A DNA stretch of 64,000 nucleotides. It comes from Leucoraja ocellata. Lineage: Eukaryota. Every line of letters starts with the position of its first letter. Position 1 is the stretch's first letter. Both the position numbers and the translations under genes were made by a program. The notes beneath the pieces were generated by a model that was not told the origin of the DNA, did no database searches, and worked only from the letters and a program-made list of their open reading frames with translations. This document shows positions 1 to 64,000 of this stretch, one piece after another. The stretch lies in contig JAWMAR010000049.1 of the NCBI GenBank assembly GCA_036785375.1, positions 7,192,001 to 7,256,000 of the forward strand, read 5' to 3'.

Positions 1-496
1 TAAACCAATATTTACCAGTTCAAAGTCGCAATTACATCATTTCATTAAACATTTTCACGATCTATGAAATGTAAAGTAACCTCATTCTAATGAGATCATA
101 AGCTACTTTAAGAAATTCAAAACTGTTAGGATATCAATTAGTGCAATAGACCACAAGGTTGCTTGATGTGAATAATTACAGTGTTTGAAAAAAAGTTATT
201 AAATTTGTTACAATCTCCACAACTTGTAGTTTCGGGGACATCATCATCATCATATTGAATTGAAATCTTTTATCTAGTGCAGCAATGAATACAAAATTAA
301 TCAGCCGGCATTGCACAGTGAATGCACATTTCCAACAATATTTAAGGAGCACCACAGCTTCAAAACCAGGAAAAGCCTCTAGGTCTAATTGTCATCGTGC
401 TGAAAATGACAAACTTCCAAACAAAGCCCGAAGATGGTATTGAGCAAAATCGGGCATTTTAAATGGCAGTTATTTGTTTGTAACGAGAGAAAATCC

Positions 497-2136
497 TTTA
501 TTTAAGCACTTGTCATGCATATTTTAATTTGTTTAAGGGGATATAATTGATTTTAAATACTTTCTTAATGCCAGATCAAACTTTTTAAATGTAAACTCCT
601 CTTTCCATCCAGTCAGTCCAATTAATTTGCAAGATGTTTAGTTTGGTTTAGAGATCCAGCGTGGAAACAGGCCTATCGACTCACCAAGTCCGCGCCGACC
701 TGCTTCACATTAACGCTATCCTACACACAGTAGGGACAATTTTACAATTGCAATGATACCAAGCCAATTAACCTACAAACCTGTACGTCTTTGGAGTGTG
801 GGAGGAAATTGGAGATCCTGGAGAAAAACCCACGCAGGTCACGGGGAGAACGTACAAACTCCGTACAGACAGCACCCCTAGTCAGGATCGAACCTGGGTC
901 TCTGGCGCTGTAAGGCAGCAACTCCTCCGTGCCACCCATATGTTTAATATAGCACTGGTTCTGAAATCAACTAATCTTAAACACAAACAATTGGCACAAT
1001 GCTGTTACACTAGCGACAAAAAAAGGGGGTTTCAACGTAATCAAAACTTTTAAAAACTTACATGAATTTAAAAAAAAGTTGTATACAGCACAACTAAATT
1101 CAAACCAAAAGGGGTCCATTAAATCAGGTCATGAAATACCCTAGTTTTAAACATGGGTCTGGATGACCACACATTTATATAGACATGGTCCTGTTGCTTC
1201 ACTCAACAAATTTTCAAAAACTGAAATTAAAATAAAATTACTATGTCTAAAGTGCAATGTGGAAGTTCTTTTGTTAACAAAAAGTAAACTATTTTATACT
1301 GCACTTTTACTAAATTACATCAAAAATATTAACAAATTCTTAGTCCCATTTTAGTCACCTGCAAAGATTAGAGCTTTTGTAACTTTACCGAAAATACTCA
1401 GATGCGTCATTTTAAACCATTAGCAAGCTGTGACTAGAGCTACCCAGCACTACGAATAATGCTGGTTTAAATACCTTTGTGGTACATTGTCGGCCTTTTA
1501 AAAGAAAAACAAGCATGTACACAGATAAGGCCTACGCCTACAGGACCCAAACATTTTTACATGGAAAGCCACTATTTAACATGTGATAAATTACTACTGT
1601 ACGGAAAGAAAAATCGGACTTGCAACACTCACACTGCCATTCAACCAAGATGTACATTTTTTTGACCCCACGTAAAAAAGCACCAAGACCCAGGACACCT
1701 GTTAACCACTTTCTGTGCAATACAAAACACTTGAATAGGATTAAAATAAAACGGCAAATTCCTCTGTAACAGAAGGCACTTTCAATCACAATTTAACACA
1801 ATTTGCATTATTGGGAGAAGGAAAAGAAAGAGGAATGCTTAAAATTACAAATGCCACTTAGTGTATTTGTTTAAATTCAGATCTCCGAAGGAATGTGCAC
1901 TACAGTTAAAGCTTGCTCTTTGTTGGTCTCTGTTATATCTGTGCAGGAGGGAGATAAACCAACACTCAGGGCCCCACAGAAGTATTCCATTTTAAAAAAT
2001 TGGTTCTCAATGACTTTGATTTCCATAATATCATATACACCTCTCTCTCTCTCTCTCTCTCTCAAAAAAAAAAAGACTGCCAAATAGACATAATGAAAGC
2101 AGGCTCTCCAGGTGTTAGGCTTGCAGATCATACACA
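497..2136 (-). other. VKORC1L1: Probable VKORC1L1 3' UTR with a candidate AATAAA at 497-502
   Basis: AT-rich, mostly unique sequence after the stop codon; TTTATT on + at 497-502. The true 3' end cannot be determined and may lie beyond the window edge. Confidence 0.45.
637..938 (-). mobile_element. HE1-like tRNA-derived V-SINE in the putative 3' UTR
   Basis: tRNA-like head with B box GGTTCGATCC, V-domain (GGAGTTTGTACGTTCTCCCCGTG...TTCCTCCCACACTCCAAAGAC), CR1-type tail ending (TAAAC)n. Confidence 0.9.
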
Positions 2137-2363
2137 TTATTCCTGTTTGGATTGGAGTTGCTGTTTCCAGGCCTCATTCAAGTAAACGAGTCGTTTATAG
2201 TTGATAATAAAGAGAATGATGTTCAGGACATATGTAGTAATGCAAATTATGCAAAAGTCCTTCAGCACAAAATACAGGATGTAACTTAGATACAGTGCGC
2301 CCACCACAGACACTATGGAGGTCGTCATTAGTATTAAAGCAGCCATTGCACTCACGGTCATAC
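2137..2363 (-). CDS. VKORC1L1: VKORC1L1 coding exon 3 (227 nt including TAA; [12 protein letters not shown]...[13 protein letters not shown]...[13 protein letters not shown])
   Basis: ORF 2137..2361 plus 2 nt after acceptor CCGCAG|GT. Catalytic CIIC (C138/C141) and the L1-type C-terminus [12 protein letters not shown]. 191+110+227 = 528 nt = 175 aa plus stop. Confidence 0.98.
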
Positions 2364-2544
2364 CTGCGGGAAAGAAAATAAAATGTTACTTCATGAACAA
2401 AAGTCATTCTTTGCTGTACAAAACAAACAGTTGTAAACATTTACAGAAGTAAATGTCGCTGCATTTAGCAAAACCATGATAAATATTCTGCTGTACACAC
2501 AAATGATAGTGGGTATATTGAATGAGTTGCCAGAAAAGGCTATT

Positions 2545-2928
2545 CTTATAGAAACTTACAACATTCTTAAGGGGTTGGACAGGCTAGATGCAGGAAGATT
2601 GTTCCCGATGTTGGGGAAGTCCGGAACAAGGGGTCACAGTTTAAGGATGAGGGGGAAATCTTTTAGGACTGAGATGAGAAAAACATTTTTTACACAGAGT
2701 GGTGAATCTCTGGAATTCTCTGCCACAGAATGTAGTTGAGGCCAGTTCATTGGCTATATTTAAGAGGGAGTTAGATGTGGCCCTTGTGGCTAAAGGGATC
2801 AGGGGGTATGGAGAGAAGGCAGGTACAGGATACTGAGTTGGATGATCAGCCATGATCATATTGAATGACGATGCAGGTTCGAAGGGCCGAATGGCCTACT
2901 CCTGCACCTATTTTCTATGTTTCTATGT
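2545..2928 (+). mobile_element. Young CR1 (HER1-like) LINE 3' fragment nested in an older CR1 3' end (about 2500-3098)
   Basis: ETYNILKGLDRLDAGRLFPMLGKSGTRGHSLRMRG ORF2 C-terminus; 3' tail TTTCTATGTTTCTATG. Confidence 0.9.
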
Positions 2929-5010
2929 TATTCAGGCAGATACTATCACGTTGAAAAAACATTTGGACAGGTACATGGATAGGACAGGTTTAAAAGCATA
3001 TGAGCCAAATGCAGGCAAGTGGGACAAGTGTAGATGGGACATGTTGGTCGACGTGGGCAAGTTGGGCCGAAGGGCCTCTTTCCACGCTGTATGACTGTCA
3101 CGTCCAGAGGGTCTGTTGAGCCATTTAGTTTTTTATGGCAGAGAACAAGAACAGTTTGGCAACGACTCTACTCAAAACGACAAGGATGTGTAGAGAATTG
3201 TGGATGTAGCCTAATCCATCACACAAACCCCTTCCCCCCCACCCCCCTCCCTGCCCCCCACACTATAAAGTCCATCTAAACTTCACGCTGCCTCGGGAAA
3301 GCAGTCATCATAACCATTTACACCGCAGTCAGTCCCTCTTTTCTCTCCTCTTCCATTGGGTAGAAGATAGCAATGTATCATCAGATTCAGGAATGGCTTC
3401 TTCCCCTCTGTTATCAGATTACTGAACAGCCGTCCCATAAGCTGGGGTGCAGTCCCAATCTTCCAATCTACTCCAATGCGCGGGCCTTGCACTTTTTCTT
3501 CGTAACTAATGTTATAATGCTGCCACACAATTTTCAGCAATCTATTTTTTTTCTCTTTACACGACCTGTTGTACTTGTGTGTGGTTTGATGGAATAATGT
3601 GATGTGATGGGATAGCAAGAAACAAGGCTTTTCATTGTATCTTGGTATAGGTGACAATAATAAAGCAATACTAAAACTCAGTAGAAGCAACAAATATTAT
3701 TCCCGCACCATTTACGTTGTCTTAACAACCTGGCCGAGTATTTTTTGAACACCTATCCCAAGGCCATGGACACATACAACATCTTGTAGATTATGAATGC
3801 AATACAACACTTCATTTTGCACCATACAGAAAATGTGATCTTTACTGCTTTGCAAATCCACATGCAAATATGCAGTTCACATGGATTGCTGCGTTTGACT
3901 CTAGACAAATTATATTTGAATAGATATTTATGTCTGTGCTCAGGAACGTTCAATGGGTCCAAGCCCCAAGTTTAAAATGGCCATGTTGTCTGTCCAGTCC
4001 CCCCTGCCTCGCTGTTGGGCATTCCCATCTACTCCAGCCATACAATTCTTCCTGAAACATTGATCTTCCAAGTCTGATTTGTTATGCATCTTCTCCTGCA
4101 ATGGTTCAATGCCACTTTATTGTCACATGTACCTAGGTGCAGTGAAATTATTTGTTTGCATACAATTAATTAACAATCTTACTCTACATTAGACACAATC
4201 AAACTTAACGGACAAGAGTGTAAGATGGTGGATTACACCAAGAGTCGCACATTTCTGGCCCCATCTTCTACCCTCTACCTTTACCAAGTATATTAAGGGC
4301 AGAAGAATGTCTTTGTATTATCCTTTATCTTATCTTCCAGCTTTCTTACAACCCCCTTTTGCCCTCCTGCTTTCCCTTTCCCTCTTCTATACTCTTCACG
4401 ATTCCAGCTGCCCACTCCTGACATATGCTTTTTTCTCTTGACCAGAGCCTCAGCATCTCTTGAGGGTCAGTGTTTCCTACTCGCACCAGCCTAGCCTTTG
4501 CTCTTCACTAACAGGAACAGGCCCGGCCCCGAACTCTCACAATCTCACTTTTAAAAGCCTCCCACTTCCCAGATATACCTACAAACGGCCTCCCCCATAT
4601 CAATTCCCCGCCAATCCCTGCCCTTTGAATGTTCCTGAAAAAGGACAGGGCTCGTCTCGAGCAATTTCCCATAACTAGTTAATGGTCATCGGTTCCAAAG
4701 TGCTCTCCCACGTCACTCACCTGACCTGCCTTGTTTCCCAAGAGGTCAAATTTTGCTCCATTTCCAGCAGGACCATTTGCCGATTAATTGAGTAAATTCA
4801 CACTTAACAAATTTCACCTCATCTAAGCCCTTAGCATTATGATCTAAAACTAAAATGTACCATTTTAGACACATGGGAGTACATGTACAAATATTCCAGT
4901 AAACGGTCCATGAAACAGAATGATTTTACTCTTATTGAATTTAATCCCAAAAATGGTTAGTTTACAATATATTCCGTCACTCCATCACAGTTTTAACCTA
5001 TCAAGCCCTT

Positions 5011-5336
5011 AGAAACATAGAAACATAGAAATTAGGTGCAGGAGTAGGCCATTCGTCCCTTCGAGCCTGCACCGCCATTCAATATGTTCATGGCTGATCA
5101 TCCAACTCAGTATCCCGTACCTGCCTTCTCTCCATACCCCCTGATCCCCTTAGCCACAAGGGCCACATCTAACTCCCTCTTAAATATAGCCAATGAACTG
5201 GCCTCAACTACCCTCTGTGGCAGAGAGTTCCAGAGATTCACCACTCTGTGTGAAAAAAGTTCTTCTCATCTCGGTTTTAAAGGATTTCCCCTTTATCCTT
5301 AAGCTGTGACCCCTTGTCCTGGACTTCCCTAACATC
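5011..5336 (-). mobile_element. Young CR1 3' fragment running into an assembly gap
   Basis: (AGAAACAT)n tail and the same 3' UTR as 2545-2928, reversed; MLGKSRTRGHSLRIKG. Confidence 0.9.
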
Positions 5337-5536
5337 NNNNNNNNNNNNNNNNNNNNNNNNNNNNNNNNNNNNNNNNNNNNNNNNNNNNNNNNNNNNNNNN
5401 NNNNNNNNNNNNNNNNNNNNNNNNNNNNNNNNNNNNNNNNNNNNNNNNNNNNNNNNNNNNNNNNNNNNNNNNNNNNNNNNNNNNNNNNNNNNNNNNNNNN
5501 NNNNNNNNNNNNNNNNNNNNNNNNNNNNNNNNNNNN
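5337..5536. other. Assembly gap (200 N)
   Basis: Run of N. Confidence 1.
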
Positions 5537-6825
5537 TTGGAAATTAATTTCCATTCATGACATTCCCAAACTGAAGCAGAATGTTGCAATAGGATTCTGA
5601 GCTTTAAGCTTTCAACGCAGTAGCAAAACTGGTTAATGAGATCAATGAACCATGACAGAGCACAATTCCAAAGTAGTTCACTGGCCACTAGATTCCTCAG
5701 TTTGCTCCACGTTAAAGCCTGACTTTTTAAACAGAGCCAATGTTTAATTTGGGTCAAGCGCAGTGTTTTACTATCACAAAGCAGGATTTACTCAGTCCAG
5801 TGGCATTTGGATTCTTTTCCTGGAATAAAAAAGGACACAGAGATAACAAACCCTATTTAAGGCCATTCCTTGCACTGGTTTTTCCTTGCCCTTCTACCCG
5901 TTTCGACCAGCTATACAATTCACAACTTTTGGCAACTCCCTATCCATGTCTCACAGCTGTTCTTTCTCTGGCCTTCGTCCAACAACCTGTCCATCTAAAA
6001 CCCCCCCTTGCCTGTGTCTACCTATTACCGGCCATGCTCTGTCCTGCCCCTCCTCTTTTCCGGCTCTCTTCCCCTCTCTCCCCCCCCCCCCCCCCCCCCC
6101 CGTCTCACTCAGTCCGAAGATGGGCCTCAACCTGAAATGTCACCTATCCATGTTCTCCATTTTCTGTCTTTCCTTGAATTTTGTTTTCTCTGTAAGATAC
6201 CGAGGGGAACGTGAATGCGAAACAAGCATAAATCAAACATGAGGGAAGGAGATTGAATCTTTTCACATAATCTACAGTGTCAGTATTCAGATACCTAACG
6301 TGGAGCCGAGTGAACCTACAGCCGTCTTCCACCCCCATCTTCATGGTGACAAAATATAATTACTGATCAGAAGAATGCTGCATCTTGAAAGTAGATCATC
6401 TTACCAATGGCATTTAACGGGCAAAAATAGGAAGACTGAGACATTAAGAGCTGGGCTCAGTAAATTCATAAAGTGCATAACGACGATCAATTTGTTGATC
6501 AGTGGGAATAAAAACACTTTTTCCACATTTCAAATAATCCGGATATAAATTAATTTAAAATTAGTATTTGGAACGATAAAAAACAAAATGTGGAAAACCT
6601 GGCTGACCTCACTGAGATGGATAAACACCCAGTCACCATGGCAACATTCTTAAGTAGGTTAAGGACTGATGAAGATCAGCTCTGCACAAACTTTATAATT
6701 CAACAAATTAAGCCTTCACTGAAGTTGTATGTTAGACAGAAGGGCCTGTTTCCACACTGTGTGACTCTATGAAGCTGAGATCACCAAATGGGAATCATAT
6801 TAACTTAGATGTAAGCTGTACTCAC

Positions 6826-6935
6826 CCAACAACATTTGTAGCACATAGAAACTAAGTCCATATATACTGTTTGGCTGATTCAAAGCACTCTCTTTTCCAA
6901 AAATGATCCCAACTAGTCCAAATCCTCTTCCCCAC
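6826..6935 (-). CDS. VKORC1L1: VKORC1L1 coding exon 2 (110 nt; [37 protein letters not shown])
   Basis: Translated by hand; the ORF track does not show this frame. Acceptor TTGCAG|G, donor G|GTGAGT. Carries the VKOR motifs WGRGFG and LNQPNS. Phases join exons 1 and 3 in frame. Confidence 0.97.
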
Positions 6936-7901
6936 CTGCAACAAATAATAATTAGTTAAATGACACAGTAGGTACATAACTATTAGTAACACATGGACAA
7001 CGCCACACACACACACATGAAAAATAATGAAAAAAAGATAGAACAAAAACTCTGGAAATTCTGACATTTGAACAAGTAGAATTGGTAAAAATGATCTTGA
7101 ACCACAATCCCAGGTAACTATTTTTTTTCCATCTCTAGAAGCAATAGTTCAATGTTCATCTGTTAGCTAAAGGAAGGTTTAATTTCCTGAACTAACAAAA
7201 GGAGGCTTTCCCCCCCCAAAAAAAGCACCACAAAATTAGCAACATAAACAGCTGTAACAGGAAGCACTGAGTTGGAGAAAGGATATTGGCTCAATGTGCA
7301 CTAAAGCTCACAGGGCTAGGATGCAATTGGAAAAATATTTTCCATCCAGGAGACATTTCCAATTAGAGATAAGAGACTGCAGGTGCCAAAATCTGGAGTA
7401 ACAATCAATCTGGACCAGAGGAAATCAGCAGATCTAGCAGCATGCATAGGTTGGGTAGTTGAGGAATTATCAGTGGTACATTGGGATTGAGAGTGGTGCA
7501 ACAGGAGCCACTGCTGGACAAGAGAGACCCAGCCTTTTTGTGTCTGTCTTTGGTGAAGGATAACAGTTGGATGAAGTCACATTTGGGGAAGGGAGGAGAG
7601 GGAGAGAGAGGGGGGGGGAGAAGGAGAGAGGGGGGGGGGGGGGGGAGAGGAGGAGGGGGGGGGGGGGGGATTATGAGATTCAGGTCGATGAATGTTAGGA
7701 GGAGGCAAACTAAAAAAAAAATCTTCAATTCTCTTTCGAGACAGCGCTGAATCAGTTTTCTCCATTCTTTAAGCTATGCATTGCAGACATAAACTGGAAT
7801 GTAAAAATAATTTCCATCTTCCCTCAGATACTTGCGCGTATTAATTTAAATGTGTTCACTGTGGTTTAACTTAGATTAACTCAGTTGTATATTGTACTTG
7901 C

Positions 7902-8004
7902 CCAACAACATTTGCAGCAGGAAAAAGCTGAGTCCATATACTGTTAAACTAATTCAAAGCACTCTTTGTTCCCAAAATGAGGTCAGGTAGTAACAGCAAA
8001 TCCG
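7902..8004 (-). pseudogene. Degenerate duplicate (pseudo-exon) of VKORC1L1 exon 2
   Basis: About 80% identical to 6826-6906 over about 80 nt (...KSALN*FNSI-fs-GLSFFLLQMLLG). In-frame TAG and a 2-nt deletion. Shares the intronic 10-mer TAACTTAGAT (6801 and 7867). Confidence 0.85.
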
Positions 8005-8231
8005 CTGTAGCTCGAATATTTTCCACACTTAAGTCATAATTAAACAGCAGAGAACTAGGTCCGTTTGCCCACCAATTTAGCGCCAGCCATCGTTACCATG
8101 ATCATGTTTTCCCTCTCTCACTATCAATCACTATTCCTCCTCCCCCACCTCTGTTTTCCTGTCATTCACCTACACTAAGAGGCAATTTACAGTAGCAAAT
8201 TAGCTTTACTCATTGGCACAAAGGAGGAAAC

Positions 8232-8580
8232 TGCAGATAAAGTGGATGTGGAAAGGATGTTTCCACTGGTGGGAGAGTCTAGGATCAGAGGTCATAGCCT
8301 CAGAATTAAAGGGCACTCTTAGAAATGAGGTGAGGAGGAACTTCTTTAGTCAGAGGGTGGTTCATCTGTGGAACTCATTGCCACAGAGGGCTGTAGAGGC
8401 CGAGTCAGCGGATATTTTTTAAGGCAGGGATAGACAAATTCTTGATTAGAACATGTATCAAAGATTAAGGGGAGAAGGCAAGGAAAATGGGATTAGGAGG
8501 CAGAGATCAGCTATGATTGAATGGCGGAGTAGACTTGATCGGACGAATGGCCCAATTCTACTCCTATAACTTGTGAACTG
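8232..8580 (+). mobile_element. CR1 LINE 3' fragment
   Basis: VRRNFFSQRVVHLWNSLPQRAVEA plus CR1 3' UTR. Confidence 0.85.
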
Positions 8581-8965
8581 CAGAACCTATACAGTTGTAG
8601 GCTGTTCATTTAACCTCCAATTTAGTTTAGTTGAGTGATGCAGCAGGCAAACAGGTCCTTTGACCCAGCCAACCATCAATTACTCGTTCACACAGTTCTC
8701 TGTTATCCCACTTCCACTACCTACACACTAGGGGCAATTTACAGAGGCCAATTAACCTACAAACCCGCACATCTTTGGAATGTAGGTGGAAACCAGAGCA
8801 CCTGGAGGAAACCCATGTGGTCCCAGGGAGAGTGCACAATCTCCACGCAGACAGCACCCTGATTGAATCTGGGTCTCTGACACAGTCAACGCAAGCATTG
8901 CCACTTTCATTTCACTGTACATTTTGTATGTGTATGTGACAAATAAAATGGACTCGACTTGAATT

Positions 8966-9240
8966 GGGGCAGCACGGTGGCGCTGAGGTAAAGTTGCTGC
9001 CACACAGTGCCAGAGACACGGGTTTGATTCTGACTATGGGTGCTGTCAATACAGAGTTTTTACATTCTCCCCGTGACAGCGTGGGTTTTGTCCGGGGGCT
9101 CCGGTTTCCTCCCACACGCCAAAGACCTATAGGTTTGTAAATGTAAACAGTCTCTAGTGTGTAGGATAGTGCTAGTGTATGGGGTGATCACTGGTTGGCG
9201 CAGACTCGGTGGGCTGAAGGGCCTGTTTCAGCACTGTGTT
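8966..9240 (+). mobile_element. HE1-like V-SINE (a degenerate minus-strand copy lies at about 8620-8885)
   Basis: GGGGCAGCACGGTGGCGC head, V-domain, GGGCTGAAGGGCCTGTTTC tail. Confidence 0.85.
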
Positions 9241-9483
9241 GATCCCAAATCTAATCATATTTTTTGGTTTCCTTTGCACCATCTTTATTTCTTTACCGGA
9301 CAGTGGATTTATTTCTTTTTTTACTCATAACCTCACGCACTTCTTCACTCCATTCCGTCAGAAACACAATTAAGGCACGAGACTCATTTTGAAACCATCA
9401 AGATGAAATAACATTTGTGTATTTTTCAGAGGGATCAAAGTTTTTTTTTTATTTTTTTATTTTTATTTTTAAAGGCATGGTAA

Positions 9484-9640
9484 AGGACCTGTCCCACACG
9501 CGGTTTTTTTCGGCGACTTGCCGGCACCCGTCATAGTCGCAGCAGGTTGCCGAAAATTTTCAACATGTTGAAAATTCAGCGGCAACCAAAAAAAGGTACA
9601 GCTGTTTGGGCGACTACTCACCACCAAACAAGCGTCACCC
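9484..9640. mobile_element. Truncated PIF/Harbinger-type MITE related to the 13.5 kb and 24.1 kb elements
   Basis: TAA followed by TIR-like AGGACCTGTCCCAC; shares the internal palindrome ATTTTCAACATGTTGAAAAT and TTTGGGCGACT/ACTCAC motifs; no right TIR seen. Confidence 0.65.
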
Positions 9641-9879
9641 CAGGAGAGGGAGAAATGCATCTAACGAGAAATGTTTGGTCATTTCACACAGGAGCAACTA
9701 TCCCCCGTCAATACTACTGAGTGCCGCTCGTTTACAGAAGTTGCACACAGCCTAGCTTATGGCACAATGCATTAAAAGGTTTAGTTAGAAGCAACGAACG
9801 TGAAAGGTACCACCCGTGCTTGCCACAAATAACCAGTACTGTTGACAATGTAGACTACTGTACACTGATCCTGTACACT

Positions 9880-10253
9880 GTACCTCCATCCGCTCAGTCT
9901 GTCTTAACCTACCTGATCTCCCGGTGGCTCAACACTTCAAATCCCAATCTGTCCTGGGCCTCCTCCAACGTGAGGCCCAGTGCAAACTGAAGGAACAGCA
10001 CCTCATACTTTGCTTGGGTAGTTTACACCCCAGTGGTATGAACATCGACTTCCCTAACTTCAGATTGCCTTTGCTTTCTCTCTCCTTCCCCATTCTCCCA
10101 CTAGTCTTACTGTCTACAACTACATTCGATATTTGTCCCACCCCCTCCCCTGGCATCAGTCTGAGGAATGATCTCAACCCGAAACGCCGCCCATTCCTTC
10201 TCTCCCGAGATGCTGCCTGACCCGCTGAGTTACTCCAGCATTTTGTGTCTACC
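9880..10253 (+). mobile_element. Penelope-like element 3' fragment (GIY-YIG endonuclease C-terminus plus pseudo-LTR)
   Basis: PDLPVAQHF...EAQCKLKEQHLILCLGSLHPSGMNIDF matches the PLE C-terminal E..L..L.T..PxGLN pattern. Followed by a degenerate CTGA.GA..GAAAC motif. Flanked by the 18-bp direct repeat ACTGTRCACTGATCCTGT (9857 and 10254). Confidence 0.8.
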
Positions 10254-10873
10254 ACTGTGCACTGATCCTGTCTCAATGGCGTTACAGAATTTCTGATATT
10301 CTCTACAACTCTATAAACACCAAGGCTGGCAGTTACCCTGCATTACAGAAAAGTAAAATTAATAATTAATCTAGCACCATGGGCAGAGTTAACACAGCAC
10401 CATGCAGAACTGAATCACATCCACCCTTTCCCCAGTGGGACAGGCAATTAGCGGTACTTAAGCCGCTGCAAAGACACTTCTTAATACTAATCATTATCCC
10501 AACCAAGAGAGAATTCAATTTTAAACACATCAGAAATAAGATGGCGAACAATCAGAGGAGCAGAACAGAATGCTGTTGGCTTCAAATTAATCTTCCAATA
10601 GTATCTATATTTATGCGTCTGACCCGAAACGTCACACATACTTTTTCTGATCACAATCTCATCAATTTAGTCAATCACAAAGTGCTGGAGTAACTCAGCG
10701 GATCAGGCAGCTGAGTAATGTTTCAGGTATGGTGGTAGTTCTGGAACTGGAATGTTCGCCCCCTTATCTACAGCTCCAGTGCTGACGCACCCAAACATCA
10801 CTCTGCTTTAACGCTCAAGAGCTGTGACACAAACACATATTTCCAGGTGTAGCGGTGGCGCAGCGGTAGAGTT

Positions 10874-11640
10874 CAGGTTCAGATTCAACTTTAATTGTCA
10901 TTGTCAGTTTACAGTATAGAGACAACGAAATGCAGTTAGCATCTCCCTGGAAGAGCAACATAGAATATGATTTCAATAAATAAATCTATTTACATGTATA
11001 CAGACATAGTTTTTTTCCTGTGGGAGGAGTGTCCGGGGGGGGGGGGGGGGGGGGGTTGATTGGCAGTCACCGAGGTACATTGTTGAGTAGTGTGACAGCC
11101 GCAGGGAAGAAGCTGTTCCTGGACCTGCTGGTCCGGCAATGGAGAGACCTGTAGCGGCTCCCGGATGGTAGGAGGGTAAACAGTCCATGGTTCGGGTGAG
11201 AGCAGTCCTTGGCGATGCTGAGCGCCCTCCGCAGACAACGCTTGCTTTAGACAGACTCAATGGAGGGGAGCGAGGAATCGGTGATGCGTTGGGCAATTTT
11301 CACCACCCTCTGCAGTGCTTTCCGGTCGGAGACAGAGCAGTTGCCATACCATACTGTGATACAGTTGGTAAGGATGCTCTCGATGGTGCAGCGGTAGAAG
11401 TTCACCAGGATCTGAGGAGACAGATGGACCTTCTTCAGTCTCCTCAGGAAGAAGAGACGCTGGTGAGCCTTCTTGACCAGAGTTGAGGTATTGTGGGTCC
11501 AAGAGAGGTCATCGGAGATGTTGACCCCCAGGAACCTGAAGCTGGAAACACGTTCCACCTCCGCCCCGTTGATGTGGATGGGGGTGTGCGTGCCGCCCCT
11601 AGACTTCCTGAAGTCTACAATGAGTTCCTTGGTCTTCTGC
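10874..11640 (-). mobile_element. Rex1/Babar-like LINE 3' fragment (RT C-terminal, DUF1891-like region) inserted in a V-SINE
   Basis: ORF 11247..11558 ERVSSFRFLGVNISDDLSWTHNTSTLVKKAHQRLFFLRRLKK. TSD AGAGTT (10868 and 11642) splits a + strand SINE (about 10850-11948). Confidence 0.85.
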
Positions 11641-13472
11641 CAGAGTTGCTGCCTTCACAGCACCAGAGACCCAGGTTCGATCCTGACCACGGGTGCTGTC
11701 TGGACGGAGTGTGTACGTTCTCCCTGTGACCTGCGTGGATTTCCCCCGGGATCTCTGGTTTCCTTCCAAACTCCAAAGACGTACAGGTTTGTAGGTTAAA
11801 TAGCTTCAGTAAAATTATAAATTGTCTCCCTAGTGGTTGTAAGATAGTGTTAGTATGTGGGGATCTCTGGTCGGCGCGGACTTGGTGGGGGGGGGAGGGG
11901 GGGGGGGGGGGGAAAGGGCCTGTTACCGCGCAGTATCTCTAAACTAATCAAGTGATTAGAATACTTTCTTCAGGAAGGGCAATCCAGAATTTAAAAAGCT
12001 GTCTTCATGGGGTGAGCTTTGCCATCAGGAATGAAATAATCTGGAATCTCACCAGTTCCCCGTGGGATAAGTAATGTCGCAGTGCACTCACTCATACCCG
12101 GCAGCCGGCAATAATCATCAGTGCATATGCTGTCTTCCTGGAACTGTACATAATTTCTACTCTCACCTTATTAAACAAAAATAACCCTCGAGTCAAACAA
12201 TTGGCAAGGAGGGTGTAGTCAACGGAAATTCCAACAGAGCCCGTCTGCTGAAAAGATGCTCAGTGCAAACAACCACGTTTTGCCAGAAAGAAAAAGCAGG
12301 AAACTTCATTGCAACACCACGAGTGCAGTTCCTGGCACCACCGTTACCGTCTATAAATCGAGGAGACGACTGGAAGAATGACCACATCGCCAACATCATG
12401 GGGTTAGGAGGGAGAGATAGATCAGCCATGATTGAATGGCGGAGTAAACTTGATGAGCTGAATGGCCTAATTTTCCTATTCCTTATGACATGACCGCTGC
12501 TAACGATTCTCTGGAGATCACTTAATCTTGGTAATCTTTGTTAATCGTGCCTCAAAACAATGAAACTTTGCTGTCGTGTCTCGTGGGCCCTGCAGATACC
12601 TCTTCTGACATCAATTCATAGGCAGCCAGATCTCCCCACACAACAGGAGCCACATAGTGTCTACAACATGTCATTTGTTCTGTGGTCCACCATAATTAGT
12701 ACCTGTGAAAAGACTCTGAGCTTTATGCCAGAAATCTCCCAAACTGGTTTGATGAGAATTACCTGGAGATAATTAACTATGAACACAGGACATTTTTAGA
12801 TTGGAAATTCCACCAGATCTCAGGAGGGAAAAAAATATCTAAACAGGCACCATGGTCCGAGAGAAAGTCCATGACCGACAGAATATCAAACGGACAGGCC
12901 AACTAGCAATTCACTGATAATCTGCCCATGTTCTGGTTGCTCATTGCTCCCAAGGCTATCTTTAACTCAAATATTCAACAGTCCAACGCATTAAGAACCT
13001 CTGAATATTTGAGTTGAACCTGTCAAGCACCACTAATCATTATTATTGCCTGATGGAAAGTGCACTTCAAGAATTAAAGACCTCACAGAAACACAATGTC
13101 AATGGCGATAAAAGATCACCTGCTACTTACTAAAAAGATTTATTTTACTCTAATTATCCTTCTTAAATATTACCACTGTTCTTCTTTCCTCTGCCAACCC
13201 CTTTTCATCACATTCATAGTTTAGGTCAGTTCATAGTTTAGTTGAGTTTAATTTAGAGATACTTTGTGGAAAACAGGCACTTCGGATTGCCGAATCCTCT
13301 CCGACCAACGATCACCTGTGAACTAATTCTATGTTATCCCTGTGCGAATCCTACACAGTCGGGGGATTTACAGGAACCACCAAACCTGCGCATCTGTGGA
13401 ATTTGAGAGGAAAGCCGAGCACACGGAGAAAACCCATGTGGTCACAGGGAGAACGTACAGCCAGCAATCTAA

Positions 13473-13974
13473 AGGGGCTGTCCCACTTGGGCGACCTAAT
13501 CCGTGAGTTCTGGCCAGTTTGCCCTCGACTCAAACCCGCAGCATGATCGACACGAGGTCGTAGGAGGTCTTTGTAACTCTCCTTCATGCTCGAGAGTAGT
13601 CCCCGTGTACCCGAGGCCTCAGCTACGTTGCGCCGTATTTTTCAACATGCTGAAAACTGCCCGCGAATAAAACAAAGGTTGCCATGGAAAAAAATCAGTG
13701 CTTTTTTTACTCGTAGGTTTAGTCGTAGTAGATCGGCATGTTAGTCGTAGGTAATCGAGGGTAGTCGAAGGTAGTCGTAGATAGTCTTCATCATCGTTGA
13801 AGGGAGATCGAAGGAGGTCGTCTTCACTCTCCACTATTCGTTGCCCAATTTTCCCGAAGTTAGTCGTAGCTAGTCTTCACCATAGTCGAAGGAGGTCTTC
13901 AACATGACATTTTTTCAAACTCTCCTAAATTCTTCTTAACTTGCCAATTAGGTTGCCCAAGTGGGACAGCCCCT
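13473..13974. mobile_element. PIF/Harbinger-type MITE inserted in a minus-strand V-SINE
   Basis: About 28-bp TIRs AGGGGCTGTCCCACTTGGGCRACCTAAT; flanks TAA and TTA; internal GTCGTAG/GTCGAAGG repeats. Confidence 0.8.
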
Positions 13975-14594
13975 TTAGGATCGAACCCGGGTCTCTATTG
14001 GTGCACCATTCTTGCGTCCCTTTCTCATCCATTTTTCTCAAAGATTAATTACACAGTTCAAGTGCAATTTTCATGATGGCTCAGTGAGTGGGCAAAGGTT
14101 CAACCCAGTGCAGAACACGACCACACAAAAAAATTAATAATCCAAGACAGGTGCAATAATGAATGCAACAAAATTGAGCCTGGGGATAGTTAATCTAAAA
14201 ATTCTTCCCCGTTTCTGATCATCAGACGTTCCTAACAGAATATGTGTGAAAACAAAATGGTGAAATCCTTCGACCACTTATCCCATTTTCTGTAAAAACA
14301 CTTGCTGATATTCACTAGGTAACGTATCACAGAACACCAAGCACTTGTGAACAATGGCCCATATTCTGCAATCCACAAAGGAATTATTCAATACAATTAC
14401 AACTGACAGCAGCTTTTGTGCAAACTTTTCAGTGTCAACATATGATTCCAGCAATAATTTTTTTTTTTTTTTTTTTTTAAGTGATCAAGGTCTAAACAAA
14501 TGTCAAAATCATGAACGGTAAATTCTCAATATTTAAAAAAAAGGTTTGTCAACAATTAGCAGTTAAAACAAAGATCATCCGTGTGTGCACAGCT

Positions 14595-15200
14595 TTAGAC
14601 TTGAGATACAGCGCGGAAACAAGCCCATCGGCCCACCGAGTCTGCGCAGACCAATGATCCCCGTGCACTAGCATTAGGGCCAATTTACAATTTCAGAAGC
14701 CAAATTAATCTACAAACCTGTACATCTATGGAGTGTGGGAGGAAACCGGAGAAACTGGAGAAACCCCACGCGGTCACATAGAGAACGTACAAACTCCGTA
14801 CAGACAGCATCCGTAGCCAGGATTGAACCTGGGACCCCGGCGCTGTGAGGCACCACTGTGTCACCCCCTAACTGTGCGTTTATTTTGTTTAGAGATACAG
14901 CGTGGAAGCAGGCCCTTCGGCCCACCAAGTGCATGCAGACTGTCAGACACCCATTGACATTAGTTCTACGTTATCCCACTTTTGCGTCCACTCCCTTCAC
15001 ACTTGGGACAAAATACATTTGCCAATTAATCTACAAACAAGCATATTTTTGAGACTCAAGAGGAAACCGGAGCACCTGCTGGAAAGCTACGCAGTCACGG
15101 GGAGCACGTGCCAAATCCACACAGACAACATCCAGGGTCAGGATGGAACAAGTGTCTCAGGCGTTGTGAGCGTCTACCAGCTGCATCACTGTGCCTGCCA
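14595..15200 (-). mobile_element. Two adjacent V-SINE copies
   Basis: Two reversed tail / V-domain / tRNA-head units (about 14595-14866 and 14885-15200). Confidence 0.8.
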
Positions 15201-16529
15201 CATTGAGGAAAGGACAGCATTGCCACTTCATTTCAGACATTTCAGTCCCCAGCCCAGCAGGAAAACACCATCGGAGCACAGCAAGGTAAATTGAACCAAA
15301 AGTACCAGGTTTCCACATTTACAGACTACAGAATTTACTACTGGCTCATTTAGTCCAGGACAGAGTTTACTGATGGTCACCATTGTTCTTTAAGTGCTAC
15401 GGGAAACAGCATTTCCTCCCAAATTTGGAAGCAGAGAAGAAAACTGAGGTTGGAAAAGGAAGAACTCTGGGGGCATTGATTTGGGAACGACACAGACAAC
15501 ACATTAATTTTACTCAAGACAAAGCAGGTTAACCGCTTAAGCTGGGATGGTTGTGGAACCAAGTTCTGGCAAATGCGCTTAGTCCAGATGGGCAGCATGA
15601 ATCTGGTGGGCTGAAGGGCCTCATTTTCAGCTAGATGATTATGACATAACTCGGTTTTGTCAAGACAATCTCAAATATAAGGAACCAATTACATCGTCAA
15701 CTTACACCATTGCCGAGAAATCATGACACAGAGTTCTACTGAATCAATATTCATGCTCTGGAGGTTGAATTCAAAATAGATTTTCTGCCTGAATCAAGTT
15801 CACACTAAGAATGGCCTGCAGATAAAAGGCTAATTGTCTTCAGGGAGACAATAGACAGTAGAGAAAGGTCCATTGATCACATTTGGCCCAAAAGTAGCTG
15901 GACTTAACGAAAAGAATTTGAGTATAAATAGATTACGATATCAGAATGTTGGAGTAACTAAGCGGGACAGGCTTGAGAGAAGGAATGGGTGACGTTTCAG
16001 GTCGAGACCCTTCTTCGCACCCAATACCCTACCAATAAGCCTGCTTCAGTTGACGCCATTGTTATTGGGTCAGTATATTACGTATGTATTACAAGATTTT
16101 TTTACAAGGATATGATAAGCCCCATACCAGCCATTGGAGCATAATTTAGGTCAGCGCTCCAACAAATGAATGCCACTTTGTCTACTGCTGTGTTTCAGAC
16201 AGACAGTATGTTTAAACAAGCTTTTGTTTGTTCAGGTAGATGATAATTATGATGGGGAACGGCATTCTCTCATTGTCTTGGCTAGATTCCTGCTTCCATT
16301 ATCCCTCAATAAAAAAAATCAGATTGTTTGAAAAGGGAGTCTTGGCAAACAGAGATGGTCGTGTTTGCTTCAAGAGCAGTTGATGCATTTCCTTCTTATC
16401 ACCGAGCCAGTTTTGAATCCAACTTATCATTGCTCCTTGATCTTGTAATTATCTGACCAATCTGCTGGGGAAACTTATCAAGGCCTTGCTAACATCCATG
16501 TTATCTCACCAAAATATTCAAATCAAGCT

Positions 16530-16870
16530 GAATAGAGTGGATGTTTCCACCAATGAGAGAGGCTAGCAGTAGAGGCTATAGCCTATGAAAAAAAAGGATG
16601 TACCTTTAGGAAGGAGATGAGGAGGAGGAATTTATTTCGTTAGAGGGTGGTGAATCTGCGGAATTCGTTGCCATAGAAGGCTGTGGAGGCCACGCCAATG
16701 GATATTTTTAAGAGATAGATTCTTGATTAGTGTGGAGTGTCAGGGGTTATGGGGAGAAGGCAGGTGAATGGGGTTAGGAGAGAGAGAGATAGATCAGACA
16801 TGATTGAATGGCAGAGTAGATTTGATGGGTCAAATGGCCCAAATCTGCTTCTATCACTCATGAACCCATG
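16530..16870 (+). mobile_element. CR1 LINE 3' fragment
   Basis: AGGGTGGTGAATCTGCGGAATTC core and CR1 3' UTR. Confidence 0.8.
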
Positions 16871-17261
16871 AAGAGGATCAGACACATGTGGCAAACACAT
16901 TCATCATGTTTGCAAATCCATGCTGATCAGTCTCAATAGACCTTTTGTGAGTCATCATCTCATAAATACTTGTCTTTAATTGATTAAATTCCTTTCCCAT
17001 TATTATTTCCTTCAGGTTTTGTTCTGACTCATTTTACACCACTAAATCAGCCCGATACCCTTTACAAAGATTAATATTAACATGAATATTTCAGTCCTTG
17101 AATTCCAGTACACAAACTCTCTAAAGATGGTGACCACGACATGACAGATATTTGCAGCTACTGCGTGAAGCTCTAATTTACAGTGCACCTCAAGGATTCT
17201 TCGGTTTCTTCAGCCAAACAACGATGAGCTTTAGAAAATCCGATGAACGTATATACTGGTG

Positions 17262-17447
17262 TAATACAAGGAACCGCAGATGCTGGCTTACACCAAAAAA
17301 AAGCAAAGTGCTGGAGTAAGCGGGCCAGGCATCATCTCTGGAGGACATGGATAGGCGACGTTACAATCAGAAAACAGGTGCCGACATGAAACGTTGCCTA
17401 ACCATGTTCTCCAAAGATGCTGCCTGACCTGCTGAGTTACTCCGGCA
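17262..17447. mobile_element. Degenerate Penelope-derived fold-back element
   Basis: TGCTGGAGTAA...CATCTCTGGAG arm followed by its imperfect reverse complement. Confidence 0.7.
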
Positions 17448-18185
17448 TATGGTGTAACACAGTACTCCAAAATTTCAAGAGTCCTGGGAACAGAACCAAG
17501 AGGCTATTAACTCAATGAATTCAAAAAGTAAACAAGAGTGTTGATGATTCAACTACCCTCTGAACATTTTCTTTGTAACCATCAAGTTATTCATCTTGCT
17601 CTCAACTGTCAATATTTACTACCTCCATATCTTCACTTTATAGACAAAGTACAAGGACATAGGCACCTCTTTGCTGAGTGGCCCCACCTCACACTTGCAT
17701 TAGCTGCGTGTTTATTTCTGAATATTTTCCATATGGGTTGCTTTACCCACACTCAACCGAGTTTTTCATTGGATTGAATTTTCTGAAGGGTAACGAATTG
17801 TATTTGACCCTGTGAAATGCGCCCTAGAATATTTTTAATATAACAAAGTTTACAGGTTAATAGATATCTCGGAGGGGAAAAACAGATCTGGGTACTAGTG
17901 CGACAGGGCAAGCAAGTGCTTGAACATGGCAAGCAACGGAACTTTATCAAACAGGCTGAAGGAAAGCGTCTGAAATTAAGAGCAATATCTCTTGGAGAAT
18001 CAAGTGCACTATAGAAGAGAATTCAATATTAAAAAAGGGTTGGGAAGGAACAATAAAATTGAAAAATAATTGTAAAAATTAAAATGTGTAGGAAGGAAAT
18101 GTTTGCACCAAAGATAGACCCAACATGCTGGAGTAACTCAGCGGGTCAGGCAGCATCGCAGGAGAAAAGGAAAAGGAATATGTCC

Positions 18186-18881
18186 TAGTACACCAGTCAC
18201 TGAAAGTAACCATCGGGTACAACAAGCAGTGAAGAAAGCTAATGGCATGTTGGCCTTCATAACAAGAGGAGTTGCGTATAGGAGCAAAGAGGTCCTTCTG
18301 CAGTTGTACAGGGCCCTTGTGGGACCACACATGGAGTATTGTGCGCAGTTTTGGTCTCCTAATTTGAGGAAGGACATTCTTGCTATTGAGGAAATGCAGC
18401 GTAGGCTCACGAGGTTAATTCCCGGGATGGCTGGACTGTCATGTAATGAAAGAATGGAGCGACTGGGCTTGTTTTCACTGGAATTTAGAAGGATGAGAGG
18501 GGATTTTATAGAAACATATAAAATTATTAAGGGATTGGATATGCTGGATGCAGGAAACATGTTCCAGATGTTGGGGGAGTCCAGAATCCGGGGCCATAGT
18601 TTAAGAATAAGGGGTAGGCCATTTAGAACTGAGATGAGGAACAAAAAATTCACACAGAGAGTTGTGAATTTGTGGAATACTCTGCCGCAGAAGGCAGTGG
18701 AGACAGATTCACTGGACGCATTCAAAAGAGTTGGATGGAGCTCTTCGGGCTAGCGGAATGAAGGGTATGGGGAGAAGGCAGGAACGGGGTACTGATCGTG
18801 GATGGTCAGCCATGATCACATTGAATGGCGGTGCTGGCTCGAAGGGCCGAATGGCCTACTCCTGCACCTATTGTCTATGTA
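18186..18881 (+). mobile_element. CR1 ORF2 3' fragment inserted in a Penelope-derived element (about 18085-19005)
   Basis: ORF 18229..18753 KKANGMLAFITRG...LYRALVGPHMEYCAQFWSP...RGHSLRIRG; PLE pseudo-LTR sequence resumes on both sides. Confidence 0.92.
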
Positions 18882-19139
18882 CCTAGGAGACCCTTCTTCA
18901 GACTGAGAGTCAGGGGAGAGGGAAACGAGAGGTATAAAAAGGTACAGAATGAATCAGAGCCGGCACCGATGACTCAGTAAAGGTGGAGCCCGCAATGGCC
19001 CATTGGGTTTATTTAAAAAAATATGAATCATTGACAAAACATGAATGAATGGTATGCCACCCTTATAGTAATTTACTTACAAGAGTGACTGATTGGAAAC
19101 AATTACCATTTGACACATTATGTGACGAGTCCGGGAATG

Positions 19140-19432
19140 TTTAGAGATACAACATGGGACAGGCTCTTTGACCCACTGAATCCATGCCAACCATCATTCA
19201 CTTGTTCACCCTAGTTCCATCTTATCCCACTTTCTCATCCACTCCTTACACACTAGGGGCAATTTATAGAGTACAATTAACCCACACGTCACATAGGAGA
19301 CCGAGACACCCGTTGGAAACACACGTGGTCACAGGGAGAATGGGCAAACTCCACACAGACAGCACTCAAGGTCAAGATCAAACCCGGGTCTCTGGTGCTG
19401 TGAGGCAGCAGCTCTACCAGCTGTACCCACTG
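19140..19432 (-). mobile_element. Diverged V-SINE
   Basis: Reversed tail, V-domain and tRNA-like head. Confidence 0.7.
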
Positions 19433-21499
19433 TAGTGAGAACAATTAAATCTGTCGCAAATTTAATTTGTTTCTGCTGTAGAGATGAAACAACTTTATGG
19501 TATTGATCTCAAAAGAGAGTCAAATGGGATACTGTTTTTGTAAAATTAATTAATAACAAGCGGAGCAATCATGACAGTGACCTTTTGATATTAAGCTTGC
19601 ACCCTGCTGATGGTTGCTTAAGCATTTTGCTTTACAATGGAGGTGGCATTGGACTTGGCATTATTTTGGCAGGAAAAGTTGAGCATAATTTTCTTCATCG
19701 CTTTCACTGGGATTTTCCAAATTTGTAAGTTAACCGGCCTCTGTAAATTGCCCCTAGTGTGGACGTGAAAGTGGAAGAAAATAGAGCTAGTGTGAATGGG
19801 TAGGTCGGCGTGGACACAGTGGGCCAAAGGACCTGTTTCCTTGCTGTATCTTTAAACTAAAACTAATCCTTAATCAGCTCTCGAAGTGATGGCTTGCTGC
19901 CATTTCAGAGGGTGCTTGAGATTCAACCACTTTGAGGGATCTGGATTCACATAGGACAAATCAGGCAAGCCCAGTGGATTGGCCTGATTTGGACATTGGC
20001 AAGGCAGATAGATTTCTAAGATAATCATGAAGTTTCACAATCGTCTTAACTGCGATTAGTCTTTAAACATTCCAGAGCTAATATAATTACTTGAATTGCA
20101 TTGCTGGACTATAGTCTCATCCCTCTGGATTAATAATGCAGGTCTTTAGATATTAAACTAGCAACTTAACCACTGTGCTGCTGTGATGATCAAGAGTTTG
20201 CGATCAGTACAGCAACCATCCCTGACTATCTCCTTTCAAGTCACAAGTACCGATCATCATCCAAAGAATCTGGTCCAATTTATATTCATTAATTTCTTCA
20301 CTTCATTTCTTTCCGATAAGTGAATAAACAGCACCATATTTTTCAGATGGCAGATGTTGTTTATAATAGTGCTCTAGTTGACAAACAATGCATCATCCCA
20401 TGGTCAAGAAAGGAAGCAAAAGAGGATATAAAACTGTGGGAAAGAGCGTATAAACCCACTAATGTGTAGTGGGGAACTGCAGAAACTGGTTCACACAGAA
20501 GATAGACACAAACTACCGTCTCCGCTTCTACTATTTGAAACCTTCCCTTCTTCAGAAGGGTCTCGACACAAAACTTCACCCATTCCTTCTATCCAGAGAT
20601 GCTGCCTGGGTCGCTGAGTTACTCCAGCATTGTGTAAACCCACTCATAGTCTTGATTCTGGAGATTGCAAAACTTAAAGGAAGGTAAAAGATATTAAGAT
20701 TTACTAAAGAGGGAAATTAAAAGGGAAGTGTTTTATTAAAACAATAAATGTTAAGCACGTGGGCCTTTCCAAAGTAGCTATACATTATATTACAAATCAA
20801 AATAAGGAGTAGCACTGGTAAATAAGTACTTTGTTACGACAAGAGGATTGTAATGGCAATTTCTTAACTTTCCAATGTCCAACTTTTAATTGCCATTACT
20901 ATTCGGGGATGTAATCGAGATATAGTCTATGCACTTGCCGATAGCAAAAATGAATCTTCCAGTCGTTGTTTCTTGATTAATTGGTCTTTTATTGAAGTGA
21001 TACAAAACAAAGAAATAATTCATAGAACTTTTCGTTCTTACTGTTTCATCCTTGTCCTGTAGAGTCGTGCGAGAGTGTGGCGTCTTGTGTGAGTAGTAAA
21101 AAATTGTTGTCTCCACCATCCCTTGAGGCTAAACTGAATCCCAATCTCTGTGGCTATGCCAGCCTCCTCAGATGTAGACACGCCCTACTACATATCAAAT
21201 CCCACCCACAAGCATACCAAAAAAGATTAAACTAGAAATATCTAGATATGGCTATAATATATTAACTTATGCATAAATGGCTCATAATTGAAAGTTAGCA
21301 GACCACTATTGTGCCTTGATAAACCCTAAGGCTGCACCAGTTTAAATGCCAATACTTTTTAAATGAAAGGAGGTTGCCGCCTCTCTCACCCTTACATGAT
21401 GCAAGGTCCAGATATCCCCAAAAATTCCTTCAAAATTCCTTTGACAATAGCAGAGGAGTTTATTGAGTACAGGCTGGACTAACAAAACACTCTCCTTTC

Positions 21500-22240
21500 C
21501 AGTATTCCAGCCCACTGATACCATCACACAATCTATAGCCCATTTTGTTCACTATTAACCACAATACCAATCTTTGTATCATTTCCAAACCTTTTAAATC
21601 AGACCCTTGAGCTTGTACCTCAATCATTAATGTACAGCTAAAAATCAAGGAAGCTAGTCTGAGCCCTGCAAAACCATTCTGGAAACAGCTTCCAATGGCT
21701 ATCAAAAATGCAAACGCTTGATGGTTCAATGGTACTTCTTTGTCATGTGTACCAAAGTACAGTGAAATTCCCTTTTTTTGCATACAGTTCAGTAACAATA
21801 TTACTACACTTTAGACGTAATCACACTCAAGTACAAGAGATTAAGATAGTAAATTACAAGAGTCGCCACATTTCTGGCACCATCCTTTACCCTTCAAGAC
21901 TAATCGACCGTCACCTTTTGCTTCTTCACTGGACTCCTTGGAATGAAGTGTTCATCACTGAGGATTGCTCAACGTCATTGGTGTCCAAGTTGCTTTTGTT
22001 TCTGCAACCATTAATACTGGCTTGCTAATTTTCTGCTTAAGTTTTTCACATTTATTCTTATCTCTTCTGAATAGGTTCTCAGACATCTGTCGACTTCTTC
22101 ACAAAATTGGTCTCAATCCTACTATGTGGCAACCCATTTGATCGCAGCAGGTCACACCTCCCACATAGTGTGTCCCATTGTCCCTGGGACTCTAAAGCCT
22201 CCGTTCTGCATCACTGTTCTAGTCATCCGTAATAATCGAT
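21500..22240 (-). mobile_element. Ancient, highly decayed CR1 remnants (ORF1 esterase-like and RT pieces)
   Basis: With frameshifts, about 22130-22230 reads like EGFR..G.WD...GRCDL...GLH (CR1 ORF1 SGNH-like), and about 21540-21600 reads like KF.NDTKIGIVVNSE (RT FADDTK region). Confidence 0.5.
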
Positions 22241-22329
22241 CAAGGATTACATTACACAGCAGATTATGTAGGAAAACAAAGAAAAATAACTTTCAAGATA
22301 GAAATGGCTGGAAGCTCACTCTGTTTCCG

Positions 22330-23330
22330 TCCCTGTACTTACAGAGGTAGACAAAGAAGTTGGCTCAAGCCATTGCTTCTCAAAGTCCTCTTGATTTGGA
22401 AAATAACTCATAGGAAAACTGCAAATGCAATTCCATCCTTTAAGAAAATGGACAGAGGCCAGGAAAATATTGACTTGTTAGCCTAGCGGGAAGTCTTTTG
22501 CGGGAAGTTTTTTAGAAAGGATAATTATGAACAAAATGACTGAGCATTTGGAGAAACACAAGTAGGTTAGAAAACCAACGTAAAGGTTGGAGCATGGTTA
22601 ACAATCCGAACTGAATCTTACGTTTTGGGATATAGTTGAAAATGGCCTTCAATAATGTTCCACACAAACTAACTGGGAACTTAAATTGAAGCTTAAGCAA
22701 CTGAATTAATTGCTGCTAGTTAGAAGATTATTTAGACATTAATAATGGGGATAATGGCTACATACATAGATAGTGACTATTAATATTACACAGGATCAAT
22801 GTTGGCCCCTCAGTTTTTCACGATAGTTTATGATATTACGCGAGAGCGTGATGCTAAAATATACTGGACCACATTTTTGGATAAAACCTCAAATCCCTGA
22901 TTACAATACAATAAATTTTATTTGTCGTTTGTCATTTATTTGTCATTTTATTTGTCAATACAATTTCATATTTAAATGAAATGTTGTTTCATTTAATCCC
23001 TGATTAAACTATACTTAAGTATGGTATGCAGTTCTTTGCATGCATTAGAGAAAGGTATATTTGTCTTTGATGGAATACAATGCACATTCATCGTAATTTT
23101 TAAGTGTCATATTGTAATGTCACAGTATATAACTGAAATCACGCCACATGGAATAAAGATAAATGGAGGATTTGATTCTTAGGATTTTTGACGGAATAGA
23201 TAGGGCAGGGAGACAAAAGTTTTCTCGACTGGTGAGAGAGAAAGAGTCATCTAAGACAAGTGGGATGTCATGTTTAAATCAGAACCAGGCCATTCATGAG
23301 TGGTGACATAAATGCCAGAAATTGGAGACC
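22330..23330 (+). mobile_element. Ancient CR1 ORF2 remnant
   Basis: Decayed ANAIPSFKK..R.QEN...VSL...GKFLERII, QGSMLAPQFF and ILDH...YGMQF motifs with many stops. Confidence 0.6.
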
Positions 23331-23359
23331 ATCTCCTCCACAAAATACCACTAATGCCC

Positions 23360-23845
23360 AGAAATGCCATACAGCCCAAAGAGTGCCCAAACCATCAAAC
23401 AAACCAACCTCTCTTCTATTGACTCCATTTATACCTCACGCTGCCTCAGTAAGTCCAGCAGCATAATATAGGAAGTCGCACCCTGGCCACTTCCTCTTTT
23501 CCCCACTCCCATCAGGCAAAAGGTATAGAAGAGTGAAAACCCACACCTTCAGATTCAGGGACAGTTTCTTCCCAGCTGTTATCAGGCAACTGAATCATCC
23601 CACCACAATGAGAGAGCAGAGCTAAACTACTATCTACCTCTTTGGTGACCCTCAGACTATCCTTGATCGGATGTGGACCTTACACTAAACGTTATTCCCT
23701 TATCATGTCTGTATACACTGTAAATGGCTTGATTGTAATCATGCACCATCTTTCGGCTGACTGAACACGCAACAAAATTTTAAAAAAATAGAAAAGCTTT
23801 TCACTGTATCTCGGTACACGTGACAATAAACTCAACTGAGACAGA
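23360..23845 (+). mobile_element. Rex1/Babar-like LINE 3' end
   Basis: LPSGKRYRRVKTHTFRFRDSFFPAVIRQLN motif; tail CACTGTATCTCGGTACACGTGACAATAAA. Confidence 0.75.
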
Positions 23846-24060
23846 AACAGAGACTGAACCGTCCAGTGACCACCCGTACACTAGTTCTATCCTACACACG
23901 AGTGACAAATTACCAATTAATCTAAAACCTGCGTATCTTTGGAATGTGGGAGGAAACCAAAGCACCTGGAGTAAACCCACATAGGTCACGGGGAGAACGT
24001 CCAAACTACATACAGAGAGCAACCGTAGTCAGGATCGAATCCGGGTCTTTGGCGCTGTAA

Positions 24061-24416
24061 TGGGCCTGTCCCACTTAGGCGATTTTTTAGGCGACAGCCA
24101 GCGAATACGACAATGGAATTCACCGAAGTCAGCACCGGCGACAACCTACGCCTCCTGGCGACAACCTATGACATCCTGGCGACAACCTTCGTGAAGCTGG
24201 CGACAACCTACGACAGCACCTATGTCGAGCTACGCTCATTGGCCTCAAACCACAGTTGCCACTGTTGCCGAAAATTTCTCAACATGTTGAAAATCCAGCA
24301 GCGACCAGAAAGACGCCAGGACGCTTTGGGCGACTGAGGAGACTACTCACGACCACACAGGCCACACCCCGGCTCCTGCAGTAGCCTAAACAAATCGCCT
24401 AAGTGGAACAGGCACA
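24061..24416. mobile_element. PIF/Harbinger-type MITE with exact TAA TSD inside a V-SINE head
   Basis: 25-bp TIRs TGGGCCTGTCCCACTTAGGCGATTT (2 mismatches); TAA at 24058-60 and 24417-19; removing it restores the SINE sequence GGCGCTGTAAGGCAGC. Confidence 0.88.
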
Positions 24417-26151
24417 TAAGGCAGCAACTCGACCTCTGCTCCACTGTGCTGCCCTAAATCAGCTAAATTCTTTCAGGAGATAGCCTTGTCTTTTACCAAA
24501 CTTAGATGTCTGTCGCTGGAAATGATCTAAGAGTCTTGTTGCTACTATTTTAAGATCACCATCTAATTGACTCATTGAACTACTCTGATTTTGAACTACT
24601 CATTTTGTAGATAACTGCATTTAACTCAAACTTTAATGTAGTGACCAGAACTATACTTGGTTCTCCAAATGTGGCTTAATTAGCGTTTCATGCAGCTTAA
24701 TACGCCCTCCCTAATCTTTTTGTACGTCTCTGCTTTCAAAAGAACGTTTCTAACAGACTTCGTTCAGTCTGAAGAAGGGTTTTGGCCCAAAACATTGCCT
24801 ATTTCCTTCACTCCATAGATGCTGCTGCACCCGCTGAGTTTCTCCAGCATTTTTGTGTACCTTAAAGTTTCTAACAACCCTTGTTATGCCAAATTGCCAA
24901 TGCCAAATACATTACCTTATACTCTGCCAAAGTATATTCCTTTTGCCTCTTTCTTGTCCACCTTACTAATGGCTTTATATTACAAAGAATTATAAGGACA
25001 TCGAGTGATAAAATGTTAGTTAATTGACTGCTCTTTCAAATGGATCCAAGCTGTAGGCAGTTATACTGATCTTCAAAATTTGAGTTACCATTATCTTGAG
25101 ATATTGGTGCTTTTCTTGGTGCAAAAACGTTAAATGGTCTACAAATGGAATTAAAGCTCTACTAGGAGATAGAAAGGAATTGGCTTAAAGTCAGAATATA
25201 GTGGTGAATGATTGTACTTCCAAATTGGATTACAGCAAATAGAAATGTTCCATAAAGACTGATATCGGGTCCACTGCTTTTAGCTGAAATGTTTAAAAAA
25301 AATAGGCTTGAGTTGTCACAGTAAAATTTCCAAATGGCACAATGTTTGGAAGTAATACAAATAGTAAAAAAGACAGCAGGGAGAAAGTTCTAGGCTAGTA
25401 GAATTGACAGGCACTATACACAGTAAATGGCTCGTTAGTGATCACATTTAATATCTTTCCGCTGACTGAATAGCACACAACAAAAGCTTTTCACTGTACC
25501 TCAGTACACGTGACAATAAACTAAACTGTAAACACATGGCAGATGAAATTTAATACTGGGAAATGTGAAGTGTTGCACGTAGGAAGAAAGATCAGGGGAG
25601 GCAAAATAAACCAAATGGTACAATTCTAACAAGATGTGTGTGGACGGAGGCATTGTGTGCGAATATGCACAAATCCGAAAAAGAGGAAGGGCAGTTTGAG
25701 TGAGTGCTCATTAAGCGTTGCTGATTCTTAGGATTCATACATTGAAATGTTACATTGAACCTACATTAAACACCCAATATGTACACCATTGAATAATGGT
25801 ATAAAGAACTGATTGAGGTTACGGAAATGATCTACTAGAATGGTTTTGGGGCTGAATGATTATAGATAAAGGGTTAAAATTGCAAAGATGTGGTTGTTCT
25901 TCTCGGAAAAAAAAAATCAAGAGGACACTGATAGAGGTGTACAAGATCATAACTGGATTAGACACGGCTAAACAAATGTAAACCGTTTCTAAATGCAGAT
26001 GCCCAAGGGACCAAAGATTTTAAATTTTGGGCAACATTTTCAAAGGTTGGGAAAGTTGGGGAAGGGGGAGTTACTGTGATGGATTTTTTTTTTTTTTTTT
26101 TTTAAATTTAAACTTGCCTGCAGGGATTTCTAAAGCAGAACTGGTTCTTTT

Positions 26152-26374
26152 TTGTAGGAAAGAACTGCAGATGCTGGTTTAAATCAAAGGGAGACACAAA
26201 ATGCTGGAGTAACTCAGCGGGACAGGCAGCATCTCTGGAGAGAAGGAATGGGTTACGTTTTAGGTCGAGACACTTCAGTCTGAAGAAGGGTCTCGACCCA
26301 AAGCGTCACCCATTCCTGCTCTCCAGAGATGCTGCCTGCCCTGCGGAGTTACTCCAGCGTTGTGTGTCTACCCG
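26152..26374. mobile_element. Penelope-derived fold-back element
   Basis: About 90-nt inverted arms around CTTCAGTCTGAAG; 9-bp flanking repeat GGTTCTTTT. Confidence 0.8.
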
Positions 26375-28457
26375 GGTTCTTTTCGCGCTGCAGAATGTGA
26401 CCATTTCCATTGACACAACCTTATCACTAACTTGCAATAGTCAACAGCTTAGTAGAATATACGTTTTCATCAAAATTTCCTTTTATACTAAAATTGCTTC
26501 AAATATTACTGGATCCTTCTTAGGCAGTCCCATGAGAGGAAGGACGAGCTGCTTCCAAGCAAATGTAAAGATTCTTGGCTAACGGGTGACATCAATGCGA
26601 GAACCTGCAACTCCTCCAGAGCTGGTGCAGGAAAGAGTTGCCTGACCAGACAGGCATGTATGGAGTTTCATGAGGTGGTGTGGCCCTTCTGCAAGGCTTC
26701 TGTCTACACTTGTTGCATGAATGAAAGTTCCCATACTCAGCAGAGTAACTCAGCGGGTCAGACAGCATCCCTGGAGTAAAGGAATAGGTGACGTTTCAGG
26801 TCGAGACCCTTTTTCATACCGAGAGTCAGGGGAAAAAGAAACGAGAGATATAGACAGAGATATAGAGAAATATAGAACATGTGAATGAAAAAGATGTAAA
26901 AAGTAACGACGATCAAGGAAAGGTGGAGCCCACAATGGTCCATTGTTAGCTATGGGCTAGGTGCTAACGAGTTATACAGACAGTGAAACTCAACAGGACG
27001 ATAGTGAAACTAGTAATCATGTATAGTCTCTTTACTGACTAGATAGCAAGCAACAAAAAAGCATTTCACTGTACTCAGTACACATGACAATATATGAACA
27101 GACCTAAAATAAAAAAAATAATTTACTAAAATAGTTTCAGGGGTGAGTGATTACAGATAAACGGTTAAAATGGAGATTGCTCGTCTTGGAGCAAAAGGGA
27201 TCAAGAGGAGACTGATAGAAGTGTACAGGATCATAAATGATCTGGATAAGACTAAACAAAGGTAAACTATTTCTAGATCCATATTGCCCATGGACCCAAA
27301 GATGAACAAGATTTTTATCCGTTATGACACCGTTCGTTCAGCCTTAGCCACATCAAAATTATTGGACCAGTGAAGGTGACAGGTCATGACTGTTCCAGTC
27401 AAGACACCAAAGAACAGTCTTAACCTGTGAGCTGCACAAGTCAAATCTTTAAGGAGATAAAGCACAACCTTTACTTATACTAAGATTATGTTGTTTTAAT
27501 TAAAAGAATGCTCACCATAATATTGTTTCTTTGCACACTGTGCCATATATGTGTTTTCAAGATTGTAACAATAAAGACAGTAGTCTTTCCAAAGTTTATA
27601 AGAAAGATAGCAATCATTTCAATTTAAAACATTCACAGCATGGATAGTTCAAAGTTGCTATATTTAATTCAGGAATAAAATTAAATTCACTTGGTTGTCT
27701 TTCATGAGGCTAAAATATAAATGAACATAGTAATGGAGCTGTTTAATTATACCATACTGGTATTTATGCTTTATAATGTATCGTCCCGCCCTATTTCATC
27801 CAATCTAACCATCATCTTTTTTTTTTCTCTACTGTTCTTAACTTTCTTCCATTGCCATTTATCTCAACCACTCCCTAGGTATTCTTTAAAATACTTCCAG
27901 GTTTCAGAGTTTCTTTATGTGAAATCCAAATGAAGTAACCCCATGTCAAATAAAGACTAAAGAAACTGGAAGAAAGCAAGAGATACAAAATTCCAACCTT
28001 ATCTCCAGCAAATATATCTCTTTAAAAAAAAAAATAGGAGTTGAGGAACATGGGTGAAGGGTCAATGCCATAGTGCAGAAACTCCAAGCTATTTAAACAG
28101 CCTAGCTTGTTAGGTGGCAAAGATATGATTGAGTCAAGTTTTAAGACAAGTTAAAGACAAGTTTAAGTCCTGTGGCTCTTCAAGCAAAGATTGTGAGATA
28201 CTGGGTGTGAATTAGAGGAAATGCACCTAGACTTTGCACTTCAATGATATGTTAAAAAAAAAGAGCACAAATACAAAATGGGAAAATTACCCGGGGCTGC
28301 AGATGGACTAATCACACAGAATTAATCTCTTCAAAAGACATTCTGAATTAGAAGTTAAAAGTATATTTCTAGTTTGGAGGAAAAGCTCCTGTAACCGTTC
28401 TACCATTTCAGAGCAACATTCATCTACTCCTGCATTCTGAAATAAAACGCCAATTGT

Positions 28458-28485
28458 CTGAAGAAGGGTCTCTACCCGAAATGTC
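28458..28485 (+). ncRNA. Minimal hammerhead-like motif in a PLE-derived insert (about 28458-28552)
   Basis: CUGAAGA-A-GGGU(CUCU)ACCC-GAAA-UG-UC; insert flanked by the direct repeat GCCAATTGT. Confidence 0.45.
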
Positions 28486-28769
28486 ACCCATTCCTTCTCT
28501 CAAGAGATGCTGCCTGTCCTGCTGAGTTACTCCAGCACCGTGTCTATCTTTAGCCAATTGTATTTAACCCATTTCCAATCAATTTACTCCCAACCCTAAA
28601 ACAAAATGCAGCAAGATCTTCAAACTCATGTAAATTAATTGTATCTGTTGTAATTTGACAGATGAAAATCTACAATGTTCAACTCTACAATTTCATATAA
28701 CTCCACACAAAAGTAGGTACACCAGGCAAATCAATACTGCAGGCAATCAACAGTATCATCAGAATGTGT

Positions 28770-28910
28770 ATGGGGTGGAAGATTGCAACCGTCACGTGGT
28801 CTGCCCTGTTTTCAACGAATGCAATCAACCCGGCGTGCACAATGAAATAAGATCAAATAGAACAAGTTGTCCTACAACTTTAGGCTGTGCACGCCATAAG
28901 CAAGAAGAAG
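28770..28910 (+). mobile_element. Short retroposon 3' end with (AAG)n tail, possibly RTE-type
   Basis: CpG-containing 140-bp block ending GCCATAAGCAAGAAGAAG; family assignment tentative. Confidence 0.35.
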
Positions 28911-30501
28911 TGTGTAAGACATTTAGGTATCTCGCATTGTAACTGCCTTACTATCTTAATTCTATCATGTTTCACTATTTAAGGGAAGAAAATATTAAAT
29001 TTTAAAGAAACAGATTAAATGAACACAAGGCATTACTGCTTGTACATGTTGTATTACATTTCTCAATGCAACAAGTTGCACATGAACTAAATGCAATGGT
29101 TCTTATATTCATTATTTTTTTCATTATTTTTCTGGCCTTTTCTACTATTGATTGATATTTGTCACTTTACAAATTACTCTATAATCCTATACCAAAAGTC
29201 AATAAATGAAGCCAGCGAAATTCACAGTACACTTGTACTCTTCAAATTAGAATAACAAAATAGCATATTTCTTCTTTTGAAGCACATATTTGCACAGAAC
29301 GACGATTACATTGCAGAGTAATATTCCTGATATTAAAGCAAGCACAATTATCATGTGAACTGATGTGCTGGTGGGAACAATATTTGCATGTTGCCTTTTC
29401 TGGCACAACGTCATAAAAATACAGATCATATTGTCGCTGTCTATTGATTGGAGGCATGTAATTTGTGACACGTTCTACAATAGATACATTATCATACGTG
29501 ACATGTCAAAGTGAAATTATTTGTTTTGTACACCATACAAGGTGTGCAAAGAAGTGCCACATATCGGGCGCCAACATAGTTATAACGTATTCATTACAGT
29601 CGCCATTGGTCCCTCTTAAACCGTTCAATATCATTTCAAAATATTCTTCAATAAAATGTATTGAACATTGAGGGAGACAAATTGGGCTATTCTGACCAAC
29701 AGTATAGCATATAAAACAAAAACATGACAGAACCATCCAAGCCGACCAAGAAGAAAGCTATTTAAGACAACACCACTTTCCAATATTTGATCCATGATCC
29801 GGGGATTAACGTAATTTTCACAAACATTTTTGGATTTATTGGACAAAACACCAATCTCACTAATCTCATCCTATTTTCTATCAGCAACACTGATATTCCT
29901 GGATTTTAAATGGAATCGCTTTTTTCAAAATCAATGGAATTAAAAGAGTTTTTGAAGGTGTATGTGGGACTTTAAAACATTACTTTGCCATAGAAAGTTC
30001 TCTAATTTAACAAAATCTCCTCAAAGGAATGTGGGCAAATGCCAGGGTTGAATCAAACAAATTTCCCTGAATCTTCTCCCTGCCTCCAAGCATGTCCACT
30101 CAATAAGCAACCCATTTGTCTACATGGATTTATTATTGATTAAAGTCCCTTCTTCATGACAATAATTGTAACATAAAAGGGTCTGAAGGGTCCCAACCAG
30201 AAACGTCGCCCATTCCTTCTCTCCAGATATGTTGCCTGTCCCGCTTAGTTACTCCAGCATTTTGTGTCTATCTTCTGTAGAAAGAATATGCCACGTGGTC
30301 CAAACAAGCAAACTTTTATATTTATGTTTGAATGGGGCTTCCCTTCCTTGCTTCATCTCAGCAAAACATTATAAAAACCTTTTTTTTTTTTTTAAATAGA
30401 CCCCAAACTATCTTGTCCACACATTGGTCAAACAATGGGAACTTACTGATAAAACCTCAGCTTTAACTGATACCACCAATTATTCTTTCCATAATATCAA
30501 T

Positions 30502-30702
30502 GGGCAGTCACGGTGGCACTGCAGTAGAGTTGCTGCCTTACAGCAAAATGCAGCGCCAGAGACCCGGGTTCGATCCCAACTACGGGTGCTGTCTGTATGG
30601 AGTTTGTACGTTCTTCCCGTAAGTTTTCTACGAGATCTTCGGTTTCCCCCCCACACGCCAAAGACATACAGATTTGTAGGTTATTTGGCAGTAAAAATTG
30701 TC
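30502..30702 (+). mobile_element. V-SINE, 3'-truncated
   Basis: tRNA-like head with GGTTCGATCCC B box, V-domain. Confidence 0.8.
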
Positions 30703-30833
30703 CAAGTTGGCGATATACAGAGTACTGCCCTGCCGACTACAAAATTCAGAAGGTTCAGAAGGGACTTTTGAGTATATAAGTTGGGATGTAGAATATAAAA
30801 TATTCTGGAGACCCAAAATGTCGCCTACTTCTT

Positions 30834-31013
30834 TCATTGGCTATATTTAAGAGGGAGTTAGATGTGGCCCTTGTGGCTAAAGGGATCAGGGGGTATGGAG
30901 AGAAGGCAGGTACAGGATACCGAGTTGGATGATCAGCCATGATCATATTGAATGGCGGTGCAGGCTCGAAGGGCCGAATGGCCTACTCCTGCACCTATTT
31001 TCTATGTTTCTAT
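30834..31013 (+). mobile_element. Young CR1 3' UTR fragment
   Basis: Nearly identical to 2747-2926. Confidence 0.9.
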
Positions 31014-32429
31014 CAATAAATTCTTGAACAGCTCATTGCGACTGCCTTAAATTTCACCTGTCACCAGAGAATAAAAGTTCAGGTTGTTTCAGGAATGCCC
31101 GCAAGGCTTTTTATTTGTCATTGCTGTGCACATTTACTCCTAACTAATGTACATTTCCATCAGCAAAATTAAATTCCAAATTTTCTTTCAGAGCACCGTA
31201 ATGTTACAAGTACACAAGGCTCATCTGTAACTCATAATGTACAAAACGGTTTAACTAATCCTCATAAATGAACACATAATACACAACAAGATCCTTCTGC
31301 ATCAATCGAGTCCTTCCTTAAAAAATGTCCATACCATTTTCAGCATTTAGCTGCATTGTAATTGAAACAAAAGACTGCAGAAAATGACACCCATAATTCT
31401 ACTCCAACATAATGGTGTGCTTCAATTGTCTCTATTGGTTCCATTGAGATATTTACCAATCTGTAACCCATATATACCAATATAAAGATTAAGGCATAGA
31501 TCTTGGCTTCACGGATAAAGAAAAACAAAGTGCACAATAACTCAGAAGCTCAAATAAACTTCACAAAGTGCATTGTAACTCAATGGGTCAGGTTGCATCT
31601 CTGGAGAACATAGATAGGTAACTTTTCTAGTCGGGACCCTTCTTCAGACAGGGACCCTTCTCCTATTGATATCCTCCAGAGATGCTGCCTGACTCACTGA
31701 GTTACTCCTCCAGCATTTTGTATTTCTTTTGCAAACCAGAATCTGCAACACTAAAATTGTTTTAAACAGCAATGACAGATCTTCGATCTGGTAGTGGGAA
31801 CCAAAACCTTTTGACCAGACCGCACAAATTAGAACAGATGATACCCTGTGTAAGAAGAAACCGCAGTAACTGGTTTACACCGAAGATAGACACAAAATGC
31901 TGGAGTAGCTCAGCGGGACAGGCGGGACCTCTGGAGTACCCTGTTCTATGTTAGTTAAGTACAAAGCAGATGCTCTATAATCAATAAAACCTCAGTGACA
32001 ACACCACAGCTCTGATCAACTCTGACCATCTCCTGCAGGAGATGGATTTCTCTTTCAGCGTTGGGTCCCACCACCACCTGTCAAAGGCTTACCCTGAAGG
32101 GATGGCAACACTGAATGTTTACAAAACGTGTAGGAAGGAACTGCAGGTGCTGGTAAACATCAAAGACAGCCACACAAGGATGGAGTAACTCAAGGAGACA
32201 GGCACCATCTCTGGAGAACATGGATAGGTCCGTGTAGGACAGAACTGTAGATACTGATTTATACCGAAGGCAGACACAAAATGCTGGAGTAACTCAGCGG
32301 GGCAGGCGGCGGGGCTGGAGAGAAGGGATGGGTGACGTTTCTGGTCGGGACTCTTCTCCTGTCGATGGGGGTGGGATGAAGGGGGCCTGGGAAGGACTGG
32401 GGCTGGCCTGGCTATCCCCTTCTCCTCCC

Positions 32430-32770
32430 CTCCCCTCTCGCCAGACTCACCTCGACCCGAACACCTTGGTGCAGCTCATCCGCTCGCTCAGGTCGCACAT
32501 GGCCACGTAGCCGGGGTCGCTGCCCCGGGCGCTCTCCACATGGTAGGCGTAGACGGAGAGCAGCGCCCCGAGCAGGCAGACGCTGCCCCGCGCTACTTTC
32601 TCCCACCTCGGGGTCGCCACTTTCAGGATGGGCGCCGCCATCTTGCCTTCCTCCCCCCCGCCGCCGCCGCCTCCGAGACGCCGCGCACTCCCATTGGCCA
32701 GCGCCGGCGCCCTCCACGTCACCAACCCCGCCCCCCCTGCTGACGTCATTAGAGGTGCGCCCTCCCTGTG
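32430..32770 (-). promoter_or_regulatory. CpG-island promoter of VKORC1L1 with CRE, GC box, TGACGTGG element, CCAAT box and YY1 motif
   Basis: CpG-rich. TGACGTCA 32741-32748; GGGGCGGGG 32726-32734 (-); TGACGTGG 32714-32721 (-); CCAAT 32693-32697 (-); CAAGATGGCGGC spanning the start codon; no TATA box. Confidence 0.8.
32451..32641 (-). CDS. VKORC1L1: VKORC1L1 coding exon 1 (191 nt; [64 protein letters not shown])
   Basis: ATG at 32641 in strong Kozak context (AAGATGG). The N-terminus resembles vertebrate VKORC1L1 (MAAPVLLRVSVPRWERVAR), with loop cysteines C49/C57. Ends at phase-2 donor AG|GTGAGT (intron starts 32450). Confidence 0.97.
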
Positions 32771-32817
32771 GCAGCAGAGGCTTCAGGTTTTGGCCCTTGA
32801 GGCACATGGTACCTGCC

Positions 32818-32985
32818 TCAAGAGTCAAGTGTCAAGAGTCAAGTGTCAAGTGTCAAGAGTCAACTGTCAAATGTCAAGTGTCAAGTGTCATGTTTGAAGT
32901 CAAGTGTTTCCAAGGTCAGTTTAGTGTCAAGTTTGAAGTCCAGAGCCAAATCCAGAGTCAACTGTGTTTTATTGTCATATGTCGA
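32818..32985. repeat. 7-bp tandem repeat (TCAAGWG)n, the expanded tail of a minus-strand retroposon
   Basis: About 10 clean units then degenerate ones, ending in TTTATTGTCATATGTC (reversed AATAAA-containing tail). Confidence 0.85.
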
Positions 32986-33000
32986 ACATATAAGATTGTT

Positions 33001-33189
33001 AAGGTACACAAAAAAGCTGGAGAAACTCAGCGGGTGCAGCAGCATCTATGGAGCGAAGGAAATAGGCAACGTTTCGGGCCGAAACGTTGCCTATTTCCTT
33101 CGCTCCATAGATGCTGCTGCACCCGCCGAGTTTCTCCAGCTTTTTTGTGTACCTTCGATTTTCCAACATCTGCAGTTCCTTCTTGAACA
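33001..33189. mobile_element. Penelope-derived near-perfect palindrome inserted in a CR1 fragment (CR1 continues 33190-33450)
   Basis: 77-bp arms 33001-33077 and 33079-33155 with 1 mismatch; direct repeat ATAAGATTGTTAAGG at 32990 and 33190. Confidence 0.9.
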
Positions 33190-33439
33190 ATAAGATTGTT
33201 AAGGGTTTGGACACGCTGGAGGCAGAAAACATGTTCCCCATGTTGGGGGAGTCCAGAACCAGGGGCCACGGATTAAGAATAAGGGGTAAGCCGTTTAGAA
33301 TGGAGATGAGGAAGCACTTTTTCTCACATAGAGTTGTGAGTGTGTGGAATTCTCTGCCTCGGAGGGCGGTGGAGGCAGGTTCTCTGGATGCTTTCAAGAA
33401 AGAGCTGAATAGAGCTCTTAAAGATAGCAGAGGTGCGGG

Positions 33440-33626
33440 GAAGGGGGTGATGATGTGGTGTGGGGGAAGGGGGGGAGAATGGGGGAGGGGTAAAGGGGGT
33501 GTGGGGAGGAGGAGGGAGGGGAAAGTGGGGAGGAGGAGGGAGGGGAAAGTGGGGAGGAGGAGGGAGGGGGAAGTGGGGAGGAGGAGGGAGGGGGAAGTGG
33601 GGAGGAGGGGGAAGTGGGGAGTGAGG
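33440..33626 (+). repeat. G-rich purine minisatellite (24-bp unit GTGGGGAGGAGGAGGGAGGGGRAA)
   Basis: About 4-5 tandem units at 33501-33620. Confidence 0.9.
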
Positions 33627-34369
33627 GACTCCACTCAGCGGCCACCAGCCACGGCACCACACAGCACCTCCCGACTCCACTCTTGCGGACTCAATCAGCA
33701 CGGCTTGTTTACTCAGCCTCGCCTCCAGGGCTTTATTCTCCAGCGGGTGCCGGAAAGGTGTCACCTTCATGGTGAGGGGGAGTTAAAGTGTTTAGCAACC
33801 GGGAGATCAGGTAGGTTTAGGCGGACTGAGCGAAGAGCCTGACGTATGTCTTCCTGTTGTTCAAATGGTGCATGGCAGAGTGGAGAGACAGTCAGATCTC
33901 ATTAGTGTCAATCTATCATGACATTAGGCAAATTAAGGTGAGTCCAGATTGTTACTGAGGCGGGAGTTGATGTGTCTCATAACCAAATTTTAATCATTCT
34001 TAAGCAAAGTACAATTGGTGGATTTATGCCAGATCTTATAGCATATTGACACCATTATATTAGGTATAAAAGGATGCGTAAATGAATGCAAGGTGATGCT
34101 GGTCAGTACAGCTAATTAATAAGAACGTGACTGACACTGTGTTAGCGACCGAATCATGATCGGTAAGAAATTTAAATTTCCTGTCGTCTTTGGCAAGATG
34201 AAAAATGGACTTGGGGCAAAGGGCAATAAAGGACTTATGATTTATGAAAAAAGAGCCTTTGTTAATCCATTATATTGCAGCATAACATGTTGAAACTTGT
34301 GCGTGATGATTTGAATTATGGAATGGGTCAAGACCAACCATTTGCATTTGCCACACATATTGATAAGAT

Positions 34370-34790
34370 CATGAGTGATAGGAGCCAAGTTAGGCCATTC
34401 GGCCCATCTTCTACTTTGCATTCAATCATGGCTGATCTATCTCTCCCTCTTAACACCATTTTCCTGCCTTCTCCCCATAACGCTTGACACCAGTACTAAT
34501 CAAAAATCTATTGATGATCTCTGCATTAAAAATACCCATTGACGGGCCTCCACAGGCAAACAATTCCACAGATTCACCACCCACTGACTAAATAAACTTC
34601 TCATCATTTCCTTCCTAAAGGAACGTCCTTTAATTCCGGAGCTATGGCCTCGGAGTTCTAGATTCTCCCACAAGTGGAAACACCCTCTCCACATCCACGC
34701 TATCCAGGTCTTTCACTACTCTGTACGTTTCAATGAGATCCTCCCTCATCCTTCTAAACTCCAGCGAGTACAGGCCCAGTGCTGTCAACA
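34370..34790 (-). mobile_element. CR1 3' fragment
   Basis: GHSSGIKGRSFRKEMMRSLFSQWVVNLWN plus reversed 3' UTR. Confidence 0.85.
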
Positions 34791-34803
34791 GCTTTGACAA
34801 ATA

Positions 34804-34987
34804 CAGGAGCGCCCCGATTTACAATGCTTCGATTTACGATAGCTCGACTTTACAATGGTGCAAACGCTGGACAGCGGCAGCGAGCCGCACGTTACTTCCG
34901 GTCATGCGATCAAATTGTATTAAATGCGTTTTCGACTTACGATATTTTCAATTTACGATGGGTTTATCGTAGGTCGAGGAGCAGCTG
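34804..34987. mobile_element. pogo/Tigger-like MITE
   Basis: TA|CAGGAGCGCCCCGATTTAC ... GTAGGTCGAGGAGCAGCTG|TA imperfect TIRs with TA TSD; internal TTTACGAT repeats. Confidence 0.7.
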
Positions 34988-35644
34988 TAATGAGCAAAAT
35001 TGGCAGAGAAGCATTGCAAATGATTTAGGTGCAAATGTTACTTCAGCTTTTATTGGGTAGATTCTGGTCACAGATGACTAGTCTTCATTAGCAATGTTTG
35101 ACCCTGAGTTGGCAATACCACCAATAGCTAAGTTATCGATCTTAATACGATCACACAAATGAACATACAAGTTCAAATCAAAATTTTGGATTGATGTTAT
35201 TGTGTATTACAGAAACTGATTCAGTGTGGAACAAATGACACAAAATTTGACTCAACTGAGACCAGTCCGGACAAACGGCACAAGACTCAACTGAATGGAG
35301 CCAAGTCTGAATAACAGGGACACTCTTGCACCTAGGACTCCGCCCCCTCAGCAGCCTCCTCTGCGAATGGATCTTGATTTTCTGCCCCATTGACCAAAAT
35401 CTGTAAAGAGAGGTGACCAAACATCCTCCACAATAATTCACAACACAAGTGCCCTGTACAGTCAGCAGCCGTGGTCAGGATCAAACCCTGGTCTCTGGTG
35501 CTGTAAGGCAGCAACTCTACCGCTGCGACACTGTGCCGCCCATTTCTTCCTCCACGATTAAAATGGTCTACCGTGTCAACTGTTCAAGGGAAAAAAGATT
35601 TGGAGTCTGTTGGAATACGTGGGGCCTTTTGAAGTTGGTAGACT

Positions 35645-36022
35645 GTAGACGCTGCCTCAAAAAGGCTGGCAGTATCATCAAAGACCCACACCATCCTGGC
35701 CACACACTCATCTCCCTGCTACCTTCAGGTAGAAGGTACAGGAGCCTGAAGACTGCAACAACCAGGTTCAGGAATAGCTACTTCCCCACAGCCATCAGGC
35801 TATTAAACCTGGCTCGGACAAAACTCTGATTATTATTAACCCATTTTCTGTTATTTGCACTTGATCAGTTTATTTATCATGTGTTTATATATTTATATTA
35901 TGGTATATGGACACACTTATCTGTTTTGTAGTAAATGCCTACTATGTTCTGTGTGCTTAAGCAAAGCAATAATTTCATTGTCCTATACAGGGACACATGA
36001 CAATAAACTCACTTGAACTTGA
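35645..36022 (+). mobile_element. Rex1/Babar-like LINE 3' end
   Basis: RRCLKKAGSIIKDPHHPGHTLISLLPSGRRYRSLKTATTRFRNSYFPTAIRLLN; tail GACAATAAA(CTTGAA)n. Confidence 0.85.
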
Positions 36023-36500
36023 CCCAATGGTATGAACATTGAACTCTCCAACTTTAGGTAATATCTCCCACATAACATCCACCCCTCCCCCCCCCCCCCC
36101 CCCCCCCCCACCCCTCCTAAGGCCTGGATGACCTTGCACCTATCTCTCCCCTATACCTCCACCTACATTCCCTCCCCTGGCTACACAATTCGCACCTCGT
36201 CCATCCTCGAGCTTCACAATTCACAACTCTTTAATCCTTCTGTGCGTTCATCCCTGGCCTTTGTCCAACCATCAGCCCAGCCCCCTCCCTCCTCACCCGT
36301 GTTCACCTATAACCTGCCGTGCTTTGCCCTGCCTCTCCACATGTCGAGCTTTCTTTCCTCTCACCCCTGCAACCAATCTGAAGAACGGTCGCAGCCTGAA
36401 ACGTCACCTAACCATGATCTCCAGGGATGCCGCCTGACCCGCTGAGTTACTCCACCATTTTGTGTCATTCCTTGCTAAACCAGCATCTGCAGTTTCTAGT
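36022..36500 (+). mobile_element. Penelope-like element 3' end / pseudo-LTR
   Basis: Starts with PNGMNIELSNFR* (end of the GIY-YIG region), pyrimidine-rich spacer, CTGAAGAA...GAAACGTCACC, GAGTTACTCC. Confidence 0.7.
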
Positions 36501-37045
36501 TCCTAATGAACAATATTTATTGTCTTATGTCCCAGACAGAACAATTAAATTCTTTTAAACTGAGTTGATTCTTGCAATGGAAATAGGATAGGTGTCTACT
36601 TAATTTGTTTTTGTTTTGTTTTTGTTAATTTAGAGATTATCGTTTATAACCCTATTTTAAAAATGCACTTTAAAATTGGATTATTGATTGATGTAGTAAC
36701 CATCTTAATTGGCAATGACAAACTCAGTCAATGTACACTTATGATATCAATATTGTGGTCAGAGAGTGTGTAAGTTGGCCGAGGGTCATAGACTCTTACA
36801 GCGTGGCTGGCAACAGGCCCGTCGACCAAACTTGCCCACACCGACTAACACATCCCAGCTACACTGGTCCCACCTGCCTGCCTTTGGCCCATGTTTCTAT
36901 AAACCTGTCCTATCCATATTCCTGTCTATATGTTTCATAAGCGTAGTGATAGTCCCTGCCTCAACTACCTCCTCTGGCAGCTTGTTCCATACATCCACCA
37001 CCCCTTGTGTTAGAAAGTTACCCCCAAGGTTTCCACTTCACCTTA

Positions 37046-38228
37046 AGAGTCAATTATAAAGGATGAGGTTATGCAGTACTTAGAAGTTCACAATAAAATA
37101 GGCCAAAGCCAGCATGGTTTTGCGAAGGGAAGATCTTGCATGACGAATCTGCTGGAGTTTTTTGAGAAAGTTCATAGCAGGACAGACAGAGGGGAGGCTG
37201 TAGATGTTGGTTATCTAGATCTTCAGAAGGCCTTTGGTAAGGTGCCGCACGTCAGGCTGTTGGGGAAGATGAGAGCCCATGGTATTAAAGGGAAGATACT
37301 GGCATGGATAGCGGGTTGGCTGGATGGCAGAAGGCAAAGAGTTGCAATAAAAGGCACTTTTTCAGGTTGACTGCCAGTGACTAGTGGAGTTCAACAAGGG
37401 TCGGTGCTGGAGCTGCTTCTCTTCACATTGTATATCAATGATTTGGATAAGGGGATTGAAGGCTTTGTGGCCAAGTTTGCAGATGATGTTAAGATAGGTG
37501 GAGGGGCAGGCAGTGTAGAGGAAGCAAGTACTCTGCAGAAGGACATGGACATGTTAGGAGAGTGGGCAGAGAGGTGGCGATGAAATTCAGTTTAGCAAAG
37601 TGCGGAGTCATGCATTTTGGTAGTAAGGATCAGACGGTAGATTATTTTCTAAATGGAGAGGGAATCCAGAAATCAGAGATGCAAAGGGACATGGGAGTGC
37701 TGGTACAGGACTCCCAAAAAGTTAATTTGCAAGTCATATTGGTATTAAGGAAGGCAAATTCAATGCTAGCATTTATATCAAGAGGACAGGAATACAAAAA
37801 CAGAGATGTAATGCTGAGGCTCTATAAGGCTGCATTTGGAGTACTGTGAGCAAATGTGGGCCCCATATCTGAGGAAGCACGTGCTGGCTCTGGAGAGGGT
37901 CGAGAGGAGGATTAATAGAATGATTCAATGGGAGGGTTAGCAAATGATGAGCATTTGATAGCACTGGGCCTGCACTTGCTGGAGTTTAGAAGGTTGAGGG
38001 GGACCTGATTGAAACCTAGCGAATAATGAAAGGCATAGATAGAGTGGATGTGGAAAGGATGTTTCCAATGGTGGGAGAGTCCAGGACTAGGGGTCATAGC
38101 AGAATTAAAGGGCGCTCTTTTAGAAAAGAGGTGAGGAGGAACTTCTTTAGACAAGGTGGTGAATCTGTGGAATTCATTGCCAAAGAGGGCTGTGGAGGCC
38201 AAGTCAGTTGATATTTTTAAGGCAGAGA
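37046..38228 (+). mobile_element. CR1 ORF2 reverse-transcriptase fragment, disrupted
   Basis: SQHGFAKGRSCMTNLLEFF, YLDLQKAFGKVPH, SGVQQGSVL, AKFADDVKIGG; stops and frameshifts. Confidence 0.93.
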
Positions 38229-38435
38229 GCCCCGCTATCCATGCTAGTATCTTCCCTTTAATACCTTGGGCTCCCATCGTCCCTAGCAGCCTGCCGTGTG
38301 GCACCTTATCGAGGGCCTTCTGAAAATTTAGGCAAACAACATCTACAGCCTCGCCTCTGTCTGTCCTGCTATTAACTTCCTCAGGATGTTATAGGAGCAG
38401 AATTAGGCCATTCGGCCCGTCAAGTCTACTCTGCT

Positions 38436-38646
38436 GAAAGACACAAAAAGCTGGAGTAACTCAGCGGGACAGGCAGCATCTCTGGAGAGAAGAAATGGGT
38501 GACGTTTCGGGTTGAGACCCTTGAAGGGTCTCGACCCAAAGCATTACCCATTCCTTCTCTCCAGATTTACTGCCTGTCCCGCTGAGTTACTCCAGCTTTT
38601 TGTGTCTTTCTTCGGTTTAAACCAGCATCTGCAATTCCTTCTTACA
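38436..38646. mobile_element. Penelope-derived fold-back element with 15-bp TSD
   Basis: About 85-nt inverted arms; CAAGTCTACTCYGCT at 38421 and 38647. Confidence 0.85.
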
Positions 38647-38754
38647 CAAGTCTACTCCGCTAATCATTAAACAAGCAAGGGCTTTGACAAAATGCTGGAG
38701 TAACTCAGTGGGTGTGAAGAAGGGCCCTGGCCCGAAACATCACCTGTCCATGTT

Positions 38755-38988
38755 AGAAACATAGAAACATAGAAAATAGGTGCAGGAGTAGGCCATTCGG
38801 CCCTTCGAGCCTGCACCGCCATTCAATATGATCATGGCTGATCATCCAACTCAGTATCCTGTACCTGCCTTCTCTCCAAACCCCCTGATCCCTTTAGCCA
38901 CAAGGGCCACATCTAACTCCCTCTTAAATATAGCCAATGAACTGGCCTCAACTACCTTCTGTGGCAGTGAGTTCCAGAGATTCACCAC
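38755..38988 (-). mobile_element. Young CR1 3' UTR fragment
   Basis: (AGAAACAT)n tail, nearly identical to 5011-5245. Confidence 0.9.
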
Positions 38989-39559
38989 TCAGTTCTCCAG
39001 GGATGTTGCATGACCTGCTGAGTTACTCCAGCATTTTGTGTCTTTCCTTGGTAAACCAGCATCTGCAGTTCCATGTTTCTACAATTTGGTGGCGACCGGC
39101 TTAGCAGGAAGCTGCATGCAAGACAGAAGCAAAATGGCTGATGCATTGATATCAATTTCCTGAAATTCCTTATTGAAAATAGCAAAAGTAACTCATTCAC
39201 ACTGGGAGAAAGACAGAAACTACAGGACGATTATCCAATAGTCCAGAAAACGTGCTAATTTGACACCACCATAACTTAATTTCCATTTTATCTTTGTGTA
39301 ACTAACAAATTTATCAACCATACCATCGGTGCCTTTGTCTAAATAGTTCATGCAAAATCTGTTGGCCAGCACTCTAATCCCCCTGTGCCAAAGCACTTTC
39401 TGCATCTCGCTAACTTAAAACAGTGCATTTGTGCCAGCTATCTATTTCCCAGAAGACAGTCAGGCAGCACCTCTGGAGAGAAGGAATAGGTGACGTTTCG
39501 GATCGAGAGCCATCTTCCCCGTTGACCAGCCAATCTTCTAACCATGCTAGTACCAAGAG

Positions 39560-40405
39560 AGTGCAGGACGGTGAACACTGTTACGTGGTGTTTAGCAAGG
39601 GCTTTGACAAGGTCTCATATAGTAGGTCAGCCCAAACACACACAACTGAGATAGCAAATTGGATACAAAATTATATTGATGGTAGGAGGCAAAGTGGAGT
39701 CATAGAGGGTTGTTTCTCAGACACCTTTGCCCAGTGGCGCAGGAATTGGTGCTTGCTCCCTTATTTGTCATTGCAGGCTTAATAATCTGAAAGGGAATAA
39801 AAGTGGCATGACAAAAGTTTGCAGATCATATCAAAATTGGTGGTACAGTGGACAGTGACGAAGGTTATCTAAGGTTACAACAGGTACCAGCTCAATTGAC
39901 AAAATGGGCAAGGGAGTGACTGATGAGATTTAACATTTGTGAGCAATTTTGGGCACCATGTCTGAGGAAGGATGTGCTGGCTCTGGAGAGGGTCCAGAGG
40001 AGGTTTACAGGAACGATGCAAGGAATGAGTAGGTTAACCTATGATGAGCGTTTGTCAGCACTCATCGCTGGAGTTTAGAAGAATGAGGGGGACCTCATTG
40101 AAACATGCAGAACAGTGAAAGGCTTGAATGGAGTGGATGTGGAGAGGATGTTTCCACTCGTGGGAGAGTCTAGGACTAGAGGTCATAGCCTCAGAATTAA
40201 AGGAATTCTTTGCCACAGAAGGCTGTGGAGGCCATCAGTGGATATTTTTAAGGCAGAGAGGGATAGATTATTGTTTAGTACAGGTGTCGGAGGTTATGAG
40301 AAGAAGGCAGGAACGTGGGGTTAGGAGGGAGAGATAGACCCGCTATGATTGAAAGGCGAAATAGACTTGATGGGCCGAATGGCCTAATTCTACTATCACT
40401 TATAT
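39560..40405 (+). mobile_element. Decayed CR1 ORF2 and 3' end
   Basis: FSKGFDKVS, KFADHIKIGGTVDS, MKGLNGVDVERMFPLVGESRTRGHSLRIKG. Confidence 0.8.
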
Positions 40406-40417
40406 GACCTTATTTCT

Positions 40418-43400
40418 GGGTGGCACGGTGGTGCAGTGGTAGAGTGACTGTCTTACAACGTCAGAGACCTGCGTTCGGCTACGGGTGCTCTGTACGGAGT
40501 TTTTACATTCTCCCTGTGACTGTGTGGGTGTTTCTCCAGGTCCTCTGGTTTCTCCCCACACTCCAAAGGTTAATTGGCTTCTGTAAATCATCCCTAGAGT
40601 GTGAGGTGTGAAACATCGATAAACTGGGGTTGTTTCCACGCTGCATCTGTAACCTAAATTTGTTAACATTGATGCGATTCATACATTTTGAGAAGTTAAA
40701 CGAGGCCCAGGATATACACAGTGAACAGTAGGCCATTGGGAGTTTTATTGAATGGTAAGACTTTAGATTGTAAGTACATAGTTTCCCCAAAAGTATCTTA
40801 ACAGGTAGACAGTATGGTGAAGAAGGTGCTTGGCTTCATGTGCTGAGCCACTGAGAAAAGTAATTGGGACATCATGTTACAGGTGTACAAATCGCTGGTG
40901 GCTGCAGTTGGATCCTTGTGGACAGTTCTGTCCACCATGCTATAGCAGGGATGTGATTAAGCTGGAGTGGGTGCAAAAAGGATTCACAATATTGTTGCGT
41001 GGACAGGAGGTCTCAAGTTATTAATGAGAGATTGGATGGGATGGGATTATTTTTCCCTGCACCAATGGAGGCTGAGGGGCAATGTTATGTGGTTTAGTTT
41101 AGTTTAGAGATATAGCGTGGTAACAGAAGACAGACACAAAATGCTGGAGTAACTCAGTGGGACAGGCAGCATCTCTGGAGAGAAGGAATGGGTGATGTTT
41201 CGGGTCGAGATCCTTCTTCAGGCTGATGTCAGGTGAGAGGGAGATACATAGATAAGGAAGTGCAAGGTGTGAAACCAGGACAAAGGGGATGGAGGGCAAG
41301 GAAAATATAGAACAGATCATTGTTAGCTGGGAGAAGGTAACAACAAAGCAAACAGATAAAATGTACTCAGAGACAGCAACAGGCCCTTTGGCTCACCAAG
41401 TCCGCACCAACCAGCGATCCCCGCACATCGACACTATCCTAGGGGCAGTATACAATTATACCAAGAAGGGTTTTGGCCCGAAACGTCACCTATTTCCTTT
41501 GCTCCATAAATGCTGCTGCACCCGCTGAGTTTCTCCAGCAATTGTGTGTACCTACAATTATACCAAGCTAATTAACCTATAAACCTATACGTCTTTGGAG
41601 TGTGGGAGGAAACTGAAGATCTTGGAGAAAACCCTTGGGGAGAACGTACAAACTCCGTACAGACAGCACCCGTAGTCAGGATCGAACCTGGGTCTCTGGC
41701 GCAGTAAAGCAGCAACACTACCACTGCGACACCGTGCCACACTTTATAGGTTTATATCGGTTTATAAAACTCTGAACTTTGGAAGATAAATCAGTCTTCT
41801 TCGCTGACGTTTGATCTGGCTGGCCAAAAACTAGAATGATTGGTTTAAAGTAAGAAGGAAACAATGTAAATGGGATCTCAGGGAGAGGTTTTTCCATATG
41901 GAGATGGTGGGTGGATGGGACTAACTGCCAGAGGAAATGGTGAAGGCAGGTACAATTGTAATGTTTAAAATGCAAGACACAAGGACTGCTCTAATCTTGA
42001 GCAAAACCTGAACGTATGGGAGGAACTCAGCGAGTCAGGCAGCATCAGTCAGAAGGAGGGTCCTGACCCAAAACGTCACCTGTCCATTCCCTCCACAGAC
42101 ACTGCCTGACCTGCTGGCTTCCTCCAGCACTCGATATTTAAAAGGGTGGCACAGCGGGGTGGCGGTAGAGCTATTGCCTTGCAGCGCCAGAGACCTGGGT
42201 TCGATCCTGACTACGGGTGCTGTCTGTACGGAGTTTGTACGTTCTCTCCATGACTGCGTGGTTTTTCTCCGGGTGCTCCGGTTTCCTCCCACACTCCAGC
42301 GACGGCAGGGTGTAGGTCAATTGGGCTTTGGCAAAGATTGTAAATTGTCTCTCGAGCGTAGGATAGTACGGGGATCGCTGGGGCAGTGTGCACTAGATGG
42401 GCCGAAGGACATGTTTGCGCACTGTATCTCTAAAACTACAGTAGAAGGCATTTGGACCTCAAATATGTGAACAGGGAAGGTTGGAGGGACATAGGACAAT
42501 TGAGATTAGTGTAGCGAGGCATGTTGGTTAGCGTGGGCAAGTTGAGCCTTCTTCCCATGGTGTACAACTCTATGAATATACTACCTCCAACACTTTTTAT
42601 TTATTTTCTGCAATAGTCTTTCATTTAATATATTATTAAATGTCTTCTGATAATCTATTACCACATTTGGTGGTGCATCAGTTTGCTGGGATCGCTGGTC
42701 GGCGCGGACTCGGTGGGCCGAATGGCCTGTTTCCGCGCTGAACTAAAAACTCAACCAAATGTACCGATTCCCATTCAACCGCAGCACATTACTTCTTCAA
42801 ATAACTGCAGTGGGTTGGTTAAACATGACTTTCCTATCACGATACCATGTTGACTTTGCCTGATTACCTTGCATTATTGTCAACGCCTTGCCGTAATGTA
42901 GTCAATAATAACTCCTAACATTGTCACTGTGGCAGATGTCGACTCGCGGGTGGCGATGAGTCAGCACATGGGGGAGAGAGGCAGAACGCTCGGTTGACTG
43001 GTGCTGAGACAGCAACCTCTCTTTCGACGTCAACAGGCCAAGGAGCTAATCGTTGACAACTGAATGGGGAAGTCGGGGGACCACGAGCCAGATTGCAATT
43101 GGTGGTGCAGTGAGTTAGCAACTTCATCCTCTTGGTCAACTCCTGCACGGACCCTCTGTCACAGGGTCGAAGGAACCCAGGGCGCCCAAAGAAACGGTTC
43201 AAAGTCTGCATGGAGGACTGCCTCCAGCACGCAGGACAAGCCCCAAAAGAACTGGAAACCCATGCCATAGACAGGAGGCACGGTGGCGCAGCGGTAGAGT
43301 TGCTGCCTTATAGCGCATGCTGCACCGGAGACCCGGGTTCGATCCCGACTACGGGCGCTGTCTGTACGGAGTTTGTAGGTTCTCCCTGTGGCCACGTCGA

Positions 43401-43590
43401 TTTCCTCCGAGATCTTCAGTTTCCCCCCACACACCAAAGACGTACGGGTTTGTAGGGTAATTGGCTCGGTGTATGTGTAAAATTGTCCCCAGTGTGTGGG
43501 ATAATGTTAATGTGTGGGGATCGCTGGTCGGTGAGGCCAAAGGCCAAACAGCCTGTTTCCGTGCTGTATCTCTAAAGTTAAAGTAAAGTA
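40418..43590. mobile_element. Cluster of V-SINEs (40418-40660 +, 41370-41740 -, 42144-42437 +, 43276-43590 +) with PLE and RTE scraps
   Basis: Repeated head / V-domain / tail units. PLE insert 41466-41552 with TSD TACAATTATACCAAG. RTE-like GRRNPGRPKKRFK at about 43160-43270. Confidence 0.75.
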
Positions 43591-45413
43591 TATCTACCAT
43601 ACCCTCTTCTCATAAGGTCCTGCTGAGTTACTCCAGCATTTTGTGTCTACCTTCTATACTCAATACTCTGACTGCTGAAGGCCAATGTGCCGAAAGCCTT
43701 TGTGACCACCCCATCTGCCTATGAGGCCACTTTCAAGAACCATGCACCTAAAATGTGGTTGATATCAGCGGCAACAGGAAACCATTAAGAGCACATATAC
43801 AAGAGATTATATTTTGTTGCTCAAGGTCAAATAATACAGTTCAGGGTTAGTCCATTAAATAGCACAATTTCTGGGGAAAACTTTGTGAAAGCTGACTTTT
43901 CTGTGAGTGAATAACTCAAATAGCACCTAAAATACATTTACACAGGTATATGGATAAGAAAGGTTCAGAGGTATATGGGCCAAACGCGGACAGATGGGAC
44001 TAATGTAGATGGGGCATTTTGGTTGGAATGGGCAAGTTGGGCCGAAGGGCCTATTTCCATGCTATATGACTACGATATCAGTGAGGGTCAAAACTGACCA
44101 CAATACTCTAAATGTGGCCTCACCAACGTCTTATTTAACTGCAACATGACCTCCCAACTTCAATACTCAATACTCTGACTGATGAAGGCCAATGTGCCCA
44201 GAACTGAACACAATACTCCACATTCTTCAGAGATGTTGCCTGACCTGCTGAGTTACTCCAGCACGTTTGTCTCCTTCTAAGCTAAAATGGAAGGCTGCAT
44301 ACAAGATTTAAAAAACCCAATTGTAATGGCCTTTATACCATCAATTTAATGGGCACACACCGTAGGCAAAAGTCTCATGGCTCAAGATGTTTAATAAAGA
44401 ACTGCAGATGCTGGAAGAATCGAAGGTAGACAAAAAATGCTGGAGAAACTTAGCAGGTGAGAAAGATCCATGGAGAGAAGGAATAGGCGACGTTTCGGTT
44501 CCAGACCCTTCTTCAGACTGATGTCACAAAGAATGGTAGGTACATGGAACGAGCTGCCAGAGGAGGTAGTTGAGGCAGGTACGAGCTCAAGGTTTAAAAA
44601 TTATTTAGTCAGGCACAGGGATAGGATAGGTTTAGAAGGAAATGGACCAAAGCAGGCTGTTGGGACTAGTGTAGATGGGGCAGGTTAGGGCTGGACTTTT
44701 GTTATCTCACTGTGATGGGGGTGGGGGGTGGAAGAGGCAGCAGTAACCTCAGATGTGTGTTGAAATGCCAGGTTTAGTTTTGTTTTGTAAAATGCTTCTG
44801 TATGTACAGCAAAGAACTGAGTTAATAATTACCAGTTCTATAAGTTACATTCATATCGTGTGCCAACAATGATACAGAAGATATACCCAAAGCGCAACAG
44901 AGGTGTTGGCAGGTTTAAAAAGAAAGGTTTAGTTTAGTTTTTATTTAGTTTATAGATATAGAGTGGAACCAGACCCTTTGGCCCACCGAGTCCACACTGA
45001 CCAGCGACCCCTGCACATTAACACTATCCTAGATGTCACACCAAAGAAGGAAATACATACTCCAAATCTTGGCAAAAAGAGGTGGATTTTAAATAGGATC
45101 CTTAAGGAGGCTATTGAGAAGTGTAGGGTGAGAATCTGTGGGTATAAAAGGTGCAATTGTTTCATTTCCTCACTTCAGCAGTTTTGGATTCAAATCAAGG
45201 CCAGCTTGAAACACTATATTAAATTATTAAAAAAGTAGAATAAAAACATTGCTGTAATATACAATCCCATTGTCCATTTTTGTTTAAATATAAATAAAAT
45301 AAAATTTATTCAGTGTAAAAAATCTCTACTAAACAAGAACTGTGCAAAAATACTTCCGACATTCTCGGAGGCTATACATACATTCAGGCGTTGCAAAATT
45401 TGTAGCAAAATAA

Positions 45414-45441
45414 CTGAAGAAGGGTTTCGGCCCGAAACGTT
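45414..45441 (+). ncRNA. Minimal hammerhead-like motif in a PLE pseudo-LTR (45414-45506)
   Basis: CUGAAGA-A-GGGU(UUCG)GCCC-GAAA-CG-UU; helix I not evident. Confidence 0.5.
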
Positions 45442-45526
45442 GCCTATTTCCTTCGCTCCATAGATGCTGCTGCACCCGCTGAGTTTTTCCAGCACGTTTG
45501 TGTACCAGTGGAGATAACAGTCTCTG

Positions 45527-48500
45527 GCACGGTGGCACAGCAGTAGAGCTACTGCCTTACAGCGCCAGAGACCTAGGTTTGATCCTGACTCCGGGTGCTG
45601 TCTGTACGGAGTTTGTACCTTCTCCCCGTGACCTGCAGGGGTTTTCTCCGAGACCTTTGCTTTCCTCCCACACTCCAAAGATGCACAGGTTTGTAGGTTA
45701 ATTGGCTTGGCATGAATTTAGAAATGTAAATCTTGCCCCGAGAGTGGGTAGGGTAGTGTTAGTGTGTGGGGATCGCTGGTCGGTGCGGACGCGGTGGGCC
45801 AAAGGGCCTGTTTTCGTGCTGTATCTCTAAACTAAACTGATCAGCCTCCTCCGTGTGAGACATTCCATTAATCCAGGATTAGTCGGCCACTAGGTTGTTT
45901 GTTTCTTTGCAGAAAAACATTTTAATTCAGCATCTCGTCCTAAAACAATGTCACGGGAATGTTTGGGACAAAGGTGCAGTTCGGTTTAATCTCTAGTCTG
46001 TACCGGATTTGGATTTCTGTCAGAAAAGCACTCGGAACTCAATAATTGCCCATGACCCATTAGGGCGGCATGTTGGCGCAGAGGTAGAATTGCTGCCTTA
46101 CAGCACCAGAGACCCGGGTTTCATCCTGTACGGAGTTTGTGCATTCTCCCCGTGACCTGCGTGAGTTTTCTCCGAGATCTTCGGTTTCCTCCCACACACC
46201 AAAGACAATGTAAAATTGTCCCTAGTGTGTGTAGGGTAGTGTTAATATGCAGGGTTTGCTAGTTTGCACGGATTCGGCAGGCCAACTAGTATCTATAAAC
46301 TAAACTAAACCCTCCAAGTCCAAACCCCTACACACCAGCCTCACATACTTCATGAATTCATGTACATAAGTTCTAGGAGCAGAATAAGGCCATTCAGCCC
46401 CTCAAGTCTACTCTGCCATTCAATCATGGCTGATCTATCTTTCCCTCCCGACCCCATTCTCCTGCCTTCTCCCCATAACCCCAGACACCCATACTAATCA
46501 TAAATCTGTCAATCTTTACCTTAAAAATACCTATTGACTTGGCCTCGACTGCCTTCTGTGGACTGTGGCAATGAATTCCACAGATTCACCTCCCTCTGAC
46601 TAATGAAATTCCATCTCATCTTCATTTTCAAGTGGACACATTTCTGAAATCTCAGTACGAATGGAGCTATCAGGTTTTATAATGCAATCATCCATTCACA
46701 AGGCATGGAGCGTCACACCTTCACTATTTACTTAGCCTCCTTTTAAAGAAAGGAATTAAAACTAATTCATTGTTTTTGAGCGAAGTCCATTGCATTTCTC
46801 CATTACTCAGTGAAAAGTGATTCTTTGTAGTCCCAGACTGGCGGGTTTGATGCTTAATTTTGTATCGTATTTCCAAGTTTGGAATGACGGGGCAGCACGG
46901 TGGCGTAGCGGTAGAACCACTGCCTTACAGCGCCAGAGACCCGTGTTCGATCCTGTCCACAGGTGCTGTCTGTACAGAGTTTGTATGTTCTCCCCATGAC
47001 TGCATAGGTTTTCTCTGAGGTCTTTGGTTTCCTCCCACACTCCAAAGATGTACAGGTTTGTAGATTAAATGGCTTGGATAAAATTATAAATTGTCCCTAG
47101 TGTGTTTAGGATAGTGCTAATGTGCAGGGATCGCTGGTCAGTGCAGACTCAATGGGCCGAAGGGCCTGTTCCCGCGGTGTATCTCTAATCTAAACTAATC
47201 AAGTTTGTAGGTTAATTGGCTTGGTGCATATATAAAATTGTCCGTAATGTGTGTTAATGTGCGGGGATCGCTGGTCAGTGCAGACTCAATGGGCCGAAGG
47301 GCCTGTTTCCGCGGTGTATCTCTAAACCTTAAAAAAAAACACCTAAATAAAATGCTTAAATGTGTAATTAATTCTCTTCAGTGTTTATAAAAATCTGTCT
47401 CATGACCCAGCCGAGACTTCTCTCTAATTAAACCAAGTTAATGTTTGGGGAAAAAGAAAAATAGAATATGTTGGAAACACACAGCAGAATGTGGAAAGAG
47501 GAAGTCTGTGAATATTACGTTTTTAAAAAGTTGCCGCACTTCTGCATTTCTTGTCTACGAGAAGTACTTGCAATGTCACAGTCGATTAACCAGTCGCTCA
47601 TTTGTAACCGGCAATCATCCCACACACTAGCACAATTCTACACACACTAGGGACAATTTACCATTATACCAATCCAATTAATTTACAAACCTGCGCGTCT
47701 TTGGAGTGTGGGAGGAAACCGGAGATCCCGAGGAAAACCCACGCAGGTCACGGGGAGAACGTACAAACTCAGTAGAATTAGACCATTCGGCCCATCAAGT
47801 CTACTCCCCCATTCTATCATGGCTGATCGATCTCTCCCTCCTAACCACATTCTCCTGCCTTCTCCCCATAACCCCTGACACCCGCACAAATCAAGAATCA
47901 CCTTCACCGAGAATCGCCTTCACCACCACCTCTGGCAGCGCATTGCAGGCACCCACCACCCTGAGTAAAAAAAAGCTCGCTCCGAACATCTCCTTTTAAC
48001 TTTCCTCCTTTTCTCACCTCCTCATAGTGGGCGGCACAGTGACGCAGCGGTAGAATTGCTGCCGCACAGCGCCAAAGACCCGAGGTTCCATCCTGACTAC
48101 GGGTGCTTGTCTGTACGTTCTCCCCGTGACCGAGTGGGTTTTCTCCAGGAGCTCCGGTTTCCTCCCGCACACCAAAGACGTACAGGTTTGTAGGTGAATT
48201 GGCTTGGTATAAAATTGTCCCTAGTGTGTGTTTAGCGTAGTGTTAATGTGCGGGGATTGCTGCTCGGCGCGGACTCGGTGGGCCGTAAGGCCTGCTTCCA
48301 TGCTGTACCACTAAACTAAACCGTGAAAGCAATGCCCTCTAGTCTTCGGCATTTCCAAGCTGGGAAAAAGGTTCTGTATTGAACTGTTTACTAATTGATT
48401 TTGCAGTTTGACATTTTTCAGGCAGGAACAGGTTACACTGCTCAGTGTAGTTATCAGGTTTAGTTACTGCTTGCAGCTGAAAATCATTGGTTATTGCACA

Positions 48501-49130
48501 AGTTTTGCAATCCCAATTTCGGCGGCACAGTGGCGCAGCGGTAGAGTTGCTGCCTTACTGCGCCAGAGAACCTGGTTCGATTCTGACCACGGGTGCAGTT
48601 TGTACGGGGTTTGTACGTTCTCCCGTGACCGTGTGATTTTTGTCCGGGTGCTCCAATTTCCTCCCACACTCCAAAGACGTACAGGTTTGTAGATTAATTG
48701 GCTTCGGTAAAAATGGTAAATTGTTTAGTTTAGAGAAATAGCGCGGAAACAGGCCCTTCGGCCCACCGAGTCCGCGCCGACCAGCGATCCCTGCACACTA
48801 ACACTATCCTACACACACACTGGGAACAATTTTCACATTTACCAAGCCAATTAACCTACATAGCTGTACGTCTTTGGAGTGTGGGAGGAAACCGAAGATC
48901 TCGGAGAAAACCCACGCAGTTCACGGGGAGAACGTACAAACTCCGTACAGACAAGCACCCGTAGTCGGGATCGAACCTGGGTCTCCAGCGCAGCATTCGA
49001 TGCAAGGCAGCAACTCTACCCCTGCGCCATCGTCCCGAGTGTGTGTAGGGTAGTGCTGGTGTACGGGGTAATCGCTGGTCGGGGCGGACTCTGTGCGCCG
49101 AAGGGCCTATTGCTGTGCTGTATGTCTAAA
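45527..49130. mobile_element. Dense V-SINE cluster (45527-45838 +, 46063-46310 +, 46890-47327 + with duplicated tail, 47620-47770 -, 48029-48321 +, 48521-49130 + containing a - copy at 48723-49033) with CR1 scraps
   Basis: Multiple near-consensus SINE copies in both orientations. Confidence 0.85.
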
Positions 49131-49364
49131 ATCTATTTACCCATTGAAATATTTTCAGCCAGGCCACATCGAATAGATGATACCTGCATTCATTGAAAAT
49201 TCAGGTGGTAATTTTGTAGAAGGCTAACATGTTAATCAAATGATACTAATTCCTATTATGGATCTTTCAATATTTTACAGTCTCTGTGGCACAGCACAAC
49301 ACTCAGCTATCTGGCCGTGAGTGAACCTGATTGCTATATTCCAATGTAGACATTACAGATTTTA

Positions 49365-50260
49365 GAGTCAAAGTGTGATACAGTGTGGAAGAGGCCCTTC
49401 GGCCCAACTTGCCCACACTGGCTAACATGTCCCAGCTACACTAGTTCAACCTGCCTGCGTTTGTTCCATATCCCTCCAAACCTGTCCTATTTATGTACTT
49501 GTCTAACTGTTTCTTAAACGTTGGGATAGTCCCTGCCTCAACTCAAGTACCCCCTCTGGCAGCTTATTCCATACACTCACCACACTTTGTGTGAAAAAGT
49601 TATCCCTCAGATTCCTATTAAACCGGAGATCCCGAGGAAAACCCACGCAGGTCACGGGGAGAACGTACAAACTCAGTAGAATTAGACCATTCGGCCCATC
49701 AAGTCTACTCCCCCATTCTATCATGGCTGATCGATCTCTCCCTCCTAACCACATAAGTTTTTTGGCCTTCCATCACAGCAATGTGATGGATGTTTATGTA
49801 AATTATGTTGTGGCTTGGGTCTATTTGTTTGTAATGTATGGCTGCAGAAACGTCATTTCGTTTGGACCTCAAGGGGTCCAAATGACAAATAAATTGAATC
49901 TTGAATCTTGAATCTTAAATCTTTTCCCTTTCATCTTGAACCTATGTCCTCTGGTCCTCCATTCCCCTAGTCTGGGCAAGAGACTATGTGCATCTACCCG
50001 ATTTATTCCTCCCATGATTATATACACTTCTATAAGATTACCCCTCATCCTCCTGCGCTCCAAGGAATAGAGACCCAGCCTACTCAACCTCTCCCTATAG
50101 CCCAGACCCTCTAGTCCTGGCAACACCCTCTTAAATCTTCTCTGAACCCTTTCAAGCTTGACAATATCTTTCTTATAACATGGTGCCCAGAACGGAATGG
50201 GCCTAAATGCGGCCTCACCAACATCTTATACAACTGCAACTTGACCTCCCAACGTCTACA
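49365..50260 (-). mobile_element. CR1 3' fragment interrupted by a chimeric insertion (about 49620-49915)
   Basis: MLPGLEGLGYRERLSRLGLYSLERRRMRGNLIEVY...RTRGHRFK; NLRDNFFTQSVVSVWNKLPE. Confidence 0.85.
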
Positions 50261-50585
50261 CTCACTGGTTCACAAGAAAAGCCACAAAGTGCTTGGATAA
50301 CTCAATGGGTTGGGCAGCATCTCTGGAGAACATGGATAGGTGATGTTTCAGGCAGGGACCCTTCTTCATAAGTCACAGGAGCAGAATTAAGCCATTTGGC
50401 CCATTAAGTTTTACTTGATTGGTCGAATGGCCTAATTCTGCCCCAATCACTAATGAACTCGCGCCCCAAAGCCTTTTACAACCAACGAAGGAAACCCAGG
50501 AACTTATACAACACTGGAATAATTTTATTTGAATTTCTACAATTTGGTTAGCGTCTGTCCATTGGCGAGCGGGAGCCACCTAGAA

Positions 50586-50800
50586 CTAAGAGGGACCAGC
50601 AGGGGGCCCCCAGGAACTGAGAGGGACCCGGTGGGGAACCGTGGAGAATGAAATGGGGTCGTCGAGAACGAGGAGGGAACCAGCAGGGGGCCCCCAAAAA
50701 TAAAGAGAGACCCGGTGGGGGGAGGGGGGAGGGGGGGGGAAGATGCCCAGAACAAGGTAGAACCCGGATGGGGGGGGGGGGGGGGCTCCCAAGAACAAAG
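50586..50800 (+). repeat. GC-rich degenerate tandem repeat
   Basis: GAGGGA(A)CCAGCAGGGGGCCCCC...GACCCGGTGGGG repeated 2-3 times. Confidence 0.6.
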
Positions 50801-50804
50801 ATGG

Positions 50805-51059
50805 AAGTAAACGCCCGGGTGGTGTTTGAGAGGGACTACATGCTGTCCACGGGCGCTCTGGGGGATTCCCGGGACCTCGGACCCTGTGCGGGGTGGAATG
50901 TATCCTTGACAAGGGGTGTAATATAGCCGTTTAATTTTCAGCCTATTGATATTGAAGAATATTTTTTTACTTTGTGCGATGGTGGTGGGTATTGTTTTGT
51001 ATTGTAAATATTATTCTTGTAAATAATTGATTGAAATTATTTTTGGTTACAAAAAAAAA
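50805..51059 (+). mobile_element. Tx1/L1-clade LINE extreme 3' end with poly(A)
   Basis: VNARVVFERDYMLSTGALGD..., then GVECILDK in a shifted frame, an AT-rich UTR and a short A tail. Confidence 0.6.
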
Positions 51060-51414
51060 GAGGGTATAATTTTATGCTGTATGATTTTACCGGATGCAAA
51101 AACAAAGACTTTCACTACATGTGACAAAGTGTCATTGAGACATTGAATCAGTGAGGGATGATGGACCAACCATTTACACATTTATTTCTATAATTTAACA
51201 CAAATAAACCTTTACACAAAATGATTAATTTTACACTTTATCTGTAAACCTGTATTAATTGTTCATCGTTAAGGTATAACTAAAGATCTTATAGCAGAGC
51301 TAGCTCTAGGATCTTTGGTATAACTGTAAGGCTAAATGTCAAATTGAGGATTATTATACAGGAGCTCCCTCTACAGGCAACGAGTTGGCAGGCAGGGAAT
51401 TACGTTCACCACCA

Positions 51415-51710
51415 GGGCAGCACGGCAGCACAGCGGTAGAGTTGCTGCCTTACAGCACCAGAGACCCGGGTTCGATCCTGACTGCGGGTGCTGGCTGTAC
51501 GGTGTGTGTACTCTCTCCCTGTGACCTGAGTGGGTTTTCTCAGAGATCTTCGGTTTCCTCCCACACTACAGAGACATACAGATGTTAATTAGCTTGGTAT
51601 GGATGTAAAATTGTCCCTAGTGTGTGTAGGATAGTGTTAATGTGCGGGGATCGCTGGTCGGTGCGGACATGGGGACCGAAGGGTCTGTTTCCGCGCTGTA
51701 TCCCTAAACC
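51415..51710 (+). mobile_element. V-SINE
   Basis: Full head, V-domain and tail. Confidence 0.88.
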
Positions 51711-51719
51711 AATACAGCA

Positions 51720-52347
51720 GTGCTCTCATGGACCACCTACAGCAGGCACATGAGAGCGCTGGAACAGTACCTCAAAGATCCTTACGAGAGTTTCTGAGGC
51801 TCAGCTGGGAGGACAAACGCACCAACATCAGCGTTTTGGAGGAAGCCAACATGACCAGCATCACCACCACAATAATGCAGCACCAACTTCGATGGACTGG
51901 CCATGTCATCCGCTGTCCAACACACGTCTCCCTACACAGATCCTGTACTCTCAATTGAAGGAAGGTCGGCAAGCCCCCAGCGGGCCAAAGAAACGCTTCA
52001 AGGACAACATCAAGAACAGTCTGAAGAAATTCCACATCACATCGAGCAACTGCGAACACATTGCACTGGACAGGCGCTCCTGGAGGAGATCCGTGCAGGA
52101 AGGAGCTGCACGTCACGAAACGGGACTACGCCGTGTCGCAGAGACAAAGCGACAGCACCGTAAGGAGAGAGAGGGAGAGAGAAGGGGGTTCGACGACTGC
52201 CAACCACCGCAAGTCTCCACTGCCCACGTTGCACCACGGTGTGTGGATCGCGGATCGGCCTCCACAGACCCACAAGTAGACGACCCTATGGAGGGGAGAG
52301 GAGAGGACAGTCATACTCGTTTCGAGTGACCGCCGATGATGATGAAG
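51720..52347 (+). mobile_element. RTE (BovB-like) LINE 3' fragment
   Basis: LSWEDKRTNISVLEEANMTSI...QLRWTGHVIR / RLPTQILYSQLKEGR..GPKKRFKDNIK; (GAT)n tail. Confidence 0.85.
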
Positions 52348-53144
52348 ACAGCAGGATGCTCCGCTCAATAAACGTTGGTTCACAAGGGATTATGAGGCAT
52401 GCGAGTGCAGAAAATTAGAGGGTTCTTGTCACGTTAGGTGTTCTCACTGCAACTCCCCCCCCCCCCCTTCCCTCAACTTAAATAACATAAAATAATTTGC
52501 TGATTTTCCATCACTCATGAAACCCTGGTGTGATCACCCATCAAATGAGAATATGTCTGTTCAAATGAGGTGATAACCAAAGTGTCGCACTTCCCCTCAG
52601 CACCACCTGCCCAATGCTTAGTAATAAGCCTGTGCACAGCAGATGCCCAGCAGCGCACCCCGTGTTACGATGCAAGACAATCAATCAACACCTCCGCAGC
52701 GGCAGGCAGATTGTCGCCTTTATTGGAGACACCAAGACGCACGTCATGCTTGGATGCTGCTCAACCCCTTCATCTGCAGCCATGCCCCAGGAACCTGCAG
52801 AGAATGCGATCCTGACCCTGGATCTATTGCCAGGGTTCTTTTGAATGATATTCTGGCCAACTAAGCATATTCATCAGTTCATATTTTCAATCAGTTCATA
52901 AGTAGAATTAGGCCGTTCGGCCCATCGAGTCCACTCCGCCATTCAATCTATCTCTCTGTCCTAACCTCATTCTCCTGCCTTCTCCCCATAGCCTCTGACA
53001 CGAATCAAGAATCTATCTATCTCTGCCTTAACTATATCCATTGACTTTCCCTCCACAGCCTTCTGTGGCAATGAAAACCACAGATTCACCACCCTCTGCG
53101 CCGAAATTTCCACGCTGCATTTCTAAATGGATCGGTCAGCAAAA

Positions 53145-54483
53145 GAATGGGTCGACTGGGCTTACAATGTATTCACTGGAATTTAGAAAGTTGAGAGGGG
53201 ATCATAGGAACATATATAATTCTTATGGATTGGACAGGCTAGATTCAGGAAAATTGTTCCCGATGTTGGGGAAGTCCAGAACCAGAGGTCACAGTTTAAG
53301 AATAAGGGGTTGGCCATTTAGGACTGAGATGAGGAAAATCTTTTTCACCCAGAGAGTTATGAATCTGTGGAGTTCTCTGTCACAGAAGGCAGTGGAGGCC
53401 AATTCACTGGATGTTTTTGGCGTTTTCACAGTTGGCGGCGCGACTCACCCGTTGCAGCGGCCCCTACAGCCTGTCTGTCTTTTTTTTATTTTTTGTCTAG
53501 TTAAATGTAGTGTTTGGTGTTTTTTAATAGTATTTTTAAATGTGTAAATGTGGGGGGCGGGGGGGGGGAGGGGGAAACTGTTTAAATCTCTTCCCTGTCC
53601 GGGAGACCCGACTTTTTCCCTGTCGGGTCTCGGCTGTCGTTGGGGCCTAGCACCGTGGAGCGGCCTCCAGCCTGAACGACCCGGGGGCTCGGGAGACTGC
53701 GGAGCTGCGGAGCTGCGGATCTGCGGACTCACCATCGTGGGGCTGGCCGGCCTCGGAGCGTGGGGAGCGGCGGTGACTCGCTGCTGCGACTCGACTCCTG
53801 GGGCCCGGAGGCTCCAGCAACGCAGCCGCAGGTCCGGTGGACTGGGACATCGGGAGCTCGCGGGTCTGGGAGGAGAGAGAGAGACCGCTTCCCGGAGCTC
53901 CCGCAACGCGATTTCTCCAGCCCGTGTCGCGGGGTTGGAACAACCCGGACCGGGACAGTACATCACCCGGCGCGGCTTCATGGCCGTGGGACTCACCATC
54001 GCCCATGGGGGTTCCAACCTTGGACTTTCAGACCGGGAGCGGGGCCGTAAATCGCCCCGCGCGGCCTAAAATGGCCGTGGGACTCATCATCGCCCGCCTG
54101 GGGCTTGGACATCGGGAGAGACACGGAGAACAGGGGAGAGAAAAGACTTGCCTTCCATCACAGTGGCTTCACTGTGATGGATGTTTGTGTGGATTTAATT
54201 ATGTGTATGTCTGTAAGACAGTGTCTTTGTTTGTATGGCTGTGGAAACAACATTTCGTTTGAGTCTCACTGGGGCTCAAATGATAATAAATTTGTATTGT
54301 ATTGTATTGTATTGTTTTCAAGAGAGAGTTAGAACAGCTCTTATGGCTAACGGAATCAAGGGATCTGGGGAGAAGGCAGGAACGGGGTACTGATTTTGGA
54401 TGATCAGCCATGATCATATTGAATGGTAGTGCTAGCTTGAAGGCCCGAATGGCCTACTCCTGCACCTATTTTCTATGTTTCTA
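53145..54483 (+). mobile_element. CR1 3' fragment split by an approximately 900-bp GC-rich non-autonomous retroelement (about 53418-54314)
   Basis: The CR1 reads GGATGTTTT|CAAGAGAGAG across the insert. The insert ends in CCATCACAG..CTGTGATGG, a hairpin, AATAAA and (TATTG)n. Confidence 0.8.
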
Positions 54484-55862
54484 AATCTAAATTGCGCAAA
54501 ATACAAAATCTGTTAAATAAATTTAACTAAAGGCACAGCTTTATGGACCTGCCATTGAATTCAAGAAATCTCACCTTTTGAACAAAAAGATATATATTTT
54601 TTCCTTAAAGATATTAACAATTTTATGGGCGCAATATATTTTTATTACTTTTGGGAAAGAATGCCGTGTTCTGAGAATAGACACATGGCAATCAGGAGCT
54701 TACAATATCTTAAACGAGTAAAATACACCAGAATGTATGAAGGTCATTAATATAACTCACCATAGACACAAAAAGCTGGAGTAACTCATCGGGACAGGCG
54801 GCATCTCTGGATAGAAGGAATGGGTGACACTTCGGTTCAAGACCCTACTTCAGACAGTCATAAGGTCATAAGGAATAGGAGTAGAATTAAGCCATTCGGC
54901 CCATCAAGTCTATTCCGCCATTCAATGCTGGCTGAACTATCTCCCTCCTAACCCCATTCTCCTCCCTTCTCCCCATAACCTCTGACACCTGTACTAATCA
55001 AGAACCTATCTATTTCTGCCTTAAAAATATCCACTCTTGGGCTCCACAGCTTTGTGTGCCAAAGAATTTCACAGATTCACCACCTTATCTTTGTCAACCT
55101 TCGGTGTCTAGCTACCCAAGAATCTGTTCCACAAAGCCTCTTGCACTGGTTAAATATTTTAAATGAGATTATAGCAGTCAACTACACAGGGTTGAATGCA
55201 GTACATCTGAAAATCAAAATATTATAACTTGAATTTTTCACAGTCATTTGAAGAGACTGTTTCAATTATAAAAACATAGAAACATAGAAATTAGGTGCAG
55301 GAGTAGGCCATTCAGCCCTTCGAGCCTGCACCGCCATTCAATATGATCATGGCTGATCATCCAACTCAGTATCCTGTACCTGCCTTCTCTCCATACACCC
55401 TGATCCCTTTAGCCACAAGGGCAACATCTAACTCCCTCTTAAATATACCAATGAACTGGCCTCAACTACCCAATTTGTTGAGTTTGCTGCACTATTTCAG
55501 CACAGACCTTGTGGGTTTTATAATGGGCCTTAACCTTAGGACTCACAAGTAAAAGCAGAGGGGGATTGTGCATGGATAGAAGAGGTAGCACAGTGGCACA
55601 GCAGTGGAGGTGCTGACTTACAGCACCGGAGATGAGTCTGAAGAAGGATCTCGACTCAAAAAGTTGACTAGTCTGAAAAAGGGTTTTGACCCGAAACGTC
55701 ACCCATTCCTTCTCTCCAGAGTTGCTGCCTGAATCGCTGAGTTACTCCAGCATTTTGTGTCTATCAAGAGTGTCTTGTTGTCATATGTCCCACATAGAAC
55801 AATGAAATTCTTACTTGCAACAGCACACCAGAATATGTAAACATAGTACACTGTAAACATAA

Positions 55863-56002
55863 NNNNNNNNNNNNNNNNNNNNNNNNNNNNNNNNNNNNNN
55901 NNNNNNNNNNNNNNNNNNNNNNNNNNNNNNNNNNNNNNNNNNNNNNNNNNNNNNNNNNNNNNNNNNNNNNNNNNNNNNNNNNNNNNNNNNNNNNNNNNNN
56001 NN
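55863..56002. other. Assembly gap (140 N)
   Basis: Run of N. Confidence 1.
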
Positions 56003-57239
56003 ACAGCATCTCTGGAGGGAAGGAATGGGTGACGTTTTGGGTCGCGACTCCAGCAGAAGAATCTCGACCCGAAACGTCACCCATTCCTTCTCTCCAGAGA
56101 TGCTGCCTGTCCCACTGAATTACTCCAGATTTTTGTGTCTATCTTCAGTTTAAACCAGCATCTGCAGTTCCTTCCTGAACAATATAACTTGCCATGCATG
56201 TTCTCAGCAATGCACCAGAGCGTTACATTGCATTGCTTGCTCCAGTCCCTGGAGTGGGACCAAACCACAGCCATTCTCCGAGTCAGAGGCTGAGACTGCC
56301 ATGAGACAGGACTGACAGAAGTGGGGTTTACATTACATTATCACCATGTACTACACAATGCCACCCACCAGGAGATATACTCAATACATGTAATCCGGCA
56401 GCAGCAACATGCAGGCTTTCATCCCCAACAATCAAGCTCCCTCTCTGTCCACAAGGGGGAGCCTACTTCAAAAAGTGTAAAAAACACAGGCCAGTAAGGT
56501 GGCGCAGCGGTAGAGTTGCTGCCTCACAGCGCCAGAGACCCGGGTTCGATCCTGACTACGGGTGCTGTCTGTACAGAGTTTGTACATTCTCCGAGTTCGC
56601 CTCGACACTGCAGTTGGACTGCTGGACCACGGGAGAAGGAACAAAGGGAAGAGATAAAGACTTTGCCTTCCATCACAGTGAGGAGATGTTGGAGACTCAC
56701 TGTGATGGATGTTTATGTAAACTGTGTTAACTGTGGGTCTTCGATTGTGTTGTAATGTTAAAAACTGTAGAAATGATATTTCGTTCAAACCTAGGTTTGA
56801 ATGACAATAAATCTTATCAAATCAAACTTCATTTTGCAACCACACTCCAAAGACATACAGGTTTTTAGGTTAATTGGCTTGGTGTAGCAATTGCCCCTAG
56901 TGTGTGTAGGATAGTGTTAGTGTGCGGGGATCACTGACTCGGTGGGCCGAAGGGCCTGTTTCCGCGCTGTATCTCCACAACTGAACTACATATGGGAGAG
57001 ATAAGAAAAGACAAAGTGCTGGGGTAACTCAGTGGGTCAGGCTGCATCTTTGAAGAACATGAATAAGTTTGGGTTGAGACCCTGACTATGGTGGTTATTG
57101 TAGTGGAGTGGAGTGGGATGGGGTGGGGGGGGGGGGGGAGGGGGGGAGTGGGTTGGGAGAATGCTGGAAGGGAAATGGGGTCAGGACAAAGCCTGACAAG
57201 CGATGTGTAGGAAGGCACTGCAGATGCTGGTTTCCATCT

Positions 57240-57329
57240 CTGAAGAAGGGTCTCGGCCCGAAAAACGTCACCCATTCCTTCTCTCCAGAGATGCTGCCTG
57301 TCTGAAGAAGGGTTTCGGCCCGAAACGTC
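57240..57329 (+). ncRNA. Tandem pair of minimal hammerhead-like motifs in PLE pseudo-LTRs
   Basis: 57240: CUGAAGA-A-GGGU(CUCG)GCCC-GAAAAA-CGUC. 57302: CUGAAGA-A-GGGU(UUCG)GCCC-GAAA-CGUC. Confidence 0.55.
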
Positions 57330-57459
57330 GCCTATTTCCTTCGCTCCATAGATGCTGCTGCACCCGCTGAGTTTCTCCAGCAATTTTGTGTACCTTCGAT
57401 CTTCCACCATCTGCAGTTCCTTCTTGAACACTTCTTATGAAATGGTTCTGTTTGATAAT

Positions 57460-58245
57460 TCAAGGTCCCAAGGTCAGTTTATTGTCACCTGCGCCAATTA
57501 AGGTACACTGAAATTTGAGTTACCATACAGCCTTACTAAGTGAAAAGCAACAAGGCACACAGCCACATGAAAGTTAACATAAACATCCACCACAGTGGAT
57601 TCCACATTCCTCACTGTGATGGAAGGCAATAAAGTTCAATCTCCCACGGGCGGGGCAGTCAAACCATCTGCAGGTTTGACTGCAGAAGATCAGAGTTGGA
57701 GAGATAGATAGATAGATAGATAGAGAGTCTTTCCGCTGACTGGTTAGCACGCAGCAAAAGATTTTCAGTGCGCCTCGGTACACGTGACAATAAACTAAAC
57801 TAAACCGATGGACATTAAAAGTACGTGGGAGATTGACTGATCAAAGCCCCCGCAGCCGACGATCGGAGCCCCCATCGGGGTGATCGAAACTCCCGCGTTG
57901 GGGTGGTTGAAACTCTCTCCACGGCATGGAGCTCCCGAGTCGGCCTCTTCTTACCAGAGACCGCGGGCTTCACGATGTTGAAATCCACAGGCCACGCGGT
58001 TGGAGCTTCGATCCCCGTCAAAGGGGTCGCAAGATCCACGATGTTGAAGTCCCGCAGACTCCCACGGCTTGAAGCGCCGGGTTGGTCTCCAGGAAAGGCC
58101 GCGCCACTCCACTATGTTCGGCCCCCGTGCGGATGGAGATACGATATGGAATTTTAAAAATAAATAAAATCTCCGTCGAGGTAAGAGATTGAAAAAAAGT
58201 TTCCCCCAACCCCCCCCCCCTCCCCTCCCCACACAAAACAAACCA
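57460..58245 (-). mobile_element. GC-rich non-autonomous retroelement related to 53418-54314, interrupted by a local inverted duplication
   Basis: Shares the poly-G/GGGGAAACT..AATCTCT head region and the CCTTCCATCACAGTG 3' block; reversed AATAAA tail near 57480. Confidence 0.6.
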
Positions 58246-58659
58246 AATAATGACTTACTGTCTAATTTGCTGTGCTGAACAATATTTCCTTGACTTCAGT
58301 AACTTAAATTTCATTTCATAAGCACAGTTCTCAAAGGCTGCTTTAAAAAAAAAAACCAAAAAAAATACAGCCCAGTTATTTTAAATTGGTACTTGGCTGA
58401 ACTCTGGAAAATGTGCGAATGTCAGGTCAGCTGTGATATAATTTTATCCTGACAGTGATCATCTTTGTTGGTTAATGCAAGCCTGCAAGCAATGAAATGA
58501 CACTACCCTGCTGTTGCTTGTGAGTTTGATTAAATAGGTAGCGTGGAAGTTGGATAGAGTTACTTTTAATGTTCATCAGTTTAGTTTAGTTTATTGTCAC
58601 GTGTACCGAGGCGCACTGAAAATCTTTTGCTGCGTGCTAACCAGTCAGTGGAAAGACAA

Positions 58660-58664
58660 TCTAC

Positions 58665-58712
<48 letters not shown>

Positions 58713-59551
58713 AACTACAACTCTGATCTTGTGCTCTTCCGATTTGAGTGGTTTTTCTATTCGTGCAAAAACGGTACACGATAGCGCTATGATTTTTCGC
58801 CAGCTCGCTCACCGTTCTCCTGTGCTGCGAGTGCACCAAGTTTTGTTCCGATCAGTGGCCTTTTGTAAAAGTTAGCGAGGTTTAAAAATGTTATAAACAG
58901 CTCGTGCGCAGATCGATCTCCTCTCCTGACAGTCAGCGCCGTGCGGATTGGTCTCTTCTCCTGTCACTCCCCGGGATGGTCCGCCTCTTCCTGCGCCATC
59001 GCGTCGTTACTGGAGCTGAGGGACACTGCGCGTGGCCGGCCGAGGTCTTCAAACGGGCGCAATTTTCGGAGGGACCGGAAGCGGCCCGGCCCGGGAGATG
59101 TCGCCAATTGGAAAGCGGAGAATCTGATTCCGGCGGAGGAGAGCGTCCAGCGCCCACTGTGAGTCCCAAACGTACCACCATCACAATGCCCCTTCCCCTC
59201 TGGTCCCCCTCGCTGGCTCCTGCCCCCTCCCTCGTGACACCGCCCTCTCCCCCAGTCTTTTCTCCGAGCTCTCCCCCCCCCCCCCCACCTACACGCCGGC
59301 GCGGCTGTAACTGCTGGTGCTTTCAGGCCGAGCTGAGGATCCGCGCTGACGGCTGATGCTCCTCCGGGGATTGGGGAGGGGAGGAAGGGAGGGGAAAGAA
59401 GAAGGAGGGTGAAGAGGAGGGGGAGAGAGTGCTAGGGATGAGGGGAAATGAGCTGTGCCTGTGAAGTTGGGGGCTATGGGTGAGTGGTGGAATATTGCAT
59501 TGGGGGACCAAGCCTGTGTGACAGGGACCCAACGGGTCCCACTTAGCCTAG
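58660..59551 (+). mobile_element. Non-autonomous Helitron (892 bp)
   Basis: 5' TC followed by (TATC)n; 3' hairpin GGGACCC-AAC-GGGTCCC (59524-59540) then CTAG. Inserted between A and T of a Rex-like tail (GAAAGACAA|TACATGATTAC) with no TSD. Confidence 0.8.
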
Positions 59552-61241
59552 TACATGATTACATTCGAGCCATCCACAGTGTACTGATACATGACAAAGA
59601 GAATAACGTAGGATAAAGTCCAGTAAATAATAATAATAATAATAATAAGCCTTTATTGTCATTGTACTTAGAGATACAACAAAATTAGACCTGATCAGTG
59701 CAACCAAAACAAGATAAAAACACAACCAATACATCCAATACATTATTTAACTGATTTGTCACACGTAGTTAGAACATTGCACTGGGAGAATATTACACTT
59801 TAAAATGTAATAAATACTTTAAAAGAATTTTAAAAGAAATATTAGCCGAGTGGTCTGTTTTACAGTGGAATGGATGACAGCATCTCTCATGTCGTGTGGA
59901 TATTTGAGGAATTTTGAGTTCTGATGGCCCAGGGAAAGAAACTGTTCTTGAGTCTGTTTGTCCAGATTTTGACGCACCTGTACCGCCTACCACAGGGCAG
60001 GAGGTTGAACAGGGAAGTCCGATCAAAGATAGTCTGAGGGTTTCCAATGGGGTAGCTCTGGCTGAACTACTTCTAATCTTGTGTGTGGACTCGATAAGAA
60101 GAAGGGGAGAGGGAAATCTGATTATCCTCCTGCTCTATGTTTTAACTCAGACTCGCTACTTTTTCTTAGTGATTTTTAATTGCACTTACATGTTTATCAA
60201 CTGGGCCTTGATCATGATCTCCCCATCACTCTCTTAAAAAAACAAAGCACCCCTCTTCCCTATTCTTACCACCAATGTCACAATTCCCCGTATTATTGTC
60301 CATCTGCTTCCTACTTGACCGCATTTGCTTAACTCAGTTGTAACTACACACGGAACACGTTTCCCAATTGTTACCCCGCCCCATCTTTGGATCATCTGCA
60401 CAGGACCTTTACAAAGTTGCATATATAATCCTCAAACTCAATAACGTTCAAACATGACCAAAGAATTGATGGGCAAAGATTTGGAAATGTCACCCGTAAA
60501 TGGGGTTTGGATTTGGATCGAGCCTTTCTATTTTTTTACACTGATAAGTGAAAGCCTCCGTTCCACTCAAAGCAAAATTGTTTAACTCTTGTAAATCAAT
60601 CCATATCCTTAAAAAATTAGGCAGAGAGTTGGTTACCAGGAAAAAAAAGAAAGAAAAAAAAAATCAGGCTGCAGTGAAATGTTTCATAAGTTTAAAACTG
60701 AATGATTTTATATTCATGGCTCTCAAGGCAAGGGGGTCTGAGGAAGGCCCCCCCGACACAAAATGTTCTTGGGATGGGTGTGAAGAAGGGTCCCGATCCA
60801 TGTTCTCCAGGGTGTGCTGCTTGACCCACAGTTACTCCAACATTCTGTCTCTTTTTATAGTCTCAAGTATTTGCCTCACATGGAACAACATTTTTATTTA
60901 AGAAGTCCACAAGTCAACCATTGTTCCTTAGTCCGAAATTGGTTCAAAGCAAAAGCAATGATTGCTTTAATGCATTAGCTTATTCCAGCAATCATTTATT
61001 ACTAAACTTCCTGAGGCACATGTCATTGCTGAGAAGTGAGGGCGGCTATTTTAGTAGAGCAGTAGAAGATATCCATCTAGTTTAGATTAGTTTAGAGATA
61101 CAGCGTGAAAACAGGCCCCTCGGCCCAGGGGCAGGAAATATGGCCAGCGTGGAGAAGCAGCGCTGGTGTCCAGTCAGTCCAGGCAGGGCTGTTAGTTAAC
61201 CCGGCGAGACAGGCAGAGTTGAGCTGCATTTAGCGCTGGAT

Positions 61242-61371
61242 NNNNNNNNNNNNNNNNNNNNNNNNNNNNNNNNNNNNNNNNNNNNNNNNNNNNNNNNNNN
61301 NNNNNNNNNNNNNNNNNNNNNNNNNNNNNNNNNNNNNNNNNNNNNNNNNNNNNNNNNNNNNNNNNNNNNNN
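61242..61371. other. Assembly gap (130 N)
   Basis: Run of N. Confidence 1.
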
Positions 61372-62020
61372 GTCCCCCGTCCCCTCCATGTTTTTATAGC
61401 GAGTTCCGCTCTAGCCTCGGCCCACTAAGTCCACGATGACCAGCGAACCCCGCACATTAACAATATCCTGCACACGAGGGAATAGTTACATTTATACCAA
61501 GCCAATTAACCTACCAGCCTGTCACCTGTGGAGCGTGGGAGGAAACCGATGCAGATCACGGGGAGAACGTACAAACTCCGTACAGACAGCACCCATAGTC
61601 GGGATCGAACCCAGGTCAATGGCGCTGTAAGGCAGCATCTCTACCGCTGTGTCAACTCTCGAGTTTGCTTTGAAAACCCCAGATCAAGACACTCCTTTGA
61701 AATCAGTTGGTATGCAATGGAAACTTGCTTCATCAAACAAGGCTCCTTTAGAGTGACATGGTCTGGGTGCCAAGCGAGTATGTACTCTCACCAAAACCTT
61801 GTGCCAGGAAAATGGTGCTTCAATTCCCTGTCTGAAGAAGGGTCTCGATCCGAAAATCCACCCATTCCTTCTCTACAGAGATGCTGCCTGTCCCGCTGAG
61901 TTACTCCAGCATTTTGTGTGTACTCTACCTCACCAGTTCCCTTTGATTCTGATGCAAGGGATACAATGTGATGCGCTGTAGAAGTTTGAGGAACAACAGG
62001 TATTTTTCATATATCCTGTT

Positions 62021-62642
62021 GGGGTGGCACGGTGGCACAGTGGTAGAGCAACTGACTCAGAGTGCCAGAGACCCGGGTTCAATCCCGACTCCAGGCGCTC
62101 ATCTGTACGCAGTTTGTACATTCTCCCCATGACCTGCGTGGGTTTTATCTGAGATTTTTGATTTCCTCCAACACTCTAAAGACGTCCAGGTTTGTAGGTT
62201 AACTAAGTAGGTTCAGTCCCTAGTGTGTGTAGGATAGTATTAACGTGCGGGGATCGCTGGTCAGCGCGGGCACGGTGGGCCTCTTTCAACATTGTATCTC
62301 TAAACTGAACTAAACAGGATTATTATTCCAGTAATGGGAGAGTCCACAACCAGTGGGTACAGCCTCAGAATAAAATTACACACCTTTAGAATGGAGATAA
62401 GGAAGAATTTATTCAGCCAGGGCGTGGTAAATCTGTGGAATTCATTGCAGCATACAGCTGTGGAGGCCAAGACATTGGGTATTTTTTAAGTGGAGGTTGA
62501 TACCTTCTTGATTAGGATGGGCATCAAATGTTTCAAGGAGATGCAGGAGAATGGGGTTGAGATGAAAAGATAGATCAGCCATGATTAAATAGCGGTATTG
62601 ACTCGATGGGCTGAATGGCCTAATTCTGCTCCGATGTCTTGT
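62021..62642 (+). mobile_element. V-SINE (62021-62315) followed by a CR1 3' fragment (about 62325-62642)
   Basis: SINE head, V-domain and tail; GTGGTAAATCTGTGGAATTC CR1 core and UTR. Confidence 0.8.
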
Positions 62643-63467
62643 GCTCTACCATGGGTCACACGTAATAATCTAATGAGCCGCCCAATCTACCAAGGAAATT
62701 CTGTCAAGCCTCACCGGTGTTATCATTGGTCATGGCAGGAATCCCCAGCTTTTGTAGGATATTTTGTTACAGTGTGTGGCTGGAAAATTGTGTCGTTTGT
62801 TCCAACCATTTAACAGACACAATGGTTTCATTATTATCGCATCCAAGCACGCTTTGTTCTACTTAAAATATGCGCTGATAAGTAGCTTAATTGACAAGAT
62901 TCAGTGTCATTCTTGGGGAATATGTTAGAAAAGAATAGTTAACCTACCCAAGAATCTTGTGTGGGAAGAAACTGCAGATGCTGGGTTACACCAGAGATGG
63001 ACACAAATTGCTGGAGTAACTCAGCGGGACAGGCAGCATCTCTGGAGAGAAGGAATGAATGGGTGACGTTTCGGGTCGAGAAACCTTCTTCAGACAGTCT
63101 ATCTTCGGTGTCGATCTACACAAGAATCGGTTCCACAAAGCCCCTCGCATTGGTTAAGTATTTTGAATGAGATTCTGGGAGTCTATCTGCCGTACATCTG
63201 AAAGTCAAAGTAATTTTCACTTGAATTCATCACAGCCATTTGAAGAGACTGTTTCAATGATATCCAATTTTCTGAGTTTGCTGCGCTATTTCAGCACAGA
63301 TCTTGTGGGTTTTATAATGGGCCTTAACCTTGGCACTCACAAGTAAAAACAGTGGGGGATTGTGCATGGATAGAAGTGGTAGCACAGTGGCACAGCAGTG
63401 GAGACAGAGTCCACGGCGCTGTGAGGCATTAGATCTATACCAGCCGCGCCACTGTACCACCGTGGGT

Positions 63468-63948
63468 ACATAGAAACATAGAAATTAGGTGCAGGAGTAG
63501 GCCATTCGGCCCTGCACCGCCATTCAATATGATCATGGCTGATCATCCAACTAAGTATCCTGTACCTGCCTTCTCTCCATACCCCCTGATCCCTTTAGCC
63601 ACAAGGGCCACATCTAACTCCCTCTTAAATATAGCCAATGAACTGGCCTCAACTACCTTCTGTGGCAGAGAGTTCCAGGGATTTACCACTCTCTGTGCGA
63701 AAAATGTTTTTCTCATCTCGGTCCCCTTTATCCTTAAACTGTGACCCTTTGTTCTGGACTTCCCCAACATCGGGAACAATCTTCCTGCATCTAGCTTGTC
63801 CAACCCCCTAAGAATTTTGTAAGTTTCTATAAGATCCCCCCCTCAATCTTCTAAATTCTAGCGAGTCTATCCAGTCTTTCTTCATATGAAAGTCCTGACA
63901 TCCCAGGAATCAGTCTGGTGAACCTTCCCTGTACTCCCTCGATGGCAA
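63468..63948 (-). mobile_element. Young CR1 3' fragment
   Basis: LDAGRLFPMLGKSRTKGHSLRIKG...QRVVNPWNSLPQKVVEA; (AGAAACAT)n tail. Confidence 0.9.
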
Positions 63949-64000
63949 GGTAGAATCTTGGAAGCAGTTGGTGAGAATGAATAAACTAAAGGGGTTGGTG

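Follow-up and report, generated by a model that had tools for sequence, protein, structure and literature searches.

Penelope-like elements (PLEs) carry minimal type I hammerhead ribozymes, in which a CUGANGA-N-helix II-GAAA core is joined by an extra base between positions 9 and 10.1, a G10.1-C11.1 pair and a palindromic 15.2-16.2. These motifs lie in the pLTRs, mostly as dispersed singles with some opposite-strand pairs, and are reported in fish Neptune elements; copy numbers of 4,000-9,000 are given for coelacanth and Xenopus. The sections of the main text that describe them do not name cartilaginous fishes, and we found no literature on elasmobranch PLE hammerheads or on the 5' edge described below, while the supplements of PMC4209133 and of a 2026 preprint may hold chondrichthyan motifs.

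Three groups of elements invite comparison. Neptune EN+ PLEs, as portrayed in parts of PMC8557442 and PMC3846280, combine a reverse transcriptase (RT) with a C-terminal GIY-YIG endonuclease (EN) and a Zn-finger-like linker, form partial tandems, and show an adjacent inverted 5'-truncated copy, an optional 30-40-bp tail and target duplications. In the available portions of Frangieh et al. 2024 (PMC11167929), Poseidon of Anolis carolinensis, a PLE of another clade whose ATG lies in stem II, has two 3' ends separated by some 33 nt (the tail), and uncleaved RNA appears to be its template, no read ending at the cleavage site. Non-LTR retrozymes, according to parts of PMC7229834 and bioRxiv 10.64898/2026.07.22.740005, are PLE-derived, non-coding and equipped with a canonical type I hammerhead. 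How PLEs transpose and what their hammerheads do are presented as open questions in passages of PMC8557442 and PMC11167929. The family described here resembles Neptune in all of the listed features and differs from it in an extreme excess of pLTR-only copies with a sharp 5' edge.

A family of pLTR ends and its intact parents

In the window, the whole 64-kb stretch of DNA analysed here, a profile search found 48 pLTR segments on both strands between 6101 and 63095 (49 with the first model). The hammerhead motif matches 19 times with at most three mismatches, against none in 100 shuffles, and 23 times with at most four, bearing out the twenty or more cores on both strands of a preliminary description. 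Its very high copy number and Penelope origin are likewise supported: the genome holds 77,035 exact motif matches and, by extrapolation, about 1.7 million segments, far above the coelacanth and Xenopus figures, and 745 segments make up 4.5% of the bases in 1.464 Mb of unselected DNA. An RNA-motif descriptor gave 120 matches versus 11 in shuffled sequence; no second hammerhead family stood out among them, non-family matches numbering 14 against the same 11. The Rfam search suggested earlier returned no hammerhead match in the window at E≤5. Its only matches were miRNA-like, fell on inverted pairs and all scored under the gathering score.

Intact parents exist as tandem units of 3946-3987 bp with ORFs of 1221-1246 aa, more than 99% alike, in which the hammerhead motif lies 117 nt past the stop codon and the ATG 164 nt downstream of C3, unlike that of Poseidon. 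The 1233-aa ORF matches RVT_1 (E 1e-6) and GIY-YIG (E 0.012), both under the Pfam cut-off, and contains the motifs DKG, YIDD, a CX4CXXC linker (aa 1100-1108) and YIGET. The parents are EN+ Penelope-like elements, with a single ORF comprising RT and C-terminal GIY-YIG, and further EN+ features are present in the tandem or partial-tandem pLTRs, the inverted 5' copy and the tail. One character, the CX2-5CXXC linker between RT and EN, suggests a Neptune-type placement; the linker is a Neptune feature that, in the relevant part of PMC8557442, is shared with Nematis.

The short copies are pLTR ends of about 95 or 130 bp, either solo, with target-site duplications, or head-to-head. They have two 3' ends, at about +95 and +129 from C3, a spacing close to that of Poseidon, and the tail is present on 130 of 348 3'-end motifs. 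Copies in the window are 76-79/80 identical to the parental pLTR. We therefore hold with considerable confidence that the repeats are 5'-truncated pLTR ends of Neptune-type PLEs still intact in this genome, whose hammerhead is neutrally decaying cargo; the parent's own reverse transcriptase is their likely author.

Individual copies illustrate this range. Longer 5'-truncated copies lie on the plus strand at 9888..10255, with the last ~67 endonuclease codons, a pyrimidine-rich 3' UTR and a degenerate hammerhead at 10161, and at 36023..36505, with the last ~11 codons, the UTR, a hammerhead at 36378 (core intact, helix II 3/4) and the tail. Of the GIY-YIG remnants proposed upstream of the motif, that at 9.9 kb is confirmed, positions 9888-10061 being 61% identical to aa 1166-1232 of the intact ORF (tblastn, E 4e-14), while the remnant at 36.0 kb, with its few terminal codons, falls below the tblastn threshold. 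When the 36-kb region served as query, a DNA search found the 3' end of an adjoining LINE rather than the PLE. Solo ends with intact cores occur at 28456..28550 (+; 9-bp target-site duplication), at 45414..45506 (+; young subfamily B, 79/80 to an intact parent's pLTR) and at 44418..44526 (-; helix II 3/4). Two cores 62 nt apart, a subfamily A piece followed by a subfamily B copy with tail, occupy 57239..57430 (+), and two damaged cores 35 nt apart lie at 55624..55769 (+). Head-to-head inverted pairs are found at 26189..26372, 38436..38610, 56004..56152 and 33001..33155, the last 99% complementary with both arms cut within helix II. The cores singled out earlier as best preserved, at 28458, 45414, 57302 (+) and 44489-44516 (-), are where they were placed, and 57302 is the most complete motif of the window; by way of correction, the 44.5-kb copy has a helix II G.A mismatch and 45414 has no helix I strand.

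Many copies had also been assigned to the VKORC1L1 pre-mRNA. This host gene lies on the minus strand (Pfam VKOR; in PDB comparison VKOR-like is closer than VKOR, 1e-20 vs 1e-9), with approximate limits of 32450..32635 for the first coding exon (Pfam VKOR, PDB comparison), 6780..6883 for the second exon (translation only) and 2180..2385 for the last coding exon (Pfam VKOR). Its span holds 20 of the 48 segments, 11 of them sense; the end at 28456 is antisense and the double copy at 57239 lies outside. The only sense copy with all core bases, at 31565..31649 (-), has helix II 3/4 and a mismatched helix III, and none of the 11 retains the hammerhead fold in full. The positional claim stands; these decaying hammerheads are likely inactive, and an effect on the pre-mRNA is unlikely. 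Comparison of the 27 longer window ORFs with Pfam revealed no second host gene.

Structure and decay of the hammerhead

The preliminary description proposed a match to the minimal type I hammerhead that PLEs carry, and this is supported: in each subfamily, as in the intact parents, the majority form has the 11 core bases, an extra base following A9, G10.1-C11.1 and the palindromic 15.2-16.2. Helix II, of 4 bp, departs from published PLE minimal hammerheads. Helix III had been read as ACGU or AACGUU; it can only be ACGU, because AACGUU would pair core bases A14 and U17. The GGGC-CCTG-GCCC variant is present at 38722, where it was taken to show retained helix II pairing, but C3 is lost there, and among 340 spanning copies none has a C-G pair at the position concerned, so that it provides no evidence of covariation.

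In every intact parent seen, helix I comprises only 2 bp, and it has at most 2 bp in 96 of 106 descriptor matches, versus 4-5 bp in Schistosoma; 2 bp is otherwise found only in a D. virilis variant. A distal helix I partner for a loop 1-loop 2 contact was not found in the parents. Two outcomes named in advance as counting against the preliminary reading were both observed: helix I is no longer than this in the youngest autonomous copies, and the core shows no excess conservation in genomic copies. Completion of helix I by splicing, in D. virilis style, was rejected: no GT..AG joint was seen among the 15 best of 152 joints, and no common upstream exon by inspection.

After insertion, core bases were shown to decay at the rate of their neighbours. 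Non-CpG core retention in subfamily A is 0.927 versus 0.911 downstream (n=274, p=0.17), G12 (0.72) behaves like other CpG bases, and copies with an intact core number 88 versus 92.1 expected in subfamily A and 37 versus 37.2 in subfamily B. The core of subfamily B is kept slightly better (0.968 vs 0.946, p=0.02, n=66), possibly through ascertainment. All 11 core bases survive in only 9 of the 48 window segments, four of which also have helix II 4/4, and in roughly 290,000 copies genome-wide by extrapolation; the earlier caveat that most copies, with a helix I of about 2 bp, may be inactive is supported.

Whether the motif is catalytic even in the parents is a separate matter, and its retention there as a non-catalytic promoter or enzyme-binding element is a distinct possibility, though we lean against it. 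The short helix I speaks for this reading, as do the predicted fold of one young parent, in which helix II has a probability of at most 0.014 and the core pairs with the downstream pyrimidine run, the weaker U17 carried by subfamily B, and the pair changes between subfamilies, which are one-sided only (U-A to U.G; 10/1020 two-sided). Against it, the elements of the core, including the extra base, G10.1-C11.1 and the helix III palindrome, prevail in both subfamilies whereas neighbouring columns differ, the D. virilis ribozyme, whose helix I is also 2 bp, is weakly active when helix III is extended (PMC4209133), and the anole motif, in the part of PMC11167929 concerned, cuts only with protein. 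A pile of read ends at the cleavage site was not seen in libraries of a related organism (the source of the raw reads, mostly 90-95% alike); these libraries are fragmented and hence uninformative.

The 5' edge of the short copies

Among 285 copies reaching C3, 221 (134 solo, 81 inverted and 6 tandem) stop sharply just upstream of the core, at an initiator-like TCAGT. The edge is fixed by sequence at -3/-2, is present with or without the tail (61/71 and 117/143), and recurs in sequencing runs of other organisms. In the 1.464 Mb sample, stops per nucleotide amount to 6.5% at -10..-1 versus 0.6% at +25..+31, the cleavage site, which equals its neighbours; copies beginning there are not in excess.

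These observations bear on the earlier proposal of a retrozyme-like non-autonomous family. Taken to mean that the short copies are excised by the hammerhead, circularised and re-inserted, it is in our view very improbable. Dispersed solo and inverted ends, nearly identical to the parental pLTR, make up the bulk, and they are not retrozymes, because the core decays like its neighbours and the cleavage site is not where the copies start. The proposal draws strength from rare head-to-tail arrays of young intact-core units, similar to retrozyme arrays and spaced, within the first 100 matches, at 241, 253, 282, 291, 299, 372, 413 and 560 bp: six of nine independent loci fetched were arrays, with units 88-90/90 identical in the five that aligned, and retrozymes are reported in one chondrichthyan genome in the portion of bioRxiv 10.64898/2026.07.22.740005 at hand. 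Yet each array has its own junction, running from about +222..+271 to -28..-199 with 0-2 nt of homology and no splice signal, so the arrays do not share a monomer; among 36 same-strand pairs closer than 600 nt in the unselected sample, no homogeneous array was apparent on reading the list; and known retrozymes have canonical hammerheads with loop 1-2 contacts (PMC7229834, in part), unlike the minimal motif here. Tandem arrangement, at 6 of 285, characterises the rare arrays and not the bulk. One back-joint contig appeared in one sequencing run and proves nothing about circles.

A second proposal, that some short copies are SINE-like sources, transcribed from TCAGT and recopied in trans by the Penelope enzyme with no ribozyme cleavage, we consider improbable. 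Both ends are fixed, short copies outnumber long ones (an ORF or long UTR lies upstream in only 26 of 285), pLTRs linked to an ORF start do not stop at the edge, and in the related organism single-cell reads favour one orientation about 4-5-fold. Short copies nevertheless show no base difference from the long copies of their subfamily, most have lost the initiator TC, and the anole enzyme, in the account available from PMC11167929, requires RNA downstream of the start site that solo copies lack.

If the edge marks an RNA 5' end, a cap-derived G might adjoin it. G precedes AGT in 2263 of 5279 cases (43%) versus a 25% background, and stands at an internal control point in 17 of 100; no excess is seen at -3 (37/100, p=0.16). 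Where G-junction loci have a called target duplication, a single clean extra G occurs in only 2 of 11 and longer inserts in 9, and the element's own GAAG is repeated at about 9 of 30 G loci, so template switching explains part of the excess. A single cap-derived G was rejected as the explanation: the excess is genuine, but longer inserts are mixed in with it. Testing for one adjacent G, as planned beforehand, gave no significant difference (2/11 vs 1/16, p=0.55); a looser post hoc count of G outside the duplication, 7/7 versus 2/14 independent loci once duplicated loci and two weak calls of 8-9 nt are set aside, is only suggestive. A candidate downstream promoter element that overlaps the GAAACGT box is too short to weigh. 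D. virilis has a downstream promoter element (PMC2377424).

The edge may instead be an early stop rather than an RNA end, caused by a pause, a protein at the splice-acceptor-like polypyrimidine-CAG, folding back of the TCAGTCTGA palindrome, or endonuclease cleavage, a reading whose prospects fall somewhat short of even. A polypyrimidine tract and CAG precede the core, like the intron end of D. virilis Penelope (PMC4209133), inverted pairs account for 81 of the 285 copies, and the rise in stops begins already at 0..+14. The cDNAs that formed the arrays, by contrast, crossed the edge two or three times and ended elsewhere, and it is not favoured by the lack of a GT..AG joint among the 15 best of 152 or of any common exon that inspection could show upstream of solo copies.

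Templates of transposition

Run-off at an RNA 5' end accounts for the edge with about even odds. By analogy with anole Poseidon, as far as PMC11167929 describes it, the enzyme would nick the target and begin copying within an uncleaved RNA, from either of two positions downstream of the hammerhead; were the dominant template to begin at the A of TCAGT, an initiator-like start, the enzyme would run off after about 100-130 nt. Long copies would derive from templates lacking that TCAGT end. Against this, a main mRNA start at -3 predicts that some full-length copies would begin there too, but pLTRs continuous with the ORF start nearly always extend past the edge (continuing upstream, 123 vs 125; non-C at -4 in none, a blank that could be a search artefact). 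In the parent, the hammerhead would act only as a dimer or if a protein assisted it. We tentatively suggest, as a rather unlikely proposal, that copying starts close to the 5' end of the element's capped and uncleaved mRNA, whose first base lies three bases before the hammerhead, and that the Penelope enzyme then runs off, leaving more than a million strong-stop-like stubs. Long and tandem copies would never stop there, having been copied from end-less templates, whether hammerhead-made circles or end-to-end jumps.

There is little sign of an effect on host genes. The analysis extends a known PLE ribozyme feature to a genome in which it is unusually abundant (~4.5% of sampled DNA), and the oddity of these repeats is that most end just before the motif, possibly where the element RNA begins. 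Intact young parents, together with a very large record of starts and stops, make PLE transposition and the role of its hammerhead testable. If the proposal of end-less templates is true, this genome records two templates of PLE transposition, and the hammerhead gains a testable job.

Neptune-type parents of the window repeats

The hammerhead motif is present in the window as the preliminary description had it and well above chance, with 19 matches at three or fewer mismatches versus none in 100 shuffles. A profile placed 48 segments of the family between 6101 and 63095, and an Rfam search of the window gave no hammerhead match. Genome-wide, the exact motif occurs 77,035 times in 3.44 Gb (reversed control, 0). 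An unselected sample of 1.464 Mb, made up of the window and 140 stretches of 10 kb, holds 745 segments covering 4.5% of its bases, which extrapolates to ~1.7 million segments in the genome.

Parent elements were sought with a GIY-YIG remnant at 9.9 kb, and then RT, as query. The remnant led to longer copies that carry parts of RT and GIY-YIG, the RT query to open frames of up to 1246 amino acids. Parent loci consist of tandem units of 3946-3987 bp, >99% alike, each with a single ORF; the motif lies 117 nt past the stop codon and 164 nt ahead of the next ATG. The parent protein gives RVT_1 and GIY-YIG matches, both weak, and carries a CX4CXXC linker, a type that marks Neptune and Nematis elements in excerpts of PMC8557442. 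Since at least 40 places in the genome match the ORF start at 97-100%, this Penelope-like element (PLE) family is young. The parent pseudo-LTR (pLTR) agrees with window copies at 57302 (79/80 bases), 45414 (79/80) and 24769 (76/80). Of the two GIY-YIG remnants first reported, that at 9.9 kb (+) stands, 9888-10061 matching the ORF's last 67 residues, while that at 36.0 kb comprises only ~11 codons. An abundant L2/Rex-like LINE, its copies ~97% identical, accounts for window segments 35640-36022 and 11250-11654, both of them 3' ends; a Pfam ALKBH8_N match at 11.3 kb probably marks the same LINE family. The very abundant hammerhead-bearing repeats are real, but of a kind already known: Neptune-type PLE pLTR ends with a minimal hammerhead.

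VKORC1L1 runs from ~32.6 to 2.2 kb on the minus strand and does contain many copies, as first noticed: 20 segments, of which 11 are sense and 9 antisense. All core bases survive in one sense copy, though its helices are damaged, and the closely spaced core pairs at 55.6 and 57.2 kb both lie outside the gene. Hammerhead cleavage of the VKORC1L1 pre-mRNA is unlikely. A GC-rich island (window 32000-34000) lies at the gene's start; within it, at 33001-33155, two pLTR copies form a near-perfect inverted pair ~400 bp ahead of the first coding exon.

Ends of the short copies

Positions are numbered from C3 of the core (0), which places the predicted cut between +27 and +28. The 285 copies reaching C3 comprise 134 solo copies, 81 with an inverted arm, 6 tandem, 26 long and 38 with pyrimidine-rich DNA upstream. 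Their 3' ends cluster near +95 and near +129, the latter with a tail; two internal reverse-transcription start sites, described for Poseidon of Anolis carolinensis in part of PMC11167929, would give such paired ends. Target duplications of 9-17 bp flank 15 of 87 candidates, versus 1.2% of mismatched controls. The 3' ends, inverted arms, tandems and target duplications are standard PLE structure in excerpts of PMC8557442 and PMC3846280.

Most short copies stop at TCAGT, just upstream of the core. Stops climb to 6.5% per nt at -10 to -1, with the mode at -2, independently of which 3' end a copy carries, and this edge is likewise visible in runs of other organisms. ATCAGT is almost invariant in the 26 long copies, and the sequence farther upstream is variable. 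TCAGT fits the initiator consensus. Initiator-like sites are described for Penelope promoters in parts of PMC2377424 and PMC3846280. After WA, AGT is preceded by G in 43% of matches (2263 of 5279), versus a background of 25%; an internal control point gives 17/100. Such an excess is what copying of a cap would leave. This reading is limited, however, by longer inserts at most of the G junctions that have a target duplication; some of these inserts are repeats of the element's GAAG.

The pLTRs linked to the ORF start differ: they pass the edge (123 versus 125 continue upstream), and none of them has a non-C at -4. Their behaviour argues against an intrinsic block and equally against a simple model in which a single mRNA starting at -3 also yields the full-length copies. 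Two template pools would fit best. We found no account of the edge in the literature, supplements lying outside our coverage. Single-cell reads of a related organism (L093:5940-6093, X21 and X22) show one orientation ~4-5 times more commonly over the pLTR, likely the element's sense strand; bulk oligo-dT runs carry no strand information.

Fold and decay of the hammerhead

The motif shows the traits given for PLE minimal hammerheads in part of PMC4209133. Helix III is possible only between two molecules, as an ACGU duplex predicted at -3.1 kcal/mol, and helix I has 2 bp in every intact parent examined; of 106 descriptor matches, 96 have no more than that. Predicted folds of one parent bury the core, with a helix II probability of ≤0.014. 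Within pLTR +5 to +42 of locus L093, a downstream pyrimidine run can pair with the core in a predicted alternative fold, which would keep the ribozyme off until remodelled.

Between subfamilies A and B, two groups of pLTR copies, helix pair changes are one-sided. Core identity in subfamily A (274 copies) equals that of the downstream columns, without extra protection after insertion; G12 decays at the pace of the other CpG bases, and the number of fully intact cores matches that predicted under independence. The core is 2 points better kept in subfamily B (66 copies; p=0.02), an excess that may be ascertainment. Because the core bases are the majority state in both subfamilies, selection for it on the source elements is plausible from sequence. 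Copies start at the predicted cut at 0.6% per nt, no higher than at neighbouring positions, and since they do not start there, uncleaved RNA is the likely template, resembling the anole element in part of PMC11167929.

Short arrays and the retrozyme question

The family had been read as retrozyme-like; it behaves instead as truncated PLE insertion. Head-to-tail arrays of 249-457 bp make up six of the nine independent loci retrieved. Young pLTR units form short arrays (241-560 bp) at L303, L305, L308/L309, L310, L311 and L312, and further ones at genome matches C205, C270, C594 and C1005 (G000); no such array was identified in the 36 close pairs from the unselected sample. Each unit starts in the UTR, passes through the motif and extends to about +222 to +271, then jumps back to about -28 to -199, with a junction specific to each locus; the last unit stops at a standard 3' end, and the first begins at a random point. 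The arrays look as if reverse transcription had copied a small circular template several times over, or had jumped from end to end. In read set X1, a single contig on L093 joins the ORF start (about +222) to pLTR position -1 (joint 6150 to 5955). Recurrent 31-35-nt duplications of the core, at window 55638/55673, at L149 and as back-joints of 32-34 nt in reads, would set two cores side by side. The short arrays are the only retrozyme-like class of the family, and a dimer cleavage assay could use them as natural substrates.
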